In this document: positions 1 to 64,000 of the stretch, in pieces
Numbering within the stretch: the stretch's first letter is position 1
Layout: each line of letters opens with the position of its first letter
NCBI GenBank assembly: GCA_963745835.1
Contig: CAVUZH010000016.1
Location: 96,001-160,000 of the forward strand
DNA: 64,000 bases
From: an uncultured delta proteobacterium
GTDB lineage: Bacteria; Desulfobacterota; Binatia; UBA9968
Reading direction: 5' to 3'
Made by a program: the position numbers and the translations under genes
The notes under the pieces: generated by a model
The model's input: only the letters and a program-made list of their open reading frames with translations
What the model was told of the DNA's origin: nothing
Databases searched by the model: none

Positions 1-267
1 AATCGATGGTTTCGGCTGCATTTCTGCAACCGATGCGGAACAACCGTCATGGCAACCGTCGAACGCCGACCAAGCCGCCGGTTGATTATGGTCGGCACAC
101 TCGACGACCCCAACTGGGTCAAGTTAGATCGACACATCTGGACGCGTTCTGCCCAACACTGGATGGTTTACCCGCAAGATATGAAGCGCTTCGAGAAAAG
201 CGCCGGGATAGGCAAGGCCTTGAGTGGCGAAGGGAAATCGGTTCCGAGCGGGCTCACACGTCGGTGA
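1..267 (+). CDS. GFA (glutathione-dependent formaldehyde-activating / CENP-V) family protein, 5'-truncated by window edge
   Basis: Frame 1 from base 1 reads NRWFRLHFCNRCGTTV...VGTLDDPNW...HIWTRSAQHW, containing the FCxxCGT, GTLDD and HIWTRS motifs typical of GFA proteins. Confidence 0.8.
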   Translation, partial: NRWFRLHFCNRCGTTVMATVERRPSRRLIMVGTLDDPNWVKLDRHIWTRSAQHWMVYPQDMKRFEKSAGIGKALSGEGKSVPSGLTRR

Positions 268-438
268 ACTTGAGGCAGGCCCGGCATTTTGCGCTTCAGG
301 CCGGTCACATGCTGTGATATCAGTGGCGGCAGAGCTTAGTCGCCGCTCGTTTCAGAGTGCGGCATGGGCGGCCCTGGGGTCGCGGCGCGAGCATCTCCTC
401 GCGCAAAGATTCACGGCTCCACCCCCTTGGAGGAACTC

Positions 439-1491
439 ATGGCGACATTTCCGGATTTCACGCTAGCCGCCATCCAGGCGGCGCCTGTTTACTTCGACCG
501 CGACGCTTCGACCGAAAAGGCCTGCAGACTGATTGAGCAAGCGGCGCGGAAGGGAGCCACGCTGGCGGCGTTTAGCGAGACCTGGCTGCCGGGCTATCCG
601 TTTTTTCATAACTCTTCACGCCGCACCGAAGCTGCGGCGGACTATCTGGCAAACGCCGTGGAAATTCCTAGCCCGACCACGGAACGCCTGTGCGAAGCTG
701 CCCATGATGTCGGGATTGACGTAGTCGTCGGCATCGTCGAGCTCGATAAACGGACACGCGGTACCGTCTATTGCACCATGCTGTTCATCAGCCGCGAAGG
801 CAAGATCCTCGGCCGGCATCGCAAGCTCAAGCCGACCGCTACAGAGCGCGCGGTTTGGGGAGAAGGTGACGGAGTCGGTCTCACTGTTTACGAGCGCCCT
901 TACGGCCGCATCAGCGGCTTGGCCTGCTGGGAGCATATGATGCTGCTCCCCGGATATACCCTGATGGCTCAGGGCACTCAGATTCACATAGCAACATGGC
1001 CCTATCCCCGCACTCTATTTGATTTCGGCGGTCTACTCCTGTCGCGCGCTTTCGCACTCCAGGGGAGTTGTTACGTGATGGCGGTTTGTTCCCTGTTGAG
1101 ACCGGACGATGTCCCGGAAGCTTATCGTGAACTGACAACCGAGCGTGATCGAAACAAGGCCGAAAGCGGCAGTTGCATCATCGCGCCGGGCGGAGAAGTA
1201 GTCGCAGCCGCTTCGGCCAACGAAGAAACGATTCTGACGGCGACGGTGTCGCTAGAAGCGGTACTCCGCTCCAAGGCTCGACTCGACGTTGGAGGCCACT
1301 ACTCTCGCCCGGATGTCTTGAAGCTGTTGGTGAATCGCGGCCCACTTGAGCGGGTCTTAGACATGAGTCATGCCGATTCCACAAACCATGGTGCAGTAGA
1401 TGTCCATACCAAGGACGCTTTCGGCGTGATCGAACAAGAAACTGTGGGAGAAGTCTCAATGGGCCACGCTCAATCTCCGAAGTCGAGATGA
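439..1491 (+). CDS. Nitrilase (carbon-nitrogen hydrolase family)
   Basis: E-K-C triad motifs FSETWLPGYP, RHRKLKPT, LACWEH and C-terminal DVGGHYSRPDV; start moved to ATG 439 after GGAGG RBS. Confidence 0.9.
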   Translation: MATFPDFTLAAIQAAPVYFDRDASTEKACRLIEQAARKGATLAAFSETWLPGYPFFHNSSRRTEAAADYLANAVEIPSPTTERLCEAAHDVGIDVVVGIVELDKRTRGTVYCTMLFISREGKILGRHRKLKPTATERAVWGEGDGVGLTVYERPYGRISGLACWEHMMLLPGYTLMAQGTQIHIATWPYPRTLFDFGGLLLSRAFALQGSCYVMAVCSLLRPDDVPEAYRELTTERDRNKAESGSCIIAPGGEVVAAASANEETILTATVSLEAVLRSKARLDVGGHYSRPDVLKLLVNRGPLERVLDMSHADSTNHGAVDVHTKDAFGVIEQETVGEVSMGHAQSPKSR

Positions 1492-1558
1492 TAGAACCTC
1501 ACAGGGGATTCGCTTAGTTCGTCCTCTCTCTGTGCGGGCAGAGATTTGAAGGCTACCT

Positions 1559-1745
1559 ACTTCTTCGGCGCCATCGAGATCGACGGCTTCATCGACAAAG
1601 ACGAATTCAAAAAGCAGATCGACGAATGGATTCGAATCCTTCGCAGCACCAACCCGCTCCCGGCACCAACGGCCCGGTCCTCCGGGCGACCCGGAGCGCG
1701 CAGCCGAAGCGATCCGGAGCAAAGAAGCAGTCCCGCTGCTCAAAA
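1559..1745 (+). pseudogene. 3'-end fragment of Ldh_2 family oxidoreductase, copy 1 (frameshifted)
   Basis: FFGAIEIDGFIDKDEFKKQIDEWIR; 1577-1634 is identical over 58 nt to 4936-4993; small deletions downstream shift the PGDPE...RSKE segment out of frame. Confidence 0.85.
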
Positions 1746-2058
1746 GAGACGCAACCCAAAAATCACCCTCTAAAATAACCCTTTGGTGCTTCATTCCTTC
1801 AGATCCCTGAGCTGCTCACCTACATTCGACGACTGGAACTGTCCAACTATTCTTAGTGATCGTTTACTTTGAACGGCCGCTTGTCGGCGACCGGTTTGAA
1901 TATCTGAAACGATTCTAACGCGATGCCGGTTGCCTCGGGACTGGAAAATATCCAGTTCGTGAAAGAATTTCCGCAAGCCGAGGTGTATACTCATACTAGC
2001 TGGAGTGGAGGAGTTAAAAATTTCTCAGTTCGATTATTGAAATTCGGGGAGAATCGAC

Positions 2059-3438
2059 ATGACGAAGATCTCCGCTAACGTGCTCGAAGCCGTCGGTAAC
2101 ACTCCGGTCGTCCGTCTCAACCATGTTACCGCCGGAATTTCTGCGACGGTCTGTGTGAAACTCGAGGCGTCCAATCCGGGAAGGAGCGTTAAGGACAGAA
2201 TCGCGCTCGCGGTGGTCGAGGATGCGGAGAGGAAGGGATTGCTCAAGCCGGGAGGCACGATCGTCGAGCCCACTTCGGGGAACATGGGCGTGGCGCTGGC
2301 GATTGTCGCTGCAGTGAAGGGTTACAAGTGTATCTTTACGATCCCGGACAAAATGAGCATCGAAAAAATTCGCCGGTTGCGAGCTTTCGGCGCGGAGGTC
2401 GTCGTGACTCCCACGGCGGTGCCGCCGGAATCCTCCCAGTCCTACTATTCGGTTGCCAAACGTCTCGCCGACGAGATCCCGGGTGCCTATATGCCCATGC
2501 AGTACGATAATCTCGCGAACCGGGAGGCTCATTACGCCTCCACGGGTCCGGAGATCTGGGAGCAGACCGACGGCAAGATCACACACTTTGTCGCCGGGAT
2601 CGGCACCGCAGGGACAATCTCGGGAACTGCCAAATACCTGAAAGAAAAAAATCCGCAGTGCACGGTTATCGGAGTCGATCCCGAGGGATCGATCCTCGCG
2701 AAGGCTTTTAAACGCGAGAAGTGGTCATGGAGCGACTCACACCCTTACAAGGTCGAAGGGATTGGCGAGGACTTTGTGCCGAAGAACCTGCTCATCGAAT
2801 ACATCGACGACGTGGTAACGGTTTCCGACCGCGACTCGTTTCTGATGGGCAGGCGGCTTACGCGGGAGGAAGGCCTCTTCTGCGGGGGATCTTCCGGTTC
2901 GGCCGTTGCGGGCGCGCTTGAATACGCTCGGGAGCGGCGGCTCGGCAAGGACAACCTCGTCGTCGTCTTACTTCCCGACGCGGGGGAAATTTATCTTTCG
3001 AAGATGTATTCCGATGAATGGATGAGGCAAAACCAGTTTCTTGGAAAAAGCGCCCGGGTGGGCGACATTCTCCAATCGAAGCGGCGAAAGCTCCCCGAGC
3101 TCCTGTCGGTCGAGACAACAGCCGTCGTGCGCGATGCGATCACGACCATGAACCGATTCGGTGTCTCGCAACTCCCGGTGTTCGATAAGGGGAATCTTAT
3201 CGGGTCGCTATGCGAGAGCGTACTCTTTCAGAGATCTATGGAGAGTCCCGAGGTGATGGATCTTACCGTTGGAGCTCTGCTCGAGCCGCCGTTTCCCACG
3301 ATCGGGCCGGACGAAGACGTCTATGAGGTCGTGCAGCTCCTCAAGTCTTCCCCCGCTGTTCTCGTCCGCGACGCGGAGAAGTACCAGGGAATCGTGACAC
3401 GATTCGACGTCGTCGGTCACATAGGTGGACAGTCCTGA
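2059..3438 (+). CDS. cbs: Cystathionine beta-synthase (PLP fold II plus tandem CBS domains)
   Basis: KLEASNPGRSVKDRIA, EPTSGN, GTAGT, YKVEGIGEDF motifs and a C-terminal CBS pair; coupled to a gamma-lyase gene. Confidence 0.88.
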   Translation: MTKISANVLEAVGNTPVVRLNHVTAGISATVCVKLEASNPGRSVKDRIALAVVEDAERKGLLKPGGTIVEPTSGNMGVALAIVAAVKGYKCIFTIPDKMSIEKIRRLRAFGAEVVVTPTAVPPESSQSYYSVAKRLADEIPGAYMPMQYDNLANREAHYASTGPEIWEQTDGKITHFVAGIGTAGTISGTAKYLKEKNPQCTVIGVDPEGSILAKAFKREKWSWSDSHPYKVEGIGEDFVPKNLLIEYIDDVVTVSDRDSFLMGRRLTREEGLFCGGSSGSAVAGALEYARERRLGKDNLVVVLLPDAGEIYLSKMYSDEWMRQNQFLGKSARVGDILQSKRRKLPELLSVETTAVVRDAITTMNRFGVSQLPVFDKGNLIGSLCESVLFQRSMESPEVMDLTVGALLEPPFPTIGPDEDVYEVVQLLKSSPAVLVRDAEKYQGIVTRFDVVGHIGGQS

Positions 3439-4604
3439 TGGCACGAAAAACGGGCGGTGAGTCCAGGCGATTTGCTACGCGCGCGATCCACGCCGGACAA
3501 GAACCGGAACCCGCAACCGGAGCGATCACCGTTCCGATCTATCAGACCAGCACTTTCGCGCAGAGCGCGCCCGGCATTCACAAAGGCTACGACTACTCGA
3601 GGACCGACAATCCGACGCGCACCGCCCTCCAGACCGCGCTCGCGAGCTTGGAGTCGGCCGAATCCTGCCTCGCCTTCTCTTCCGGTATGGGCGCCGCGAC
3701 TACCGCGATGCTCCTGCTCAAAAGGGGCGATCACGTGGTCTCCTCGCGCGACGTTTACGGCGGCACCTACCGGCTCTTCAGGGCCGTGTTGCAAAATTTC
3801 GGGCTGACGTTTTCCTTCGTCGAAACTTCAAACGTCAGAGAAGTCGAGCGCGCCATGACTCGGCGCACCCGCCTTGTTTGGATCGAGTCGCCGACCAACC
3901 CGCTGCTCCGGATTACCGACATCAAGACAGCGGCGAAAATCGCCCACCGCCACGGCGCGCTCTGCCTGGTCGACAACACCTTCGCGTCGCCGGTTTTTCA
4001 GCGACCGCTCGAGCTCGGCGCCGATCTCGCCCTCCACTCGACGACAAAGTACCTGGCGGGACACGCGGACGTCGTCGGGGGAGCGATCTGTCTCAATGAA
4101 CCCTCACTCTATAAGCGGCTCAAGTTCCTGCAAAACGCCGCCGGCGCGACGCCTTCGCCCTTCGATTGCTTTCTCACACTTCGAGGGATAAAGACCCTCG
4201 CCCTGCGCATGCGGGAGCATGAAAAGAACGCGATGCAGATCGCGCAGTTCCTGCAAGATCATGCGCGCGTACGACGGGTCTACTATCCCGGACTCGAAAA
4301 TCATCCTGGCCATGATGTCGCGGCTGCCCAAATGGACGGCTTCAGCGGCATCGTTTCGTTTGAGGTAAAGGGAGGACTCGCGCAAGCGCGCCGCGTTCTG
4401 GCGCGCTTGCGTCTCTTCAAGATCGCCGAAAGTCTCGGCGGCGTCGAGTCGCTCGTCGAGTTGCCCGCAGTCATGACCCATGCCTCGATCCCCAAACCAG
4501 AGCGCAAGAAGGCGGGACTCGATGACGGACTGATCCGTCTGTCAGTGGGAATTGAGGACCTACAGGATCTTCTTGAGGATCTGAACCGAGGACTGGACCG
4601 GTAA
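3438..4604 (+). CDS. Cystathionine gamma-lyase/synthase (Cys/Met metabolism PLP family)
   Basis: PIYQTSTF, YSRTDNPT, ESPTNP, DNTF, HSTTKYLAGH, AESLGGVESL; start overlaps cbs stop. Confidence 0.9.
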   Translation: MARKTGGESRRFATRAIHAGQEPEPATGAITVPIYQTSTFAQSAPGIHKGYDYSRTDNPTRTALQTALASLESAESCLAFSSGMGAATTAMLLLKRGDHVVSSRDVYGGTYRLFRAVLQNFGLTFSFVETSNVREVERAMTRRTRLVWIESPTNPLLRITDIKTAAKIAHRHGALCLVDNTFASPVFQRPLELGADLALHSTTKYLAGHADVVGGAICLNEPSLYKRLKFLQNAAGATPSPFDCFLTLRGIKTLALRMREHEKNAMQIAQFLQDHARVRRVYYPGLENHPGHDVAAAQMDGFSGIVSFEVKGGLAQARRVLARLRLFKIAESLGGVESLVELPAVMTHASIPKPERKKAGLDDGLIRLSVGIEDLQDLLEDLNRGLDR

Positions 4605-4886
4605 GACGGAGTTCGTGGGCAATAACTCACGCCAGTCCGCACCCGTCCCAAATTGCATCGCGCTTGCTCCGAACGTTGAACGACTGAAATGAGTTGGACC
4701 TATAAGCGACTTGAACGGCTGGTGCTGCAGAATATATGAATCCAGAGTCCTGACTCCGCAATTTTTGTTGGGCGTCTTTTTCAGCTGTACTCTATAAAGA
4801 CAAAATTGCCTTACAAGCAAATTAAGCGATAATAGAATGCAACCGCCCAGAGAGTGATCGTGAGCCATGGCAATAAAGTAATGTGA

Positions 4887-5198
4887 GCGGTTCGCAGCGT
4901 CGGCAAAGGCATCGGCCATTTCTTCGGCGCCATGCAGATCGACGGCTTCATCGACAAAGACGAATTCAAAAAGCAGATCGACGAATGGATTCGGGTTTTT
5001 CGCAACACCAAACCCGCTCCCGACAGCAGCGGCACGCTGATCCCCGGCGATCCCGAGAGAGAAGCCGAGGCGATTCGAAGCAAAGAGGGTATTCCGCTGT
5101 TGAAACCCGTCATGGATGATTTGCTGGAGATAGCAAAGAAGACCGGGATACCGTTTAAGTTGGAAAAGGGAAGGCTTGCCGTTAAAAAGAACCCATAG
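4887..5198 (+). pseudogene. 3'-end fragment of Ldh_2 family oxidoreductase, copy 2 (longest, in frame)
   Basis: AVRSVGKGIGHFFGAMQIDGFIDKDEFKKQIDEWIRVFRNTKPAP...LIPGDPERE...GIPL; in-frame TGA at 4884-4886 upstream, so no N-terminal domain. Confidence 0.88.
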
Positions 5199-5589
5199 AA
5201 ATAATTCAAGGAGCAGGTCAATGCCTTACAATGTCAAAGGCCGCGGCCGAATCCTTTACAAAGGATCTCTTCGGCACACTCAGCTACATTTCCGGTCACG
5301 GCGGCCGATTTCTGTGCAAGACAACGGTGACCAGCGGACCGGCGAAGAATCAATCCGCGGAACTGATTCAGCACGAACGGTCATACAGGATTGCGCTTTC
5401 AACCGAACTCGAATGCTGGTATGGAATTTTCCAGGTCGTGAGCGAGCGGTGAGAAACATGGCAAGAGCGTGCAGCCGAAGACAAATGTCTGCGGTATCCA
5501 GCAAAAGATTCTTCTCCTTCAAGCAGATTCTGTGCTCGCGGTTTCTACTCTAGAGTTCCGATTCTCAGAACCGAGAAAGAAAAACAACA

Positions 5590-6627
5590 ATGGAAGCGCA
5601 GAAACACGAATGCATCGGAATTGTCGCTCTGGCTTCGGTCCTGATAATTCTATCGACTGCCGCGATCGCCTCATCTCAGGATGGAAGGCTCGCCGAGGCG
5701 CGACGCGAGGGCAAGGTCGTCTGGTACACGGGAGCCGCTCTGATGACTGCCGAGCGTGTCGCCAGACTCTTTGAACAGGCTCATCCCGATATCAAAGTGG
5801 AAGTTCATCGCTCAGGCTCTGAGCGGATTCTCCAGCGTCTCATGCAAGAGGCCACCGCCGGCATCAAAAACGCCGATGTTTTTAATTCTTCCGATGCAGG
5901 GCACTATGTGCTCTTAAAGAAGAAGGGCATGCTAGCTAAACACACGCCGGTGGGTGCGGAGCGTTTTCCTGACGGTTTTCGCGACCCGGACGGCACCGTT
6001 TTTGGCTGGCGCGCATTCTTAATCGTCATGTCGTACAACTCCAAACTGTTGCCCGCTGGAGAGGCGCCCAAGACATGGAAGGATCTGCTCGATCCGAAAT
6101 GGAAGGGAAAGCTGGTTACCGCTCATCCCAGCTACAGCGGCAGTATCGCAAGCTATATGCTGGCGCTGTTGAATATTTACGGATGGGATTATTTCAAACA
6201 ATTGGCACAGAACAAACCGCATCTGACCCAATCGGTGCATGATCCGGCACAACTGGTCGCCGCGGGAGAGCGCATCGTGGGGGCCAACGGCGCGGATTAT
6301 TTTCTTTATTCGGAGAGAAAAAAGGGTAACCCAATTGGCATCGTCTATCCGCAGGATGGCGCTCCGCTGATTGTTTCGCCGTCGGCGATCACAAGCTTTT
6401 CTCTTCGCCCGTCCGCCGCCAGGCTGTTTACAGACTTCATTTTCACTAAAGAGGTGCAACAGTTCTTAGCCGACAGCGAAGCACTGTATGTTCCTCATGC
6501 CGAGGTCACCTATGCCTCGGACAGAGCGAAACTTTCCGAACTGAAGATCTTGACGGTGGACCCCGAGGAACTCGAACGGCGCACCGAGGAGATCAAGAAG
6601 CGGTTTGTTGAATTCTTCGGCGCGTAA
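5590..6627 (+). CDS. ABC transporter extracellular solute-binding protein (Fe3+/polyamine/thiamine-type cluster)
   Basis: Signal peptide, AEARREGKVVWYT, PKTWKDLLDPKWKGK, IVYPQDG. Confidence 0.85.
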   Translation: MEAQKHECIGIVALASVLIILSTAAIASSQDGRLAEARREGKVVWYTGAALMTAERVARLFEQAHPDIKVEVHRSGSERILQRLMQEATAGIKNADVFNSSDAGHYVLLKKKGMLAKHTPVGAERFPDGFRDPDGTVFGWRAFLIVMSYNSKLLPAGEAPKTWKDLLDPKWKGKLVTAHPSYSGSIASYMLALLNIYGWDYFKQLAQNKPHLTQSVHDPAQLVAAGERIVGANGADYFLYSERKKGNPIGIVYPQDGAPLIVSPSAITSFSLRPSAARLFTDFIFTKEVQQFLADSEALYVPHAEVTYASDRAKLSELKILTVDPEELERRTEEIKKRFVEFFGA

Positions 6628-6825
6628 GCAAGAAAGAGCATGCCCATCATCGTCACCATTGCCTAAGAACGAGTTGAGCTCCTACCCTCGGGCAATGCGC
6701 GAGGCTCAAACCAGCGTGTTAGACGTTACAAAAGGAGAGGATGATATTAGCTGGAGGCGGATTCGATCAGCACGTCATCTCGCTGCGCAGACAGAGAAAG
6801 GCTCGACCTTCGAACATATTGAAAT

Positions 6826-7062
6826 GAAAGCTTTATCGAAAACTCGAGTTCCAAAAAACAGATGGATGAATGGATTCGCATCTTTCGCAACACCAAACCC
6901 GCTCCCGACAACAGCGGTCCGCTGATCCCCGGCGATCCCGAGCGAGAAGCCGAGGCGATTCGCAGCAAAGAAGGTATTCCACTCTTAAAACCAGTCGTGG
7001 ACGATTTGTTGGAGATTGCGGAGAAAACAGCGATACCGTTTGAGATCAGCCGGCTGATATGA
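6826..7062 (+). pseudogene. 3'-end fragment of Ldh_2 family oxidoreductase, copy 3
   Basis: KKQMDEWIRIFRNTKPAPDNSGPLIPGDPEREAEAIRSKEGIPLLKPVVDDLLEIA, nearly identical protein to copy 2; decayed 5' part from about 6826. Confidence 0.88.
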
Positions 7063-7097
7063 TTCGGCCGATCAGCCTAACTTAAAATGGAGGAGCT

Positions 7098-7409
7098 ATG
7101 GTGACAGCATTCGTTCAATTCAAGATACCTGCGCCTCTGAGCCGGGAGCAAGCCAAAGAGGTATTTATGAGCACCGCGCCGAAGTACCAACAGGCACCAG
7201 GATTGATTCGCAAGTACTATCTCCTCTCCGAAGATGGTGGCACGGCCGGTGGTGTGTACTTATGGCGATCACGAGAGGATGCCGAGAGTCTCTATACGGA
7301 GGAATGGAAGAACTTCGTCAAAGAAAAATATGGCGCTGAACCGACGATTGTCTATTTTCAGACTCCGGTTGTCGTCGACAATCTTACAAAGGAGATTATC
7401 AGAGATTAG
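7098..7409 (+). CDS. YdhR-like putative monooxygenase (dimeric alpha-beta barrel)
   Basis: PGLIRKYYLLSEDGGTAGGVYLW motif; GGAGGAG RBS. Confidence 0.8.
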   Translation: MVTAFVQFKIPAPLSREQAKEVFMSTAPKYQQAPGLIRKYYLLSEDGGTAGGVYLWRSREDAESLYTEEWKNFVKEKYGAEPTIVYFQTPVVVDNLTKEIIRD

Positions 7410-7453
7410 CCGTTTACAGCCCGGGTGGGACGTAGCGTCTGACAGTGGGAACA

Positions 7454-7541
7454 GATTCAAAAACAAAGACGAGGTCCGGCACAAGCTGTGACCCGATCCA
7501 CGCGATCCGAGAAGGAGCTGACGCCGTTCGGAGCAAAGAAG
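7454..7541 (+). pseudogene. Heavily decayed Ldh_2 3'-end fragment, copy 4
   Basis: gattcaaaaacaaagacgag and gatccacgcgatccgagaaggagctgacgccgttcggagcaaagaag align by eye with gaattcaaaaagcagatcgacg and gatccccggcgatcccgagcgagaagccgaggcgattcgcagcaaagaag of the other copies. Confidence 0.55.
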
Positions 7542-7569
7542 ACCCCTCGAGGAACTCTTGGTAGACGCT

Positions 7570-7815
7570 TTATTCTTCACTGTCGATGATAAAAGACCGC
7601 AGCGTTTCATAGACATCGCGCCGATGACCGACTAGGAGTACTTGACTGTCATTTCAGCGTCGTTGCGACGGTAAACGATCGGTATCTCTTTGCCTTCAAC
7701 GATCGATAGCCCTCCAGCTCTCCGGTTAATTCCGAACCGGACTCAGGATTGACCGAAAGCTCGTCATTGGAAGTGCGAGACAAATCGTTTCACGTCCGCA
7801 CCGAATGATAGCTGA
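7570..7815 (-). pseudogene. RelE/ParE family toxin remnant
   Basis: Minus strand across two frameshifts reads DELSVNPESGSELTGELEGYRSLKAKRYR/IVYRRNDAEMTV/xVLLVGHRRDVYETLRSFIIDSEE*; absent from the ORF track. Confidence 0.7.
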
Positions 7816-8085
7816 TGGCGATCGATGCGGACGCTAGAACCGGTCTTCCTTCTCCATTCTCCCCACCGCTCTGTCCTCGACTAAGTCTTCCGCTTGGGAC
7901 GGCAATCTTCTCGTTCTTCGGCACCGAACAGCCGGATGACAGTACATCTAAAAGCAACTGCCGCAACTTTTTTGCTCATCATATGTTTTCAACTTCTCTT
8001 AAGCCCTTCATCTTCCCGCCCGTGAGTGGGATAATCAGACAACTTCGAAGATGCAGCTGGGTTCAAGTCTGCTCTTTCTCATTCG

Positions 8086-9360
8086 ATGCGATTAAATTTT
8101 TCCGCTTCATCGCCGCTATGGCGCTCACTGCGCCATCGCAATTACCGGCTCTATCTTACCGGCCAGCTGGTCTCGGTCTGTGGAACCTGGATGCAGCAGG
8201 TGGCGCTGAGTTGGCTGGTCTATCGCCTTACCGGATCGGCGACCTTGCTCGGCATCGTCGGCTTTGCATCGCAAATCCCGATCTTGGTTTTGGGCCCAAT
8301 CGGCGGCGTAATCAACGATCGCTACTCCACTCACCGGGTCGCCATATGGACGCAATGCGCGGCCTTGGCTCAAGCGCTGCTGCTCGCATTGCTGGCCCTG
8401 ACCGGTTGGATACAGCCAGTCCATATAATCCTGTTGGGAATCGCGCTGGGAGTCGTCTATGCGTTCGATATGCCCGCGCGCCAAGCTTTGGTGCATCGAT
8501 TAGTCGATACAGAAGACTTGGCCAATGCGGTAGCGCTTAATTCTTCGATGATCAACGCGGCGCGAATTGTCGGACCCGCGCTTGCCGGGCTGGTCGTCGC
8601 CAGGTTCGGCGAAGGCATCTGTTTCGTTATCAACGCGGCGAGTTATGTAGCGACCATTGTGGCATTACTCAAGATGAAATTCGCCGAGCCGCCGCGTCGC
8701 GACTCGACCGTAACCTCCATCAGTCGCTCGTTGATTGAAGGTTACCAGTACACGATGGCAACCACGCCGATACGCGATCTGCTGATTCTATTGGGCGTGG
8801 TCGGCGTTATGGGCATGCCCTATATGACACTGATGCCGGTGTTTGCGGCGCAAGTCCATGGGAGCGGCGCGGATACCCTCGGGATTATGTTCGGAGCGGT
8901 CGGTCTTGGCGCGCTCACCGGCGCGCTCTTTCTCGCTCAAAGAAAAAACATCATCGGACTTGGCCGGGTGATTGTCTTCGCCACCCTGGGATTCGGCGTG
9001 GGACTCGTTTGTTTCACGGTATCGCAGATGTTTTGGCTGTCACTGCTGCTTCTTGTCGGAGTGGGCTATGGCTGGATGGTCTTGATCGCCGCGAGCAACA
9101 CGGTGCTGCAAACCCTTGCCGATAACCAGATGCGCGGCAGGGTGATGAGCCTGTTCTCGATGATGCTCGTCGGCATGGCGCCATTCGGCAGCTTGCTGGC
9201 AGGATGGGCCGCTGACCAGGTGGGCGCTCCCATGGTGGTCGCAATCGGCGGCGGCTTTTGCGCCATCGCCGGAATCGTTTTCGCCAGGCGATTACCCGGG
9301 CTACGGGAGGCGGCAAAGCCGATCTTGGCCGCCCGCGGGATTATTCTAGAAACAAAGTGA
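8086..9360 (+). CDS. MFS transporter
   Basis: About 12 hydrophobic segments; SLRHRNYRLY...GTWMQQVA, DMPARQA, NAVALNS, MRGRVMSL. Confidence 0.9.
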   Translation: MRLNFSASSPLWRSLRHRNYRLYLTGQLVSVCGTWMQQVALSWLVYRLTGSATLLGIVGFASQIPILVLGPIGGVINDRYSTHRVAIWTQCAALAQALLLALLALTGWIQPVHIILLGIALGVVYAFDMPARQALVHRLVDTEDLANAVALNSSMINAARIVGPALAGLVVARFGEGICFVINAASYVATIVALLKMKFAEPPRRDSTVTSISRSLIEGYQYTMATTPIRDLLILLGVVGVMGMPYMTLMPVFAAQVHGSGADTLGIMFGAVGLGALTGALFLAQRKNIIGLGRVIVFATLGFGVGLVCFTVSQMFWLSLLLLVGVGYGWMVLIAASNTVLQTLADNQMRGRVMSLFSMMLVGMAPFGSLLAGWAADQVGAPMVVAIGGGFCAIAGIVFARRLPGLREAAKPILAARGIILETK

Positions 9361-9487
9361 AGGAAGTCTTTCCGACATTTGAGATTCTTCGGGCAAGTAA
9401 CATCCACCCGCCTGATGATACGGATCCCCATTGACATAAAGCAGCTGCGCGCTCCTGGAACGGGAGCGTAGCGACACACAACAGATC

Positions 9488-9642
9488 AGCAGGTTGATGA
9501 AAAACCCGAATTGCAGGCTGCTCAAAAAGATCTCAGAGCCGAGGCGCGCGACAAATCGACGAGCGGAGGCGTACTAAGCGAGTACGTTGACGTGAGGCGA
9601 TTGAGCGCAACGAAGGATTGAGTCTTTTTCAGCAGGCTGCTA
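9488..9642. repeat. MITE/REP-like palindromic element, copy A
   Basis: Ends AGCAGGTTGATGAAAAA ... TTTTTCAGCAGGCTGCTA, central GCGTAC-N-GTACGTTGA; related inverted copy at 20032-20182; supplies the ligase stop codon. Confidence 0.65.
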
Positions 9643-11760
9643 CAGCACCCCCGCTCCCCGCGCCCATTTGTACTTGGCGCCCAGCACCGCGACGGGCAAT
9701 TCCGTCGTATATGGATAAGCGACAATGCCGCGCTCGTAGAGATACTCGCTCGCTTCTTCGACCTGCACGTCGCCGACCAGCGACGCGACCACCGGTTTGT
9801 CGATGCCTTTATCGCGCGCTTCTTGGACGACTTCGGCGCACAGTTTAGCGAATACCATGGGCGGCGTGATGATCGTGTGCCAGTATCCGAGGATCAGCGA
9901 ATCGATGCGCGGTTCGCCCAGCGCATAGCGAATGGTATTTGCATAGGTTGTCGGCGGCTCGCCGCCGGTAATGTCAATGGGATTGCCGGCGGCGCCGAAA
10001 GGCGGAATAAATTTTCGAAACGCAGCGTCGAGATCCGGCGGCATTTTCATCAAGGACAAGCCGTTGTCGACGCATGCGTCCGACAACAATACGCCCGATC
10101 CGCCGGCGCCGGTAATGATCACGACGTTCTCTCCTTTGGGATTCGGCAGCACCTGCAGGCCGCGAGCGAATTGCAGCATGTCATTTAAACTTTTCGCCCG
10201 GACGACGCCGCATTGTCGCAGCACGTCATCATAGATCTTATCGTTTCCCGCCAGCGCCCCCGTATGCGACGCCGCGGCGCGCGCGCCCAGCGCCGTACGC
10301 CCGGCTTTGAGCACGACCACCGGCTTCTTTTTCGACACCCGGCTCGCTATCTCGGCGAACGAACGGCCGTCCTTTAGATCCTCGCAGTGCATCGCGATGA
10401 CTTGGGTGTTATCGTCCTGTTCGAAATAAGTCAGGAGATCGTCTTCATCGAGATCCGACTTGTTGCCAAGACCGACGATGGCCGATACTCCCATCTTCGT
10501 GGAGCGCGAAAATCCGATAATCGACATGCCGACCCCGCCCGACTGCGAGCTGAGCGCGACTTTACCCTTTACGTCGTAGGGCGTGCAAAAAGTCGCGCAG
10601 AGATTTTGCGGCGTATAGTAAAAGCCGTAGATATTCGGGCCCATGACCCGCACGTTGTGCTTGCGCGCCACTCCAAGCAGCTCGTCCTGCAGCGCCTGCT
10701 CACCGATCTCGGCAAAACCCGAGGGGATCATGACGGCGCCGGGAATTTTCTTTTGCCCGACTTCCTGCATCGCCGCGGCGCAAAATTTAGCCGGGATCGC
10801 GAACACCGCCACATCGATTTCCCCGTCCACTTTGAGCACGCTTGGGTACGCCTTGCGCCCGAGGATTTCGCCGGCCTTGGGATGAATCGGCAAGATCGCT
10901 CCTTGATAGCCGCCGTTGATAAGATTTTTCATCACGGAATTGCCGATCTTGCCGTCTTCCGCCGAGGCGCCGATCACGGCGACAGAACGGGGATTCATGA
11001 TGCGCTGCATAGCTGCGAGAATTTCGCTCTGACTGTAGCGCTGCCGCGATTGTGGCGGCTCTCCTAGGACGATCCGCACGTCCACGGCACTGGCTCCCGT
11101 ATCCGTGGCAAAGATCGGGTTCAAATCAACCTCGTGAATTTCTGGAAAATCAGTCACCAGCTTTGACACTTTCGAGATGATGTCGGCCAGCGCCGCGCGA
11201 TCGACGCCTTTACCGCCGCGCACGCCGCGCAGAACCTCAGCGGCTGCGATAGAATCAAGCATTGCCAGCGCCTCGGTTTCGCTCACTGGGGCCATGCGAA
11301 AGGTAATGTCTTTCATCACTTCGACCAGAACTCCGCCAAGACCAAAGGCGATCATTTTACCGAAGGTGGCATCGGTCACGGCGCCAACCATGACTTCCTG
11401 GCCGCCTTTGAGCATTTGCTGGACCTGCACGCCCTGTATGCTGACGTTGCTGTTGTACTGCTTGGCATTGTTGACGAGCTGTTCGAACCCCGCCCGAACA
11501 TCTGCTGCGTTCTCCAGTCCAACGATAACGCCACCCGCTTCGGTTTTGTGAAGGATATCGCCCGAAACTATTTTCAAAACGACGGGGAAGCCCAACGCCG
11601 CGGCTACTTCCGCTGCCTTTGACGCTGTTGTTGCCAGCGCTTGCTTCGGCGTAGAGATTCCGTACGCTTCGCAGAATTGCTGCGCCTCGGGCGCGGTCAG
11701 AGCGCGCCGCCCGGCAGCCAGAGCAGAGTTGATAACGGTGCGTAAGCCTTCATCGTTCAT
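9640..11760 (-). CDS. Acyl-CoA synthetase (ADP-forming), acetate-CoA ligase family, ATP-grasp domain first
   Basis: N-terminal VVLKIVSGDILHKTEAGGV and DLNPI; C-terminal CoA-binding part with SQSGG, SHTGALAG, NPIDITG. Confidence 0.88.
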   Translation of the reverse strand: MNDEGLRTVINSALAAGRRALTAPEAQQFCEAYGISTPKQALATTASKAAEVAAALGFPVVLKIVSGDILHKTEAGGVIVGLENAADVRAGFEQLVNNAKQYNSNVSIQGVQVQQMLKGGQEVMVGAVTDATFGKMIAFGLGGVLVEVMKDITFRMAPVSETEALAMLDSIAAAEVLRGVRGGKGVDRAALADIISKVSKLVTDFPEIHEVDLNPIFATDTGASAVDVRIVLGEPPQSRQRYSQSEILAAMQRIMNPRSVAVIGASAEDGKIGNSVMKNLINGGYQGAILPIHPKAGEILGRKAYPSVLKVDGEIDVAVFAIPAKFCAAAMQEVGQKKIPGAVMIPSGFAEIGEQALQDELLGVARKHNVRVMGPNIYGFYYTPQNLCATFCTPYDVKGKVALSSQSGGVGMSIIGFSRSTKMGVSAIVGLGNKSDLDEDDLLTYFEQDDNTQVIAMHCEDLKDGRSFAEIASRVSKKKPVVVLKAGRTALGARAAASHTGALAGNDKIYDDVLRQCGVVRAKSLNDMLQFARGLQVLPNPKGENVVIITGAGGSGVLLSDACVDNGLSLMKMPPDLDAAFRKFIPPFGAAGNPIDITGGEPPTTYANTIRYALGEPRIDSLILGYWHTIITPPMVFAKLCAEVVQEARDKGIDKPVVASLVGDVQVEEASEYLYERGIVAYPYTTELPVAVLGAKYKWARGAGVL

Positions 11761-12052
11761 CGGAACCTCCGAGACTTCGTTATGCGATTGTTAAATTAAG
11801 CTCAGGCAGCAAAAACTGAGCGTCCTTGGCTAACGGCTGTGTTATTCGTTTTGATTGACTCCGGAGAATTGTGAACGGAAAAAAATTTCTCGCTGATGTT
11901 ACCCTGAGGCCCACCGAAGGGCTCGAAAAGACATCGCAGAATTTAAGTGAACCACGTGGCATGTCCAAGGATGGTGAGGGTTTTAGCTCGAAGTTCACTT
12001 GGCCGATCCCCGATGCACTTATACCAAGCAGCGTTGTCGCCATCGCGCGAGA

Positions 12053-13294
12053 TTAGATCGCGCCTTCGTTTTGGGCCTCTTCGATCTCATCGTCATCCAG
12101 ACCCAAGACGGATTCCAATATCTCGCCGGTGTGCTCGCCCAACAGCGGCGAACGCTTAACTTCCGTCGGTGAATCCGAGAGCTTGATCGGGTTCCCAACG
12201 GTGAGAAATTTGCCGCGCTTGGGGTGATTCACTTCGACAACCGTGCCGGTTTCGCGCAAAGACCGCTCCGCGGCAATTTCGCGCATGTCGAGGATCGGCC
12301 CGCATGGGATGTCGAATTCGTTGAGCGTGCGCATCACTTCCAGTTTATCGAGACTCATTGTCCACTGCTCGATGATCTCAAAACATTTATCGAGCTTCGG
12401 TAGGCGCTTCTCCGGTGTCGCCCATTCGGGATCGGTGATCAATTCGGGCCGGCCGCAGAGCTTCATCAGCGGTTCCCAGCCTACCGGCTGGATGATGACG
12501 TAGATGTAGTCGTTCGCCCCGCCGCCTTTGGTGCGCACCGCCGATCCCGGCTGCCCGCCGCCGGACGCGTTGCCGGCGCGCGGCACGGCGGCGCCGAAAA
12601 CTCCGTTCGGGTATTGCGGATATTCGGTCAGCGGTCCGGCCGCAAGTCTCTGCTGGTCGCGCAGCTTGACCCGGCAGAGATTTAATACGGCGTCCTGCAT
12701 CGCGCAGGTAACGCGTTGTCCTCTGCCGGTCTTCTCACGCTGGAAGAGTGCCGCGAGAATGCCCGCCGCCAGGTGGACGCCGGTGCCCGAGTCGCCGATC
12801 TGCGCGCCGGTGACGAGCGGCGGGCCATCGTCGAAGCCGGTGGTACTGGCCGCGCCACCGGTACACTGAGCGACGTTTTCATAAACTTTGCAGTCTTCAA
12901 ACGGACCGGGGCCAAAGCCCTTGACCGATGCGTAAATGATCCGAGGATTGAGCCCCTGAATGGCTTCCCAAGTAAAGCCTTGACGGTCCAGCGCGCCGGG
13001 CGCGAAGTTTTCCACCAAAACGTCGCAACGGCGAATTAGCTCGCGGAAAATCTCTTTGCCTTTTTTAGTCTTGGTGTTGAGCGTGATGCTCCGTTTGTTG
13101 CAGTTGAGCATCGTGAAATAAAGGCTGTCGACATTCGGCTTGTCGCGCAATTGGCCGCGCGTAATGTCGCCGCGGCCAGGCAGTTCCACCTTAATCACGT
13201 CGGCGCCGAACCAGGCCAAGAGTTGCGTGCAAGTAGGTCCGGATTGCACATGGGTCATGTCGAGAATACGAACTCCATCGAGCGCTTTTCCCAT
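12053..13294 (-). CDS. frc: Formyl-CoA:oxalate CoA-transferase
   Basis: [52 protein letters not shown] (catalytic Asp), [10 protein letters not shown] loop. Confidence 0.92.
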
Positions 13295-13327
13295 CGATGT
13301 GTTTACTCCTTAAGAAAATTCAATCTC

Positions 13328-13520
13328 ACCACGAAGATCACGAAGGACACGAAGATTTCAGATAATCAGCTTCAATTTCGAAAATCCGAATATCGAAATT
13401 CGAAACAATTTCAAAAATCCGAGAAAATTCAAAACTCAATCGGGCGCGAGACTGCTGAAACATTCGATCTTTTGTCATTTCCAAATTGTTTCGACTTTCG
13501 CATTTCGTGCTTCGAATTTA
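13328..13520. repeat. Periodic-repeat hairpin element (9-nt CACGAAG units plus 7-nt CGAAA units in inverted arms)
   Basis: accacgaagatcacgaaggacacgaag; cgaatatcgaaattcgaaacaattt is inverted against aaattgtttcgactttcgcatttcg. Confidence 0.7.
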
Positions 13521-13559
13521 TTGTTAAGCCTTTGGCCTTGCGCGAGCATCTCCGATTTT

Positions 13560-15278
13560 CTATTTGTACATTGTTTGCGCTTTGGTGCCGGGCGCATACT
13601 CATTGATATCGACCCAGATGTTGACGATCGCGCATTGACCGCCAGCAACACGCTCGCGCGCCTTCTCCAGCGCGGGGCGAATCTGACCCGGCTCACGCAC
13701 CGCAATGCCCCAGCCGCCGAAGCACTCAGCAAATTTTTCGAAATCCACGTCGCCGAGCTTATTACCGACACAGCCGCGCTCGGGACCGTATTTACCGATT
13801 TGGCCGCAGCGGATCTGGTTCATGGCCGAGTTGTTGCCGATCACGGCAAGATAAGGCAGGCCGAAACGCTGCGCCGTTTCCATGTCCCACGACGTCATGC
13901 CGAAGGAACCATCGCCGTAGTAGCAGAGCACTTCTTTCTTGGGATGGACGAATTTCGTCGCCATGGCGAAGGAGGTGCCGACTCCCAGCGTACCGAGCGG
14001 CCCGGGATCCATCCAATTGCCGGCTTTGCGCGGTTCCACCGCGGTCGCGGTGATCGTAACCACATCGCCGCCGTCGCCGATGTAAACGGTGTTGTCCGTT
14101 AGAAACTCGTTGATCTCATAGGCAACCCGGTACGGATTGATCGGCGTCGATTCGGATTTAAACGACGGCAAGAGTTTTTCGTAGGCTTTGCCTTCCGCAG
14201 CGCGCAATTCTTTCATCCACTCAGCGCGTTGTGCATTGCCCTTCGCTGCACGGCCCGACGCCGCTTGCTCGACCGCTTTGAGAATCGCGCCGCAATCACC
14301 GACGAGCCCCAGGGATATATCGCGATTCTTACCGACGTTGCGGTAATCCAAATCGATTTGCACGACCGTCGCATCGGCACGCAACCGCCGGCCGTAACCG
14401 AGACGAAAATCGAATGGGCTGCCGACGATAAGGATCACGTCGGCCTTGTCGAACGCAAGCCGCCGTGTTCGGTTAAAGCCATGCGGATCGCCGGGGGCGA
14501 AAACGCCGCGCGCCGACCCGTTCATATAGCCAGGAATATTGAGCGCGCGGCAAAACTCCACCGCCGCATCATGCCCTCGGCAGGTCCAAACTTGCGTGCC
14601 GAATAGCGCCGCCGGACGCTCGGCCTTGACTAAAATATCGGCGAGCCGCTCGATATCCGCGGGATCGCCCACCGATTTAGTCGAGGCGCGATAGGCGCCG
14701 GGTTTGGGAACCCGCGCTCGCTCCAGCGGCACCTTGGCATCAAGCACGTCGCGGGGGATTTCCAAATAGCTCGGTCCCGGGGCGCCGTTGACCGATTCGC
14801 GGAACGCCATTGAAACCATGTCGGCAATCCGTTCCGTGTGCGGCACACTCGCAGCAAACTTGGTTATCGGCGACATGAAGTCCACGTGTGGCAAATCCTG
14901 CAGCGATCCCATCTTGTGCTGACTCAGCGCCCCTTGCCCGCCGATCATGAGAAGCGGGCTTTCGGCGCGAAAGGCATTGGCGATGCCGGTCATGGCGTTG
15001 GTGGTGCCGGGCCCCGCGGTCGTCACCACGCAGCCGATTTTGCCGCTCTGGCGCGAGTAACCGTCGGCGGCGTGCGCGGCAACCTGCTCATGGCGCACGT
15101 CGATGATTTTGATGCCTTCGTCGATGCAGCCGTCGTAGATATCGATGATATGACCGCCGCAGAGCGTCCAGATAACCTCGACGCCTTCATTCTTGAGCGC
15201 TTTGGCAACCAAATGCCCGCCGGAGATAACCGGACCGGTCGTTTCCTTTTTCGCATCGACATTAACTGATTGAGCCAT
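13560..15278 (-). CDS. TPP-dependent oxalyl-CoA decarboxylase / 2-hydroxyacyl-CoA lyase family enzyme
   Basis: TLCGGHI, DVRHEQ, TAGPGTTN, GDGSFG...GNN TPP motif; directly upstream of frc. Confidence 0.8.
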   Translation of the reverse strand: MAQSVNVDAKKETTGPVISGGHLVAKALKNEGVEVIWTLCGGHIIDIYDGCIDEGIKIIDVRHEQVAAHAADGYSRQSGKIGCVVTTAGPGTTNAMTGIANAFRAESPLLMIGGQGALSQHKMGSLQDLPHVDFMSPITKFAASVPHTERIADMVSMAFRESVNGAPGPSYLEIPRDVLDAKVPLERARVPKPGAYRASTKSVGDPADIERLADILVKAERPAALFGTQVWTCRGHDAAVEFCRALNIPGYMNGSARGVFAPGDPHGFNRTRRLAFDKADVILIVGSPFDFRLGYGRRLRADATVVQIDLDYRNVGKNRDISLGLVGDCGAILKAVEQAASGRAAKGNAQRAEWMKELRAAEGKAYEKLLPSFKSESTPINPYRVAYEINEFLTDNTVYIGDGGDVVTITATAVEPRKAGNWMDPGPLGTLGVGTSFAMATKFVHPKKEVLCYYGDGSFGMTSWDMETAQRFGLPYLAVIGNNSAMNQIRCGQIGKYGPERGCVGNKLGDVDFEKFAECFGGWGIAVREPGQIRPALEKARERVAGGQCAIVNIWVDINEYAPGTKAQTMYK

Positions 15279-15612
15279 AGTTCCTCCTTCCTGGTTTTCG
15301 TATCCGGATACCGCGCTAGTTTAGATGCAGTAACCCGTAGCGCACTCGTGTCAATTCCGACTGCGCCGCGCCGCCCAAGGGGCAAGCAGGCAACGGATTT
15401 TAAAACGAACGAAGCTTAAAGGACCTATTGAGGGTAAGTTGAAACCACGCGGTTCTACCGGCGGGATGCACTTTCCTCTTCCGTATTAGCTTTGGCGCCT
15501 TGTATCTATACTAACATATAGAATACCGCTTTCGGGCTCAAGCTTCTGTTAATCCAGATCAGACACACCGAAATCGGCTTCGGATTCCGATACAGGCCGC
15601 AAAGGCTGGCTT

Positions 15613-15650
15613 AAATCCCCGCCGACCCTTAATCTCGGAGCGGCGGGATA
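15613..15650. terminator. Hairpin downstream of the oxidoreductase operon
   Basis: atccccgccg...cggcgggat stem 25-60 nt past the beta-subunit stop. Confidence 0.45.
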
Positions 15651-15674
15651 GTTTTGACGCAGGCGAAAAACAAT

Positions 15675-16673
15675 TTAAATTCGCGCTTTTAGAATTCCTC
15701 GTAACGGCGCGACTCCCGGCATCTCCCATTCATCCCACATCGTGTCCACCATCTTCTGGATGTGGGTGAAGTGCTCTTCTTGGAGATGATCGAAGCGGCC
15801 CTGTTTGGTGAGAAATTCTTTCACCGGAATTCGTCCCTTGCCGGTTTTGCGCGCGTCCCAGGTGTAAATGATGTTGCCGTCGACGATTTCGTAGAGCGGA
15901 TAGATGCCGCATTTGATTCCCAACTCGCCGAGCTCGTTTGAGAAGCGAGGGTGATAGTCCCAGCCCTTTGGACATGGATCGTAGGTGTGGATGAAGGTCG
16001 GGCCACCGATGGCGAGCGCCTTTTGCACCTTGTTGAGATAGTCCGTGGGCGGAAAGGTGGCACAGGCGGTAGCGACGTAGCGGCAGGTCGGATGGCCGAC
16101 GGCGAGCATGCCGGCGACGTTCTTTTTCCAGCGCCGCTGCATGATCGGGTGCTTCGTTCCCGGAGGCGTGAACGTCGTCTGCGCGCCGAAAGTTGTCAGC
16201 CCTGTCGCCTGGATGTCGGTATTGGCGGCCGATTCGTTGTCGTACATGATAATCAGCAAGTCATAATCGCTCTGCAGCGCGGCGGAAATCCCTCCAATTC
16301 CCATATCGCCGGCGCCGAGATCGCCGGAGAAGTTGATGACATTGATCTTCTCGTCTTTGATCTTCCCCTTGCGCTTGAGCGCGCGCAGGCCCGCGGCCAT
16401 ACCCACGGCCGAAGAGCCACCGGCGCCGAGCTGGGTGTGCATCCAGGGCACGATCCAGGGCGTGGTCAAGTAAGAGGTGTTGGCCACATACATGCAGCCG
16501 GTCGCTCCCGTGACCACTGTGCGCGAACCCGCGACCTTGATAAAGCCGCGCATCGTCGTCGCCGACTCGCATCCCTGACAGGTGCGATGGCCAGAGGTGT
16601 AAAGCTCTTCCAGCGGAATTTTGTGAACGCCTTTGATCTTCTCGTAATCGATTTGTGGTGCAGTTGACGACAT
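15675..16673 (-). CDS. oorB: Oxalate-oxidoreductase-like 2-oxoacid:ferredoxin oxidoreductase, beta (TPP-binding) subunit
   Basis: GHRTCQGC, TGCMYVANTSY, YDNES, TTFTPPG, PCPKGW, as recalled for Moorella OOR beta. Confidence 0.72.
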   Translation of the reverse strand: MSSTAPQIDYEKIKGVHKIPLEELYTSGHRTCQGCESATTMRGFIKVAGSRTVVTGATGCMYVANTSYLTTPWIVPWMHTQLGAGGSSAVGMAAGLRALKRKGKIKDEKINVINFSGDLGAGDMGIGGISAALQSDYDLLIIMYDNESAANTDIQATGLTTFGAQTTFTPPGTKHPIMQRRWKKNVAGMLAVGHPTCRYVATACATFPPTDYLNKVQKALAIGGPTFIHTYDPCPKGWDYHPRFSNELGELGIKCGIYPLYEIVDGNIIYTWDARKTGKGRIPVKEFLTKQGRFDHLQEEHFTHIQKMVDTMWDEWEMPGVAPLRGILKARI

Positions 16674-16690
16674 AATCGTTCCTTCCTATT

Positions 16691-17932
16691 TTACTCCCTT
16701 AGACCGATCCAGGTTACGAATTCGTCCATCGAATCCTTCTTGGCCGCCTGTTGCGTTATATCGTACATCTTCTGCGCGTCCGCGATCGAGAGATCGCGCC
16801 CGCCCAGGCCGCCCATGAAATTGACGATCGCAGGCCGATTTTTGGCCGGGTAGAGACAAGAGCGGACCTCGTGCATCAGGATGCCGCAATTGTCGGGCGA
16901 GCCGTGGGCGAAATCCCTATCGACCACGCCGACCGCTTTAAAGCGGCTCAAGCACTCGCGTAGCTCAACTGTCGGGAAAGGCCGGAACCAACGCAGGTTC
17001 ACGTAACCCACTTTTTGTCCCTTCTCGCGCAGCCGGCGCGCCGCCGTGCGCGCCGGAGCCGCCACCGTGCCGACGCCGATCAGGACCGCCTCCGCGTCGT
17101 CGGTCATGAATTCATCGAAGTAGTAGGGCGCGGAGTAGCGCTCGCCGAAAACTTCGTTGAATTCTTGATACGCATCCTTGATGACGCCGCGCGCCCGTTT
17201 GGCGGCCTCCCAGTTCTGGCGTCTCAGCTCCATAACCCAGTCCTCGTTGACCTGTGGGGCGACCGAGATCGGGTTGTCGGGATGAAGCCGGCGCTCGGCC
17301 AGATCGTACTGCGGGAGAAATCTCTTCGCCGCCTCCGGCGACGGAATCTTCACCATGTGCTGGGAGTGGGTGAGGAAGGCGCCGTCCATCGCCAGCCCCA
17401 TCGGCATCCTGACTTTTTTGTCCTCCGCGATGCGGTAGCCGATCAGCACGTGCTCGAGCGCTTCTTGCGGGGTTGTCACCCAGCAAAGAAGCCAGCCCAT
17501 GTCACGGACCGCCATCGCATCGTTGTGCTCGACGCCGAAGGCGCCCGGATCATCCAGAGCGCGGTTGCCCACCACGAAAAGCGGTGGGAGACGGTCGGTC
17601 GCGGTAACGACTAGCGCTTCCATACCGTACATCCAACCCGTGCCGCTCGATCCGCCGAAGGCGCGGGCGTTCACCGAGCTGGCGTGCTTGACGATCTCGA
17701 ACTGGGAGTGCTCGCTGTCCGCGATGATGTACTCCGCGTCGAACTTTCCGTCGGCGATCAGCTTCGAAAGCGCGTCCATCACCTCGGTATAGGGACGGAT
17801 CGGATAAGCGGCAATCACGTCCACGTCCGCCAGGCAGACCCCCTGCGCGACGGCCTGGCAGCCGTTTAAAAGGTCTTCCCGCTCGTAGACGCCTGATTGA
17901 TCTGATTTGGCTTTTGCGACTGCAACGCTCAT
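16691..17932 (-). CDS. oorA: Oxalate-oxidoreductase-like 2-oxoacid:ferredoxin oxidoreductase, alpha subunit
   Basis: GCQAVAQGVCLADVDVIAAYPIRPYT (YPIRP rather than PFOR YPITP), SEHSQ, RALDDPG, RPFP. Confidence 0.75.
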   Translation of the reverse strand: MSVAVAKAKSDQSGVYEREDLLNGCQAVAQGVCLADVDVIAAYPIRPYTEVMDALSKLIADGKFDAEYIIADSEHSQFEIVKHASSVNARAFGGSSGTGWMYGMEALVVTATDRLPPLFVVGNRALDDPGAFGVEHNDAMAVRDMGWLLCWVTTPQEALEHVLIGYRIAEDKKVRMPMGLAMDGAFLTHSQHMVKIPSPEAAKRFLPQYDLAERRLHPDNPISVAPQVNEDWVMELRRQNWEAAKRARGVIKDAYQEFNEVFGERYSAPYYFDEFMTDDAEAVLIGVGTVAAPARTAARRLREKGQKVGYVNLRWFRPFPTVELRECLSRFKAVGVVDRDFAHGSPDNCGILMHEVRSCLYPAKNRPAIVNFMGGLGGRDLSIADAQKMYDITQQAAKKDSMDEFVTWIGLRE

Positions 17933-19128
17933 GCTTCAACCTCCTCGGTTTTTCTAACGGGTACGATCTTTCCCTCCGGCATGACCTCTCCCTGAGTAAC
18001 GGTAATGCCCTTGCCGGTTACGAAGGGATAGGAAACACGCGCCTTGCCTTTTTTCTCTTCGACCCAAGTGATGTACTCTTGGGAATCTTTTTTCCAATGC
18101 TCCCACGGGCTGTGGTCGTCCTCGAATTGCAACTCATCGACCATCACGATGCACTCTTTGACTGGACACACTTCGGCGCATTTGCCGCAGCCGACGCAAT
18201 ACTGATACTCGATGTCGTAGAAGCCGTCCGTGGTCGGATCGAAGCATTCGTCGGGACACTCGACCCAGCATAGGGTGCACTTGGTGCAGAGATCGAACCT
18301 GACCGCGGGTCTCTGCGTCTTGGTGGTGCCGCGCTTGAACATGGCATTTCTCGATTGTCCCTTCGGGCCCATCTCGAAGCCACGCTTCACCGCCGGAACC
18401 ACGGCGCCTTCTTGCATCTCGAACCACTTGGGCAGTACAGGTATCTCATGTGTCCACACGATTCCGTCGTTCGGCGTCACCGTCTTCACCCGTGGAGGTT
18501 TGGCCTCCTGTCTCAGCGACTCGTAGGCCGACCGCGCAGCTTCGGCACGGTGTTTCTGCTTGGTCTTGTCCATCAGATAGGATTCTACTGCCTCGATGCT
18601 GATCAGGGTGGGATCGATAGCGGCGATGCCGCCTAATATGTGCTCGTGGGTTAAATCATCCTTGTTGACCCAAAGCCCGGCGAGACTGGCGTCGCCATCG
18701 AGGATCGCCAGCCGATAATTGTAGGGTTTCTTGCCGATGAACTTGAGCAGATCATTATGCTCTTTCTTGGAAACCACGAGGAGGCAGCCGTCCTTGACCA
18801 CCCTCTCATTGATCGGCCGCACGCCGTGCCAACCCCAGGGCTCGACGCCCTTGCACATGGTGTCGTCCAGGACGACGGAGATGTTCGCCTCATCTATCTC
18901 GAGCTTGGCGCCGCATTCCGCTTCCAATTCCTCCTCGGCGAGATCTGGAGAAACAAAGGCGAAGTATTTGCAAGGGATACCGTTTCTCTCCGGCGAGTCG
19001 CTATAGCGACCGTTCGAAAATGCCCGCTGCCCCATTCGGCTCGCGATCATGACGATGTCGCTGCCGATCTTTTTCCCGAGATTTTTCTGAAAAATACCCC
19101 GATAGTTGACCTCGACGCGTTTGATCAT
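17929..19128 (-). CDS. oorD: 2-oxoacid:ferredoxin oxidoreductase gamma/delta fusion subunit with 2x[4Fe-4S] domain
   Basis: N-terminal gamma-type YSDSPERNGIP; CTKCTLCWVECP and CVGCGKCAEVCP. Confidence 0.72.
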   Translation of the reverse strand: MIKRVEVNYRGIFQKNLGKKIGSDIVMIASRMGQRAFSNGRYSDSPERNGIPCKYFAFVSPDLAEEELEAECGAKLEIDEANISVVLDDTMCKGVEPWGWHGVRPINERVVKDGCLLVVSKKEHNDLLKFIGKKPYNYRLAILDGDASLAGLWVNKDDLTHEHILGGIAAIDPTLISIEAVESYLMDKTKQKHRAEAARSAYESLRQEAKPPRVKTVTPNDGIVWTHEIPVLPKWFEMQEGAVVPAVKRGFEMGPKGQSRNAMFKRGTTKTQRPAVRFDLCTKCTLCWVECPDECFDPTTDGFYDIEYQYCVGCGKCAEVCPVKECIVMVDELQFEDDHSPWEHWKKDSQEYITWVEEKKGKARVSYPFVTGKGITVTQGEVMPEGKIVPVRKTEEVEA

Positions 19129-19865
19129 GAAATCCGCCTCTCTTTTATAAGATTTTGACTCTCTTTTTTTGCCGGGCGCTTGGACAACAGCACGCTTTCC
19201 TCGACCTGTTCGATATGGCGCAGCATTTCACTGCGCGCTCTTGTCTTGTCGTGTTTCTCTATCGCGACAATGATCCTTCGGTGCGCGTCAATAGACGATT
19301 CGCGCCGCTCGTCGGTCTGCAACGATTCCTCACGGCTGCGGCTCAGCATCTCCATCAAGCCCGACACGAGCTTTTGCAGGGCTTGATTGCGCGTGGCGCG
19401 GCTAATGCAAAAGTGCAGCTCGGCGTCCGCCTCCACGCCGGTTTCGCCGCGACTTACCGCCTCGCCTTGTTTGGCAACGATTCTTTTCAGTTGCGCGATG
19501 TCATTCCCGGTCGCCCGCTGGGCGGCGAGAGCGGCGATATGGGGTTCGATCAACTTGCGCATTTCAAACATGTCCGCGAGAGCTTTTTTCTCATCGATCA
19601 GCAGCCGCGCGAGCGGCCCAATTAAAGATTCAACCGGCAGGTCGGCAACGAAATTGCCCGTGCCGGTTCGGCTGACGATCAGTCCCTGGGTTTCTAACGC
19701 GCGAAGCGCCTCGCGTACCGAAGTTCGGCTGACTTTGAAAGTTTCAGCCAACTCGCGCTCCGAAGGGAGCTGATCACGGGCCCTGAGTCTGCCCTCCTTG
19801 ATCAATTGATGGATCTGGTTGAAGACGTCCTCGTGAATTCTGATTTTTTTGATAGCTCGAAGCAT
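19125..19865 (-). CDS. GntR/FadR family transcriptional regulator
   Basis: LPSERELAETFKVSRTSVREAL HTH plus FCD domain; ATGA overlap with the next gene. Confidence 0.92.
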   Translation of the reverse strand: MLRAIKKIRIHEDVFNQIHQLIKEGRLRARDQLPSERELAETFKVSRTSVREALRALETQGLIVSRTGTGNFVADLPVESLIGPLARLLIDEKKALADMFEMRKLIEPHIAALAAQRATGNDIAQLKRIVAKQGEAVSRGETGVEADAELHFCISRATRNQALQKLVSGLMEMLSRSREESLQTDERRESSIDAHRRIIVAIEKHDKTRARSEMLRHIEQVEESVLLSKRPAKKESQNLIKERRIS

Positions 19866-19882
19866 AGTAGTCCAACTGTCTG

Positions 19883-19921
19883 CTGGTCTGACCAGTTATC
19901 GAATTTTGGGCCGCTTGTCAA
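19883..19921 (-). promoter_or_regulatory. FadR-type operator CTGGTC-T-GACCAG with upstream TTGACA -35
   Basis: Perfect palindrome 19883-19895 matches the TGGTnnnACCA FadR-subfamily consensus; TTGACA on the minus strand at 19921-19916. Confidence 0.75.
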
Positions 19922-19998
19922 CTCTCTTTTCGTTGCTCACGACTGATGGAAAAGTTCTTTGTCGGCCGCCCGCCGTCGACGAATGACAGAGCAAACTC

Positions 19999-20027
19999 TT
20001 GACCTTGCTAGTCTGGACTATTATGGA
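19999..20027 (+). promoter_or_regulatory. Putative promoter of the formate dehydrogenase operon with palindrome TAGTC-TG-GACTA in the spacer
   Basis: TTGACC at 19999 and palindrome at 20009-20020; the -10 is weak. Confidence 0.4.
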
Positions 20028-20031
20028 TATC

Positions 20032-20182
20032 TAGTCAGGCTGCTGAAAACGTCTCATAGGATGCGTGCGCTCGCCCGACCCTGTTCAACGTACTGAAGCG
20101 TACGCTTCAGCTCATCAAACTTCGTAGCCTTGCCGCTGAAGTTTGGAGCAGCTTGCATTCAGAGTTTTTGAGCGATCTGCTA
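20032..20182. repeat. MITE/REP-like palindromic element, copy B (inverted, diverged)
   Basis: CAGGCTGCTGAAAA...TCAACGTAC-N-GTACGC...GAGCAGCTTGCATTC...TTTTTGAGCGATCTGCTA is colinear with the reverse complement of 9488-9642. Confidence 0.6.
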
Positions 20183-20249
20183 AAGCAGCGACGCACTTCA
20201 GATCGATCCTGGCAGTAAAACTACACCCGCGTCTGGTAGACTAGACTAG

Positions 20250-21974
20250 ATGACTGAAGCTGATCTCATTCGCCTGCGCTCGGTACTCACCGAGTTGGCG
20301 CCGCAAGGGCGCGCTGCGCTCCTGCCGGCGTTGCACCTTGCACAGCAATTCCACGGCTGGTTGCCCGAAGCCGTTGCTGCGGAAGTCGGCCGCGCCTTGG
20401 GCGTGCCGCTCGCCGACGTGTATGGCGTTATCGATTTCTACCAGATGTTCTCCCGGCAGCCGATGGGCCGAACCGTCGCACGTGTCTGCAGCGCGCCTGT
20501 CTGCGCCCTCGCAGGAGCCGATGAGGTGACGAACGCCCTGTGCCGCCATCTGAACGTCGTCCCGGGCGAAATCAGCTCGGATGGTGAGTTCACCGTCGAG
20601 CACGCTCCCTGCCTCGGCTTATGCGATCACGCGCCGGCTGTGCTTATTGACGAAGCTGCCGTTGGACGTGCTGATCCCCAGCGCGCGCCCACGATCCACA
20701 CGCGCGGCGGCCAGAGACCGATCAGCTTCATCGGCGGCGATATTCGGATCCTCACCGGCAATTGCGGTCAAGGTCATCCCACTTCATTTACCGATTACAG
20801 CAGCGGCGGCGGTTATGCGGGATTGAAAAAAGCTTTGACGATGACGCCACAAGACGTGATTGCGGAGGTGAAGGCCGCGGGCTTGGTGGGCCGCGGCGGC
20901 GCGGCATTTCCAACCGGCATCAAATGGGAAGGAGCGGCCAAGGCGGCCGGCGAACCCAAGTACATCGTGTGCAATGCCGACGAATCCGAGCCTGGGACGT
21001 TCAAAGACCGCATTCTCATGGAGGAGGACCCGCACCGTACCCTTGAAGGCATGATCATCGCGGCCCATGCCGTGGGTGCGCGTCACGGCTACATCTACAT
21101 TCGCGGAGAATATCCCTACGCATTTAAAGTTGTCGGCGATGCGCTGGGCGAGGCGCGGCAGGCCGGCGTTATCGGCAAAAACATTTTCGGCTCCGGGTTG
21201 GACTTCGATATCGAAATGCGGCTGGGCGCCGGCGCCTATATTTGTGGGGAAGAAACCGCGCTGCTGGAATCCATCGAGGGTAAGCGCGGTTTTCCGCGCA
21301 TCAAGCCGCCGTTTCCGACCACCCACGGGTTGTTTGGCAAACCGACTGTGATCAACAATGTGGAGACTTTTTGCAACGTCCCACTGATTTTCCAAGGCGG
21401 CGCCGCCGAGTACCGCAAGACAGGCACACAACGCTCGCCCGGTCCCAAACTGTTTTGCGTGTCGGGGCAGATACAAAGACCCGGGCTGTACGAAGTGCCG
21501 TTTGGCGTTACCTTGCGCCATTTGCTGTTTGAGCTGGCGGGCGGGCTGGAGCAGGGGCGCAAACTTCAAGCCGTGCTCATGGGCGGCGCTGCGGGCGCGT
21601 TCGCCACTGAGAAAGACTTGGATGTGATCTTATCGTTTGAGAATCTGAGCGCCGCCGGCTTGCCGCTCGGCTCCGGCGCGGTAATGGTCTTCGACGACAG
21701 CGCCGACATGCGCGACGTGCTGAAGCGCCTGGGGCACTTTTTTGCCGACGAAAGCTGCGGCAAATGCTATCCCTGCCAGCTCGGCACGCAGCGACAGCAT
21801 GAAATTCTCGACCGCGCCGCTGCCGGAGCTGCCGTTGCCGGCGACCGGGAACGGTTATCGGATGTCGGCGGCACGATGATCGATGCGTCCCTGTGCGGCC
21901 TGGGCCAGACGGCGGCGACGGCGGTGTTGAGCGCCATGAAGCTATGGCCGGAGATGTTTGATGGCAAGAAGTAG
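20250..21974 (+). CDS. Fused NuoE+NuoF-like diaphorase subunit of NAD-dependent formate dehydrogenase
   Basis: N-terminal 2Fe-2S thioredoxin-like CSAPVC...CLGLC; GRGGAAFPTG, NADESEPGTFKDR, GAGAYICGEET, ESCGKCYPC, SLCGLG. Confidence 0.9.
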   Translation: MTEADLIRLRSVLTELAPQGRAALLPALHLAQQFHGWLPEAVAAEVGRALGVPLADVYGVIDFYQMFSRQPMGRTVARVCSAPVCALAGADEVTNALCRHLNVVPGEISSDGEFTVEHAPCLGLCDHAPAVLIDEAAVGRADPQRAPTIHTRGGQRPISFIGGDIRILTGNCGQGHPTSFTDYSSGGGYAGLKKALTMTPQDVIAEVKAAGLVGRGGAAFPTGIKWEGAAKAAGEPKYIVCNADESEPGTFKDRILMEEDPHRTLEGMIIAAHAVGARHGYIYIRGEYPYAFKVVGDALGEARQAGVIGKNIFGSGLDFDIEMRLGAGAYICGEETALLESIEGKRGFPRIKPPFPTTHGLFGKPTVINNVETFCNVPLIFQGGAAEYRKTGTQRSPGPKLFCVSGQIQRPGLYEVPFGVTLRHLLFELAGGLEQGRKLQAVLMGGAAGAFATEKDLDVILSFENLSAAGLPLGSGAVMVFDDSADMRDVLKRLGHFFADESCGKCYPCQLGTQRQHEILDRAAAGAAVAGDRERLSDVGGTMIDASLCGLGQTAATAVLSAMKLWPEMFDGKK

Positions 21975-21986
21975 CGTCTTGAAAGC

Positions 21987-22043
21987 GGAGTGATGGAGTA
22001 TTGGAGTGATGCGAGCCCAATACTCCACCACTCCAATACTCCA
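21987..22043. repeat. 8-nt periodic hairpin (GGAGT(G/A)(A/T)T)x3 with inverted arm
   Basis: ggagtgatggagtattggagtgat ... ccaatactccaccactccaatactcca. Confidence 0.75.
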
Positions 22044-22053
22044 GAGGCAATTT

Positions 22054-22756
22054 ATGGCTGATGTAACTCTTATTATCGACGGCAAGTCCGTCACTGTTCC
22101 TGACGGCACGACGATCCTCAAGGCGGCGGAAAAAGCCGGGCGGCAAATTCCCACTATATGCTACCACGATCATTGCACGGCCAACGGGCTTTGCCGCATC
22201 TGCGTGGTCGAAGTCGACGGCGTAAAGCCGCTTGTCCCTGCCTGTCTGAGCCGGGCGAGCGAAGGCATGAAGGTCACTACCTCGAGCACGCGCGCCGAGC
22301 GCAGCCGCCGGACAATCCTGGAGATGCTCGCGTCGGCCGTGGATCTTTCTGAGGCGCCGGAGATCCAAAAGTTTATCGACTGCTTATCGCGCCGACACCG
22401 CGCGCTTTCCCGATGCCGAGCGGCGCGAGTATCCGGTGCTCGATGACAACCCGATGTATCTCCGCGACTACTCCAAATGCATCCTGTGCTGGCGCTGCGT
22501 TCAGGTGTGTGCCGACGATGCGCAGTTTACCTACGCGATCAACTTCAAAGGGCGCGGTTTTGACACCGGCATCGGCACCTTCTTTGACAAGCCGATGCCT
22601 GAAACAACCTGCGTATTTTGCGGCCAGTGCGTCGGCGTCTGCCCCACCGGCGCGCTCAAGCCCAAGCGCGAGTCGCTGCTCGAGCAGGGCCTTTCGTTGG
22701 ATGAAATCATGCAGGCGACCAGGGGCGGAAAGAAACGCCGGAGGAAGTCACCATGA
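22054..22756 (+). CDS. NuoG/FdsA N-terminal-like Fe-S subunit (2Fe-2S plus 2x4Fe-4S); one +1 frameshift near 22381
   Basis: IPTICY...[10 protein letters not shown]...PAC, then after removing one base [22 protein letters not shown]...[23 protein letters not shown]. Confidence 0.82.
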
Positions 22757-24918
22757 TTACACCGGATCGGATCGTCCCGACCACCTGCCCCTACTGCGGC
22801 GTGGGATGCAATCTGGAGCTGCACATCAAAGACGATTTCGTTTACAAAGTGACCTCGCCGTTTGACGCGGTCGTGAATCACGGCAACCTGTGCGTCAAAG
22901 GACGCTTCGGTTACGATTTTGTTTACAACAAGGACCGGATGACCACGCCGCTCATTCGCAAGACTGCGCAGGAGCCCGGGAGCGCGCACCCAGGCCTTCG
23001 ACCGCGACCAGTGGCGCGAGGTATCGTGGGACGAGGCCCTCGATTATACCACTGAGCGGCTGGTCGAGATTTACCAGCGGGATGGCGCCGATGCGATGGC
23101 GGTCTACTGCTGCGCCAAGGCAACCAACGAAGACAACTATCTCCTGCAAAAGCTGTTTCGCGCGCTGTTCCGCAGCAATAACGTCGATCACTGCACCCGA
23201 TTGTGCCATGCGGGCTCGGTGGTGGCGCTGCAAATGGCGCTCGGCTCCTCCGGCGATGAGCAACACCGCCGCCGAAGTCATTCACAGCGACGTTTTTCTC
23301 GTTACCGGCTCCAACACCGCCGAGACCCATCCGATCATTGCGCTGCAAATGAAAGCGGCGGTGGCCAACCACGGCGCCAAGCTCATCGTCGTCGATCCGC
23401 GACGAGTTGAGATGGTCAACTGGGCCGCGCTCTGGCTGCCGGAGAAGCCCGGCACCGACGTACCGCTCTTTTCCGCGATGGCGCATGTCATCATCAAGGA
23501 AGGACTTTATAACCGCGATTTCATCGAACGGCGCACCGAAGGCTTCGCAGAGTTCGTTAGGTCAATGGAAAAATTCACCCCCGAGTACGCCGAATCGATT
23601 TCCGGCGTGGACCGCAATCTCATCGTCGAAGCCGCCCGGATGTATGCGACGGCAAAGAACGCGGCGATCTATTGGGCGCTGGGCATTCCCGAGCATTCGC
23701 ACGGAACCGACAACGCGATGTCGCTGATTCATCTCGCGCTGCTCACCGGCCATATCGGCCGCCAAGGGCACCGGCCTCAATCCCTTGCGCGGGCAGAACA
23801 ACGTGCAGGGTGCATCGGATTCCGGCGCCATGCCATGGCACTATCCCGGTTATCAGAGAGTCGACGACGAGGCGGCCGCAAGTAAATTTGAGCACGCTTG
23901 GAACAGCGAGCCCGGTAGCTTAAACCGCAAGCTGGGACTGACGACCACAGAAATCATGAGCGCGGTGGGACCAGGCGGCGTGCGCGCTCTTCACATCATG
24001 GGCGAGAATCCGATGATGTCCGAGCCCAACCTGAACCACACGCGCCACAAGATGGAACAATTGGAGTTCCTGGTGGCGCAGGACTTGTTCATCAATGAGT
24101 CCGGCGCGTATGCCGACGTCTTTTTGCCGGCGGCTTCATGGGCGGAGAAGGAAGGGACTTTTACCAACACGGACCGGCGCGTCCAGCGCGTGCGCAAGGC
24201 GCTGGAGCCGCGCGGCCAATCCCGATCCGATTGGCAGATCATCTGTGATCTTGCTGAGCGCATTGAAAAGAAGCTCGGCCGCCCGCAGACAGCCTTTTGG
24301 GCATACAAGAGTCCCGCCGAAGTGCTCGAAGAGATGGGACGTGTGGTTCCTGAATACGCCGGAGTGAAATATCGGCGCATCGAAAATCAGGGCTTACAGA
24401 CGCCGGTGTGGGATGACGATCATCCCGGCACTCCCTATCTATTCGCCGAGACTTTCCCAAGCGGCAAGGGTAAGTTCCACCCGCTTGAGTACGTGCCGTC
24501 TGTGGAAATGCCGGATGACGAATACCCGTTCATCCTCACCACCGGACGCCTGCTCGAGCACTGGCACGGCGGCACGCTCACGCGCCATTCGAAGCTCGAC
24601 GAGCTTTATCCGGAGGCGCGCATTGAGATCAATCCTGCGGATGCTGCCCGCCTCAGGATCGAAGATGGACAGACGGTGCGGGTCTCGTCGCGGCGCGGTT
24701 CCATCGTTCTGCGCGCTTGGGTGACACAGCGGGCGACTGTGGGTGTGGTCTTCATCCCTATGCATTTCGCCGAGGCTGCCGCCAATCTGCTCACCATCGA
24801 CACCCTGGATCCCGTAGCTAAGATTCCCGAATACAAAGCCTGCGCGGTGCGCGTCGTACCCGCTACGGAAGACCAATTAGTCAGGCCCGAGGGGAAAGTT
24901 CAAAGAGGTAGATACTAA
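22753..24918 (+). CDS. fdhF: Formate dehydrogenase alpha (Mo/W-bisPGD) subunit, Cys-type; three +1 frameshifts near 22981, 23252 and 23766
   Basis: [58 protein letters not shown] spread over successive frames. Confidence 0.85.
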
Positions 24919-25015
24919 CGTCACGAACGGGACGAGCATCAACCTCGGTGACCCCGGTGAAAGTTACCGCGACGAAGTCTGATTAAGCCGATTTACCAAA
25001 TCGATAAAGACCGCT

Positions 25016-25085
25016 TACCGCAGAGTCGCGCAGGACACGGAGACGGATTCGTAAAGTGTTCGGCGCTCTGTGCCTCTATGGTGAA
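25016..25085. repeat. Degenerate 9-nt periodic hairpin (accgcagag... / ...ctctgtgcctctatggtga)
   Basis: Imperfect inverted arms between the convergent fdhF and tctA genes. Confidence 0.45.
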
Positions 25086-25192
25086 ATCCCGCTTCTCGCT
25101 TATGGTTAGGGCTTTGCCGCTTCGACAGTTCGTAGCGAAGCCGGATTCTTCCTTTGTGACACCCCTGTCACCCTGAGTCTCTGCACGAATAC

Positions 25193-26713
25193 TTATAGAT
25201 GAGCTGATTCAGGCTTGCGATCAGGTATGCCCCGCATCTTACGCCACCAGGGTGTCAACAACGGCAAAATGAAAAAGAAAATCGCCGCCGCGGTGATCAC
25301 TCCTGAAATAGGCCGGGTGAAAAAGATCGCGAGCGATCCTTGAGACATAATTAGACTTTGCCGCAGGGCATTTTCGGCCATGTCGCCCAGGACGAGCGCC
25401 AGCACCAACGGCGCCAATGGATAGTCGAGTTTTTTAAAGACATAGCCGATGACACCGAAGATCAACATGTACCAGATGTCGATCATGCTGTTGTGCACGG
25501 CGTAAGAGCCGATGGCGCAGATAACGACGATCAGCGGCGTGAGGATCGCAAAAGGAATTCTCAGGATACCGGCAAAGAACGGCACGAAGGCCAGGACAAT
25601 CAGTACGCCGATGACATTCCCCGTATACATGCTGGCAATCAGACCCCAGACGAAATCGGGATTGTCGATGAAGAGCATCGGGCCCGGCTGGAGACCCCAG
25701 ATGATCAGCCCACCTAGCATCACCGCTGCCGTCGGCGAACCTGGGATGCCAAGGGTGATCATCGGCAACATGGCCGCGACGCCTGCCGCATGGGCGGCGG
25801 TCTCAGGCGCCACAATGCCCTCGATCTCGCCCTTGCCGAATCGTTCCGGGTTCTTTGAGAAACGCTTGGCGAAAGCGTAGCTCATGAACGACGCCGGCGT
25901 AGCGCCGCCGGGCTTGAAACCCATCCAGAAGCCGATAATGGAGCTACGTACGAATGTCCGGTAAAAGCGCGGTAAGACTTTCCAGGTATCGAGCACGACG
26001 CGCAGGTTCATGACCGTCTTTGCCCCTTGGAAGCGCAGTCCCTCTTCGACGCTGAGCAAAATTTCGCCGATGCCGAATAACCCAATAACTGCGATGATGA
26101 AGTCAAAGCCCTTCATCAGATCAGTGAAGCCGTAGGTGAGCCTGAGCTGGCCCGTCACGATATCCAACCCAACCGTCGAGAGCATGAAGCCGATGAGAAT
26201 CGTGGCTAACGACTTGAGCGGATTTCCCCCGCCCAGCCCGACGAAACTTGAAAACGTCAGGAGTTGGATCGCGAAAAACTCGGGCGGCCCGAACTTCAGC
26301 GCAACCTCGGCCAAGAGCGGCGCGAAAAACGTGATCAGCACGATTGAGAAGAAAGCACCGACAAACGAAGAGCTAAAGGCAGCCGTAAGCGCCTCCCCAC
26401 TCCTGCCCTCCTTGGCCAGCGGATAGCCGTCGAATGTCGTCGCCACCGACCACGGCTCGCCCGGAATATTGAAGAGCACTGACGTGATCGCGCCGCCGAA
26501 TAAAGCGCCCCAGTAAATACACGTCAGCAGGATGATGGCCGAAGTCGGCGGCATAGTGAAAGTAAGCGGCAGGAGAATCGCGACGCCGTTAGCGCCTCCG
26601 AGGCCGGGCAGTACGCCGATGATGGTGCCAAGCAAGATGCCCACCACCGCCATAAAAAGATTAAAAGGCGTTATCGCAATCTGGAAGCCAAGGAAAAGAT
26701 TCTCAAGTCCCAC
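25193..26713 (-). CDS. tctA: Tripartite tricarboxylate transporter large permease
   Basis: GVLPGLGG, NIPGEP, APETA, LGIPGS, GLQPGP. Confidence 0.92.
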   Translation of the reverse strand: MGLENLFLGFQIAITPFNLFMAVVGILLGTIIGVLPGLGGANGVAILLPLTFTMPPTSAIILLTCIYWGALFGGAITSVLFNIPGEPWSVATTFDGYPLAKEGRSGEALTAAFSSSFVGAFFSIVLITFFAPLLAEVALKFGPPEFFAIQLLTFSSFVGLGGGNPLKSLATILIGFMLSTVGLDIVTGQLRLTYGFTDLMKGFDFIIAVIGLFGIGEILLSVEEGLRFQGAKTVMNLRVVLDTWKVLPRFYRTFVRSSIIGFWMGFKPGGATPASFMSYAFAKRFSKNPERFGKGEIEGIVAPETAAHAAGVAAMLPMITLGIPGSPTAAVMLGGLIIWGLQPGPMLFIDNPDFVWGLIASMYTGNVIGVLIVLAFVPFFAGILRIPFAILTPLIVVICAIGSYAVHNSMIDIWYMLIFGVIGYVFKKLDYPLAPLVLALVLGDMAENALRQSLIMSQGSLAIFFTRPISGVITAAAIFFFILPLLTPWWRKMRGIPDRKPESAHL

Positions 26714-26716
26714 GAC

Positions 26717-27196
26717 TCAGTACCCGAACCAGGCCTCGACCGGCCCCTTGGGCATCGGCACCAGGAACCAGGTCTCGAAAATGAGGAATGTGATAACCGG
26801 GACGGATGTGGCGAGCGCCACGACGGTCCGCCAGTCGTGGCGCCCAACCCAGCGCATGTAAAAACCGAGATAAAGACCCGCCGCAACATAGAGTCCAAGC
26901 CCGGACCACGGACCCGGCGGATCGGTGAGGATGACGAAGCCGGCCAGAGGACCCAGTACCTGGAGAACCGGCACAAACCGGTCTCGCGTGACGAAAGGTT
27001 CTCCGGATCGCTTTCGTAAAGCTTGCAAGAATAATACTATGCTGACCAGCGCCAGGAGGACGGCAAGCCAGAACGGGAAGAAACCGCTCTGAGGCCCTTC
27101 GGCCCCCCAACCGAAGCCGAGGCGCAGAGCGTCATAGATCACTATGGCGCTCAAGAGCATCAGCAGCGCGGCGGTCATGCTATCGAGAACGCGCAT
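26717..27196 (-). CDS. tctB: Tripartite tricarboxylate transporter small permease
   Basis: Four TM segments, GPQSGFFPFW, LVPMPKG. Confidence 0.88.
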   Translation of the reverse strand: MRVLDSMTAALLMLLSAIVIYDALRLGFGWGAEGPQSGFFPFWLAVLLALVSIVLFLQALRKRSGEPFVTRDRFVPVLQVLGPLAGFVILTDPPGPWSGLGLYVAAGLYLGFYMRWVGRHDWRTVVALATSVPVITFLIFETWFLVPMPKGPVEAWFGY

Positions 27197-27197
27197 G

Positions 27198-28181
27198 CTA
27201 CTTCTTGACCAAACCGCCTTTCTCCATCAGTTCCTTGTGGAGCTTGTCGTTCTCCTCTACCCATTTCACATACTCGCTACCGGTGGCGAAGGCTGGTTTC
27301 AGCGCGCCGGTGCGAAGATAATCCTGGAACTCTTTTGTCTCCGACAGCTTTTTCAAAAAGCCTTGATACCACTCCAACGCGTCTTTAGGCATGTCAGGCG
27401 CCCCAAAGATGCCTCGCAGCATGTTGTAAGAGATGTCCGCACCCAAAGCCTCTTTGATGGTCGGAATTCCACTCCACTCCTTGTCCGGGATACGCTCCGG
27501 GTCGAAAACTGCCAGCGGCCGCACGCGCTTTGCCTTCCAATTGCTCACGCATTCGGCCGGATTATTGACGGTTGAGTCAACGTGGTTGCCGACCAGGTTG
27601 GTACACACCTCACCTCCGCCTTTGAATGGCACATAAGTGAACTTCACTCCCTGGCTCTGCTCCAGCAATACGGTGATGATCTGATCCTCCTGTCTGGATC
27701 CGGTGCCGCCCATCTTCATACCCGGCTTCTGCTTCACGGCCGCTAAGTATTCTTTGGCGCTCTTATAAGGTGTTTCTTCATTGACCCACAGGATGAAACG
27801 ATCAAGGGCCATCCTGGCAACGGGGGTGAAATCGCGCCAGCTGAATGGGGTCCCGGTAGCCAGCGGTGTCGTGAACAGGTTAGACAGGGTTATGATGATC
27901 GTGTGCGCGTCGCCCTTCTTCTCCTTGACATGCAGGAAGCCCTCGGCGCCGGCGCCACCAGCCTTGTTGACGACGATAAAAGGCCGGGGTGAGAGCTTGT
28001 GCTTGTCAGCGAGGCCGGCCATCAAACGCGCCATTTGATCGGCGCCGCCGCCAGTGCCGGCCGGTATCACGAACTCAATGGGCTTGGTCGGCTCCCAAGC
28101 GATTGCTATGGATGGTCCAAGAAGGAGCTGAATGATAAAAGCCGCGGAGATCACAGTACTCAAGCCGCTGATAATTTTCAT
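27198..28181 (-). CDS. tctC: Tripartite tricarboxylate transporter substrate-binding protein
   Basis: Signal peptide, PTKPIEFVIPAGTGGGAD, VNKAGGAG, YVPFKGGGE. Confidence 0.9.
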   Translation of the reverse strand: MKIISGLSTVISAAFIIQLLLGPSIAIAWEPTKPIEFVIPAGTGGGADQMARLMAGLADKHKLSPRPFIVVNKAGGAGAEGFLHVKEKKGDAHTIIITLSNLFTTPLATGTPFSWRDFTPVARMALDRFILWVNEETPYKSAKEYLAAVKQKPGMKMGGTGSRQEDQIITVLLEQSQGVKFTYVPFKGGGEVCTNLVGNHVDSTVNNPAECVSNWKAKRVRPLAVFDPERIPDKEWSGIPTIKEALGADISYNMLRGIFGAPDMPKDALEWYQGFLKKLSETKEFQDYLRTGALKPAFATGSEYVKWVEENDKLHKELMEKGGLVKK

Positions 28182-28406
28182 AGAACCCCCCTTTTTCTGG
28201 TTCAGCTCTGGCTTCGACTAAGACTCAGGCTGTGCTTTAAAGCTGTCACATATCGTTGTCTTTGGCGAGTACGGCTAATCAAAATTCCAGGTGTCAGTCA
28301 AGTGATCGGCCAATGAGGAACGGTCTGACGATTGTTTTTTCTGCTTTGATCCAATAACGTCCCTGTCAATGCGCGGCTTCAAAAAAAGAACGTACCCGCG
28401 GGCGTC

Positions 28407-29225
28407 ATGAAGCGCTTTGGTCAAAGTAGAATCCTACGCTCAGTCCTTGGGCCGGCACTTTTCCTCAGTTGCCTGCTGACTTTTACCTCCGCCTCCTACT
28501 CATCTTGCCGCGACCCCGAAGTTGCGCGCGGCTTCGGGTCTGTCGCTTACGCGGCGAACGTCGACGCTACGATCCAATACTTCGGCCATAATTTTTTCCT
28601 CATCACCACCAGCAGGGGAACGCGCATCGTCACCGACCCTCTGGGACCCGGTTGGTATCCGAACCCGAACGTTGTCGGAGACGTCGTCACCGTCGGCAAA
28701 GAGCAATTCAACCACAATGCCGTTCAGATCGTGATGGGTAACCCGGTGATTTTGCGCGGGCTCAAGAACTATGGCGCGGGTTGGAATACCATCAGCACGA
28801 GCGTCAAAGACGCTTTCATCTATAACGTGCCGATTCATCAGAACGCTGAATTTATCCAGGGTATTCATGGTTCTGCCTTTGTCTTTGATTTGGGAACTTT
28901 GTGCATCGCGCACCTCGGCGACTTGAGCCAAAAACTAAACGATCAACAGATTAAAGCCTTCGGCAAGGTCGATGTCGCGCTCACACCCATCGGCGGCCGG
29001 CGAACGATGGATCCGGAACTCGCTCGCGAAGTTCTGGCTCAGCTCAAACCGAAGATCGCCATTCCGATGCATCATCGCGACAGTCCGTCTCTCGTACAAC
29101 AGTTTAGCGCCGGTATGAGAACGCAGGTGCTGCCAGGGGACACGCTGACGCTTAGCAAAAGCGTTCTGCCTCAGCCGACTGAAATCAAAGTGCTGCAACC
29201 GCGTGGCGCAATGGGCTATCAGTAA
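28407..29225 (+). CDS. Exported metallo-beta-lactamase-fold protein with degenerate metal motif
   Basis: YFGHNFFLI...IVTDP, AHLGDL, PIGG, IPMH; the HxHxDH position reads KEQFNH. Confidence 0.75.
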   Translation: MKRFGQSRILRSVLGPALFLSCLLTFTSASYSSCRDPEVARGFGSVAYAANVDATIQYFGHNFFLITTSRGTRIVTDPLGPGWYPNPNVVGDVVTVGKEQFNHNAVQIVMGNPVILRGLKNYGAGWNTISTSVKDAFIYNVPIHQNAEFIQGIHGSAFVFDLGTLCIAHLGDLSQKLNDQQIKAFGKVDVALTPIGGRRTMDPELAREVLAQLKPKIAIPMHHRDSPSLVQQFSAGMRTQVLPGDTLTLSKSVLPQPTEIKVLQPRGAMGYQ

Positions 29226-29296
29226 TCGGTCGTGTAAGGACGCAATCCTGTTTGTGGGATGAGACCGCGATGCGGCGAACATCACCTGATCTCATT

Positions 29297-30859
29297 TCAT
29301 GCCGCGCTCAGACTCTTTCGGCTTGCTGATTTTCCTACCGCAATCAAGAACATCGCGCTCTTACCGGCGGCATCGGGCGAAAAAAATTCGGTCACATCAT
29401 CGTCGAAGAACGTCAGCCCCGACGCGCCGAGGCGTTGCGCGTAAGCGGCAAGATAGATTCTTCCGCCCATGATAGCGGCCTCGAGCTGCGCAGCGCGGTA
29501 GCCGCGATTGCCGAAATGCTCGAGGACGCGATGCATATCCGCCATAAAGTAAATGTTCACGCTACAATCCGCCGGAATCTCCTGACCGAGGCCGAGGTAT
29601 CCGGCGTCCCGGCGAAAATCGCCCGGCTTTAGCAACTCGAGTGCGCGCTGCTGGCGACGAAAGACATAGGCGCCGGAGGGGAGACCTTCCACGGCATGGA
29701 CGATCAGGTAGAGGTCGTTAAGCGTTTCTTCCGCGCCCAGAAAATCGGCCGTTAGACCGCGAGTCGCGCGATCGAGCATGCTTGAAAGTTCAGTAAAAGT
29801 AATCGAATCGGGTGAGAACTCGCGGGTCGACCCACGTCGGGTTATCACCTCCTCGATGGACTCTTTGGGTAGTTCCTCGTCATTAGGTGATTGGAGAGGA
29901 AAGAGCTGATCTTCTCTCGCGGCTTCATCCGTTGTCGTTTTCGTAGGTGCTTCTTCTCGCCGGCGCCACTGCGTAACTTCCGCGCCGGTTTCCAATGAGG
30001 ATGCCTCGTGCATCCGCCTCATCGCGGGATAATCGATTTCTGAGTTGGACAGAGGAGTAGTTTCAAATACTACGGGTTCGACCGGTAACGAGAGTGTGGC
30101 CTTTTGTTCTGCCGAACGGCCCAGCGCCACCAAAGAAAGGGGCGCCTCCCGCTGCGGATCCAATGCTAAAAGCTGGCACACGCTAGCGTCGACGAAACCC
30201 AGAACCACCTTTGCCGGAATGTTGCGAGCGGCAGTTGCGGCAAGCAGATTGGCCAGTATCGTTCCATTGTCCCAATAACAGTGTCGATACGCTCGCGCCT
30301 GATACTTCCAGGCGTTGCGCCAGAAGGTCGAAGCGCTAGCTATGACACACGACGCTTCTGAAATGGCGAGTTCCTCGCCGGTGGCTTTCACCAAAGCCGA
30401 CCGATAGTCACCCTGGCGCAATTGCCGCAGTGAAAAATCTTGCGGGCTGAAGTGATAGACTCCTGCATCGAGCCCCTCGAGATCGCCGCAAACAACATAT
30501 AAATCGACATGATAGAGCGCGCCAGTGCAGGCTGCCGCGCGAAACAACATCTCTACTGCGGCATACCTCCTCCGCCTAGTGATGCCTGCGGAGAAATAAA
30601 AGATCTCCGCCAAGGTTTGCAGATTAGGCCGGCCTTCGCTGGTCGCTGCGCTTGGTATGGTTGAAATCGCCTTCAGCGCAGGCACCCCCGAAGATGATAA
30701 GTTTTGCGGCAGAGAAATAGCCGGGAGATTTGAATAAATCTTAAAAGGCAGGGGCTGGTTTTCCCAATCCAAGTGATGCGCCGTGGCCCGGATACTCTGG
30801 TACGAGTGTTTGGTCGCATCATGATACGCCCATGCGGCTTCAGTCTGACGGTTTTCCAT
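29297..30859 (-). CDS. SagB/ThcOx family FMN dehydrogenase with tandem nitroreductase domains
   Basis: RAAACTGALY, WKYQARAYR, RRGSTREF, GNRGYR, GASGLTFFDD. Confidence 0.85.
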   Translation of the reverse strand: MENRQTEAAWAYHDATKHSYQSIRATAHHLDWENQPLPFKIYSNLPAISLPQNLSSSGVPALKAISTIPSAATSEGRPNLQTLAEIFYFSAGITRRRRYAAVEMLFRAAACTGALYHVDLYVVCGDLEGLDAGVYHFSPQDFSLRQLRQGDYRSALVKATGEELAISEASCVIASASTFWRNAWKYQARAYRHCYWDNGTILANLLAATAARNIPAKVVLGFVDASVCQLLALDPQREAPLSLVALGRSAEQKATLSLPVEPVVFETTPLSNSEIDYPAMRRMHEASSLETGAEVTQWRRREEAPTKTTTDEAAREDQLFPLQSPNDEELPKESIEEVITRRGSTREFSPDSITFTELSSMLDRATRGLTADFLGAEETLNDLYLIVHAVEGLPSGAYVFRRQQRALELLKPGDFRRDAGYLGLGQEIPADCSVNIYFMADMHRVLEHFGNRGYRAAQLEAAIMGGRIYLAAYAQRLGASGLTFFDDDVTEFFSPDAAGKSAMFLIAVGKSASRKSLSAA

Positions 30860-31092
30860 CCGAACTCCTTCAACTCCAATTATATTTATATCGTATTATC
30901 CGACCCGCCTTGCCCAGTAGCTCTGATCCCTTACTTCGTACCAAGCCGATCCAGTTGGCGCCAGCGATCCGCCGGTTAAATAACTTGGACAGCAGCTCTG
31001 GCAATAAAGGCTCTGGGAACGGCTAGATGACCGATTTCACTTGTAACTTTGGCCAGCCTCGGTACCGTCTCGGCGCAAACGGGTAAAACACT

Positions 31093-31990
31093 ATGGAATG
31101 GTGGATCTGGATCGTGCTTGGGCTGGTGTCGCCAAGACCGCTGTGGTGGTACTGCAGCAGAGCGCCTATGTGGTCGAACGGCTCGGCAGGTACAGCGGCA
31201 TCTTGGGCGCCGGATTTCACATTCTGATCCCGTTTCTCGACGTCGTCCGCTATAAGCATTCTTTGAAAGAGCAAGCCGTCGATATTCCACCGCAAGTTTG
31301 CATCACCCGGGATAACGTTCAAGTGTCCGTGAACGGCGTGCTCTACTTGAAGGTTCTCAATCCCGAGCACGCCTCCTATGGTATTGGCGACTACGCCTTC
31401 GGCATTTCGCAACTGGCGCAGACGACGCTGCGCAGTGAATTCGGCAAGATCGAGCTGGATAGAACCTTCGAGGAGCGGACTAATATCAACACGCAAGTAG
31501 TTAGCGAGCTCAACAAGGCGTCTGAGCCTTGGGGCATCAAAGTGATGCGCTATGAGATCAAAAACATCACGCCGCCCCACGACGTGCTCGCCGCGATGGA
31601 AAAGCAGATGCGGGCAGAGCGCGAAAAACGCGCTCTCATTCTGGACCTCGGAAGGGCAAAGAGACGCGGCGATCAACAGCGCTGAAGGTGAAAAACAACA
31701 GGTCATCAAAGCTTCCGAAGCCAACAAGCAACAGCAAATCAACGAAGCCGAAGACGAAGCGGCAGCCATCATGGGGCGGTCGCTGAAGCGACGGCCAACG
31801 TATTCGTAAGGTCGCAGAATCGATTCAGCAGCCTGGAGGTTTCGAAGCGGTACAACTCCGTGTCGCCGATAACTACCTCACCCAATTCGGCAAGCTCGCG
31901 CAGGAAGGCAATATGATGATTCTTCCGGCGACGCTCAGCGACGTCGGCTCGATGATTTCGTTAGCCATGAACGTCATCAGGCAAAGGAAA
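31093..31990 (+). pseudogene. SPFH/stomatin (paraslipin) pseudogene fused to an NfeD-like start
   Basis: AYVVERLG, ITRDNV, MEKQMRAEREKRA in shifting frames; indels near 31643, 31773 and 31800; begins with an out-of-frame MEWWIWIVLGL. Confidence 0.8.
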
Positions 31991-32238
31991 GCAGGAACGG
32001 CGCGCCGGAGAAGGCCTGGTTCTGATTCTTTCAGCGAAGATTGTCGTACCTCAGAGTCCTTCCCTCGAAGAATCCAGCCTTCAGATAATTGCCGGTTCAG
32101 CCCATGTTATTATGCGCCGGTTAAAATCGAAGAGTTATCGGAATCGTATCTTCCGATCTTTGGAAAAGCTATGGACTTCAGTGCAACAATGATCAGGATC
32201 GCCCCACGGGGCGTTGTGTCCGGCTCCTGCTCGGTCGA

Positions 32239-33060
32239 TTATTGCTGGCAAGAGGGGCAATAAAACGCGCTGCGATTACCGATTGCAACCCGCTTGATAA
32301 AACTCGCGCAGGCTCTGCATTTTTCTCCTTCACGGTCGTAAACACGAAGGTAAGTTTGAAACTCGCCGCGTTCGTCGTCGGCAGTGCGATAATCTGAGAA
32401 CGATGTGCCGCACCAACGAATCGCTTGCTGCAGCAAATCGGGAACCGCCTGCGCGATTGCGTATACCTGTTTCCGCGTCAGCCGACACGCCCGGATCGTC
32501 GGCTTGATGCCGACACTGGCCAAGATCTCATTGGCATAGATATTTCCAAGCCCGCCGATGATTCGCTGGTCGAGCAATAAGTCCCGGATGCGCCGGTCAG
32601 AAGAGCGCGTGTGGCGAAAAAGATATTCCCCCGTCAAATCGGGATCGAAGGGATCAATACCGAGCGAACTCAGCTGCGGCAGCTCGTGCAGAACCTGTTT
32701 GCGTGTCACCAGAGTAAGGCCGAAACGACGCGGGTCATGATAACGCAGCTGCCCGCCACCCACCAGATGCACGATGATGTGATCGTGTTTGCGGCGGGGC
32801 GCATCGGCTCCGATACAAATAAGCTTGCCCGACATACCGAGATGGAACACCCAGACCAAGCCCTCTGATAATGAAATCAGAATGTATTTAGCGGCGCGGC
32901 GAATCTCATGTATCTTCTTGCCAGCGAGTCCTGTCAGAGCGGTCTCATCGACACGCACGCGCAAGCGCGGCTCCACTATTTCAACTCGCTTGATGATTCG
33001 TTGGACCAAATGAGGCCGCAAACTCCGGCATACAGTTTCGACTTCGGGCAGTTCAGGCAT
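32239..33060 (-). CDS. mutM: Formamidopyrimidine-DNA glycosylase
   Basis: MPELPEVE start, HLGMSG, GLGNIYANE, C-terminal zinc finger. Confidence 0.95.
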   Translation of the reverse strand: MPELPEVETVCRSLRPHLVQRIIKRVEIVEPRLRVRVDETALTGLAGKKIHEIRRAAKYILISLSEGLVWVFHLGMSGKLICIGADAPRRKHDHIIVHLVGGGQLRYHDPRRFGLTLVTRKQVLHELPQLSSLGIDPFDPDLTGEYLFRHTRSSDRRIRDLLLDQRIIGGLGNIYANEILASVGIKPTIRACRLTRKQVYAIAQAVPDLLQQAIRWCGTSFSDYRTADDERGEFQTYLRVYDREGEKCRACASFIKRVAIGNRSAFYCPSCQQ

Positions 33061-33065
33061 GGTAT

Positions 33066-33971
33066 TCAACAATCAATTTGCGGCGTGTAATGTTTCGCCA
33101 AGCGATCCACCGGTTGCGCTCTCAGTAGATGGCTCGACGCCAAAGCGTGCGTCAAATCTATAAAATTCTCAATGCTTAGTGTTTCGCCACGGCGCCGCGG
33201 ATCGATGTGCTGTGAGCGAAGAAACTCCTCAACCTCGTCTCTGCCCGACTTTAACCAGTTGCCCATGACATTGCCGAGAGTCTTGCGCCGTTGGCCAAAC
33301 GCCGCGCGCAGCAACCCGCGCAGTACCGTCATCTCCTCCGGGGACACGCGCGGTCGCGGGTAAAGTTCCATTTTAAGCACGGTGGACCGCACCTTCGGCT
33401 GGGGAAAAAACGCTTCCGGCGATACCTGCAACTTTTTCGTCACCTGCCCGTGAATCTGACACCAGACAGATAATGTCCCGTAGGTTTTTGTCCCGGGCGC
33501 GCTGGCGATTCGATCAGCGACTTCCTTCTGCACCATCAAGACAATCGAAGTAAAGTGATCCCGCAATTCAAGGGTCCTGAAAAGCACCGGCGTGGAAATG
33601 CTGTAAGGCAGATTGCCAATCAGCTTGATTTTTTGCTTCGGCAGTATTTCTGCCAGCGGCACGTTGAGGATGTCTCCAGAGATCAGGTGGAATTTTGGAT
33701 TTGCAAATAAATCGCTTTGTTGCAATCTCCGGGTCAGAAACGAATCCACCTCAACCGCCCACACTCCGGCCGCCCGGGCAACCAGACGACGGGTGAGGGC
33801 GCCAAGCCCCGGCCCGATCTCCAGCACCAGATCATCCATTTCGAGAGCCACAAGATCCAGGATGGCATCGAGCACATGCTCATGGACCAAAAAGTTCTGG
33901 CCCAGCCGTTTTCTCGGTCTGAAGTCGGACTCGCGCAACGCCGCGCGCACTTCCTCGTACAGGGTCGGCAT
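33066..33971 (-). CDS. rsmA: 16S rRNA m6,2A dimethyltransferase
   Basis: LGQNFL, EIGPGLG, NLPYSIS, QRRKTL. Confidence 0.95.
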   Translation of the reverse strand: MPTLYEEVRAALRESDFRPRKRLGQNFLVHEHVLDAILDLVALEMDDLVLEIGPGLGALTRRLVARAAGVWAVEVDSFLTRRLQQSDLFANPKFHLISGDILNVPLAEILPKQKIKLIGNLPYSISTPVLFRTLELRDHFTSIVLMVQKEVADRIASAPGTKTYGTLSVWCQIHGQVTKKLQVSPEAFFPQPKVRSTVLKMELYPRPRVSPEEMTVLRGLLRAAFGQRRKTLGNVMGNWLKSGRDEVEEFLRSQHIDPRRRGETLSIENFIDLTHALASSHLLRAQPVDRLAKHYTPQIDC

Positions 33972-34016
33972 GATCTTATCAACCCGTCGCGGTTGGAGCC
34001 TGCAAAGTCAACCGAT

Positions 34017-35015
34017 CTACAAGGTTAGATCGGCGTCGGCATTAAGAGCGAAGTCGTCCCGGCGCCCTCGATTGATCCAGTGATGTCCGGTGAGCGCAAT
34101 CATCGCAGCATTGTCCGTGCAAAATTTCGCAGAAGGAAAGTAAACTTGCAAATTCTTAGTCGCCGCGCTCTCGTTGATCTTTTCGCGTAACCGGCTATTC
34201 GCCGCCACGCCGCCTGCCAGCACGATGCGGTTGACGTTGTGGGCAACGGCCGCGTTAACCGTCGGATTGATCAACATATCGACCACTGCTTCCTGAAAGC
34301 TCGCCGCGATGTCCGGCACGCGTGCCTTCCAAGCATGCTGATCTTGCGATTTAAGATATTGCAACACAGACGTTTTGATGCCGCTAAAGCTGAAATCGTA
34401 TGGGCTCTTTTTCAATCGTGCGCGTGGAAACCTGATCGCTTTACGGTCGCCGGTCTTGGCCAGATGGTCGATCACCCGCCCTCCCGGATAGCCGAGTCCC
34501 ATCATTTTTGCCACTTTGTCGTAAGCCTCGCCGGCAGCGTCATCACGGGTACCGCCTAAATAGAGGTACTCGCCGACGTCCTGTACACAGTAAAGTAGCG
34601 TGTGCCCGCCGGAAGCAAGCAGAGCCACGTAAGGGAACGACACTTCATGCTCCAGGTGAATCGCTAGCAGGTGTGCTTCAAGATGATTCACCCCGACATA
34701 AGGCATGCCCCAGCGAAACGCCATGCCTTTGGCCACCGACAAACCGACGAGAAGTGAGCCGACAAGTCCGGGGCCACGGGTCACCGCGATACCGCTCAGA
34801 TCTCTGACGCTAACACCGGCTTTGCCGAGCGCGCCATCAACGATAGGCAAGATATTGCGGAGGTGTTGGCGCGAGGCAAGCTCGGGCACGACGCCGCCAT
34901 AGGCGCCATGTATTTGGTCCTGTGACGAAACCAGGTTAGCTAGGATCGTCCTGCCATCGAGCAGCACCGCGGCCGCCGTGTCATCGCAGGAAGTTTCAAT
35001 ACCGAGAACTAGCAT
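34017..35015 (-). CDS. tsaD: tRNA threonylcarbamoyltransferase
   Basis: GIETSCDDT, HLEAH, DDAAGEAYDK, CTDNAAMI. Confidence 0.96.
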   Translation of the reverse strand: MLVLGIETSCDDTAAAVLLDGRTILANLVSSQDQIHGAYGGVVPELASRQHLRNILPIVDGALGKAGVSVRDLSGIAVTRGPGLVGSLLVGLSVAKGMAFRWGMPYVGVNHLEAHLLAIHLEHEVSFPYVALLASGGHTLLYCVQDVGEYLYLGGTRDDAAGEAYDKVAKMMGLGYPGGRVIDHLAKTGDRKAIRFPRARLKKSPYDFSFSGIKTSVLQYLKSQDQHAWKARVPDIAASFQEAVVDMLINPTVNAAVAHNVNRIVLAGGVAANSRLREKINESAATKNLQVYFPSAKFCTDNAAMIALTGHHWINRGRRDDFALNADADLTL

Positions 35016-35027
35016 GTACGATAACCG

Positions 35028-35822
35028 TCAGCGCTGCGCGGGCCGGGTTTGCGACTGCTTGGGGGATAAAGCTTCCACTGCGGTGCGATTGTCGGGATTG
35101 ATCGCGAGAGCCTTGGCATAACTCTCTTCAGCGCGCTCAGTCATGCCGAGGGCGCGATAGTTTTCGCCTTCGAGCGCGTAGACCTCCGATAACCAAAACG
35201 GCTCGCCGCCGAGACGGGCCTCCGCAACCTCAAGAAAGTTAAGCGAGTCTTTGTAGCGCCTGAGACCAAATTGAGTTTTTGCCAATAAAAAGTGGCCGTA
35301 GGCGTTGGTAGAATCAAGCGCGATGGCGCGCTCCAAGCGACTCAGTGCCTTGGCGTACTCGCCGCTGTCTATCAGCTTTCGTGCTTCTTCGGACAAGCGC
35401 AGAGATGCGGCTCGCTGAGGTGGTGTTCCGGGGATGATCTTGGCTAAAAGTGAGCTGTCGTCAGCGATGGGCGGCTTTGGGGGCGCAAGAATCTCGGGAG
35501 TCGCAATCGGCGGCAGTGTCTCCTTTGAAGTCATTATAGAAGGCTGCACCTTTTCATTTGTCTTGAGATCTTGCTCGCGAATTTTCGGATCGGGGGGTAT
35601 GGGCCGACTGCTGGGCTCGGTGTCCGGTGAAGAAGTCGGCGGACTCGGCATTGGCGCTGGAATCGGCTGAGGCTTGGCCACAGCACCCGGAACAGGTCTG
35701 CGATAAGGCCGTTGGGGCGCACAGCTTTGGACAACCAAGGTGCACAGCGCAACGGCAATCGCGCTTGCCAAGCCGGGTCGCCATCTTTCGGACTGATTCA
35801 ATTTATTTGGGCCGAGCATCAT
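35028..35822 (-). CDS. TPR lipoprotein (LpoP-like)
   Basis: Signal peptide ending LVVQSC, long Pro-rich linker, C-terminal TPRs; overlaps the PBP1B stop. Confidence 0.7.
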   Translation of the reverse strand: MMLGPNKLNQSERWRPGLASAIAVALCTLVVQSCAPQRPYRRPVPGAVAKPQPIPAPMPSPPTSSPDTEPSSRPIPPDPKIREQDLKTNEKVQPSIMTSKETLPPIATPEILAPPKPPIADDSSLLAKIIPGTPPQRAASLRLSEEARKLIDSGEYAKALSRLERAIALDSTNAYGHFLLAKTQFGLRRYKDSLNFLEVAEARLGGEPFWLSEVYALEGENYRALGMTERAEESYAKALAINPDNRTAVEALSPKQSQTRPAQR

Positions 35823-38134
35823 TCAAACCTAGGAGCTTGCACCTGCTCTCCCGGATGCAAAGCACAGGTGAGCGTCGGCTCATCTCCCTCGGCAAAAGCT
35901 TCACGGATCACAGATTTACAGCTTGGCGTAGCCAGTTGCCCGCTGATCGGATCGACATCGACAAACTTGATCCCTGGAGGCGGCACAAAATCCGTCACAG
36001 GAGTTCCGGCTGTCGCACGCATCATAAAATCCGTCCAGATTGGCAGCGCAGCCTGAGAGCCGGAGAGACCGAGTTTACTTTGGTTGTCGAATCCCACCCA
36101 AACTACGGTTAATAGATCAGGAGTGTAACCAACGAACCATGCATCTTTATAATCGTTGGTCGTTCCGGTCTTGCCGGCGGCGGGCCGCGTAAATCCGGCG
36201 CGCCGCGCGCTGTCCGCCGTACCTCGATCGAGCACGCCTTTGAGAAGATGATTTATCAAAAACGCCATCTGCGCCGAGACGACCTTTTCAACCCGGACGT
36301 CGCGTTTCTCCAGCACGCGCGCCTCAGGGTCAAGAACCTGTTTGACAGTCAATGGCCGCGTGCGAACGCCATTGTTGGCTAGAGTCGAGAACGCCACCGC
36401 CACTTCGAGCGGCGTCACTTCCGCTGCACCCAATGATAGTGACGGCACTGCCGGCAACGAGCTCTGAATACCTAGACGCTGCGCCAGATCGCGAACGCGC
36501 CGGATACCCACCTCGCGCGCGATCCGGGCGGTTGCCGAGTTGAGAGACTTCTCGAGAGCGCGTCGGAGCGTAACGGTACCAAAGAACTCGTCGTTGTAAT
36601 TACCAGGTTTCCACTCCTGCCGATCATATTCCCAGGTGAACGGCGAGTCATCCACCTTGGTCATCGCAGTAAACTTTCTACCGTTGTCAGCTCCGTACAT
36701 CAAAGCCGCCAGATAGACGAATGGCTTGAAGATCGAGCCCGGCTGGCGCTTGGCCTGAAAGACGCGATTGAACTGAGACTTCTGATAGTTGCGACCGCCG
36801 GCCATTGCCTTGATCTCTCCGGTTTGCGGTCGGATCACTACCACCGCTCCTTCGAGACTGTCGTCTTCGCCTCGTCGGCGCAACGCGGGATATTTTGCCT
36901 CCAAGCGTTTCAGGCCTTCCGACAGCGATCTTTCGGCGAGCTTCTGCAGATGCAAATCGAGGCTGGTAAAGATGCGCAATCCCTCTGTTGTCAGCACAGC
37001 ATTGGAATAATTTTCGGCTAACTCGCGTCGTAAAAAATCCACGTAATACGGAGCATCATTGGTGACTTTGATCAGCTGCCGATGCGGCAGTGTTTCGCGC
37101 ACCGAGGCATCATACTGCTGGGGTGAAATGATTTTGTCGGCGAGCAACTTCGCCAAAACCACGTTGCGTCGCTTAGTCGCCGCTTCCACGCTGCGATAGG
37201 GAGAGTAGTTATTGGGTCCGCGGATTAGTCCAGCGAGCAGCGCCATTTCACCAGTGCTCAACTCTGTCAGGGGTTTGGAGAAATAAAACTGGGAAGCCTC
37301 CCAGATGCCGTAAATTCCCTGGGAGCCCTTCTGCCCGAGATAAATTTCATTGAGGTAGTTCTCGAGGATTTCGGTCTTGGAGTAGTTGCGCTCAACGATG
37401 AGAGCCATAAAAGCCTCTTTCAGTTTGCGCGATAGAGTGCGTTCGCTGCCGAGAAAGAAATTCTTCACCAGTTGCTGCGTCAAAGTGCTGCCGCCTTGGA
37501 TCACTGCGCCGCTGCGAAAATTGACCCAGCTTGCGCGCATCAGCGCGACCGGATCCACTCCGAAGTGCCGGTAAAAACGTTCATCTTCGATGGCCAAAAT
37601 GGCCCGGACCAGTAGCGGCGGCACTTCCGGCAACTTAACCAGCCGTCGCTCTTGCCAAACCGTTTCATAGAGCCCGGTCACCAACTCGGGTTCGAGTTCA
37701 AGCGAAAAGAGTTCCTCCCCGCTGTCACCATTTTGCAGTTTGCCAACTGTGTTTCCTTGCAGAGAAATTCGAATCGGAACGCCTTTGAATGTCTCCGTTG
37801 GATAACTAAAATCGTGCAGATAAATGTCCAAAAGTCCGGACGATCGTTGAAAACGATACTCGCCCTTGCCGTCTGGCGCAGCTTTCGTTTCGTGATAGCC
37901 GAGGCGGCGCAATTTTTCGAGGATATCTTCCGTGCGAAGGCTCATGCCGGCATAGAGCAGGTATGAGTCAGAATAGATTTTCGAAGGAAAACGCCATTTC
38001 TGACCATCGAACTTGGCAGTAACGGTATCTTCCAGAGTCCTGAGATACCAGCTGCCAACGACGATCCCGCTCGATGTGATGAGAAGAAGAACGATTAGGG
38101 AAATGCTAAAGAAGCGAAGATTGGATTTGTTCAA
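35819..38134 (-). CDS. mrcB: Class A penicillin-binding protein, PBP1B type
   Basis: UB2H-like insert, EDERFY.H.G, GGSTLTQQL, SIFK, SLN, KTG. Confidence 0.88.
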   Translation of the reverse strand: MNKSNLRFFSISLIVLLLITSSGIVVGSWYLRTLEDTVTAKFDGQKWRFPSKIYSDSYLLYAGMSLRTEDILEKLRRLGYHETKAAPDGKGEYRFQRSSGLLDIYLHDFSYPTETFKGVPIRISLQGNTVGKLQNGDSGEELFSLELEPELVTGLYETVWQERRLVKLPEVPPLLVRAILAIEDERFYRHFGVDPVALMRASWVNFRSGAVIQGGSTLTQQLVKNFFLGSERTLSRKLKEAFMALIVERNYSKTEILENYLNEIYLGQKGSQGIYGIWEASQFYFSKPLTELSTGEMALLAGLIRGPNNYSPYRSVEAATKRRNVVLAKLLADKIISPQQYDASVRETLPHRQLIKVTNDAPYYVDFLRRELAENYSNAVLTTEGLRIFTSLDLHLQKLAERSLSEGLKRLEAKYPALRRRGEDDSLEGAVVVIRPQTGEIKAMAGGRNYQKSQFNRVFQAKRQPGSIFKPFVYLAALMYGADNGRKFTAMTKVDDSPFTWEYDRQEWKPGNYNDEFFGTVTLRRALEKSLNSATARIAREVGIRRVRDLAQRLGIQSSLPAVPSLSLGAAEVTPLEVAVAFSTLANNGVRTRPLTVKQVLDPEARVLEKRDVRVEKVVSAQMAFLINHLLKGVLDRGTADSARRAGFTRPAAGKTGTTNDYKDAWFVGYTPDLLTVVWVGFDNQSKLGLSGSQAALPIWTDFMMRATAGTPVTDFVPPPGIKFVDVDPISGQLATPSCKSVIREAFAEGDEPTLTCALHPGEQVQAPRFE

Positions 38135-38187
38135 ACGATAGACTCCGCAGACAGTTAATATTCACTCAGATCTGAGCAAAAATCAAC

Positions 38188-38226
38188 AAAAAGAGGGCCG
38201 GATGGCATTTCCACCCGACCCTCTTT
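38188..38226 (-). terminator. Intrinsic terminator after degQ
   Basis: aaagagggccgg...ccgaccctcttt stem with an A/T tract. Confidence 0.65.
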
Positions 38227-38252
38227 AGTTTTGTCAGAATCTTTTTGAAGAC

Positions 38253-39755
38253 TCAGCCCTGCGGCCTTAATGCAAGAAACAGCGTGCTCTCACCGCGTCG
38301 GACCAGAAACAGCACTCCTTTGCCCTTACGAACGGTCGCGATAGACTTTTTGTATTCGTCCAGATTGCGAATCGGCTTGCGATCGATCTCGACGATGACA
38401 TCGCCGCGCCGAATCCCAGCTTCGTCGGCGGCGCTACCAGGTTCAACTGCTGAGACAACGATGCCCTCAGCTTTCTCCAAACCTAGGCTTTCGGCGATCT
38501 GCGGCGTCAGTCTTTGAACAGTTAGGCCCATTTCCCCTTTTTCCGGAGCGGAGGCCACGACTTCTTCGTCCTTGAGCTCGCCGACGGCTACGTTCAACGT
38601 AAGCTCTTTCTTATCGCGCAGAACCTTCATCCTGACCTTTTTATCGACTGCTGTGCGTGCCACTATGATCGGTAGCTCGCCTGAGTCTTTGATCTCTTTG
38701 CCGTCGAACTCAACGATAACGTCGCCTACCTTGACTCCGGACTTGTCCGCGGGTCCATCTTTGGAGACGTTGGCCACGAGTGCTCCTTGGCTCTTCTCCA
38801 TCCCCAGGCTTTCCGCCAATTCCGGCGTGACTTTCTGGATCAACACACCCAGGTATCCACGAGTCACTTTTCCTTTGCCGCGAAGCTGCGGCAAAAGTTC
38901 CTTCACCAAATTGACAGGTATCGCGAATCCAATACCGATATTTCCGCCAGTGCGACTGAAGATAGCGGTGTTGATCCCGATCACCTCGCCGCGCAAATTG
39001 ATCAGCGGCCCGCCGGAATTTCCTGGATTGATGGAGGCGTCAGTCTGGATGAAGTTGTCATAGGGTCCCTGACCGATATGCCGACCTTTGGCGCTGACGA
39101 TACCCGATGTTACCGTGCTATCCAGGCCAAAAGGATTGCCAATTGCCATCACCCACTCTCCGACCTCAAGGCCGTCAGAGTCGCCGAAGTTGGCTGGGGT
39201 AAGTTTTGTTTTCGCCTCGATCTTGATTACCGCAATGTCCGTCTTCGGATCACGGCCGATTACTTTGGCTTCGTACTCTTGTTCGTCGGCCAATTTAACG
39301 ACGATCTTCTGAGCGTTTTCGACGACGTGATTATTTGTAAGAATAGAACCATCGCCATCGATGATAAATCCCGACCCTAGGCTTCGCTGGCGCTGCGGGC
39401 CGCGAGGCATTGGACCGCCAAAAAATCGTCGCCAGAAGTCGTTGAACGGATCTTCCTCACCGAAGGGACTGCCGAACTCCTGCGGAGTCTGTTGACCGCG
39501 CGATTCGCTCACCTGAGTTGAGGATATGTTAACGACCACGGGTCGCAATTTTTTCGAAAGGGCGACGAAATCAGGCAACTGATTGGCGATTCTAATGTCG
39601 GAGCTTGCACCTTCTCCCATGTTGACGGCTCGGCTTGGCGCAAGCCAATCGAAGCTGCCGCTGATGGCGAGGCCGAGCAGTAGCGAAGCAATTGCAACAA
39701 CCGCAACGCCCTTAAATGTGAAGCTCCCGCTCCAGACCCTCTTGATGTCCATCAA
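38253..39755 (-). CDS. DegP/DegQ (HtrA, Do) serine protease with two PDZ domains
   Basis: LGSGFII, TNNHVV, QTDASINPGNSGGPL. Confidence 0.95.
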   Translation of the reverse strand: MMDIKRVWSGSFTFKGVAVVAIASLLLGLAISGSFDWLAPSRAVNMGEGASSDIRIANQLPDFVALSKKLRPVVVNISSTQVSESRGQQTPQEFGSPFGEEDPFNDFWRRFFGGPMPRGPQRQRSLGSGFIIDGDGSILTNNHVVENAQKIVVKLADEQEYEAKVIGRDPKTDIAVIKIEAKTKLTPANFGDSDGLEVGEWVMAIGNPFGLDSTVTSGIVSAKGRHIGQGPYDNFIQTDASINPGNSGGPLINLRGEVIGINTAIFSRTGGNIGIGFAIPVNLVKELLPQLRGKGKVTRGYLGVLIQKVTPELAESLGMEKSQGALVANVSKDGPADKSGVKVGDVIVEFDGKEIKDSGELPIIVARTAVDKKVRMKVLRDKKELTLNVAVGELKDEEVVASAPEKGEMGLTVQRLTPQIAESLGLEKAEGIVVSAVEPGSAADEAGIRRGDVIVEIDRKPIRNLDEYKKSIATVRKGKGVLFLVRRGESTLFLALRPQG

Positions 39756-39761
39756 CTGCTC

Positions 39762-40196
39762 CTACTTCTTCTTTACCGCCTCGACGTATTTCATTCGAAG
39801 GTCAAAGAGAATGTCTTCTATCAATCGATCTTCCCCGGAATTTAAATTACCCCTGGTTTTTTCGCGTAACATGCCGATGATATCGATCATCTGCTTCGCC
39901 ACTAGACGGTCCGGTTCTATCTTCCCGGTCAGCGGATTGGCAATCTCGCCGAGATGCATGAGCGCTTGTGTGCTAAGGCTGATGACAAAGGTTGAGAAAT
40001 TGATCTCCGGCAATTGCCCTTGTTGCTCGTCGGCTTTGCCTGGCGCCAGTGAATCCTCGGCGACTTTCGTTTCGATGCTATCGACAGCATCTGTGGACGA
40101 CCCAGCGTCCTCCCGGCTGTCCCCTGTTTCAGAAAACCGCCGTCGATCTTGTACAGTGAACCCTTTGCCTTCTTTCTTTTCTTCCTCTCCGGCCAT
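39762..40196 (-). CDS. DUF1844 domain protein
   Basis: F.VQDRRRF, INFSTFVISL...ALMHLG, KTRGNL...LRMKYV. Confidence 0.85.
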   Translation of the reverse strand: MAGEEEKKEGKGFTVQDRRRFSETGDSREDAGSSTDAVDSIETKVAEDSLAPGKADEQQGQLPEINFSTFVISLSTQALMHLGEIANPLTGKIEPDRLVAKQMIDIIGMLREKTRGNLNSGEDRLIEDILFDLRMKYVEAVKKK

Positions 40197-40216
40197 GGCT
40201 ACCCTCTTCGAAAGAG

Positions 40217-40370
40217 AAAAAAAGCCTGGGAACTTTGTACCGCACGTAACGAGTTCCCAGGCACTCTCGTGTTAAGTGACCTGTATTTGATCATTCAAAG
40301 GGCGTTAAATAATCACCTGAAGCGATCATCCAGGTGCTCTATCCTCCCATTAATTCAGGCGAAATCTCAG
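40217..40370 (-). ncRNA. Candidate structured leader/sRNA ending in an intrinsic terminator
   Basis: Follows a TTGACA-17-TAGAGT promoter; internal stems; terminator GCCTGGGAACT...AGTTCCCAGGC plus U7. Confidence 0.45.
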
Positions 40371-41394
40371 GAGGAACTCTAATCCCTGCCCCCTGGCTTG
40401 TCAAGGTAACGAGCCGTTCCCAGCGCTCAAGTTGTCGGATGACTTCTGCCGGTGTCAAAGCCGCTAAACAATCACGATGGCGGCAGCTTTTCATCGCCGA
40501 AACAGCGCATGGAGAGCACGGCACCTGATGTCTGAGTACCAAGACAGTCTTTCCTCGTGGTGCCCACGTATTAACACTGGAAGGACCAAAAACAGCCGCT
40601 GTGGGAACTCCAAGAGCTGCAGCGATATGAGAAATACCGCTGTCATTGCCGACGTACAGACTGCAGCGCGCAATCGTTGCCGCCAGACGCCCCAAGGTGA
40701 TGCCGCGTATCGCTAGCCCATGATGACACAAAGATTCATAGCCTCCGCGCTCGTCTTCCACCGGTCCAAGAATCGTGATTACGCTGCCGCCAATCCGCTC
40801 TCGCCACCACCGAGCGATCACCTCAAATGAGATCAACGGCCAGTTTTTTTCACGCGCGCCGCTTCCCGGAGCGATGGCGAGCACGGGTTTCGATTTGAGG
40901 GACTTTTCAGCCCAGTAAACTTCTGCCCACTGGTCAGCATCCCGCGTCAGGGGAATGTGAGGCGTGCTCGGAACCAAATCGGCTTGAAGACACGAGAGGT
41001 AATAATCCGCCTGGTGCATCTGCGAGTTACTCGCACTGAATTGAAATATTCGGAGCCGGCCCTGAGTAGCCGTGTGAAGTTCCTGCTTATAGGTCGAATC
41101 TCCACTGCCCATCCAAGAATAAGTACAGCGGTAGGTTTCGAAAAAGCGCCGCACCTTGTCATCACTACCTCCTCCCGAGACAAATAGCTGGCGAATTTCA
41201 AAGCGCTCCAGCGATCCGACCTTTACGCGCGCCGGGACGAGCTCAGAAAGTTCGGTCCGCGTTAGCAAATCGATCGACATTCGTTCAGCAAGAAATTGGA
41301 GAGTCGGTAAGAAGCAAACGAAGTCTCCTAAGGCCCCGGGAAACAGAATTAGCGCTCGTCGATTGATCACTTCAATAATGCGCTCCCTTTGCAT
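40339..41394 (-). CDS. Glycosyltransferase family 9 (LPS heptosyltransferase-like)
   Basis: GALGD, PGSG...KNWP, GNDSGISHIAAALG.PT...FGP. Confidence 0.9.
   Translation of the reverse strand: MQRERIIEVINRRALILFPGALGDFVCFLPTLQFLAERMSIDLLTRTELSELVPARVKVGSLERFEIRQLFVSGGGSDDKVRRFFETYRCTYSWMGSGDSTYKQELHTATQGRLRIFQFSASNSQMHQADYYLSCLQADLVPSTPHIPLTRDADQWAEVYWAEKSLKSKPVLAIAPGSGAREKNWPLISFEVIARWWRERIGGSVITILGPVEDERGGYESLCHHGLAIRGITLGRLAATIARCSLYVGNDSGISHIAAALGVPTAAVFGPSSVNTWAPRGKTVLVLRHQVPCSPCAVSAMKSCRHRDCLAALTPAEVIRQLERWERLVTLTSQGAGIRVPPEISPELMGG
40376..40404 (-). promoter_or_regulatory. Sigma70-type promoter inside the 3' end of the GT9 gene
   Basis: TTGACA (40404-40399), 17 nt spacer, TAGAGT (40381-40376). 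Confidence 0.65.
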
Positions 41395-41398
41395 TTAA

Positions 41399-41427
41399 TT
41401 GACTTTAATTTGGCAAGTATATAGCAT
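41399..41427 (+). promoter_or_regulatory. Sigma70-type promoter for cysK-larE
   Basis: TTGACT-17 nt-TAGCAT. Confidence 0.6.
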
Positions 41428-41479
41428 ACGGGCAAAATCTTTTCGAATTTCGTTCCCGCTTAGGAAGTCGAGCACACCA

Positions 41480-42424
41480 TTGGCAACGTTAAACGGCGCT
41501 GGGTCCATCCTGGATCTGATCGGCTCCACACCCGTCCTCAAACTGAAAAACTTACCCGGCAAAGATGACGCCGAGGTTTGGGCAAAGTTGGAGGCGTTCA
41601 ATCCGGGCGGGTCGGTGAAGGATCGCATCTGTTCAAACATGATTGAAACCGCGGAACGTGAAGGTAAGCTGAAACCGGGGTCAACGATCGTCGAGCCGAC
41701 TAGTGGTAACACCGGTATCGGTCTAGCATTGGTTGCAGCCGTGAAGGGCTATCGTTTGGTTTTGACCATGCCAGATACCATGAGCGAAGAACGTCGCAGC
41801 TTGTTGGCCGCTTATGGAGCGCGTTTAATTCTTACTCCAGATACTAAGGGAATGGGCGGGGCTATTCACAAGGCCGAAGAACTCGTGCAAGAAAACAGTG
41901 ACTACTTCATGCCCCAGCAATTCAACAACCCGGCCAATCCCGAAAGTCATCGCCGGACGACGGCGATTGAACTGCTAAAACAATTCAAACGGATTGATGC
42001 TTTTGTCGCCGGGGTCGGCACAGGGGGTACGATCACCGGAGTCGGTGAAGTACTGAAAGACCGTTTTAAAGGTGTGAAAGTTTGCGCCGTCGAGCCGGCG
42101 TCGTCGCCGGTGATTTCCGGCGGGGAGCCGGGTTATCATAAAATTCAGGGAATCGGCGCCGGTTTCATACCGGCGGTTCTGAATCGTCAAGTTATCGACG
42201 AAATCATTCCGGTCAGTGATACGGACGCGATCAATTTTACACGCCGTTTGGCGTCTGAAGAAGGTCTTCTCGTGGGCATTTCTTCGGGCGCGGCTTGTAG
42301 TGCCGCGCTCCGCGTCGCCAAGACATTGGGAAAAGGGCAGATTGTCGTTACCGTCTTCGCGGATAAAGGAGAACACTATCTGAGCACAGATTTGTTCGGG
42401 GAGAAGCGGTGGACGCAAAATTAA
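41480..42424 (+). CDS. cysK: Cysteine synthase A
   Basis: [40 protein letters not shown]; start set at TTG 41480, downstream of the promoter. Confidence 0.92.
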
Positions 42425-43218
42425 ATTATCTAGAAACTTTACTAAGTAACACGAACGGCGCAATCGTAGCGTTTTCTGCCGGCGTCGACTCGACGTTTTT
42501 GCTGAAGATCGCCTATTCTGTCCTAGGGGAGCGCGCCGTCGCCTTGACCGCAGCATCGCCCACAGTGCCGCCGGGTGAATTCGAAGCTGCGAAGGAGTTT
42601 GCCAAAACGCTCAACTGTCGCCACATCGTTATCGAGTCCAATGAATTGGCCAATCCTTCATTCGCCCAAAATCCTTCCAACCGGTGCTTCTTCTGCAAGG
42701 ACGAGCTTTACCGACTTTGTCGAGATCAGGCGGAAAAACTAAACATTCCGGTAATTGTCGACGGTACCAATCTCGACGATTTGAAGGACCATCGCCCCGG
42801 GTTGAAAGCGGCCAAAGATTGGGGCATCCGTCATCCATTGGTAGAAGCGGAGATGACTAAAGAGGATATTAGACGCTATAGCCGAGCGCTTGATCTGCCC
42901 ACCTGGGACAAACCCTCGAGCCCTTGCCTTTCATCTCGTTTTCCATACGGGACCGAGATAAATCTCGAACGGCTGCGAAAAATCGGCGCCTGCGAGGTCT
43001 ACTTGAAGGAACTCCGTTTTCGCGAGTTCCGGGTGCGCTATCATGGAGACCTAGCGCGCATCGAGTTGTCGGCACAGGAGATCGACCGATTCTTTGATGA
43101 GGCAACGCGACAAGCCGTGGTAAAAAAATTTAAAGAGATCGGTTTCAACTATGTGAGCCTTGATTTACAAGGCTATCGCACGGGAAGTATGAACGAAACT
43201 CTGGCAAAAGCTATTTAG
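42409..43218 (+). CDS. larE: ATP-dependent sulfur transferase LarE family
   Basis: [10 protein letters not shown]-loop, [29 protein letters not shown]. Confidence 0.9.
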
Positions 43219-43909
43219 TCGACCTGCCGCTCGCAACTAGCGCCTCGGCGAAAAGCAAGTCTTCCGGCAACGTGATCTTGATATTAGTTCGTTCTCCGTC
43301 GATCAAATACACCGGTTTTCCCAAACGCTCCACCAGGCTAGCATCGTCGGTTGCGTCTTGATCGTTCGCAGCTTGATGGGCTTCAAGAATTAAGTTTCGT
43401 TCAAACGCCTGTGGCGTTTGAATTTCCCATAAGCAATCGCGGGGTGGAGTCGAGATTATTTGCCGATCTTCGGAAATCACTTTGATGGTATCCCGCACCG
43501 GCACACCCACCACAACTGCCTTTCGCGTCGGCACCTCTTCGATGACACGGTCGATCAGCTCGGCAGAGACAAACGGCCGTGCTCCATCATGGATAACCAC
43601 CATGTCGCACTCAGAAGAAACTTTTTTCAGCCCGCGGTTGACAGATTGTTGCCGGCTCGATCCGCCGGTCTGTAGGATCCATGATTGCTTGCGCGCCTGT
43701 GGGTCACTGCCTAGCAAGGATCGACAGCGTTCCAAATCCCGTTTGGCAATCACAACGATCAAATTGTTGACTCTCTTGGCGCGAAAAAATTGGTCCACCG
43801 TCCGAAGCAAAAGAGCGCGGCCGCCAATCGGAAGAAATACCTTGCTTATGCCGGCTCCTACCCGGCGTCCTTCTCCTGCCGCAACTATAATTGCTGTCGC
43901 ATTCACCAT
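43211..43909 (-). CDS. ispD: 2-C-methyl-D-erythritol 4-phosphate cytidylyltransferase
   Basis: AAGEGRR, HDGARP, QTPQ, TDDASL, NIKIT. Confidence 0.95.
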   Translation of the reverse strand: MVNATAIIVAAGEGRRVGAGISKVFLPIGGRALLLRTVDQFFRAKRVNNLIVVIAKRDLERCRSLLGSDPQARKQSWILQTGGSSRQQSVNRGLKKVSSECDMVVIHDGARPFVSAELIDRVIEEVPTRKAVVVGVPVRDTIKVISEDRQIISTPPRDCLWEIQTPQAFERNLILEAHQAANDQDATDDASLVERLGKPVYLIDGERTNIKITLPEDLLFAEALVASGRSTK

Positions 43910-43920
43910 GGTCCAGCGAA

Positions 43921-43961
43921 AAACAAAAGAGCCGAGAGGTTGACTCTCGGCTCTTTTGTTT
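43921..43961. terminator. Intrinsic terminator between carD and ispD
   Basis: aaacaaaagagccgagag-gttga-ctctcggctcttttgttt perfect stem. Confidence 0.8.
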
Positions 43962-43982
43962 TACACCATCAAACTCTAGGTC

Positions 43983-44465
43983 TTAATGAGTGAAGATATG
44001 GCGCAACTCTTCAAGAATTTTTTCCTCGGAGTGAGAGCGCGCGATTGAAAGTTCTTTCACCAGAAGATTACGCGCCGTATCCAACATCTTTCTTTCACCA
44101 AAAGATAATTCTTTATCGCCCTTAAGCACAAAGAGGTCCCGCAATACCTTAGCTATCTCGAGAATCGAACCCGTTTTGATCTTTTCCGTGTATTCACGAT
44201 AACGCCGATTCCATGTTTGTTGATCCGTTTCGACTTTTTTCTGGCGCAAGACTTTGTAGACCTTCGAAACCATGGCGCGATCGATAACCTTTCGTAATCC
44301 CACGGAATCTACATTTTCGATGGGGATCATAATCTTCATGTCGGTTTCCAGTATTCGAAGCATGTAGAATTTCCTTTCACTTCCGGAAATAACATGGATT
44401 CGAATGGCCTCGATCTCTCCCACTCCATGAGCGGGATAAACTACTTTTTCGCCAACCTTAAACAT
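43983..44465 (-). CDS. carD: CarD/CdnL family transcription factor
   Basis: FKVGEKVVYPAHGVG, TWNRRYRE, LSFGERKML. Confidence 0.95.
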   Translation of the reverse strand: MFKVGEKVVYPAHGVGEIEAIRIHVISGSERKFYMLRILETDMKIMIPIENVDSVGLRKVIDRAMVSKVYKVLRQKKVETDQQTWNRRYREYTEKIKTGSILEIAKVLRDLFVLKGDKELSFGERKMLDTARNLLVKELSIARSHSEEKILEELRHIFTH

Positions 44466-44846
44466 AGTGACCTCCTCGTGAACGATAGCGTATAGGGCAT
44501 CTCTTCGAGCTTAGGCGGATTTGTAAGGGAACGGAGACGGGAGCTGAAGTTGAAAGGAGTAAAGAGTTGAAGCGGATTTGATTGCAGAAACAGCTAGGAT
44601 GGGATCGGCGGCTGCTTCTTATTAACATTCGATATACCGTTTCATATCTTCAAAGCCTTCAAATAGAATTGGCGGTCATGCTTTCGACCGCCAACTTACC
44701 GGCACACCTTATTTATACAACAGAGCTCACAGCAGCGTCAAGAGAGCTCCATTATTTCCTAAAATGCCAAAAAAATCCGTATCTTACGCCCAAATATTAT
44801 GATCCGGAAGTTAAATAGCCGTGCCACGAAACCACGCTTCAGAGGC

Positions 44847-45269
44847 TTAGCGTAGTTCTAGAGCCATCACCAGCGCATCCTCTCCATTGTCAGAATAATA
44901 GCCTTTCCGCAGGCCTCGTATGACAAATCCGAAACTACGATAAAGATTTTGTGCTGGAGCATTAGAGAACCGAACGTCAAGGGTTACTCGAAGCCGTGCT
45001 TGGCGCCGCGCCGCATCCACCACCTGCTCAAGTAGAAGCCGCCCGATCCCTTGCCGGCGAAAATCAGGATGCACGGCGATGTTGTGGATATCTACTTCTT
45101 CAGGCAGGAACCAGAACAGAACATAACCAACAATGCGGCCTTCCACTTCGGCCAGAATGGAACGGGCGCAGTCCACCTGTAGTTCATCTAGAAAAAAGCG
45201 GGTGCTCCAGGGAAATTGAAAGGATGCCCTCTCTATGGCAATGACATTTTCTATATCTGCGGCGGTCAT
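44847..45269 (-). CDS. rimI: Ribosomal protein S18 alanine N-acetyltransferase
   Basis: IERASF.FPWS, NIAVHP..RRQGIG, RKGYY.DNGEDALVM. Confidence 0.9.
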   Translation of the reverse strand: MTAADIENVIAIERASFQFPWSTRFFLDELQVDCARSILAEVEGRIVGYVLFWFLPEEVDIHNIAVHPDFRRQGIGRLLLEQVVDAARRQARLRVTLDVRFSNAPAQNLYRSFGFVIRGLRKGYYSDNGEDALVMALELR

Positions 45270-45299
45270 TGAACGAACTGAAGCGACCTTGCTCGACGC

Positions 45300-45334
45300 A
45301 AAAAAGCCACAGGCTACTTCACTATCCTGTGGCT
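45300..45334 (-). terminator. Intrinsic terminator after the ferredoxin fusion gene
   Basis: agccacagg...cctgtggct stem with A-run on the + strand. Confidence 0.6.
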
Positions 45335-45372
45335 CAGGCCGGTTAAGAGAAGTAGTTTGGCCAGACTTATCT

Positions 45373-46770
45373 TTACTGATAGGTAGCTCCCAAAGGAGTG
45401 CTTCGATCTTTTAACAAAAGGACTTCAAGCAGCTTATTTTCGAACTTATGCGCAAATCCAACAATTCGACCCTGCAGTGGAATTACGGTAGTAAATTCCG
45501 GCGGAAACGCGCCCACACTGGAGGAGATCTTTCTGACCCGCTCGTCACTGCACCTGCCTCGAACTATAAATTGCCCACTTTTAAGGGCGAGATCATAATC
45601 ATAATCGGGCATTTCATCGGATATCTTTTGACGATCAGCAACTCCGATGTCGGGAAGCGATCGCGGAAACTCAAGTCGTAAGAGCAACGCCCCGCCTCGA
45701 TCTTCAACGGTATAAACATTGCCGTAGCGTCTTTCGCGTTCAAGCTTGTCAACGAAACCGCGGGAGTAAAAACCATCGACGGGAATCGGCAGATTGCGAA
45801 CCATACCAGTCTGCTTGGCCAACAAAGGTTGCAATAAAATGCCTAGCGGGATGCCGTAAATCGCCGCCGGTAACTTCATCTCTTCTGTAGGTTTGGCGTG
45901 AAAGATTCCATCTCTCAAGCGATAAATTCCCTCGATTAGCGCTAGGATAATACCAATAAAAACGAACATATTGATGTCTTGACTGAAGAGAACTGCCGGC
46001 CCCTTGACCACCGCGGCCAGTACCATCAGCACAATTGGGTATAACACCGCATTATGAAGGATGTTCAGACCCGTGGCGCCGGCAGCACTGAAAACAACAG
46101 GATTTTGTACCGCTGACTCCAGGCTTTTCTTCATCTTATGCGGTAACGCGCCGAGCACGGGTTGAGCCAATCCAATAAGCAAGCGTTTACTTCGGCTTAA
46201 CTTTCCACCCCGAAATTGCATTACAAGTTCGTCGAAGTCGTTCGGCAGTTCATCGGGAAAAATCTTTTTTGTCTTGGCTTCTCTCTTGGGCTCGGGCGCG
46301 GTTTTTGGCATTGATTTAACAACATTGGCCGGAGCGACCGCCGGCTTGGCCGCTGTGACAGCAGGAGGCGTCAATGGCTTCACCGATGGAATTGCCATGG
46401 CAGCGGCAGCCGTAACGGGTGCAGAAGGCGGCAGCGCACTTTTCTCAGATGCTTCAACGGCAGGAGCGACCTGAGCTCCATTGCCTTTGCGAAATCGTGA
46501 CTGGAAATCAGCGCCAAAACTGGTTTCCGGGTGGATCGCTTTGGCCCGAGCAATCAGAACTTCTTCGCTCTCTATATTATTGGGATCGGTTACACAGCAG
46601 TCGACTGGGCAGACAGCCGCGCAGGCTTCGAAATCATGAAACCCAACGCACTCCGTGCATAAAAGCGGGTCGATGACATAAATAGGATCACCCTGACTAA
46701 TCGCGTTGTTTGGACACTCAGGCTCGCAGGCCCCGCAGTTGATACACTCGCTGGTAATCGTTGTCGCCAT
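45373..46770 (-). CDS. YfhL-like 2x[4Fe-4S] ferredoxin fused to linker, membrane segment and HSP20-like C-terminal domain
   Basis: CINCGACEPECP, CTECVG...CAAVCPVDCC; Pro/Ala linker; two hydrophobic helices; C-terminus KFENKLLEVLLLK. Confidence 0.75.
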   Translation of the reverse strand: MATTITSECINCGACEPECPNNAISQGDPIYVIDPLLCTECVGFHDFEACAAVCPVDCCVTDPNNIESEEVLIARAKAIHPETSFGADFQSRFRKGNGAQVAPAVEASEKSALPPSAPVTAAAAMAIPSVKPLTPPAVTAAKPAVAPANVVKSMPKTAPEPKREAKTKKIFPDELPNDFDELVMQFRGGKLSRSKRLLIGLAQPVLGALPHKMKKSLESAVQNPVVFSAAGATGLNILHNAVLYPIVLMVLAAVVKGPAVLFSQDINMFVFIGIILALIEGIYRLRDGIFHAKPTEEMKLPAAIYGIPLGILLQPLLAKQTGMVRNLPIPVDGFYSRGFVDKLERERRYGNVYTVEDRGGALLLRLEFPRSLPDIGVADRQKISDEMPDYDYDLALKSGQFIVRGRCSDERVRKISSSVGAFPPEFTTVIPLQGRIVGFAHKFENKLLEVLLLKDRSTPLGATYQ

Positions 46771-46892
46771 TAAGAAAACTCCCGGATTTTGTTTTTTAAT
46801 TACGTGGTTAGCCTAGAGTTGTCAATATAAACAGAAGATAGACAGAGACGTTCTTGCATGTAAGAGAAAGATCATGTTAGCTATCGCTTCAA

Positions 46893-46968
46893 GGCGGCGT
46901 ACCCAAGTGGTTAAGGGAGAGGTCTGCAAAACCTCGATGCAGCGGTTCGAATCCGCTCGCCGCCTCCA
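46893..46968 (+). tRNA. tRNA-Cys (GCA)
   Basis: Acceptor GGCGGCG/CGCCGCC, anticodon arm GAGGT-CTGCAAA-ACCTC, GGTTCGAATCC T-arm, U73 and encoded CCA. Confidence 0.96.
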
Positions 46969-47028
46969 GTGAGAATATCAGTTTCCCCTAAGCTTGTCTG
47001 CCTCCGTGCCGTAGGTTCACTCCGTCGA

Positions 47029-47298
47029 TCACGAACTGCCCGCCGTTTCATTCAACAGTTTATCCAATTCACCAGAGGTCTCTAAACTCAGCACATCGTC
47101 GTATCCGCCGATTGGCTTACCGTCGATAAATATTTGAGGGACAGTTCTCCGGCCTGATAACCGCTCCATATCGAGTCTGAGCTTTGGCTCTTCGGAGACA
47201 TCTATTTCGGTGAAATCTACCTTCTTTGCGGCAAACAACGACTTCGCTGCCCGACAATACGGACACCAGCTGGTTGTATACATGACCACTTGTGGCAT
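47029..47298 (-). CDS. grxC: Glutaredoxin 3
   Basis: CPYC, TVPQIFI, GGYDD. Confidence 0.92.
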   Translation of the reverse strand: MPQVVMYTTSWCPYCRAAKSLFAAKKVDFTEIDVSEEPKLRLDMERLSGRRTVPQIFIDGKPIGGYDDVLSLETSGELDKLLNETAGSS

Positions 47299-47367
47299 AA
47301 ACTCCTCCCCTGAAATCCGATTCGGCTGTTCGTTGCAACCCCACGTCTATTTTGCCATTACTGTTGC

Positions 47368-47964
47368 GTGAAATTAATAGGCCTTACCGGCGGCATCGCT
47401 TCGGGGAAAAGCACCGTTTCAGCTATTCTTCGCCGACTTGACGCCCAAGTCATCGATGCCGATGCGCTTGCCCGCGAAGTTGTCGAGCCGCATCAGCCGG
47501 GCTGGAATGAGATCGTCGGTACTTTCGGTAAGGAAATCCTGCAGTCGGACCAAACACTGGATCGGAAAAAATTGAGAAAACTTGTCTTCGACGAGCCGAA
47601 AGCGCGAAAACAGCTGGAAGCCATTACCCATCCCAAGATTCGCCGATTGGCGCAGGAAAAAATTGCAGAGTGCGCTGCTACCGGAGCGCCTCTTGTGGTT
47701 TATGAAGCGCCGCTTTTATTTGAAACCGGGATTCATCTTTGGCTTCGCCCGGTCATTCTAGTGGCCTGCGACACTGCGGCTCAGAAACGGCGCCTCCGCC
47801 AGCGAGATAGTTTAACCGAAGCGGAAATTGAGCAACATCTCGGAGCTCAAATGAGCTTGGAGGAAAAACGAAAGCTGGCGGACTATGTGATCGACAACAA
47901 CGGTACCCTTGAGGATCTCGAGAGTACGGTGAAGAGGCTAGTCCAAACGATTCTCGCTACTTGA
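47368..47964 (+). CDS. coaE: Dephospho-CoA kinase
   Basis: GLTGGIASGKST, IDAD, THP, PLLFE. Confidence 0.95.
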   Translation: MKLIGLTGGIASGKSTVSAILRRLDAQVIDADALAREVVEPHQPGWNEIVGTFGKEILQSDQTLDRKKLRKLVFDEPKARKQLEAITHPKIRRLAQEKIAECAATGAPLVVYEAPLLFETGIHLWLRPVILVACDTAAQKRRLRQRDSLTEAEIEQHLGAQMSLEEKRKLADYVIDNNGTLEDLESTVKRLVQTILAT

Positions 47965-48517
47965 CCCGTTCCAGATAACTGCCCTCTGCGGGATCCACTC
48001 TCACTCTATCGCCGACTTGAACAAACGGCGGCACTTGAATCGTAACTCCGGTTTCGAGTTTCGCCGGTTTGTAGGACGCGCTGGCCGTAGCTCCTTTCAT
48101 CGAGGGTTCGGTATCGACGACTTCGAGATCCACGGTGGATGGCGGGCTGATCCCCACCGGCTTCCCATCGTACAATTCCACTTCTACCACATGGTTGGGC
48201 AGCAGAAACGATAGCAGGTCTCCGATATCATCGGCCGATAATGTCATCTGCTCATAGTTCTCAGTGTCCATGAAGGTGTGCATATCTCCTTCAGCATATA
48301 AATATTGCATCTGTCGAGTTTGCAAAATCGCCTGGTCGACACGATCTTCAGAGCGAAACTTGTATTCGGTACCTACACCCGTACGTAGGCTTTTCATTTT
48401 AGTCTGCATGAATCCCCGCTTGTTGCCGGGGGTCAGATGGTGCACCGCGGTGACGCGATAGAGATCATTTTCATGAACGATAATCATGCCGGGTCTTAAT
48501 TGAGTTGCTTGAATCAT
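47957..48517 (-). CDS. efp: Elongation factor P
   Basis: QYLY...FMD.ENYEQ, KPAKLETG...VPPF; tip loop TPGNKRG. Confidence 0.93.
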   Translation of the reverse strand: MIQATQLRPGMIIVHENDLYRVTAVHHLTPGNKRGFMQTKMKSLRTGVGTEYKFRSEDRVDQAILQTRQMQYLYAEGDMHTFMDTENYEQMTLSADDIGDLLSFLLPNHVVEVELYDGKPVGISPPSTVDLEVVDTEPSMKGATASASYKPAKLETGVTIQVPPFVQVGDRVRVDPAEGSYLERVK

Positions 48518-48597
48518 ATTAAACTTCCTTCCTTCGCCACCGCCGCTGTTGCTACCGGGGTGCTACGCTTCATCTATTGGTCTAGTTCACCCTATAA

Positions 48598-49857
48598 TCA
48601 TGCATACAAGCCGCGCCATAGCATGGCCCGCGCAACGCGATCGATGCCGATCATCAAAGCGGCTAGCCGCATTTCGACCTCTTGTTTCTGACTCATCTGC
48701 AGGACTTCGTGAAATGCTTTGACAAGAATATCCCGCAATTTTCTGGTAATCTCATCTTCAGTCCAAAAGAAATTTTGCAAGTCCTGCACCCATTCAAAGT
48801 ACGACACAACCACACCGCCGGCATTGGCCAAGATGTCGGGGATGACAAAGATGTCCTTGTCCCGCAGTTCTGCATCGGCTTCCGGCGTTGTGGGACCATT
48901 CGCTCCCTCTGCCAGGATGCGACACTGCAAACGTTGTGCATTTTCTTTGGTGATCTGCATTTCCAATGCAGCCGGAACTAGAATGTCACATTTAAGCTCC
49001 AAGAGTTCTGCATTGGAAATTTTCTGTCCGTACGGGAAAGCTTCAAGACTATGAGTTTGAGAGGCGATCTCGAGCAGTCTGGCTATCGGCAAACCGTTCG
49101 CGTTATAAAAGCCGCCCGTCCGATCTGCCACACCGATTATCCTCACGCCGATGTCATTGAGTTCCTTTACGACGACCGAGCCGACATTACCAAATCCTTG
49201 GACTGCCGCGGTGCATTTGCTGAGATCAATTCCTAGATGGTTAGCGGCTTCGATGATCGTGTATACAACACCACGACCGGTTGCTTCTCTTCGTCCCAAG
49301 GTACCGCCGATAGCGACCGGCTTCCCGGTGACTATTTCGGGAACTGCGTGGCCTTTGTGCTGCGAGTAAGTGTCCATAATCCAGGCCATGATCTGCTCGT
49401 TGGTTCCCATATCCGGCGCCGGCACATCGATCTCGGGGCCGATGAAGTTGAGGATTTCAGCAGTGTAACGCCTGGTCATGGATTGAAGCTCATTGGGTGA
49501 CAACTCGGCCGGGTCGCAGGCGATACCGCCCTTTGCTCCTCCGAGGGGAAGGCCCATAAGGGAGCATTTCCAAGTCATCCACATCGCCAAAGCGGAGACT
49601 TCGCCCAGGCTTACACTTGGGTGGTATCGGAGTCCTCCTTTGAACGGCCCCAAAACATCGTTGTGCTGCACTCGATAGCCGGTGAAAACATTGACCCTAC
49701 CATCGTCCATTCGGGTGGGCACACTGACAACCATGGCCCGGTCCGGCCTGCGCAATCGAACAGCAAGATTGGGATCAAGTCCCAGCTTGGCAGCGGCGAC
49801 ATCGAATTGTTGCACGGCCATGTCGCTGGTTTCATTGCGCCATTCAGTAGTCGTCAT
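48598..49857 (-). CDS. gdhA: Glutamate dehydrogenase (Glu/Leu/Phe/Val family)
   Basis: GPFKGGLRY, GGAKGG, PAPDMGT, GFGNVG, EGANGP, SYFEWVQ. Confidence 0.9.
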   Translation of the reverse strand: MTTTEWRNETSDMAVQQFDVAAAKLGLDPNLAVRLRRPDRAMVVSVPTRMDDGRVNVFTGYRVQHNDVLGPFKGGLRYHPSVSLGEVSALAMWMTWKCSLMGLPLGGAKGGIACDPAELSPNELQSMTRRYTAEILNFIGPEIDVPAPDMGTNEQIMAWIMDTYSQHKGHAVPEIVTGKPVAIGGTLGRREATGRGVVYTIIEAANHLGIDLSKCTAAVQGFGNVGSVVVKELNDIGVRIIGVADRTGGFYNANGLPIARLLEIASQTHSLEAFPYGQKISNAELLELKCDILVPAALEMQITKENAQRLQCRILAEGANGPTTPEADAELRDKDIFVIPDILANAGGVVVSYFEWVQDLQNFFWTEDEITRKLRDILVKAFHEVLQMSQKQEVEMRLAALMIGIDRVARAMLWRGLYA

Positions 49858-49907
49858 ATAGTTTCGTTAGCTCCATGATATTTCTTTGTTAAAATCAGCG
49901 ACTCGCA

Positions 49908-50252
49908 CTATCCGGGAGGCCAGCCCATCTGACGGCCACCAAGCAGGTGGTAATGCAGGTGAAAAACGGTCTGACCGGCATCGGCGCCGCAATTGACGAC
50001 GATACGATAACCGCTTTTTGCGACTCCGAGCTGTTCGGCCAGCTTCCCGGCTGCGCGGAAAACTGCAGCAACTATCTTGTCGTCGTTCGGTGTTAAATCC
50101 GAAAGCATCGCGATATGCGCAGTCGGTATGATCAAAACATGAACCGGCGCTCTGGGCACGATGTCCTTGAAGGCGATCACGGTTTCATCGCGGTAGACGA
50201 CATCGGCTTTGATGCTGCCATTGACGATCCCGCAGAAGAGGCAATCACTCAT
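49908..50252 (-). CDS. Histidine triad (HIT) nucleotide-binding protein
   Basis: MSDCLFC start, GQTVFHLHYHLLGGR, WPPG end. Confidence 0.92.
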   Translation of the reverse strand: MSDCLFCGIVNGSIKADVVYRDETVIAFKDIVPRAPVHVLIIPTAHIAMLSDLTPNDDKIVAAVFRAAGKLAEQLGVAKSGYRIVVNCGADAGQTVFHLHYHLLGGRQMGWPPG

Positions 50253-50266
50253 ACTCGCGCTCCGGT

Positions 50267-50659
50267 TTATCTCGATCGAATCAAATCCCCGGCATCTGAG
50301 CATTTGGCAAAAATTTTCTCGCCTTCGATTTCCAGCGAGACACTCTGGAGCGCAAGACCGGCGCACGGGCCCCAGATACAGTCGCCGGTCTTGGGCTCGA
50401 ACACGGCGCCATGATTGGCGCACATCAGATAACGCCCATCGACCGAGAAGAACTGATTATCAACCCAATCCAATGTGATTCCGACATGAGGGCAACGGTT
50501 TCTATAAGCGAAGAATGTCCCCTCGTAATTGACGAGTAATGCTTCCAACTCGCGATCGCCGGACCGGATGGTAAATTTTTTACTGGCGCCATGAGCCAGT
50601 TCACCCACTTGGCCGACGAGTTTTCTTTTGCCGATCTTTTTTTCTTTGGCTGCAGTCAT
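50267..50659 (-). CDS. Rieske [2Fe-2S] ferredoxin
   Basis: NRCPH...CANHGA...GDCIWGPC. Confidence 0.88.
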   Translation of the reverse strand: MTAAKEKKIGKRKLVGQVGELAHGASKKFTIRSGDRELEALLVNYEGTFFAYRNRCPHVGITLDWVDNQFFSVDGRYLMCANHGAVFEPKTGDCIWGPCAGLALQSVSLEIEGEKIFAKCSDAGDLIRSR

Positions 50660-50668
50660 ACTGGCGCT

Positions 50669-51148
50669 TCACTCCTTGAGATAAGACAGGTCTCCTTCCG
50701 GGCATGCGACCAAAATTTCGCCCCGATCTACTCTGACGGGCAAGCGATAGAGCGCTTGGCCCTTGCAAGGTCCGTCAACACACAACCCGGTGGCAAATTC
50801 GTAAAGAGCGCCATGGGTATAGCACATCAAGTATTTCCCATCAGCGCTAACAAATTGGTCACGAATAAAATCCAAGGGCGTCGGCATATGGCGGCAGCGA
50901 TTCACATAAGCATGAAAGTTACCTCGTTCGTTCACTAAAAACCCGTCGACCCGATACTTTTGGCAAATGATCCAAAATTTCTTGACCGAACCGGGACTCA
51001 GGTCTTCGACCTGGCTGATAACTCTGGCGCCATCGCGGCTTTCATCGCGCATCCGCCGTTTGTCGCGCAAAAAGTTGCGTCGGTGAATGCCTAAGCTAAC
51101 TAGGTAAAGAACAAGAAAAACAATCGACAGGTAAATAGTGATTTCCAC
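50669..51148 (-). CDS. Rieske [2Fe-2S] ferredoxin, possibly with N-terminal TM helix (start uncertain)
   Basis: NRCRH...CYTHGA...GLCVDGPC. Confidence 0.85.
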   Translation of the reverse strand: MEITIYLSIVFLVLYLVSLGIHRRNFLRDKRRMRDESRDGARVISQVEDLSPGSVKKFWIICQKYRVDGFLVNERGNFHAYVNRCRHMPTPLDFIRDQFVSADGKYLMCYTHGALYEFATGLCVDGPCKGQALYRLPVRVDRGEILVACPEGDLSYLKE

Positions 51149-51166
51149 GGCAGGTAAGTGAGAGAG

Positions 51167-51490
51167 CTATTTCGAATCCTTATCGACCGAATTACGGATC
51201 CGCTTGACGTTCTCAGTTGTCTGCTGCCCTGATATTCCCATCACCTTCATCAACTCGGTTGTCATCTCGGCAGTGACCTGATCTTGTACGCTTCCTTGTC
51301 CGTCCGGGTCGGCTTTCAAGAAGGTCATGATCTTCTGCTTGGCCACTCCAGTCTGCTCGAGCCCATCGAGAAACTCGCCAAATCCGACTTTGCCACGCAA
51401 CTCATCGACTCGCCCCATGAGCTTTTGACAGTCCGGACACATACGCGACCACAAACTCGAGCGGTCGCCGCAGTAAACACATTGACGCAT
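51167..51490 (-). CDS. Hypothetical protein with N-terminal CxxC...CxxC zinc ribbon
   Basis: CVYC...CPDC; tightly packed in the operon. Confidence 0.7.
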   Translation of the reverse strand: MRQCVYCGDRSSLWSRMCPDCQKLMGRVDELRGKVGFGEFLDGLEQTGVAKQKIMTFLKADPDGQGSVQDQVTAEMTTELMKVMGISGQQTTENVKRIRNSVDKDSK

Positions 51491-51508
51491 ATCGATATCG
51501 ATCCGAAT

Positions 51509-52312
51509 TTATCCGTTGCGTGCCATAGCTTCCACCCACAAGCGCTGCAGTCCGTCGGCCAAAGATGCATTGGCGGCAACAACGCCGCGATGTTTGGCTT
51601 GCGGCCGGTTAAACATCAAACCAACGCCGGGCCCGTCAACCACTTTGCCGCCGGCCTCGAGCACAATCAACACGCCTGCGCAGATATCCCACTCGTGAAT
51701 CGAGCGAAACGTCAGCGTGCCATCGCCGTCACCCCCGGCTATTTTGGCCAATCTAAAGGCAATGCTGCCGACTTTCTGGATCTCGCAATGGTCGACGAAT
51801 ACCTGGAATTTCCGCTGCGGCTCCGAGCGGCTGACCAGCAGCAACGCGCCCTCTAGCGAACTGCGTTGAGAAACGCTAATCGGTTTATCGTTCAAGTAGG
51901 CTCCCTGGCCTGCGGTGGCCTTGTAGAGCGAATCTTCGGCCGGATTGTAAACAGCCGCGACAGTGGGCCGCCCATCAACGACGAAGCCGATCGACACTGC
52001 AAACTGGGGGACGCCTTCAATAAATTCTTTAGTCCCATCTATTGGATCAATGATCCAAATTCGGGAGGAACTCAGCCGTTTCGGGCTGTCCTGATCTTCC
52101 TCGGAAAGCCATCCGTCGTTTGCAAACCTGCCCGTGATAATTTCGCGAATTCTGCGGTTTGCTTCGATATCCGCGGTCGTGACGGGATTATTTTTACTCT
52201 TCTCACGAACATCAAATTTTCCCTTGAACAGCCGCATCACAATCGAGCCTGCTTCGCGGACCGCTTCTTCGGCAGTCGCCAACTCTTCTCTATAATCATG
52301 ATCAGCTGTCAC
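51509..52312 (-). CDS. cysQ: 3'(2'),5'-bisphosphate nucleotidase / inositol monophosphatase family
   Basis: PVTTAD, LSEE, WIIDPIDGTKEF, EWDICAG. Confidence 0.85.
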   Translation of the reverse strand: MTADHDYREELATAEEAVREAGSIVMRLFKGKFDVREKSKNNPVTTADIEANRRIREIITGRFANDGWLSEEDQDSPKRLSSSRIWIIDPIDGTKEFIEGVPQFAVSIGFVVDGRPTVAAVYNPAEDSLYKATAGQGAYLNDKPISVSQRSSLEGALLLVSRSEPQRKFQVFVDHCEIQKVGSIAFRLAKIAGGDGDGTLTFRSIHEWDICAGVLIVLEAGGKVVDGPGVGLMFNRPQAKHRGVVAANASLADGLQRLWVEAMARNG

Positions 52313-52404
52313 TAAACCACCTTGAGCCTAAATCGGTTTTCGGGACGGGACACCCTGCCAAACCGATAGGAACCGAGCATTGATTGCTCAGAGCGATAAC
52401 AATT

Positions 52405-52998
52405 TCATTCAAGACGAAAACTGTCCACAGGAGGTGCGACCGTAACCCCGGCTTTGACCATAGCGTCAATGGCTTGAGCAGAATCTTCGGGTTGGAGATT
52501 GACGCCGCAGATTGCGTCTTGGAGAAGGACAACCTGAAATCCCTGAATGAGGCCTTCGAGCACAGTTTCTTTGACACAATAATCGGTAGCCAATCCGCCG
52601 ACATAAATCCGTTCGATTCCGCGTTGCCTCAGAAGATCTTTCAACCCGGCACCGCGCGAATCCGCGGCAGCAAAAGCGGAGTAACTATCCTCGTCTGCAG
52701 CCGTCCCTTTGGATAGAACGACAGCATCGTTGCTAACCTTCAAGTCAGGATGAAACTCTGCGCCTTTTGATCCTTGGATGCAGTGAGGCGGCCATACCCC
52801 TCCTGCCGTATTGAAATGACTCGTCATTGGCGGATGCCAGTCGCGAGTAACAAAGATCGGCATGCCCGCTTGAGCGAACCTTTCAATGTAGCGGTTGAGA
52901 ACCGGCACAATACGATCGCCGTTCTGCACGCCCAGAGCGCCGCCTGGACAGAAATCATTTTGCACGTCAACGATCAACAATGCTTTGTTAATTTCCAT
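52405..52998 (-). CDS. pncA: Nicotinamidase/pyrazinamidase
   Basis: VDVQNDFCPGGAL, DWHP, WPPHC, GLATDYCV; start at MEINK. Confidence 0.92.
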   Translation of the reverse strand: MEINKALLIVDVQNDFCPGGALGVQNGDRIVPVLNRYIERFAQAGMPIFVTRDWHPPMTSHFNTAGGVWPPHCIQGSKGAEFHPDLKVSNDAVVLSKGTAADEDSYSAFAAADSRGAGLKDLLRQRGIERIYVGGLATDYCVKETVLEGLIQGFQVVLLQDAICGVNLQPEDSAQAIDAMVKAGVTVAPPVDSFRLE

Positions 52999-53068
52999 CG
53001 ATTTGTATTCATTATAGAGAATGATACGGTCGTTGCAATTGAGACTGTCGGAACAAATGGATCGCTGA

Positions 53069-53773
53069 ATGTCAATCAAAGCAGTTTTCTTCGATGCCGC
53101 GGGAACCCTCATTACGCCGGTCAGGCCCGTGGGTCAAACTTATACTTCATTTGCTAAAAACTACGGCATGGAGGTTTCTTCTTTTGAGATCTCCGAACGT
53201 TTCCGAACCTGTTTTGACGCCTCGCCCCCGCTCACGTTTGGTCCGGTCTCGCAGGGATCATTCGAACAGCTCGAGCGTGATTGGTGGAAAAAACTAGTGC
53301 AGTGCGTCTTTCAGCCCCTGGGGCGGTTCGAGCAATTTGATCAATTTTTTACCGAACTGTTTTCATATTTTGCCCGACCGGAGGCTTGGACTTTGTACCC
53401 TGATGTCGTAGAAACCTTGTCGGCCCTGCAAAAACGCGGCTTGGCGTTGGATGTCATCTCTAATTTTGATTCTCGGCTAATCGAAATACTCGCGGGACTC
53501 GGGATGGCCGGCTATTTTGAAGAGGTTTTCATTTCAAGCCGGGTCGGTCATGCAAAACCTGCGCGGCAGATCTTTGAAATGGCCTTGAAACGGCACAACC
53601 TGGCACCCGGCGAGGCCATGCACGTCGGCGATAGCGAAGAAAACGATTTGTACGGTGCCGCTAACGCCGGACTGTTGGGAGTTCTCATCGATCGAAGAGC
53701 GTATGAACGGCCGGGAAACTATCGGCAGATTAAAACTCTGAACGAAATTATCTCAATTCTCGATCAGGATTAA
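53069..53773 (+). CDS. HAD-IA family hydrolase
   Basis: FFDAAGTL, SNFD, KP, HVGDS..ND. Confidence 0.9.
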   Translation: MSIKAVFFDAAGTLITPVRPVGQTYTSFAKNYGMEVSSFEISERFRTCFDASPPLTFGPVSQGSFEQLERDWWKKLVQCVFQPLGRFEQFDQFFTELFSYFARPEAWTLYPDVVETLSALQKRGLALDVISNFDSRLIEILAGLGMAGYFEEVFISSRVGHAKPARQIFEMALKRHNLAPGEAMHVGDSEENDLYGAANAGLLGVLIDRRAYERPGNYRQIKTLNEIISILDQD

Positions 53774-53838
53774 AGGCGGTTGCACACTTGACACGCCATG
53801 GCGGCTACGGTAAACGCCTGCTAACTTTGGGAAAATGA

Positions 53839-54552
53839 ATGACACAATCTAGCTGGCAACAAACCACATCCGACAACAGCACGATGCGCATGCACTTGAG
53901 CGTGGCCGAAGGACCCGGTCCTTTTCCAGGCATGGTGGTCATCCAACACCAATGGGGCGTCGACGAGTTCATGCAGAGTATCACAGCGCGATTAGCGCAA
54001 GCCGGCTACGTCGCCGCTGCGCCGGATCTCTATCACCGCGATGGCCCTGAATGCACCGACGATGTTATTGCACGCCGCTCCCGGCTCAGTGATCGCAAAG
54101 TTATCAATGATGTCCATGCGAGCGTGAAATTCCTGCGATCTCAACCGACCGTCGATGAGAATCGATTGGGCATTATCGGCTTTTGCATGGGCGGTCGTAT
54201 CGCCTATCTCCTGGCTGCTGCCAGTTCCGACTTTAAAGCGGCCGTCGTTTTCTACGGAGGTAACACGTTTCGCGCCTGGGGCCGCGACCTTCGCTCGCCG
54301 TTTGAGCGTACTTCGGAAATTCATTGCGCGGTTCAAGGTCACTTCGGCGCCGATGATCAGAACCCGTCCCCCGACGATATGCGCAAGCTCGATCTTGAGC
54401 TTACGAAATTTGACAAGAAGCACGAGTTCTATTCATACCCGGACGCCGCCCATGCATTCATGGACCATACCCATGAGAGCTACCGCCGTCATGCAGATGA
54501 GGCTGCGTGGCCGCGAACTTTGGAGTTTTTGACAACGCATTTGTCAACTTAG
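53839..54552 (+). CDS. Dienelactone hydrolase family protein
   Basis: APDLY, GFCMGG, HAF. Confidence 0.9.
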   Translation: MTQSSWQQTTSDNSTMRMHLSVAEGPGPFPGMVVIQHQWGVDEFMQSITARLAQAGYVAAAPDLYHRDGPECTDDVIARRSRLSDRKVINDVHASVKFLRSQPTVDENRLGIIGFCMGGRIAYLLAAASSDFKAAVVFYGGNTFRAWGRDLRSPFERTSEIHCAVQGHFGADDQNPSPDDMRKLDLELTKFDKKHEFYSYPDAAHAFMDHTHESYRRHADEAAWPRTLEFLTTHLST

Positions 54553-54593
54553 CCGGTCCTGTAAAGTGAACGATAACGATCAAGGATAACAAC

Positions 54594-55289
54594 GTGCGCA
54601 ATACCAGACCGGAACGCAAAGCCGTGGCGGACGCCCTGGTTCGAGAACGCCAACGAATCTCGCGCGAGCTCCATGACCGGGCGCTGCAAATCTTATCAAG
54701 CGTCAGATTAAGAGCTGAAGTATGCCGCGACCAGCTCGTGACCGACCAAGAATCTTTACGGCGGGAGCTAAAGATCATCGAGAAAGAAATCGACACAGTC
54801 ATCCTCGAAATCCGCAACATACTCGCTGAGACCCAAGAACGAAGAGAACTCAAGGCGGGCTCGTTGGAGCGAAGACTTAAGGCGGAGCTCGATATCTTCC
54901 GCGCGCGAACCGGTTTTAACTTGGATTTTCGCTGCACGGTCCATGCGCGTGATTTGCCTCAGGAGATCGAACGAGAATTGTATTTCACGTTGAGAGAAGG
55001 AGTTCTCAACGCCGTGCGACATGCCCGTGCATCGCAACTGACATTGGCGCTCTCCAGAGACGCCACGAGCTGCAACGCCCGGTTGATCGATAATGGTGTC
55101 GGCTTCGACATATCGACAGCGGAAGGCGGCAATCATTACGGCCTAAGAAGCATGCGCGAGCGAATGAAGAGGATCGGCGGCGAGCTCACGGTAGAGTCGG
55201 CGCCGGGGACCGGCACACGGCTCTTCATCACAATACCTTTGGGCGAACCAGTGAATGCTTCGGATCGGCTAAAACACCCGTCTAATTAA
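54594..55289 (+). CDS. NarX-type (HisKA_3) histidine kinase core without sensor domain
   Basis: ERQRISRELHD, NAVRHA, DNGVGF, GLRSMRER, GTGT. Confidence 0.85.
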   Translation: MRNTRPERKAVADALVRERQRISRELHDRALQILSSVRLRAEVCRDQLVTDQESLRRELKIIEKEIDTVILEIRNILAETQERRELKAGSLERRLKAELDIFRARTGFNLDFRCTVHARDLPQEIERELYFTLREGVLNAVRHARASQLTLALSRDATSCNARLIDNGVGFDISTAEGGNHYGLRSMRERMKRIGGELTVESAPGTGTRLFITIPLGEPVNASDRLKHPSN

Positions 55290-55344
55290 CATTAACAAGC
55301 GCAAAGCTACGCAGCGGAATACTATCCCAAGCTGCGCAGACGAT

Positions 55345-55845
55345 TCATTGCGCGGCGAGATTGGCCAAACTTTCTCCCGTCAATCGGAACACGGTCCAAC
55401 CGTTCATTGGGACCGCACCGAGCTTGGTATAGAAATCTACGGCGAGTTTATTCCAATCGAGCACAGACCATTCGAGCCGCCCGCAGTTTCGCTCCATGGC
55501 TAAGCGCGCTACGTAGCGCAGTAACGCCGCGCCAAACCCCCTCCTACGGTATGGTTCATCGACGAAGAGATCCTCAATGTAGAGCCCTGACCGGCCCAAG
55601 AAAGTCGAATAGTTGTGGAAGAACAGCACCAAGCCAATCGGTTTACTCTGGAAAAAGCCGATGGCAACCTCCGCCGTTTTACCCGAGCTAAATAGGGTCT
55701 CCCTCAACGACTCCTCGGTGGCGACGACTTCGTGCGCAAGCTTTTCATAGTGGGCGAGCTTCTTGATGAAACAAAGAATCAGCGGCACGTCATCGATAGT
55801 AGCCCGGCGTATTTCAAAATCCGGCAAACTCCCCGAGAAGCTCAT
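55345..55845 (-). CDS. GNAT acetyltransferase (spermidine/spermine N-acetyltransferase-like)
   Basis: LAHYEKL, YSTFLG..GLYIEDLFV, EWSVLDWN. Confidence 0.9.
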   Translation of the reverse strand: MSFSGSLPDFEIRRATIDDVPLILCFIKKLAHYEKLAHEVVATEESLRETLFSSGKTAEVAIGFFQSKPIGLVLFFHNYSTFLGRSGLYIEDLFVDEPYRRRGFGAALLRYVARLAMERNCGRLEWSVLDWNKLAVDFYTKLGAVPMNGWTVFRLTGESLANLAAQ

Positions 55846-55903
55846 GTGTCCTCTTTGGCAGGGTCAATCACAGCGCTCCTCCTCGATGGAGCCAGCGAAG
55901 AAG

Positions 55904-58120
55904 TTACTTTTTAGCTTCTTTAAGAGCGCGCCAGACACGTTCAGGAGTCAGCGGCAGGTCTTTGATACGAACTCCTGTGGCCCGTTCCAACGCATTGCAA
56001 ACGGATGGCGCCACCGATAACAAACCGCCTTCACCCATACCACGAACTCCATAGGGACCCGGACCGTCCTCGTTTTCCACCAAGACCGTGCGGAACTCCT
56101 CAGGAGTATCGTTGAAGCTCGGCACACGGTAATCAACCAGATTCGGGTTGAGCAGGTTACCGTTGACGTCATAGACCATCTGTTCAAAGAGCGTATGGCC
56201 GATGCCCATCATAGCCGCGCCCTCTTCCTGGCCCACGCAACCCTCTGGATGGATTGCCTTGCCGACGTCCGCAACGGAAATCAAACGCTTGACGCCAATT
56301 TCACCCGTATCTTCGTCGATCTGGAGCTCGACCATGCCCATGCCGACTTCCCAGAACACCGGCATTTTGTTCTCCGTTAGTCCTGGAGTTGTCTCGCCGT
56401 GTCCGATCAACTCGCCACCGGAGCCTTTACCGAAACGGCGCTCGAGCGCTTCTTGGAACGTCAGACGCGCCTCGCCGCTAATCAGAGAGCCATCCTGAAG
56501 TTTGACTTGGTTCTGTGGCACGCGAAATGTCCCCGCAGCAATCATGACCAATTGTTTTCTCAAATCTCGAGCCGCGCCTTGCACCGCGTTACCCATACAG
56601 GTGGTCGACCGGCTGGAACCCGTTGAGCTATCGTAAGGCGTGACTTTGGTGTCCGCACCAGCCACACGAATACGATCGAGCGGAATACTCAATTCCTCGG
56701 CGGCGATCTGGGAGAGAACCGTTCGCACTCCTTGCCCCATCTCGGTGCTGCCAGCGAAAAGATTCACGACGCCGTCGGACTGCAGGCGTGCCATCGCAAC
56801 TGATACCGGGGTGGCTCCCGCATTGGTCACGGCGCAGGCTAATCCAACCGGCGAAGCCTTCTTCTTGGTCATGGATTTCCATCGGCTCGCGCCGACGAGC
56901 TTCTTAAGGCCGTAATTCAAATCGGCATCGATGCCTTTAAGACCGGGACGGAGTTCCTCACCCTTTTTCAAGAGATTTTTTTGGCGCAATTCCGCCGGAT
57001 CCATGCCTAGACGGGCCGCCGCAATGTCGATTTGTGATTCGCCTGCGAAAATAACCTGCGGCGCGCCGATCGCGCGAAACGAACCCGCGGAACCAGAGTT
57101 GGTATACACCGAATACGCATGCGTCAGAATATTAGGAATCCGATAAGGACCAATGACGCGGGTTGCCGCGCGAATCGTCACGGCCGGGCCGTTGTCGTCA
57201 TAGGCGCCGGTGTCGAGATAGATTTCAGCCTCCCGGGCAGTGATCGTGCCATCGTTCTTAAAACCGGTTTTGACCCTCACCTGCGCCGCGTGGCGGCGGA
57301 CTGTGATCATAGACTCGCCGACCGAGTTACACACTCGAACAGGCGCCTTCGCTTTGCGCGCCAAGGCAACAACCAGCGGCTCGAACTTGGTGTACGACTT
57401 GCTGCCATAGCCTCCACCCAAATATGAGATCACCATCCGCACTCTCGACGCCGGCAAACGAAATACTTTGGCGATATCTCCCCGTACCTGGAAGGGATGC
57501 TGCGCCGAAGACCACACAGTAACGCCATCTTCATTCCAATGGGCAATAACGGCGTGCGGCTCCATCGCATAATGATAAACCATCGGAAACGTAAACTGGT
57601 CTTCGAGAACCAAATGAGACTGCGCAAACGCCTCGTGCACATCGCCGCGGACCACGCTCTCGTGACTGCAGATGTTATCGCTCCGCCCTTCATGTATCAG
57701 AGCAGCGCCGGGGGCGCGCGCCCTGTCGATGCCGATGGCGGCCGGAAATTCCTCATATTGCACCTCGATTAGCGCGGCAGCCTGTTCAGCCGTGCCCTGA
57801 TCGACTGCCGCAACAGCTGCTACTGGTTCTCCAACGTAACGGACCTTATTCATCGCAATCACCGGGCGCCCGGAGTAAATGGCGTTGAGATCCGATATAT
57901 CGGCATTCGTCAGTACCGCCGCGACGCCTTCAAGCGCTTCAGCTTTGGACGCGTCGATTGAGACAATCCTCGCGTGAGGATAGGAACTGCGAACCACTTT
58001 CCCGTGCAGCATCCCGGGCACAGCCAAATCGCCGAGAAATTTCGCCTGGCCTGTAACTTTTTCAATGCCATCTACTCGCGGGACACTCTGACCGACAAAC
58101 TTGAGCGATTGTTTGACCAT
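55904..58120 (-). CDS. Xanthine dehydrogenase family molybdopterin-binding subunit
   Basis: PRVDG.EKVTG, GGGYGSK, FRAIG, EMGQG, RGMGEG; start set at MVKQS. Confidence 0.9.
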   Translation of the reverse strand: MVKQSLKFVGQSVPRVDGIEKVTGQAKFLGDLAVPGMLHGKVVRSSYPHARIVSIDASKAEALEGVAAVLTNADISDLNAIYSGRPVIAMNKVRYVGEPVAAVAAVDQGTAEQAAALIEVQYEEFPAAIGIDRARAPGAALIHEGRSDNICSHESVVRGDVHEAFAQSHLVLEDQFTFPMVYHYAMEPHAVIAHWNEDGVTVWSSAQHPFQVRGDIAKVFRLPASRVRMVISYLGGGYGSKSYTKFEPLVVALARKAKAPVRVCNSVGESMITVRRHAAQVRVKTGFKNDGTITAREAEIYLDTGAYDDNGPAVTIRAATRVIGPYRIPNILTHAYSVYTNSGSAGSFRAIGAPQVIFAGESQIDIAAARLGMDPAELRQKNLLKKGEELRPGLKGIDADLNYGLKKLVGASRWKSMTKKKASPVGLACAVTNAGATPVSVAMARLQSDGVVNLFAGSTEMGQGVRTVLSQIAAEELSIPLDRIRVAGADTKVTPYDSSTGSSRSTTCMGNAVQGAARDLRKQLVMIAAGTFRVPQNQVKLQDGSLISGEARLTFQEALERRFGKGSGGELIGHGETTPGLTENKMPVFWEVGMGMVELQIDEDTGEIGVKRLISVADVGKAIHPEGCVGQEEGAAMMGIGHTLFEQMVYDVNGNLLNPNLVDYRVPSFNDTPEEFRTVLVENEDGPGPYGVRGMGEGGLLSVAPSVCNALERATGVRIKDLPLTPERVWRALKEAKK

Positions 58121-58289
58121 TGCTCTCCATCCACAGCTAATTTTGGTTGAACCTAACAAAGCGATGTTTCCCGCGCAAGGAAAGCTGCGGCGTGTTACGT
58201 GTCAAAAACGAAAACGCGTCGATTGATGATGCGGCTCGGGATCAGCAAACATCGAATGTTAGGAATCGATTGACACATCGGCTATAACT

Positions 58290-58991
58290 TTGTTCATGCG
58301 TTTTCCTGATCGGCTTATCCGCGGCATTCTTGTTCGCCGATACAAGCGTTTTCTCGCCGATGTACGCCTGGATGACGGCCGAGTCGTCATAGCCCACTGC
58401 ACCAACACCGGCAGCATGACAGGCTGCGCCGAACCCGGTAGCACGGTGTATATTTCACCCAGCACGAAGGAAGGCCGCCGTTTGCTGTATACGTGGGAAA
58501 TCGTCAAAGTCGGAACAACTTGGGTCGGCATTAACACCCTGCATCCGAACCGCCTCGTCGCCGAATCTATAGAAAAGGGCGTCATCAGCGAACTGCGTGG
58601 ATATGCGACAATCCATCGTGAGGTAATTACGCGCCAAGGCACGCGATTAGATCTGCGGCTTGATGGCAATAATGGCTTTTGTTTCGTCGAAGTTAAAAAT
58701 GTCACACTCGTCATAGATGGTGCGGCGGCATTTCCCGATGCAGTTACCGAGCGCGGCACTAAACATTTGAAAGAATTGATCTGGCTCCGCAGAAAAGGCC
58801 ATCGGGCCGCGGTAGTTTTCGTGATCCAACGCGGCGACTGCGACTATTTTCGACCGGCCGATGAAATCGACTCGGAGTACGGTCGCTGGTTGCGCCGAGC
58901 CGTCAAAGCGGGCGTGGAAGCGTTGCCTTATCGAGCACGAGTTACGGCTAGGGAAGTGGTCCTGACCGAACGGCTTGAAGCGAGATTCTGA
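58290..58991 (+). CDS. sfsA: SfsA DNA/RNA nuclease family
   Basis: RRYKRFLADV, HCTNTGSM, EVKNVT, FPDAVTERG.KHL. Confidence 0.93.
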   Translation: MFMRFPDRLIRGILVRRYKRFLADVRLDDGRVVIAHCTNTGSMTGCAEPGSTVYISPSTKEGRRLLYTWEIVKVGTTWVGINTLHPNRLVAESIEKGVISELRGYATIHREVITRQGTRLDLRLDGNNGFCFVEVKNVTLVIDGAAAFPDAVTERGTKHLKELIWLRRKGHRAAVVFVIQRGDCDYFRPADEIDSEYGRWLRRAVKAGVEALPYRARVTAREVVLTERLEARF

Positions 58992-59137
58992 TCAGATCTC
59001 CAACTAGTACGGACGCAGCTCCAGCCCTCGTTGAGAGAGACGGTTTTGGATGACAATCAACTTTAGCCAATAAAGATGAATCGCGCCCTCAGCTCTGTTT
59101 AAACGGGATGCCCATAGCAAGGAAATAGCTCGACGCC

Positions 59138-59923
59138 TCAATTCATCAACCGTCCGCCGGAAACGTTGAGCGATTCTCCGGTGGTGTGCGATGAGTCGCT
59201 CGATGCGAGAAATAAAGCAGCTTTTGCGACCTCCTCGTGTTTGGCATATTTTCGCAAAGGCGTCAGCTCCAAGATGCTTTTCTCCAACTGCGAGAATTCC
59301 ATTCCCAGTCCCTTGGCCCGTTCCGCATACATGACCCGCAGGTCGGGCTCATCCATACCACCGGGACAAATGATATTGGCTCTGATGCCGTAGGGTCCGG
59401 CCTCTTTGGCGATGGTCTGAGTCAACCCCAATAATCCCCACTTGGCGGCGCAAAGAGAACCGCGCAGAGCCATACCTTCTTTTCCGGCGGTACCGGAGAT
59501 GCTGACGATGCTGCCGCTTTTCTGTTTCATCATCACTTTTAACACTGCCCTGCAGCACAGAAACACAGCCTTCAGATTAACTGAAAGAACAAGATCCCAT
59601 TCCTCCTCAGTGATGTCTTGCACCGGGACGAGCGGCCCGCGTAATCCCGCGCTGTTGACGAGGACATCGATTTTGCCATGGCGCTCGATAACTTCGTTCA
59701 CCATGTTGTTGACCTGGGCATCATCAGTGGCATCGGCAATAAGAGCGATTGCATTGCCGCCCCGTTGGTTAATTGCTTGAGCCACGCCATCCAATTGCGA
59801 CTTAGCCGTATCGAGATCGACTAAGACAACGTTGGCTCCTTCTTCAGAGAAGAAGTGGGCAATCGCCTCGCCGATACCTCGAGCACCACCCACCACTACA
59901 GCTACCTGGCCAGCTAATTTCAT
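59138..59923 (-). CDS. Short-chain dehydrogenase/reductase
   Basis: GGARGIG, VNSAG; the catalytic YxxxK position reads LCAAK. Confidence 0.85.
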   Translation of the reverse strand: MKLAGQVAVVVGGARGIGEAIAHFFSEEGANVVLVDLDTAKSQLDGVAQAINQRGGNAIALIADATDDAQVNNMVNEVIERHGKIDVLVNSAGLRGPLVPVQDITEEEWDLVLSVNLKAVFLCCRAVLKVMMKQKSGSIVSISGTAGKEGMALRGSLCAAKWGLLGLTQTIAKEAGPYGIRANIICPGGMDEPDLRVMYAERAKGLGMEFSQLEKSILELTPLRKYAKHEEVAKAALFLASSDSSHTTGESLNVSGGRLMN

Positions 59924-59981
59924 GATTGCTCCTTTCGGTAGGCAGCCCACTGCGGGCCATCTATCTGTTGCAACAGCGTTC

Positions 59982-60017
59982 AAAAAAAAGAGGGCGACTG
60001 CATCTGCGGCCGCCCTC
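59982..60017 (-). terminator. Intrinsic terminator between the UbiD and SDR genes
   Basis: gagggcg...cgccctc stem with A8 run on the + strand. Confidence 0.65.
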
Positions 60018-60041
60018 CTGTAAACACAACCAGAGTTTTTC

Positions 60042-61532
60042 CTAAGCTTCGATAACTTTCTTCCACTTGTTATAGATCTTCTCGCGCAATTCAGGAGATG
60101 ACTCTGCCACCGGCGGGAACTCTTTCATCCATTCAAACGGCCGGCACGCATCAATGACCGCACGCGAGTTGAAACCCTTCTTGCTCGGGTGAATGCGCGG
60201 ATCGAGAGGACCACTCCAGCAACGGCGTAGGATTTCGATAGACTCCACCGGATCCGAACGGCTCGCCAAAGCCCATATAACATCGAATGTATTCGTTGGA
60301 TCAATGTCGTCGTCGACAACTATCACATAGCGGCCGAGATAAGCGCCGGCATGGACCTGGGAGGCTGCCAGCATGGCTTGACGCGCATGGCCCGGATAAC
60401 GTTGCTTGATCGAAATGATGTTAAACAAACGCCCGCCGCCCGCCTCGTGACACCATACGCCTTTGACATCGGGGACGCCGCATTTCTCAACCTGCTCCCA
60501 GATCAAGGCCGCCTTGACCATACATTTGGCGATTGAATAGTCCGACGGCGGCCGGCCGGGGCGCGCGCAACAGAGAATCGGATCATTGCGGTAGTAAATG
60601 TTTTCAACCCGCACCACCGGTTCCGGACGGCTCGAGCTTGCATAATAACCGGTCCACTCACCGAACGGTCCTTCGGTCTTCCGGTCGGTGGGATCCATCC
60701 ACCCTTCGATGACGATTTCTGCGTTGGCGGCAAATGGTAGTCCGGTGGCTTTACCTTCGATGATCTCGATGGGCGCACCCTTCAGTCCCCCGGCATAATC
60801 AAATTCGCCCACACCGTAATCGATCTCGTTACCGGAAACCATAAACAACACAGGGTCCTGACCGACCGAGATTACAACCGGGCATGGTTTTCCGCGTTCG
60901 AAGTATTTGGCGCGTTGAATGCTGCCATGCTTACCGGGAGAAATGTACAACCCCATGCTCTTTTCGTCATGAACCATACCGCGGTAGGCGCCGAAATTAA
61001 CCCAGCCTTCATCGGGATCCCGCGTTGTAACCAGGCAGGCAGTGCCGATGAAACGTCCGCCATCGAGCTCGTGCATAAACGGCACGGGGAACTTGAGCAG
61101 ATTGACCTTGTCACCTGAATCCACATTCTCCAGGATGGGACCTTTGCTCACTACTTTATGCTTGATCGGCTCATGCGTAACGAGCTTCTGACGGAAAGCT
61201 CGTACCAAGTCCAGGTTCGAGAGTTCCAGCGGCAAGCCGAGGTTTAATGCCATTCTTTTAAATGAGGCATTCTGGGCGAAGAGAGTGCGAAATCCTTTCG
61301 GATAGCCAGGCACGTTATCAAAAAGGACCGCTGGCACAGCCCCACCTTTGGTCTCGCGCGAAAGAAGCTCGGCGAGCGTGCCCATTTCAAGGTTCCAATC
61401 GGCTCCGTCGATTTTTTTTAGCTCGCCGAAACTGTCGACGATCTCGAGCCAGTCGCGTAGATCGGTATATTTCGGTGTTTTACCGGCTTTGATTTCATCT
61501 TCGGCTAGTTTTCTAGCCTCTAGTGCTGTCAT
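60042..61532 (-). CDS. UbiD family (prFMN-dependent) decarboxylase
   Basis: DGGRFIGT, NFGAYR, EGPFGEWTGYY, VVDDDID. Confidence 0.92.
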   Translation of the reverse strand: MTALEARKLAEDEIKAGKTPKYTDLRDWLEIVDSFGELKKIDGADWNLEMGTLAELLSRETKGGAVPAVLFDNVPGYPKGFRTLFAQNASFKRMALNLGLPLELSNLDLVRAFRQKLVTHEPIKHKVVSKGPILENVDSGDKVNLLKFPVPFMHELDGGRFIGTACLVTTRDPDEGWVNFGAYRGMVHDEKSMGLYISPGKHGSIQRAKYFERGKPCPVVISVGQDPVLFMVSGNEIDYGVGEFDYAGGLKGAPIEIIEGKATGLPFAANAEIVIEGWMDPTDRKTEGPFGEWTGYYASSSRPEPVVRVENIYYRNDPILCCARPGRPPSDYSIAKCMVKAALIWEQVEKCGVPDVKGVWCHEAGGGRLFNIISIKQRYPGHARQAMLAASQVHAGAYLGRYVIVVDDDIDPTNTFDVIWALASRSDPVESIEILRRCWSGPLDPRIHPSKKGFNSRAVIDACRPFEWMKEFPPVAESSPELREKIYNKWKKVIEA

Positions 61533-62716
61533 GAAAGTACTCCTTTCGCCAGTGGCGATTCTTTATCGTAGTTCGCTACCATCGTTTCTTCAACACCCTC
61601 CGTATCATCCGCCGGCAATCCATTGCAACTCTTGGGGTCCAAGTGCAAATAAACTTTATCGCCAGGATTCACCGAATGAAATGGGTGCGTGTGAACGGCG
61701 AGAATATCGTCACCGACAGCAATTTTGCACTGGTAAGAGTCGCCCATGAAAATTGCTTCCGTGACAGTGCCCTCAAGCACGTTCTCCAAGCTCTGCGGCT
61801 TCTCTTTGTGCAACGGAATGTTTTCCGGCCGGATCGAAATTACCGCCGCCTGATCTTTCTTTAGCCCAGGCGCCGGAATAAAACTCAAAATACCTTTTTT
61901 AGTCTCCATCTTGCCTGGCCTGCCGTCACCGTCGACGTCAAGAACTTTCCCATTAATAAGGTTGGTCAGGCCCAGGAATGTCGCGGTAAATCGCCGTTTG
62001 GGTCGAGTGTAAAGCTGGTGCGGCGAACCGACCTCTATCAGTGTTCCGCCGTGCATGACGGCGATCTGATCTGAAATCGCCAAAGCTTCGGCTTGATCAT
62101 GCGTGACGAAGATCGTGGTGATATTGGTCCGTCGCTGCAACGCTTTAATTTCCGAGCGCATCTGCACGCGCAGTTTCGCGTCCAGGTTACTCAGCGGTTC
62201 ATCCAGCAACATAACTTTGGGCTCGTTGATCAGAGCGCGGGCGAACGCAACCCGCTGCTGCTGTCCGCCGGAAAGTTTCGGAGCGGGGCGATCTTCCAGA
62301 CCGTCAAGTCCTACAATCCTGAGAACATCTTTGACCCTGCGTTTGATTTCGTCCTTGGATCTACGTTGAATCGTTAGTGGATACGCGACGTTTTGAGCAA
62401 CCGTCATGTGCGGCCAAATCGCATAGGATTGAAACACCATCCCGATTGGACGTTTGTTGGTGGGAACGTAAACGCGCTCGCCCGAAGCGAAAACCGTTTG
62501 TCCGCCAATGCTGATCCTGCCACCGTCCGGCCTCTCTAACCCAGCGACACAGCGTAAGGTGGTGGTCTTGCCGCAGCCGCTGGGGCCCAGAAACGTATAG
62601 AGCAATCCCTCGGGTATGTTCAGCGATACGCCCTTCAGAACATGAACGCGTTCCTTGTCTTCGCCGAAATACTTTTCGAGAGCCTCGATTTGAACCATGT
62701 CTCTTCTATCTGCCAT
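61529..62716 (-). CDS. ABC transporter ATP-binding protein (PotA/FbpC type)
   Basis: GPSGCGKT, LSGGQQQR, LLDEP, TOBE-like C-terminus. Confidence 0.93.
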   Translation of the reverse strand: MADRRDMVQIEALEKYFGEDKERVHVLKGVSLNIPEGLLYTFLGPSGCGKTTTLRCVAGLERPDGGRISIGGQTVFASGERVYVPTNKRPIGMVFQSYAIWPHMTVAQNVAYPLTIQRRSKDEIKRRVKDVLRIVGLDGLEDRPAPKLSGGQQQRVAFARALINEPKVMLLDEPLSNLDAKLRVQMRSEIKALQRRTNITTIFVTHDQAEALAISDQIAVMHGGTLIEVGSPHQLYTRPKRRFTATFLGLTNLINGKVLDVDGDGRPGKMETKKGILSFIPAPGLKKDQAAVISIRPENIPLHKEKPQSLENVLEGTVTEAIFMGDSYQCKIAVGDDILAVHTHPFHSVNPGDKVYLHLDPKSCNGLPADDTEGVEETMVANYDKESPLAKGVLS

Positions 62717-62770
62717 ATTTCCTCCGGATGGGTGACGGCTATACGGATCTCACTTGTAAAAAGGATTAAT

Positions 62771-64000
62771 TTATTGCGCGATCCCTATTTTTGCTCCAAG
62801 CTTACGGGCGATAAATGCCATCACAAGAAGCAACAGAACCATCAGGACTCCTAATGCACAAACGTACGTGTATTGCCCGCCTTCCCACAAGTCAAATGCC
62901 ATGATCGAAAGAACCGTACTGTTGTAAGAATAAAGTAAGATGGATGTGGACAGCTCGCGTAAAGCAATGATACTGATGTAAATCCATCCTGCGGTAAAAC
63001 CGGGCATCAACAGCGGCAGAATAATTTTCTTGAAGGTTTGCAACCAGGTGCCGCCGGCCGTGAAGGACGCCTCTTCAAGTTCCTTATTAATTTGAATCAT
63101 CGAAGCCGACGCCGCCCGAATGCCGTAGGGCATAAACTTGGTGATGTAAGCCAACAGCAATACCCACATCGTGCCATAGATCGGAATCGGCAATGTGAGA
63201 TATACCCATATCAAGCTGACACCCAGTACGATACCCGGCATCGCAATGGGAATGAAGGTCATATTGTCCAACAGGGCTCGTCCGGGAAGCTTGGTTTTTA
63301 CAGTTACCCAGGCGATCACCGAGGTGAGCAGCATCACCAAGGTTGCCGAACCGACGGACAGATAGAAACTGTTCTTGAACGCGGTCACAGCGAGCGGATA
63401 GTTCAATATGTAGTGATAATTAGCCAGTGTCATCTTGCCCATGAGCTCACGCGACGGAACGCCGTAATAGGGAATGAACGAGGACCACAGCAGCACAAAC
63501 ACGGGCAGAATCACGGCGAGAAAGAATATAAAGAACGACAGCGCGCAGGTAAAATATTTCCATTTACCAAGATCGATCACCCTCGGACGATACCCTTTTC
63601 CGGTAACTGTGGCGTAACGCTCCTCACGCCGCGTAATCTTGCCGTAGATCAAAACGCCAATGCTGCTGATGACTAATAATGTGACCGCATAGGAGCCTGC
63701 CAACCCGAAGTCCGAAGGAAACTGATGGATGGCCAGAAAAATCTTGGTGGTAAAAACGGAGATCTTGGCCGGCACGCCAATCAGCGCCGGCACTTCAAAT
63801 GCCTCAATGCCGCGAATAAAGACGATCAATAACACACTGAACAGGGCCGGGCGCATCAGAGGCAGGGTAATTCGTTTAAAGGTGGTCCACGTACTCGAGC
63901 CAGCTGTCAGCGCCGCTTCTTCGAGCGAAGTGTCCATGTTGCGAAGGGCGGCAGACATGAGAAGAAATACCAGCGGGTAATCGTGGATTGCTTCCGCCCA
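62771..64000 (-). CDS. ABC transporter permease (FbpB type, two repeats), 5'-truncated by window edge
   Basis: Two EAA loops (LEEAALTAG, LEEASFTAG). Confidence 0.9.
   Translation of the reverse strand, partial: WAEAIHDYPLVFLLMSAALRNMDTSLEEAALTAGSSTWTTFKRITLPLMRPALFSVLLIVFIRGIEAFEVPALIGVPAKISVFTTKIFLAIHQFPSDFGLAGSYAVTLLVISSIGVLIYGKITRREERYATVTGKGYRPRVIDLGKWKYFTCALSFFIFFLAVILPVFVLLWSSFIPYYGVPSRELMGKMTLANYHYILNYPLAVTAFKNSFYLSVGSATLVMLLTSVIAWVTVKTKLPGRALLDNMTFIPIAMPGIVLGVSLIWVYLTLPIPIYGTMWVLLLAYITKFMPYGIRAASASMIQINKELEEASFTAGGTWLQTFKKIILPLLMPGFTAGWIYISIIALRELSTSILLYSYNSTVLSIMAFDLWEGGQYTYVCALGVLMVLLLLVMAFIARKLGAKIGIAQ

Follow-up and report, generated by a model that had tools for sequence, protein, structure and literature searches.

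The window, as the whole stretch of 64,000 nucleotides analysed here is called, is part of contig C16 of genome G000, which belongs to a soil bacterium. Its left end carries an array of gene cassettes separated by fragments of the 3' end of an Ldh_2 family gene; all genes and fragments given below with window coordinates lie on the plus strand unless stated otherwise. Pfam profiles identified the 3' end of a GFA-family gene (1..267), which is cargo of cassette 1, and a nitrilase (CN_hydrolase, 364..1491, E 4e-48), which closes this cassette. The first fragment, f1 (1558..1764), was delimited by sequence comparison and Pfam. Cassette 2 holds a cystathionine beta-synthase-like gene with PALP and CBS domains (2059..3438, Pfam) and a Cys/Met-metabolism PLP lyase (Cys_Met_Meta_PP, cystathionine gamma-lyase-like, 3438..4604, E 2e-155), followed by a remnant of the upstream region of an AbiEi antitoxin gene (4777..4892, no strand assigned), recognized by homology to genome G034. 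The second fragment, f2 (4893..5198), was again found by sequence comparison and Pfam, with the profile match at 4893-5165 and the open reading frame extending to 5198. Cassette 3 carries the gene of an ABC-type solute-binding protein (5590..6627, Pfam) and is followed by f3 (6805..7062; Pfam match at 6826-7047, decayed 5' part from 6805), a ydhR-family gene (7098..7409, Pfam), a possible fourth fragment seen in local alignment (7451..7542) and an MFS_3 transporter gene (8086..9360, Pfam). In the genus, this transporter gene forms a conserved border to the right of the variable region; it shares 97% amino acid identity with its counterpart in the close relative G006.

The fragments f1, f2 and f3 are robust and co-oriented, and their match to PF02615 is confined to profile positions 264-332 of 333. 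The original prediction had counted four co-oriented copies of the Ldh_2 3' end; the copies at 1558-1764, 4893-5198 and 6805-7062 stand, whereas the one at 7451-7542 is strongly decayed and marginal, with a local alignment score of 23 against 17.7 +/- 2.1 for shuffled sequences (10 of 300 shuffles reach 23). G006 has a clear fragment after ydhR, in the position equivalent to this marginal copy. Within the genome, copies of the Ldh_2 3' end are restricted to this one locus and are not dispersed as a repeat.

Fragment f1 shares 87% nucleotide identity with the intact gene, contains two frameshifts and ends ~60 nt short; decay by indels, proposed for copies 1 and 4, holds for the first, the fourth being itself marginal. 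Fragment f2 has an open frame, 85% nucleotide identity to the intact gene and a dN/dS of 0.09, with a C-terminal tail unlike that of the gene. The first ~55 nt of f3 have decayed to about 60% identity, while the rest is 79% identical to the gene (dN/dS 0.12). Copies 1 and 2 share an exact run of 58 identical nucleotides, at 1577 and 4936, and copies 2 and 3 differ largely at synonymous positions (dN/dS 0.09, dS 0.60), both as first described. Among the copies dN/dS ranges from 0.09 to 0.12 and dS from 0.60 to 0.97; they have diverged under purifying selection, with a dS as large as that between genera (0.85-1.3).

A search to the left recovered the intact, co-oriented Ldh_2 gene at G000:C16:91571-92671, corresponding to window positions -4429 to -3329 and thus 3.3 kb left of the window. 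This full-length gene spans Pfam positions 2-332 of 333 and scores 409 bits, the curated cut-off being 38.8. Cassette 1 begins after this gene, left of the window, and contains according to Pfam a reversed HepT-like toxin gene with a truncated MNT gene, a reversed Trans_reg_C/hydrolase regulator, a cupin and the GFA and nitrilase genes. The tail of the intact gene is a replacement 3' end from inserted DNA and differs in history from the 5' part: between G000 and G006 the intact genes have a dS of 0.15 over nt 31-804 and 1.02 over nt 865-1092, with 95.3% nucleotide identity in the 5' part and 83.6% in the tail.

The same mosaic is found across the genus, where gene and fragments agree at 96-100% of positions in the first ~100 nt of the repeat, identity drops along it, and the last ~100 nt are specific to each cassette. 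Between G000 and G001, the f3 orthologues have 96% identity in the decayed part but only 87% and 81% where they still resemble other copies, and gene conversion among the copies is ongoing. The tails are of foreign origin, each from a functional allele. This agrees with the original prediction that every copy came from a different functional allele, which fits the dN/dS of 0.09-0.12, the dS of about 0.6-1.0 and the decoupled histories of the 5' and 3' parts of the gene.

Pfam bore out the first naming of the cargo as nitrilase, CBS-type PALP enzyme, Cys_Met_Meta_PP lyase, solute-binding protein and YdhR; a supposed RelE remnant (7649-7783, minus strand) had no Pfam match even at E<=1. The nitrilase block followed by a fragment is also present on metagenome contig L206, and the CBS/lyase pair before a fragment on metagenome contig L184, two contigs that may represent one population; in none of the genome loci does this nitrilase or CBS/lyase cargo adjoin Ldh_2. 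The solute-binding protein has 98.8% amino acid identity in G001, and ydhR lies directly 3' of the intact Ldh_2 gene in G006 (window 6830-7418 against L045 10878-11465, 89%). The remnant at 4777..4892 is homologous to the sequence before a fragment in G034, a genome that retains the AbiE genes there (window 4777-5162, comprising the AbiEi upstream region and part of f2, against L038 4311-4668, 73% identity); promoter-like hexamers occur at 4806-4838, ahead of f2. The array of G006 contains a hicB remnant. Cargo often consists of a toxin-antitoxin module in reversed orientation (26 of the 27 loci having one in the array). Next to the G000 gene, the HepT DNA matches cassettes of L050 at 91.8% identity and the MNT DNA at 91.5%, compared with just 77% for the 5' part of Ldh_2; cargo of this kind is shared between genera and is more alike there than the core gene.

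Fragments of this type are present in 6 of 61 related genomes and arrays in 7 of 80 loci on genome contigs; the architecture was seen in 12 genome loci and on 34 of 80 metagenome contigs. The genes downstream of the Ldh_2 orthologues differ, relatives carrying different cargo. G000 and G001 have the distal part of the array in common (95.3% over 2185 nt, including f2) and differ in the part adjoining the gene.

The 5' limits of the fragments fall into a zone of 65 nt bordering the most conserved stretch of the gene, where exact matches between alleles concentrate. Relative to a motif at CDS nt 853, 42 of 48 fragments start between -52 and +13, at 24 distinct positions, and the limits are also ragged in direct sequence comparison. 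The 5' breakpoints are therefore variable, as proposed, although only inside this narrow zone, and they point to no fixed att site. In the 1596 pairs formed by 57 non-redundant intact orthologues, the most conserved stretch is nt 811-930, with a mean pairwise identity of 0.83-0.92. The longest exact run covers the centres of three adjacent 30-nt windows (nt 811-900) in 13%, 18% and 26% of pairs, and the centre of every other 30-nt window in at most 6%. Fragment limits and conserved stretch coincide; the conservation could be a result of frequent exchange and not its cause. Purely random illegitimate joining would be expected to scatter the limits more widely than over these 65 nt.

As originally stated, no integrase or transposase was found in the window: Pfam scans were negative for nine of its ORFs and for 50 ORFs of at least 110 aa in the rest of the window. 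PF00589 (IntI-type tyrosine recombinase) has no match in C16 84-160 kb, the nearest being at C16:15910, and neither a tyrosine nor a serine recombinase was detected by Pfam in the ORFs of the 12 genome and 34 metagenome loci, where the negative result for metagenome contigs weighs little because many of them are short. The repeat has no unusual fold (DNA folds of both strands, z -1.16 to +0.27 against shuffles) and no Rfam match, in line with the description of an integron-like array lacking attC sites. The genome encodes RecA, a ComEC-like gene and four Ku genes.

We interpret the locus, with a probability of roughly 0.55, as a recombination-driven accretion array formed by serial 3'-end displacement through homology-anchored recombination. 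The intact Ldh_2 gene would repeatedly acquire foreign DNA that supplies a new 3' end and the sequence behind it, and each time the previous 3' end would be pushed further downstream and persist as a silent fragment ('C-terminal displacement'). Ordinary coding sequence would serve as the portable recombination site, namely the ~100-nt conserved stretch (nt ~811-930 of 1101) and the remaining tail. An architecture that recurs with neither a known recombinase nor a hairpin site looks like capture by ordinary homologous recombination, and the most likely route would be that proposed for rhs genes. Host homologous recombination between two repeats would first excise a circle with one repeat and its cargo; the circle would be inserted, either following transfer or in the same cell, by one crossover within the conserved stretch of a copy already resident. 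Unequal crossover and gene conversion would then reshuffle the array and partly homogenize the copies, and the reversed toxin-antitoxin modules probably stabilize cassettes against loss. The dependence on RecA, the circular intermediates, the order of events and the stabilizing role are what we infer from the arrangement; neither an excision or deletion joint between repeats nor a circle was present in the contigs of four runs, and assembled contigs cannot show rare forms. Homologous recombination alone cannot make the first junction of cargo and fragment, yet at least six toxin-antitoxin types directly abut fragments. Since the genome has four Ku genes, the first junction of each cassette type may have arisen by end joining. 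Fragment f1, being nearest to the gene, is expected to be the youngest displaced end, yet it has suffered more damage than the other two clear fragments; therefore either insertion also occurs at internal repeats or decay is erratic.

One ancient duplication of the tail, followed by vertical descent with gene conversion, ordinary insertions of cargo and growth by unequal crossover, would require neither circles nor transfer. It accommodates the evident gene conversion, the distal array common to G000 and G001 and the turnover of cargo inside cassettes that the AbiEi upstream remnant before f2 and the hicB remnant of G006 indicate. Such a history predicts a shared flank, but what lies directly upstream of the limit varies with the type of cassette; moreover, tails differ by a dS of 0.45-1.0 and more even within a genus, similarity between genera is far higher for the HepT/MNT cassette than for the core gene, and the tail of the intact gene was itself replaced between close relatives. 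We consider this account unlikely.

A site-specific recombinase or target-selecting protein encoded elsewhere could instead act in trans, recognizing the motif near nt 853 and cutting nearby, as in an integron-like or e14/icd-like system whose integrase sits outside the array. The clustering of limits in 65 nt of a 1101-nt gene would follow directly, and the diverse cargo abutting the fragments and the near-uniform reversal of toxin-antitoxin modules (26 of 27 loci) are also in its favour, as is a paralogue in G034 (39% identical) with a 535-nt repeat whose start precedes the same 18-nt motif by about 45 nt. Such an enzyme would, however, be expected to leave one limit and not 24; no identical short core at one fixed position was found across the junctions, and visual inspection of the 90 nt preceding the limits revealed no motif that different cassette types share. 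The gradual drop of identity along the repeat is what crossovers spread over the repeat predict, the arrays examined have neither integrase nor hairpin, and orthologues in other phyla carry the motif without fragments within the flank searched (up to 10 kb). This explanation is quite improbable.

That the fragments are kept for a function, as small proteins starting at the native Met289 or as expression signals for downstream cargo, is very doubtful: the low dN/dS, the open frames of f2 and f3 starting at ATG and the retention of the ATG at +12 of the motif in 44 of 48 fragments would fit, but G000 f1, G001 f2 and f3, G005 f1, G003 f1 and L050 f3 have frameshifts or truncations, no sigma-70-like promoter was found inside fragments, and a low dN/dS is equally expected if the divergence accrued in a working gene. 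A strain chimera in this metagenome-assembled genome (25 contigs, 9.33% estimated contamination, with short-read contigs that do break at the fragments) is hardly credible, as four junctions (gene/cassette 1, cassette 1/f1, f1/CBS and lyase/f2) recur with 0-5 mismatches in contigs of two other studies (runs X6 and X7), L206 and L184 hold the same junctions and the architecture recurs across many assemblies.

Serial 3'-end displacement has a precedent, and matches the 'C-terminal displacement' model put forward for rhs genes and for T6SS effector-immunity arrays (PMC2935791, PMC5361080); new here are the metabolic gene as anchor and cargo unrelated to it. For rhs, Jackson et al. (2009, PMC2935791) outline a two-step model by homologous recombination and circular intermediates, limited by sequence identity. 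Both systems have an intact gene followed by co-oriented dissociated 3' tips that keep conserved upstream sequence and have their own genes after each, 5' core and tips are decoupled in history, and there is no dedicated recombinase (PMC2935791). The anchor here differs in being a complete Ldh_2-family enzyme and not a polymorphic toxin, the tips are C-termini that are homologous to each other and equivalent in function and not unrelated toxin domains, the cargo comprises toxin-antitoxin, defence and metabolic genes instead of cognate immunity genes, and the limits fall within 65 nt whereas rhs tips clearly vary in length (PMC2935791). For orphan immunity-gene arrays of the Vibrio cholerae T6SS, Kirchberger et al. 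(2017, PMC5361080) propose that a conserved stretch serves as anchor in homology-facilitated illegitimate recombination, and they point out the parallel with integrons. Successive insertion beside a conserved gene that pushes older modules downstream, and horizontally acquired modules lacking an integrase, are common to those arrays and ours (PMC5361080). There the effector is displaced and the immunity gene retained under obvious selection, whereas every event here duplicates the tail of the anchor gene itself, and the cargo bears no relation to that gene (PMC5361080).

Like an integron, the locus is a one-directional array of small modules with a repeated element and frequent toxin-antitoxin cassettes, and its cargo is variable beside the anchor and shared distally (G000/G001); f1 is nonetheless more decayed than f2 and f3. 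It differs in having no IntI, attI or folded attC, and its repeat is about 290 nt of coding sequence (dN/dS ~0.1) with junctions at no fixed point. In Escherichia coli, e14 and phage 21 insert into icd, where the gene is restored by a diverged tail carried on the inserted DNA, mainly with synonymous differences, and the native tail stays as a fragment at the far end of the element; the integrase is encoded in the element, and recombination takes place at a short identical core. In the Ldh_2 arrays, too, the incoming DNA provides a working replacement 3' end, but neither an element integrase nor a short identical core was found in them.

As a tentative generalization, which we hold to be possible but doubtful, short hyper-conserved stretches of ordinary chromosomal genes might act as universal docking homology for circular cassettes of toxin-antitoxin, defence and metabolic genes, which would move between genera and be inserted, excised and reshuffled by host recombination. 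If so, this would be an integrase-free counterpart of the integron in soil bacteria of this lineage, with the Ldh_2 locus as its clearest case, and such gene gain may be genome-wide. At other genes of the same genome, partial 3' duplicates bracket inserted genes with no integrase between them.

Three co-oriented repeats of the 3' end of a malate/L-lactate dehydrogenase family gene (Ldh_2, PF02615) were located in the window by repeat finding and ORF listing, at positions 1561-1751, 4920-5159 and 6805-7044 (fragments 1 to 3). Their translations align only to the end of the Pfam Ldh_2 model (positions 264-332/333). The original prediction counted four fragments; three stand as repeats, while the short tail matches delivered by repeat finding at 7451-7542 are marginal as a fourth copy (alignment score 23; shuffled sequences 17.7 +/- 2.1, with 10 of 300 reaching 23). 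The intact gene sought left of the window is present on the same strand, 3.3 kb away at C16:91571-92671 of the source genome G000 (366 aa, 409 bits), and shares 87%, 85% and 79% nucleotide identity with fragments 1, 2 and 3, respectively. Fragment 1 is more decayed than the other two, and its predicted 58-nt run in common with fragment 2 is exact. The intact gene is directly followed by a reversed HepT-like toxin gene and a truncated MNT gene, and then by a reversed regulator, cupin, GFA and nitrilase genes, and fragment 1. The cargo genes named between the fragments were borne out; a supposed RelE remnant lacks Pfam support. The remainder of the window consists of ordinary chromosomal genes, with no integrase or transposase among its 50 ORFs of at least 110 aa, as predicted. 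In the plus-strand interval 22006-24915 a formate-dehydrogenase-like molybdopterin oxidoreductase appears to be distributed over three ORFs (Fer2_4; Molybdopterin; Molybdopterin plus Molydop_binding), which may be due to frameshifts, to selenocysteine at an in-frame stop, or to errors of the assembly.

Blastn and tblastn searches of the whole G000 genome found the fragments at the Ldh_2 locus only, so that dispersal as an ordinary repeat does not apply; the remaining matches are a 42%-identical paralogue on contig C18 and two weak ones at chance level. The C18 paralogue (C18:64617-65658) is matched in two overlapping frames, which points to a frameshift or sequencing error.

The dN/dS ratio is 0.09 for the gene and fragment 2 (dS 0.82), 0.12 for the gene and fragment 3 (dS 0.97), and 0.09 for fragments 2 and 3 (dS 0.60); in all three pairs the differences are mostly synonymous, as originally noticed for fragments 2 and 3. 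Ldh_2 orthologues of different genera are separated by dS values of 0.85-1.3. Because the dS of the tails equals that between genera, each tail must have diverged inside a working gene of a separate lineage, and the proposed origin of the copies from distinct functional alleles is upheld by their dS range of 0.60-0.97. The tail of the working gene is itself exchanged between close relatives, as seen from the jump in dS between the intact genes of G000 and its close relative G006, from 0.15 (nt 31-804) to 1.02 (nt 865-1092); nucleotide identity is 95.3% in the first 809 nt and 83.6% in the last 292. In G006 the tail of the gene is like fragment 3 of G000, and ydhR, which in G000 follows fragment 3, lies directly 3' of the intact gene. 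The HepT and MNT sequences adjoining the gene in G000 share 91.8% and 91.5% identity with cassettes of locus L050, and the 5' part of the L050 Ldh_2 gene only 77% with that of G000.

Along the repeat, identity declines from 5' to 3'. Over the first approximately 100 nt the genes and full-length fragments of the genus are 96-100% identical, and the last approximately 100 nt group by cassette (95% between fragments 2 of G000 and the related genome G001; 93% between the G006 gene and G001 fragment 3). G000 and G001 have fragment 2, the binding-protein gene, fragment 3 and ydhR in common (95.3% identity over 2185 nt) and differ in the gene-proximal parts. Their orthologous fragments 3 are 96% identical in the decayed 5' part and only 87% and 81% in the parts still similar to other copies, as would be expected if conversion from other copies takes place where homology persists.

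The 5' homology limits were mapped, with a precision of a few nt, for 50 candidate fragments preceded by at least 200 nt, of which two split intact genes were removed. Among the remaining 48, 42 start between -52 and +13 of the motif at CDS nt 853, at 24 distinct positions; two are longer (limits -122 and -71) and four shorter (+74 to +127), and a secondary 36-nt deletion accounts for one or more of the shorter limits (G001 fragment 1 compared with that of the related genome G005). The limits thus represent neither one att site nor free scatter: the breakpoints are variable, as predicted, but confined to a 65-nt zone. When 57 non-redundant intact orthologues (1596 pairs) are compared, conservation of the gene is highest in nt 811-930, with mean pairwise identities of 0.85, 0.88, 0.92 and 0.83 in the four 30-nt windows of this stretch and 0.31-0.86 in the rest of the gene. 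Between two alleles, the longest run of exact identity has a median length of 32 nt and covers the centers of the three adjacent windows in nt 811-900 in 13%, 18% and 26% of the pairs, and any other 30-nt window in no more than 6%. Of the recombination anchors that the gene offers, fragments thus contain the best, together with the remainder of the gene. Either protein and codon constraints or constant exchange may account for the conservation of nt 811-930. As other reasons for the common limit, a fragment-internal promoter was rejected after a consensus scan found no sigma-70-like match inside the fragments, and GC-rich microhomology because the zone shares its GC-richness with several other parts of the gene.

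Co-oriented tail fragments of the Ldh_2 orthologue occur in six of 61 genomes, i.e. G000 and 60 relatives (G000, G001, G003, G005, G006 and G034; the unpublished genomes G012 and G018 were used in this tally alone). More than one Ldh_2 match was found in nine of 80 loci from genome contigs, seven of them arrays (L045, L046, L048, L050, L052, L066 and L074) and two split intact genes. Orthologues from other phyla in these 80 loci have no fragments in flanks of up to 10 kb. Among the 80 loci listed from metagenome contigs with the conserved stretch, 35 contain a fragment beyond contig-end effects, one being a split intact gene; with 34 arrays in 80 loci, soil metagenomes contain this locus frequently, and it can be followed in natural populations. 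Related records are named Candidatus Binatia, uncultured delta proteobacterium or Syntrophobacter. The related genome G002 has an orphan paralogue-type tail fragment on the minus strand (contig C202; L044 6097-6423), between Mrp/NADH-antiporter genes and a cyclophilin gene; an intact copy of this paralogue was not found in G002 with the query used.

Toxin-antitoxin or defence modules are the most frequent cargo, both adjoining the intact gene and between fragments, and include HepT/MNT, HEPN/nucleotidyltransferase, AbiEii/AbiEi, HicAB, Fic, an MqsA-like antitoxin, BrnT and a type I restriction R subunit. In tables read by eye, toxin-antitoxin genes are opposite in strand to Ldh_2 in 26 of 27 loci, which are not independent because several share cassettes; counted by type the figure is 6 of 7. 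The sole exception is a co-oriented BrnT toxin gene on metagenome contig L196, where it lies between a tail fragment (2188-2304) and the Ldh_2 gene downstream. Metabolic cargo is mostly on the same strand as Ldh_2. The idea that cargo represents the donor's native Ldh_2 neighbors was rejected, as nitrilase, CBS, lyase, cupin, GFA and regulator genes were not near Ldh_2 in about 117 genome loci. Turnover inside cassettes is visible in a hicB remnant in G006 and an AbiEi upstream remnant before fragment 2 in G000; the latter contains two overlapping sigma-70-like promoter matches (window 4806-4838, plus strand) facing fragment 2 and the binding-protein gene.

The array data agree with a model in two steps that PMC2935791 proposes for rhs genes, in which homologous recombination forms a circle that is then inserted by a single crossover. 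Two repeats would recombine to a circle made up of a tip, the genes between the repeats and one conserved piece; the circle would enter a resident copy by single crossover and displace the previous tip in the downstream direction. For T6SS immunity arrays, PMC5361080 proposes homology-facilitated illegitimate recombination, a related model with an anchor. G000 encodes RecA, a ComEC-like gene and four Ku-family genes (C22:325601, C5:115981, C3:1268750 and C14:200248), the latter unusually many, as any Ku was found in only one of 14 control genomes; this gene content makes homologous and end-joining steps plausible. Excision or deletion joints between repeats were absent among the joints listed for four runs, whose assembled contigs drop rare forms; a single weak joint (L006 8128 to 13575), whose shorter side has 20 letters, was left out of account.

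Movement of the cassettes by a trans-acting site-specific enzyme is disfavored. In its favor, a 39%-identical paralogue in G034 has a 535-nt repeat starting approximately 45 nt before the same 18-nt motif, but the 24 distinct limits and the identity gradient along the repeat speak against it, as does the lack of an unusual, attC-like fold of the repeat (z -1.2 to +0.3) and of any Rfam match across the 20-kb locus. The G034 direct repeat (contig C67; L042 1457-1708 and 4033-5058, minus strand) consists of the last 297 nt of the paralogue and 237 nt downstream at 91% identity, and brackets approximately 2 kb with an HTH gene, a weak DprA-like match and ORFs without known function. No tyrosine or serine recombinase was detected in any array examined, which is weak evidence for the many metagenome contigs of only 1-6 kb. 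IS21 and Mutator transposases adjoin two truncated fragments (L144 and L147). An IS110-family element (DEDD transposase) lies between a phytase-like gene and Ldh_2 at C16:89930-91430; it is absent in G006 and bridged as an empty site by contigs of all four runs, and is therefore strain-specific and unrelated to the array, whose recombinase it was rejected as. That the fragments themselves are functional is unlikely because several are frameshifted. Purely vertical duplication followed by conversion is contradicted by flanks upstream of the fragments that are cassette-specific, and by cassettes that are similar across genera.

At least 20 runs from 10 studies contain part of window 1-9000. Runs X6 and X7 belong to separate studies; their contigs span four junctions with 0-5 mismatches (gene/cassette 1, cassette 1/fragment 1, fragment 1/CBS gene and lyase gene/fragment 2) and break inside repeats only, and the junctions of the nitrilase block and of the CBS-lyase genes with fragments recur on metagenome contigs L206 and L184. 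As these independent contigs reproduce the architecture, misassembly as the source of the array, a concern raised at the outset, is excluded for practical purposes.

In the literature found, displaced gene-end arrays are described for polymorphic toxin loci only (rhs, T6SS, contact-dependent inhibition) and explained by diversifying selection on the toxin tip; the authors of the T6SS study remark on the integron likeness and the absence of an integrase (PMC5361080). By title and abstract, the bacterial cases of 'C-terminal displacement' among the matches listed all concern rhs or T6SS toxins, and the titles and abstracts on toxin-antitoxin hotspots with direct repeats, homologous recombination and gene remnants mention no such array. 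The architecture is the same here, but the gene encodes a metabolic enzyme, the tails are interchangeable and the cargo is unrelated. Judged by this literature, displacement arrays that carry unrelated cargo behind a metabolic gene are a new form of a known architecture, and suggest that genes are gained by displacement in general and not only at toxin loci. They provide a testable rule for hotspot sites, i.e. the stretch of longest exact matches between diverged alleles, and connect toxin-antitoxin modules with the persistence of insertions flanked by repeats.

Self-comparison of G000 delivered further genes, including one for a TIR protein, that have another copy of their 3' end, 83-99% identical, 0.6-12 kb downstream. 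The intervening genes are unrelated, and Pfam scans of the ORFs there found no integrase. Examples are DAHP synthase on C8 (95%, 469 nt; tail repeats on this contig at 106726/114236 and 113886/125896), zinc alcohol dehydrogenase on C22 (88%, 358 nt; 80329/85472), an M20 peptidase on C18 (90%, 187 nt; 216929/221256), a 455-aa protein with two fragments on C24 (91% and 96%, 161 and 141 nt; 321649/322654/323869) and a DUF3500 gene on C20 (99.3%, 288 nt; 82313/84878); further tail repeats are at C13:564739/565379 and C19:125580/128868. Judged from these repeats, gene gain by this mode may be genome-wide in G000. The recent DUF3500 duplicate was rejected as a clean insertion: in G005 these genes are present and the fragment is missing, so that the history is not one of simple insertion. 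Beside the DUF3500 fragment, at C20:82161-82304, lies a repeated element of approximately 180 nt, with copies of 89-91% identity at C2:10320-10501 of G000 and in the genomes G004 and G005.

Follow-up and report, generated by a model that had tools for sequence, protein, structure and literature searches.

We analysed a window of 64,000 nt (assembly GCA_963745835.1, contig CAVUZH010000016.1, positions 96,001-160,000, forward strand). Its gene calls and profile searches give the minus-strand order GntR regulator, oorD, oorA, oorB, ThDP enzyme, frc and ADP-forming ligase; divergent on the plus strand are a NuoE-NuoF fusion followed by an Fe-S subunit and FdhA, with tctCBA beyond them, again on the minus strand. 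All genes named in an earlier, sequence-only reading were found where it had placed them, with corrections to identity described below.

9640..11760, minus strand: ADP-forming acyl-CoA ligase (Pfam ATP-grasp_5, CoA_binding, Succ_CoA_lig, Ligase_CoA_2)
12053..13294, minus strand: frc, formyl-CoA transferase (TIGR03253)
13560..15278, minus strand: ThDP enzyme of an unnamed family in the HACL/Oxc/BAL neighbourhood
15675..16673, minus strand: OOR-like beta subunit, carrying ThDP and the proximal cluster (NF045792, 330 bits)
16691..17932, minus strand: OOR-like alpha subunit (NF045791, 377 bits), with YPIRP, the Arg109 equivalent and the plug loop LDDPGAFG
17929..19128, minus strand: OOR-like delta subunit, domain III plus a 2x[4Fe-4S] ferredoxin domain (NF045790, 86.6 bits)
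19125..19865, minus strand: FCD-type GntR regulator (Pfam GntR and FCD), first gene of the operon
19884..19894, no strand: perfect 11-nt palindrome TGGTCTGACCA, 19 nt upstream of the GntR start, candidate operator
20250..21974, plus strand: NuoE-NuoF fusion, NAD(H)/FMN diaphorase module (Pfam 2Fe-2S_thioredx, Complex1_51K, NADH_4Fe-4S; TIGR01959 492 bits, cut-off 559)
about 22054..22756, plus strand: HoxU/NuoG-N-like Fe-S subunit, one +1 frameshift near 22380
22753..24918, plus strand: FdhA, formate dehydrogenase alpha subunit (Cys type), three +1 frameshifts near 22978, 23250 and 23766
25193..26713, minus strand: tctA (Pfam TctA)
26717..27196, minus strand: tctB (Pfam TctB)
27198..28181, minus strand: tctC (Pfam TctC)

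What the analysis established are the gene identities, their family memberships, their recurrent linkage and a conserved candidate operator. The GntR stop overlaps the oorD start (ATGA), and oorD and oorA overlap in the same way. A same-strand GntR orthologue precedes oorD in all 26 Binatia-type loci with room for it; in same-genus genomes without oorDAB it precedes the TPP gene, and in G005, G006 and G007 the same regulator directly heads TPP-frc-ACD. The palindrome has a single exact match in the window and is conserved in 5/5 aligned intergenic regions. In the 130 nt upstream of GntR, its 9-mer core is present at 22 of 26 Binatia-type loci and at 9 of 19 OOR loci from other phyla, where chance would predict about 0.001 per 130-nt stretch. 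We count the ATGA overlaps, the palindrome upstream of GntR and the regulator shared with TPP-frc-ACD in favour of what may be one regulon.

The OOR-type and TPP-frc modules are separable. Among 41 related genomes, four carry both, 13 the OOR type only and 14 TPP-frc only, while three same-genus genomes have the same locus minus oorDAB. Linkage of the sub-clusters in relatives had been proposed as a check on the sequence-only reading; they are mostly unlinked across the 41 relatives but adjacent in three of the four genomes having both, with contigs breaking in the fourth. Clustering of the modules exceeds chance: other genomes, too, bring them together, and do so in several arrangements.

The tctCBA genes encode a tripartite tricarboxylate-type (TTT) transporter, a candidate oxalate importer. 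Orthologous TTT genes adjoin OOR-like genes in 17 of 80 loci and lie upstream of TPP-frc in 15 of 37. When TctCs linked to such loci elsewhere were used as queries, each finding six to nine TctC-family matches in this genome, the window TctC was the best match for all 13 (232-388 bits; next best 125-164). True OxlT antiporters, above the equivalog cut-off of 335 bits, adjoin OOR-like genes in two loci (L082, 592 bits; L073, 476 bits) and TPP-frc in a third (L177, 577 bits); OxlT-type genes occur in 7 of 80 OOR loci, and at L056 genes for a PanE-type reductase and a CoA ligase stand beside oorDAB. Beside both modules, other phyla have orthologous TTT transporters or true OxlT antiporters, and this genomic context supports oxalate as the substrate. 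The proposal that a TTT system serves here instead of OxlT agrees with these results, as a profile search of the genome found no OxlT equivalog. Because the genome search found no gcl, PanE2-like or OxlT genes, the use of oxalate as a growth carbon source is unsupported.

The NuoE-NuoF fusion is divergent from the GntR operon, and what had been read as a single FdhF is a separate Fe-S subunit and FdhA. Four single-base insertions, in this assembly only, break the frames of these two genes. The orthologous genes of G023, G005 and G006 have unbroken frames (235-258 codons for the Fe-S subunit), and short-read contigs from four soil or rhizosphere studies have one letter fewer at each of the four places; the frameshifts are probably consensus errors. 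The G023 FdhA orthologue scores 808 bits against TIGR01591 (cut-off 666), and no second formate dehydrogenase at that level was found in a profile search of the genome.

The frc call stands as first made: the gene is a true equivalog (683.5 bits, cut-off 504.2) and the sole TIGR03253 match above cut-off in the genome, and its product is 60% identical to E. coli Frc. Its neighbour, previously taken for oxalyl-CoA decarboxylase (Oxc), belongs to a different ThDP family. It falls under both Oxc models (TIGR03254, 220 against 739 bits; NF006721, 233 against 557) and also under the HACL model (317 bits, cut-off 600). A textbook Oxc is ruled out by the failed Oxc models and by 25% identity to the E. 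coli enzyme, and a genome search found no canonical Oxc elsewhere. The best PDB matches are HACL/S enzymes, the lyases/synthases of 2-hydroxyacyl-CoA (8vza, 260 bits), ahead of Oxc from E. coli (177) and O. formigenes (153). At the Tyr-Glu position of Oxc the enzyme reads Leu-Gln, with the Gln (Q127) of HACL/S type; with residues numbered as in PMC11271303, it lacks the two ADP-site arginines and one of the acyl-CoA pair (A166, P288, A411), and keeps R272. The family is widespread, with frc directly downstream of its gene in 51 of 57 testable metagenome loci, and the two genes occur in the same 18 of the 41 relatives, adjacent in 17. The ThDP enzyme is thus the probable functional partner of Frc.

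The nearest solved relatives, the Gln in place of the Oxc Glu and the failure of both Oxc models would also suit a CoA module that is not an oxalate route. Here, an enzyme of lyase/synthase type would interconvert a small 2-hydroxyacyl-CoA (glycolyl-, lactyl- or tartronyl-CoA) with formyl-CoA and a carbonyl compound, and Frc and the ligase would shuttle CoA between formate and that acid; an Fmt-like formyltransferase at 19 of 80 loci suggests C1 traffic of this kind. We consider this unlikely, as the HACL model fails too, the partner Frc lies above an oxalate-type equivalog cut-off, and OxlT equivalogs and PanE-type reductases are found in TPP-frc loci. Moreover, the orthologous TTT system, and in this genus the regulator, are common to the TPP-frc module and to an enzyme that keeps both oxalate-binding arginines.

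That enzyme is the product of oorDAB, a sister clade of the Moorella oxalate oxidoreductase (OOR). Moorella OOR is the top NCBIfam and PDB match of each of the three subunits, and all three score under the NCBIfam OOR cut-offs (alpha 377 against 500 bits, beta 330 against 590, delta 87 against 230). In the PDB, alpha matches 5c4i_A at 335 bits (runner-up, a PFOR, 203), beta matches 5c4i_C at 263 (PFOR beta 171) and delta matches 5c4i_B at 63; the delta sequence also reads two CxxCxxCxxxCP motifs and a C-terminal extension of about 60 residues. According to PMC5020499, the arginines of YPIRP and Arg109 bind oxalate in Moorella OOR, other OFORs read YPITP where OOR has the Arg of YPIRP, and Asp116 is a residue said to matter for mechanism. 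In our motif census of 84 family alpha sequences, YPIRP is kept in 82 and the Arg109 equivalent in 84, and the plug loop LDDPGAFG is invariant (84/84). The oorDAB-like call holds as to nearness to Moorella OOR and retention of both arginines, but the Asp116 equivalent is absent and the subunits stay below the cut-offs. In one locus, L044, cytochrome oxidase genes adjoin the module, and on this account the host lineage looks aerobic.

A different substrate for this enzyme, whether glyoxylate, oxamate, mesoxalate or another 2-oxoacid or oxalate analogue, or an ordinary pyruvate/2-oxoacid:ferredoxin oxidoreductase, with frc adjacency a passenger effect of a mobile three-gene cassette, would accord with the sub-threshold scores and with Ala at the Asp116 equivalent. 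Within a single genus, some genomes have the cassette and others lack it, neighbours at most loci are unrelated, the majority of OOR-like loci having no frc, TTT or formate dehydrogenase genes nearby, and every homologue among the 120 matches listed bears the source name 'pyruvate ferredoxin oxidoreductase'. We find this quite unlikely given the near-invariant arginines, OOR as clearly the nearest solved enzyme for alpha and beta, and the recurrence alongside of OxlT equivalogs, frc, PanE-type genes and TTT orthologues in at least three phyla and varied arrangements.

In the ligase, the beta (ATP-grasp) part comes first and the alpha part is fused behind it; its PDB matches, 8wzu and 9y43, are both ADP-forming CoA ligases. 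Of 32 testable TPP loci, 14 have it after frc. Among 80 TPP-frc loci, an ACD occurs in 16 and the Fmt-like formyltransferase in 19, never both, an alternation that points to a role in formyl-CoA handling. It is very improbable that the ligase runs towards ATP, with the CoA route gaining energy from formyl-CoA or oxalyl-CoA through substrate-level phosphorylation. The reversibility of NDP-forming acyl-CoA synthetases, which serve fermenters as a source of ATP, and the position after frc would suit this, but the conversion of oxalate to formate and CO2 releases only about 27 kJ/mol, each formyl-CoA spent on ATP needs replacement by ATP-dependent or CoA-transfer activation of the next oxalate, giving net zero, and the alternating formyltransferase is incapable of ATP synthesis. 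The ATP gain first suggested for the ligase is thus thermodynamically implausible and unlikely; priming of formyl-CoA or oxalyl-CoA fits better.

On balance, we favour reading the locus as a modular island for oxalate dissimilation in a Binatia-type soil bacterium, with two enzyme routes headed by one FCD-GntR regulator. Oxalate would enter via TctCBA, and the OOR-like alpha/beta/delta enzyme would oxidise it directly to 2 CO2, CoA-free, its three Fe-S clusters relaying a pair of low-potential electrons to an acceptor of ferredoxin type. In a parallel route, Frc would transfer CoA from formyl-CoA to oxalate and the non-canonical ThDP enzyme would decarboxylate oxalyl-CoA to formyl-CoA, for a net yield of formate and CO2; the divergent NuoEF/Fe-S/FdhA enzyme could then oxidise this formate with NAD+. 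The ligase may make or salvage the starter thioester (formyl-CoA or oxalyl-CoA) with no net ATP. If both routes are true, each oxalate gives up the same two electrons either way, carried by ferredoxin in one route and by NADH in the other. The idea of one locus with two oxalate routes survives in joining an OOR-type enzyme, a frc-centred CoA route, an NAD-type formate dehydrogenase and a TTT transporter, with its Oxc, FdhF and ATP readings changed. New here are the fusion of the OOR-type and TPP-frc modules, the cassette polymorphism and the operator. The island's enzyme and transporter families still lack an oxalate link in databases, and oxalate import and breakdown seem to be placed under a single switch.

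Several known systems resemble parts of this island. The ligase has the full domain set of the NDP-forming acyl-CoA synthetases (Korarchaeum ACD, 4xym; Nitrosopumilus 3-hydroxypropionate- and 4-hydroxybutyrate-CoA ligases, 9y43 and 8wzu) and is colinear with 9y43 in beta-alpha order, whereas its scores stay far under every equivalog cut-off (for instance 542 against 1300) and it sits in a frc context. Like the soluble, NAD-dependent enzymes of Fds type, which have NuoE/NuoF-type diaphorase subunits, the formate dehydrogenase combines NuoE and NuoF domains with an Fe-S subunit and an FdhA of the Cys-type Mo/W-bisPGD kind; it departs from them in its NuoE-NuoF fusion, in a gene of its own for the large subunit's N-terminal Fe-S part, and in the frameshifts seen in this assembly.

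As in the Frc/Oxc pathway of Oxalobacter formigenes and E. coli (yfdXWUVE: frc, oxc, yfdV, yfdE), a true Frc adjoins a ThDP enzyme of the same superfamily, and an accessory CoA-activating enzyme lies in the operon, as YfdE does in E. coli. Here, however, the ThDP enzyme fails the Oxc models, the ThDP gene precedes frc, a TTT system takes the place of OxlT or YfdV as transporter, and the primer candidate is an ADP-forming ligase rather than an acetyl-CoA:oxalate CoA-transferase. The HACL/S family (8vza-8vzk, 6xn8, 7pt1) holds the closest solved sequences to the ThDP enzyme (238-260 bits), with which it has in common the Gln of the active site and one Arg that binds acyl-CoA (R272 here). In the ThDP enzyme, other residues take the place of both ADP-site arginines and of the second CoA arginine, and regular partnership with frc, as seen here, is not a described trait of HACL genes.

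The enzyme of Moorella thermoacetica (5c4i, 5exd, 5exe; NF045790-92) agrees in its three subunits and their domain split (alpha; beta; delta as domain III plus ferredoxin domain), in Cys residues to ligate three [4Fe-4S] clusters, and in the YPIRP motif and Arg109. Its loop reads LDPPGDFG where LDDPGAFG stands here, the Asp116 equivalent being Ala with an Asp three residues earlier, and its delta subunit is about 85 residues shorter. Whereas Moorella is an acetogen, the hosts here are soil Binatia, Acidobacteriota, Chloroflexota and others, and, unlike in Moorella, the OOR-like genes are paired with an FCD-GntR regulator and a candidate operator.

The genes that the sequence-only reading had named between 9640 and 28181 (window G000:C16:96001-160000; assembly of 7.28 Mb in 25 contigs) were borne out by ORF calling and by scans against Pfam and NCBIfam, which are the basis of the coordinates below unless otherwise stated.

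Genes of the island
9640-11760, minus strand: ADP-forming acyl-CoA ligase
12053-13294, minus strand: frc
13560-15278, minus strand: ThDP enzyme
15675-16673, minus strand: OOR-like beta
16691-17932, minus strand: OOR-like alpha
17929-19128, minus strand: OOR-like delta (with alpha and beta, a three-subunit 2-oxoacid:ferredoxin oxidoreductase)
19125-19865, minus strand: FCD-type GntR regulator
20250-21974, plus strand, divergent from the GntR operon: NuoE-NuoF fusion
about 22054-22756, plus strand: Fe-S subunit (stop-to-stop frames and DNA alignment with related genome G023)
22753-24918, plus strand: FdhA (stop-to-stop frames and DNA alignment with G023)
25193-28181, minus strand, convergent with FdhA: tctA, tctB, tctC (Pfam)

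ATGA overlaps occur at both the GntR/oorD and oorD/oorA junctions, and the gaps 5' of the ThDP, frc, and ligase genes are 396, 265, and 292 bp, respectively. An open frame between frc and the ligase gene (orf87, 11780-12043) was rejected as a gene, being without a Pfam family and without a listed tblastn match in relatives. An Rfam scan of 9000-29000 (E up to 0.1) returned a single chance snoRNA-like match, and promoter and terminator scans gave counts not above those in shuffled sequence. A 30-nt A/T-rich inverted repeat (13387-13507; 80% complementary, 61 nt apart) sits in the 265 bp that separate the ThDP gene from frc. At the margins, the stretch between an ABC binding-protein gene and an MFS gene (6550-8000) contains gene debris, namely a 60-residue C-terminal Ldh_2-family fragment and a ydhR-like piece, while a SagB-type dehydrogenase gene (29297-30859) adjoins the island and has a 66% identical copy near oorDAB in one metagenome locus (L031).

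The kinship proposed between oorDAB and oxalate oxidoreductase (OOR) holds for the family and for the oxalate-binding arginines, but not for the equivalog cut-offs or for Asp116. All three subunits have their best NCBIfam match in Moorella OOR, yet each falls below the respective cut-off (alpha, 377.3 vs 500, NF045791; beta, 330.2 vs 590, NF045792; delta, 86.6 vs 230, NF045790). Among solved structures, alpha scores 335 bits with OOR and 203 with the next best, a PFOR, and beta scores 263 and 171. Moorella OOR binds oxalate by Arg31 of the YPIRP motif and by Arg109, and Asp116 acts with Arg31 in a plug-loop mechanism (PMC5020499). The equivalents of both arginines are kept here (alignment to 5c4i_A), but that of Asp116 is Ala in the alignment to Moorella OOR; the plug loop reads LDDPGAFG rather than the LDPPGDFG of Moorella, with an Asp three residues earlier. 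The loci retrieved supplied 84 family members for a motif census, which found YPIRP in 82 and FPIRP in two, the Arg109 equivalent in 84/84, and the loop GNRALDDPGAFG likewise in 84/84, including a group only 57-58% identical. The family is large: of 8,000 candidates scored, over 7,700 reach an E of 1e-40 or better, and every one of the 120 homologues listed carries the source name 'pyruvate ferredoxin oxidoreductase'. Copies of alpha at 92-99% identity in public records come mostly from Candidatus Binatia or 'Deltaproteobacteria' MAGs. On these grounds the OOR-like enzyme forms a clade of its own, sister to OOR and strongly conserved.

The CoA-dependent route, which had been read as a Frc/Oxc pair, stands for Frc but not for Oxc. 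The frc product, sole true Frc of the genome, scores 683.5 against a cut-off of 504.2 (TIGR03253) and shares 60% identity with the E. coli enzyme over its full length. The ThDP enzyme, on the other hand, fails the Oxc models (TIGR03254, 220.2 vs 739.4; NF006721, 232.8 vs 557) and lies below cut-off for the HACL model (NF058623, 317.5 vs 600) and even for its best family (PRK05858, 427 vs 587); nor does the genome hold a canonical Oxc, the best match reaching 308 bits where the cut-off is 739. Its closest solved relatives are HACL/S (238-260 bits), ahead of the Oxc of E. coli (177; 25% identity) and of O. formigenes (153). The segment GDYEEL of E. coli Oxc, which holds the Tyr-Glu pair of the active site, aligns to GSLQDL, so that the pair is absent. 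ApbHACL/S has ADP-site arginines R156 and R276 and acyl-CoA arginines R260 and R400 (PMC11271303). With a numbering offset at which all four fall at one constant shift, these positions correspond to A166, P288, R272, and A411 in the ThDP enzyme. Of the four arginines the ThDP enzyme thus retains one, the acyl-CoA arginine R272, and has other residues at the second CoA position and at the two ADP-site positions; it also retains the Gln of the active site (Q127).

Gene neighborhoods tie this enzyme to Frc. When metagenome contigs were scanned with a 75%-identical family member and the best 80 of 571 relatives were kept, 51 of 57 loci with room had frc directly 3' of the ThDP gene, FDH (formate dehydrogenase) genes occurred in 4/80, and OOR-like genes in 1/80 (L123). 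The ThDP gene and an over-cut-off frc are present in the identical 18 of 41 related genomes, adjacent in 17 and separated by a contig break in the other. The source names seen for the family are all 'acetolactate synthase' or 'thiamine pyrophosphate-binding protein'. By sequence and gene order, the ThDP enzyme appears to be not Oxc but a partner of Frc.

The ligase carries the full NDP-forming synthetase set, with ATP-grasp_5, CoA_binding, Succ_CoA_lig, and Ligase_CoA_2 all over Pfam cut-offs (4/4), and is colinear with the structure of an ADP-forming 3-hydroxypropionate-CoA ligase. Such a gene lies 3' of frc in 14 of 32 loci with room (among the best 80 of 571). In this set (L103-L182) the extra gene is either an ADP-forming ligase (16/80) or an Fmt-like formyltransferase (19/80), never both, and in three loci (L150, L151, L165) the ThDP gene is followed by the Fmt-like gene, with frc absent. 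This mutual exclusion suggests that the two likely share a role in formyl-CoA handling. A gain of ATP through the ligase, as had been suggested, is not borne out: oxalate decarboxylation releases only about 27 kJ/mol, and net ATP is not expected, because every formyl-CoA turned into ATP needs replacing by activating the next oxalate. For this reason we would read the ligase as a primer or salvage enzyme of the Frc cycle, the role that annotation gives to YfdE in the E. coli operon.

For the proposed formate dehydrogenase, the intact G023 orthologue of FdhA passes TIGR01591 (808 vs 666), but the window has a separate Fe-S gene and FdhA whose frames are broken in the assembly. Alignment with G023 places four single-base insertions near 22380, 22978, 23250, and 23766; FdhA, cut by three of the frameshifts, matches TIGR01591 in pieces of 393 and 200 bits, and a second TIGR01591-level FDH did not turn up in the genome. 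A strain-specific pseudogene would account for the broken frames. An in-frame stop is also seen in two of 12 genomic ThDP-enzyme matches (C19:155035-156675, C25:2490-4190), whether through scattered assembly errors or as further pseudogenes, and this bears on the interpretation of the FDH frameshifts. Both genes are open in the same-genus genomes G005 and G006 (FdhA frame of 736 codons), and contigs from four runs of four soil or rhizosphere studies leave out one letter at each insertion place, among them pieces with just 3-5 other differences per 261-298 letters. Because four independent frameshifts stand beside intact alleles of 98-99% identity, they look more like consensus errors than decay, and a pseudogene is the less likely explanation. 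Three further features were seen in this region: an 18-nt inverted repeat (21987-22043, 94% complementary), forming a hairpin in the spacer from the nuoEF stop to the start of the Fe-S gene, within a 42-bp stretch missing from the orthologous G023 locus; ~140 bp upstream of nuoEF (about 20100-20245) without counterpart in four aligned relatives; and a promoter-like block around 19997-20029 conserved in 5/5 aligned intergenic regions.

The two modules appear to be separable, yet joined when both are present, as judged from counts over loci and over the 41 genomes. Around OOR-like alpha genes (best 80 of 209 relatives found; many loci are cut by contig ends and the relatives are not independent), oorD, oorA, and oorB occur together in all 80 wherever the contig allows. 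The ThDP gene lies directly 3' of oorB in 7/23 loci with room where alpha is at least 85% identical (36 loci) and in 0/34 in other phyla (44 loci). Within about 5 kb on both sides, the corresponding counts are 3/9 vs 2/21 for frc, 4/9 vs 2/21 for tripartite tricarboxylate transporter (TTT) genes, and 1/9 vs 0/21 for nuoEF; other neighbors are unrelated housekeeping genes. An OOR-type orthologue of at least 88% identity is found in 17 of the 41 related genomes (two as fragments; one, G018, an unpublished genome) and ThDP-frc in 18, with 13 holding the OOR type only, 14 ThDP-frc only, and four both (G000, G003, G004, G023). The expected co-occurrence of YPIRP-type alpha with frc is thus seen in part: the modules are adjacent in three of the four genomes with both, the contigs of G003 ending there, but across the relatives the two are mostly unlinked. 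The notion that NuoEF and the OOR-like enzyme form one NAD-reducing oxalate dehydrogenase was dropped because nuoEF lies near OOR-like genes in 2/80 loci only and stays in genomes without oorDAB.

Within the genus, the OOR module behaves as a cassette. Genomes G005, G006, and G007 have the order MFS / ligase-frc-ThDP-GntR / nuoEF-FeS-fdhA / tctABC / MBL-fold gene, 83-98% identical gene by gene to the window, with GntR immediately 5' of the ThDP gene and oorDAB absent; no OOR-type gene was found elsewhere in these genomes (completeness 96, 80, and 96). DNA similarity to this type of locus ends near the end of GntR and returns inside the ThDP gene, which points to an indel of ~3.8 kb (roughly 15279-19100). 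A perfect palindrome, TGGTCTGACCA (19884-19894), lies 19 nt 5' of GntR as the one exact match in the window and is kept in 5/5 aligned intergenic regions. Its 9-mer core, with about 0.001 expected per 130-nt stretch, occurs no more than 130 nt 5' of GntR in 22/26 Binatia-type and 9/19 other-phyla OOR loci. In ThDP-frc loci of other phyla the core is no commoner than chance predicts (8 loci in 753 kb) and the GntR proteins are just 26-31% identical. We infer that the regulator and candidate operator belong to the OOR module; if so, the ancestor of the genus probably had GntR-oorDAB-ThDP-frc-ligase, and the cassette was lost in G005-G007. A second operator 5' of tctC (28321-28331, two mismatches) was rejected, as such matches are at chance (9 found vs 10.7 expected in the window); the G005 region matching the tctC upstream holds no exact palindrome core.

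The suggestion that a TTT system takes the place of the antiporter OxlT agrees with the gene content: TctA, TctB, and TctC domains form one operon (Pfam, 510, 62, and 89 bits), and the OxlT equivalog (TIGR04259) is absent from locus and genome, the best genome match reaching 91 bits against a cut-off of 335. The nearby MFS gene (8086-9360) is EntS/MFS_3-like. TTT orthologues lie beside oorDAB in 17/80 loci (best 80 of 209), including Armatimonadota and other phyla, and 5' of the ThDP gene in 15/37 (among the best 80 of 571). When 13 TctCs from foreign loci (five OOR-linked, eight ThDP-linked) were searched against this genome, each found 6-9 TctC-family matches, and the window TctC was the best for 13/13 (232-388 bits; next best, 125-164). 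OxlT-type genes occur in 7/80 OOR loci (best 80 of 209). The Acidobacteria locus L082 has GntR-oorDAB divergent from both a true frc (675 bits) and an OxlT equivalog (592 bits, cut-off 335), and its oorB is followed by a CoA ligase gene; in L073, from Vicinamibacterales, oorB directly adjoins an OxlT equivalog (476 bits, cut-off 335); and in L177 ThDP-frc is followed by one (577 bits, cut-off 335). This slot beside either module, filled by TTT in some lineages and OxlT in others, is the strongest argument that both would handle imported oxalate.

Another Acidobacteria locus (L056), with GntR-oorDAB, a CoA ligase, a PanE-type reductase, an OxlT-type transporter, and a second ligase, is a candidate OOR-plus-assimilation oxalate cluster; the oxalyl-CoA reductase of Methylorubrum belongs to the PanE-type family, according to the available part of its report (PMC13409138). 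No gcl, PanE2-like, or OxlT gene was found in the present genome, and the island looks dissimilatory rather than assimilatory. An MBL-fold gene (Lactamase_B_3, 28407-29225) divergent from tctC has counterparts of 78-85% identity in four other loci (L033, L040, L066, L185), close to their TTT or OOR genes, and may be part of the system. Between the OxlT equivalog and frc in L082 (5379-6455) and L089, both from Acidobacteria, lies a 358-residue protein, 85% identical between them, with no Pfam or NCBIfam family.

Oxalate is a large carbon flux from plants and fungi into soil. We tentatively hypothesize, as a possibility that we rate somewhat below even, that one effector-controlled regulon lets an oxygen-exposed soil bacterium tap the electrons of oxalate both as reduced ferredoxin, through the OOR-like enzyme, and as NADH, through the Frc cycle and FDH. 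Were this true, functions would follow together for four families so far unassigned. One would be a class of oxalyl-CoA decarboxylase that lacks the ADP site and is probably missed by marker-gene surveys; the others would be the first oxalate importer of the TTT type, an ADP-forming synthetase of formyl-/oxalyl-CoA, and an OOR clade that has its plug loop re-built and works in hosts other than strict anaerobes. The oorDAB cassette, gained or lost as a unit, would tune the regulon between strains of one genus. Uncultured, soil-abundant Binatia, with members of Acidobacteriota and Chloroflexota, would oxidise oxalate by enzymes labelled 'pyruvate ferredoxin oxidoreductase' and 'acetolactate synthase' in databases, so that marker-gene estimates of oxalotrophy would be too low. 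The substrates of all enzymes at the locus are inferences, and the locus offers a compact bench-testable set in which three enzymes come with a binding protein, a regulator, and an operator candidate.

A literature search returned no paper linking TTT transporters with oxalate, nothing relevant on Oxc with an ADP-forming ligase or on OOR in soil metagenomes, and, for Binatia with oxalate, none on Binatia among the matches listed. The available text of an environmental review and a survey gives oxc, frc, oxdC, and oxlT as markers and contains no passage on a ferredoxin-dependent oxalate enzyme; in the portions available, 'oxidoreductase' appears in the 2024 review only for oxalate oxidase and 'tripartite' is absent, as are 'oxidoreductase' and 'Binat' from the 2023 survey. 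A gut survey states that OOR was left out.

Both routes are known chemistry. What differs from known systems is a distinct OOR clade in lineages with cytochrome oxidases, a non-Oxc partner for Frc, the TTT transporter, the ADP-forming ligase, and the placing of the two fused routes under a single regulator; the literature searches listed no paper on any of these. The analysis adds the joined operon and its recurrence (7/23 loci), the within-genus cassette indel, the operator candidate, and the TctC orthology test.
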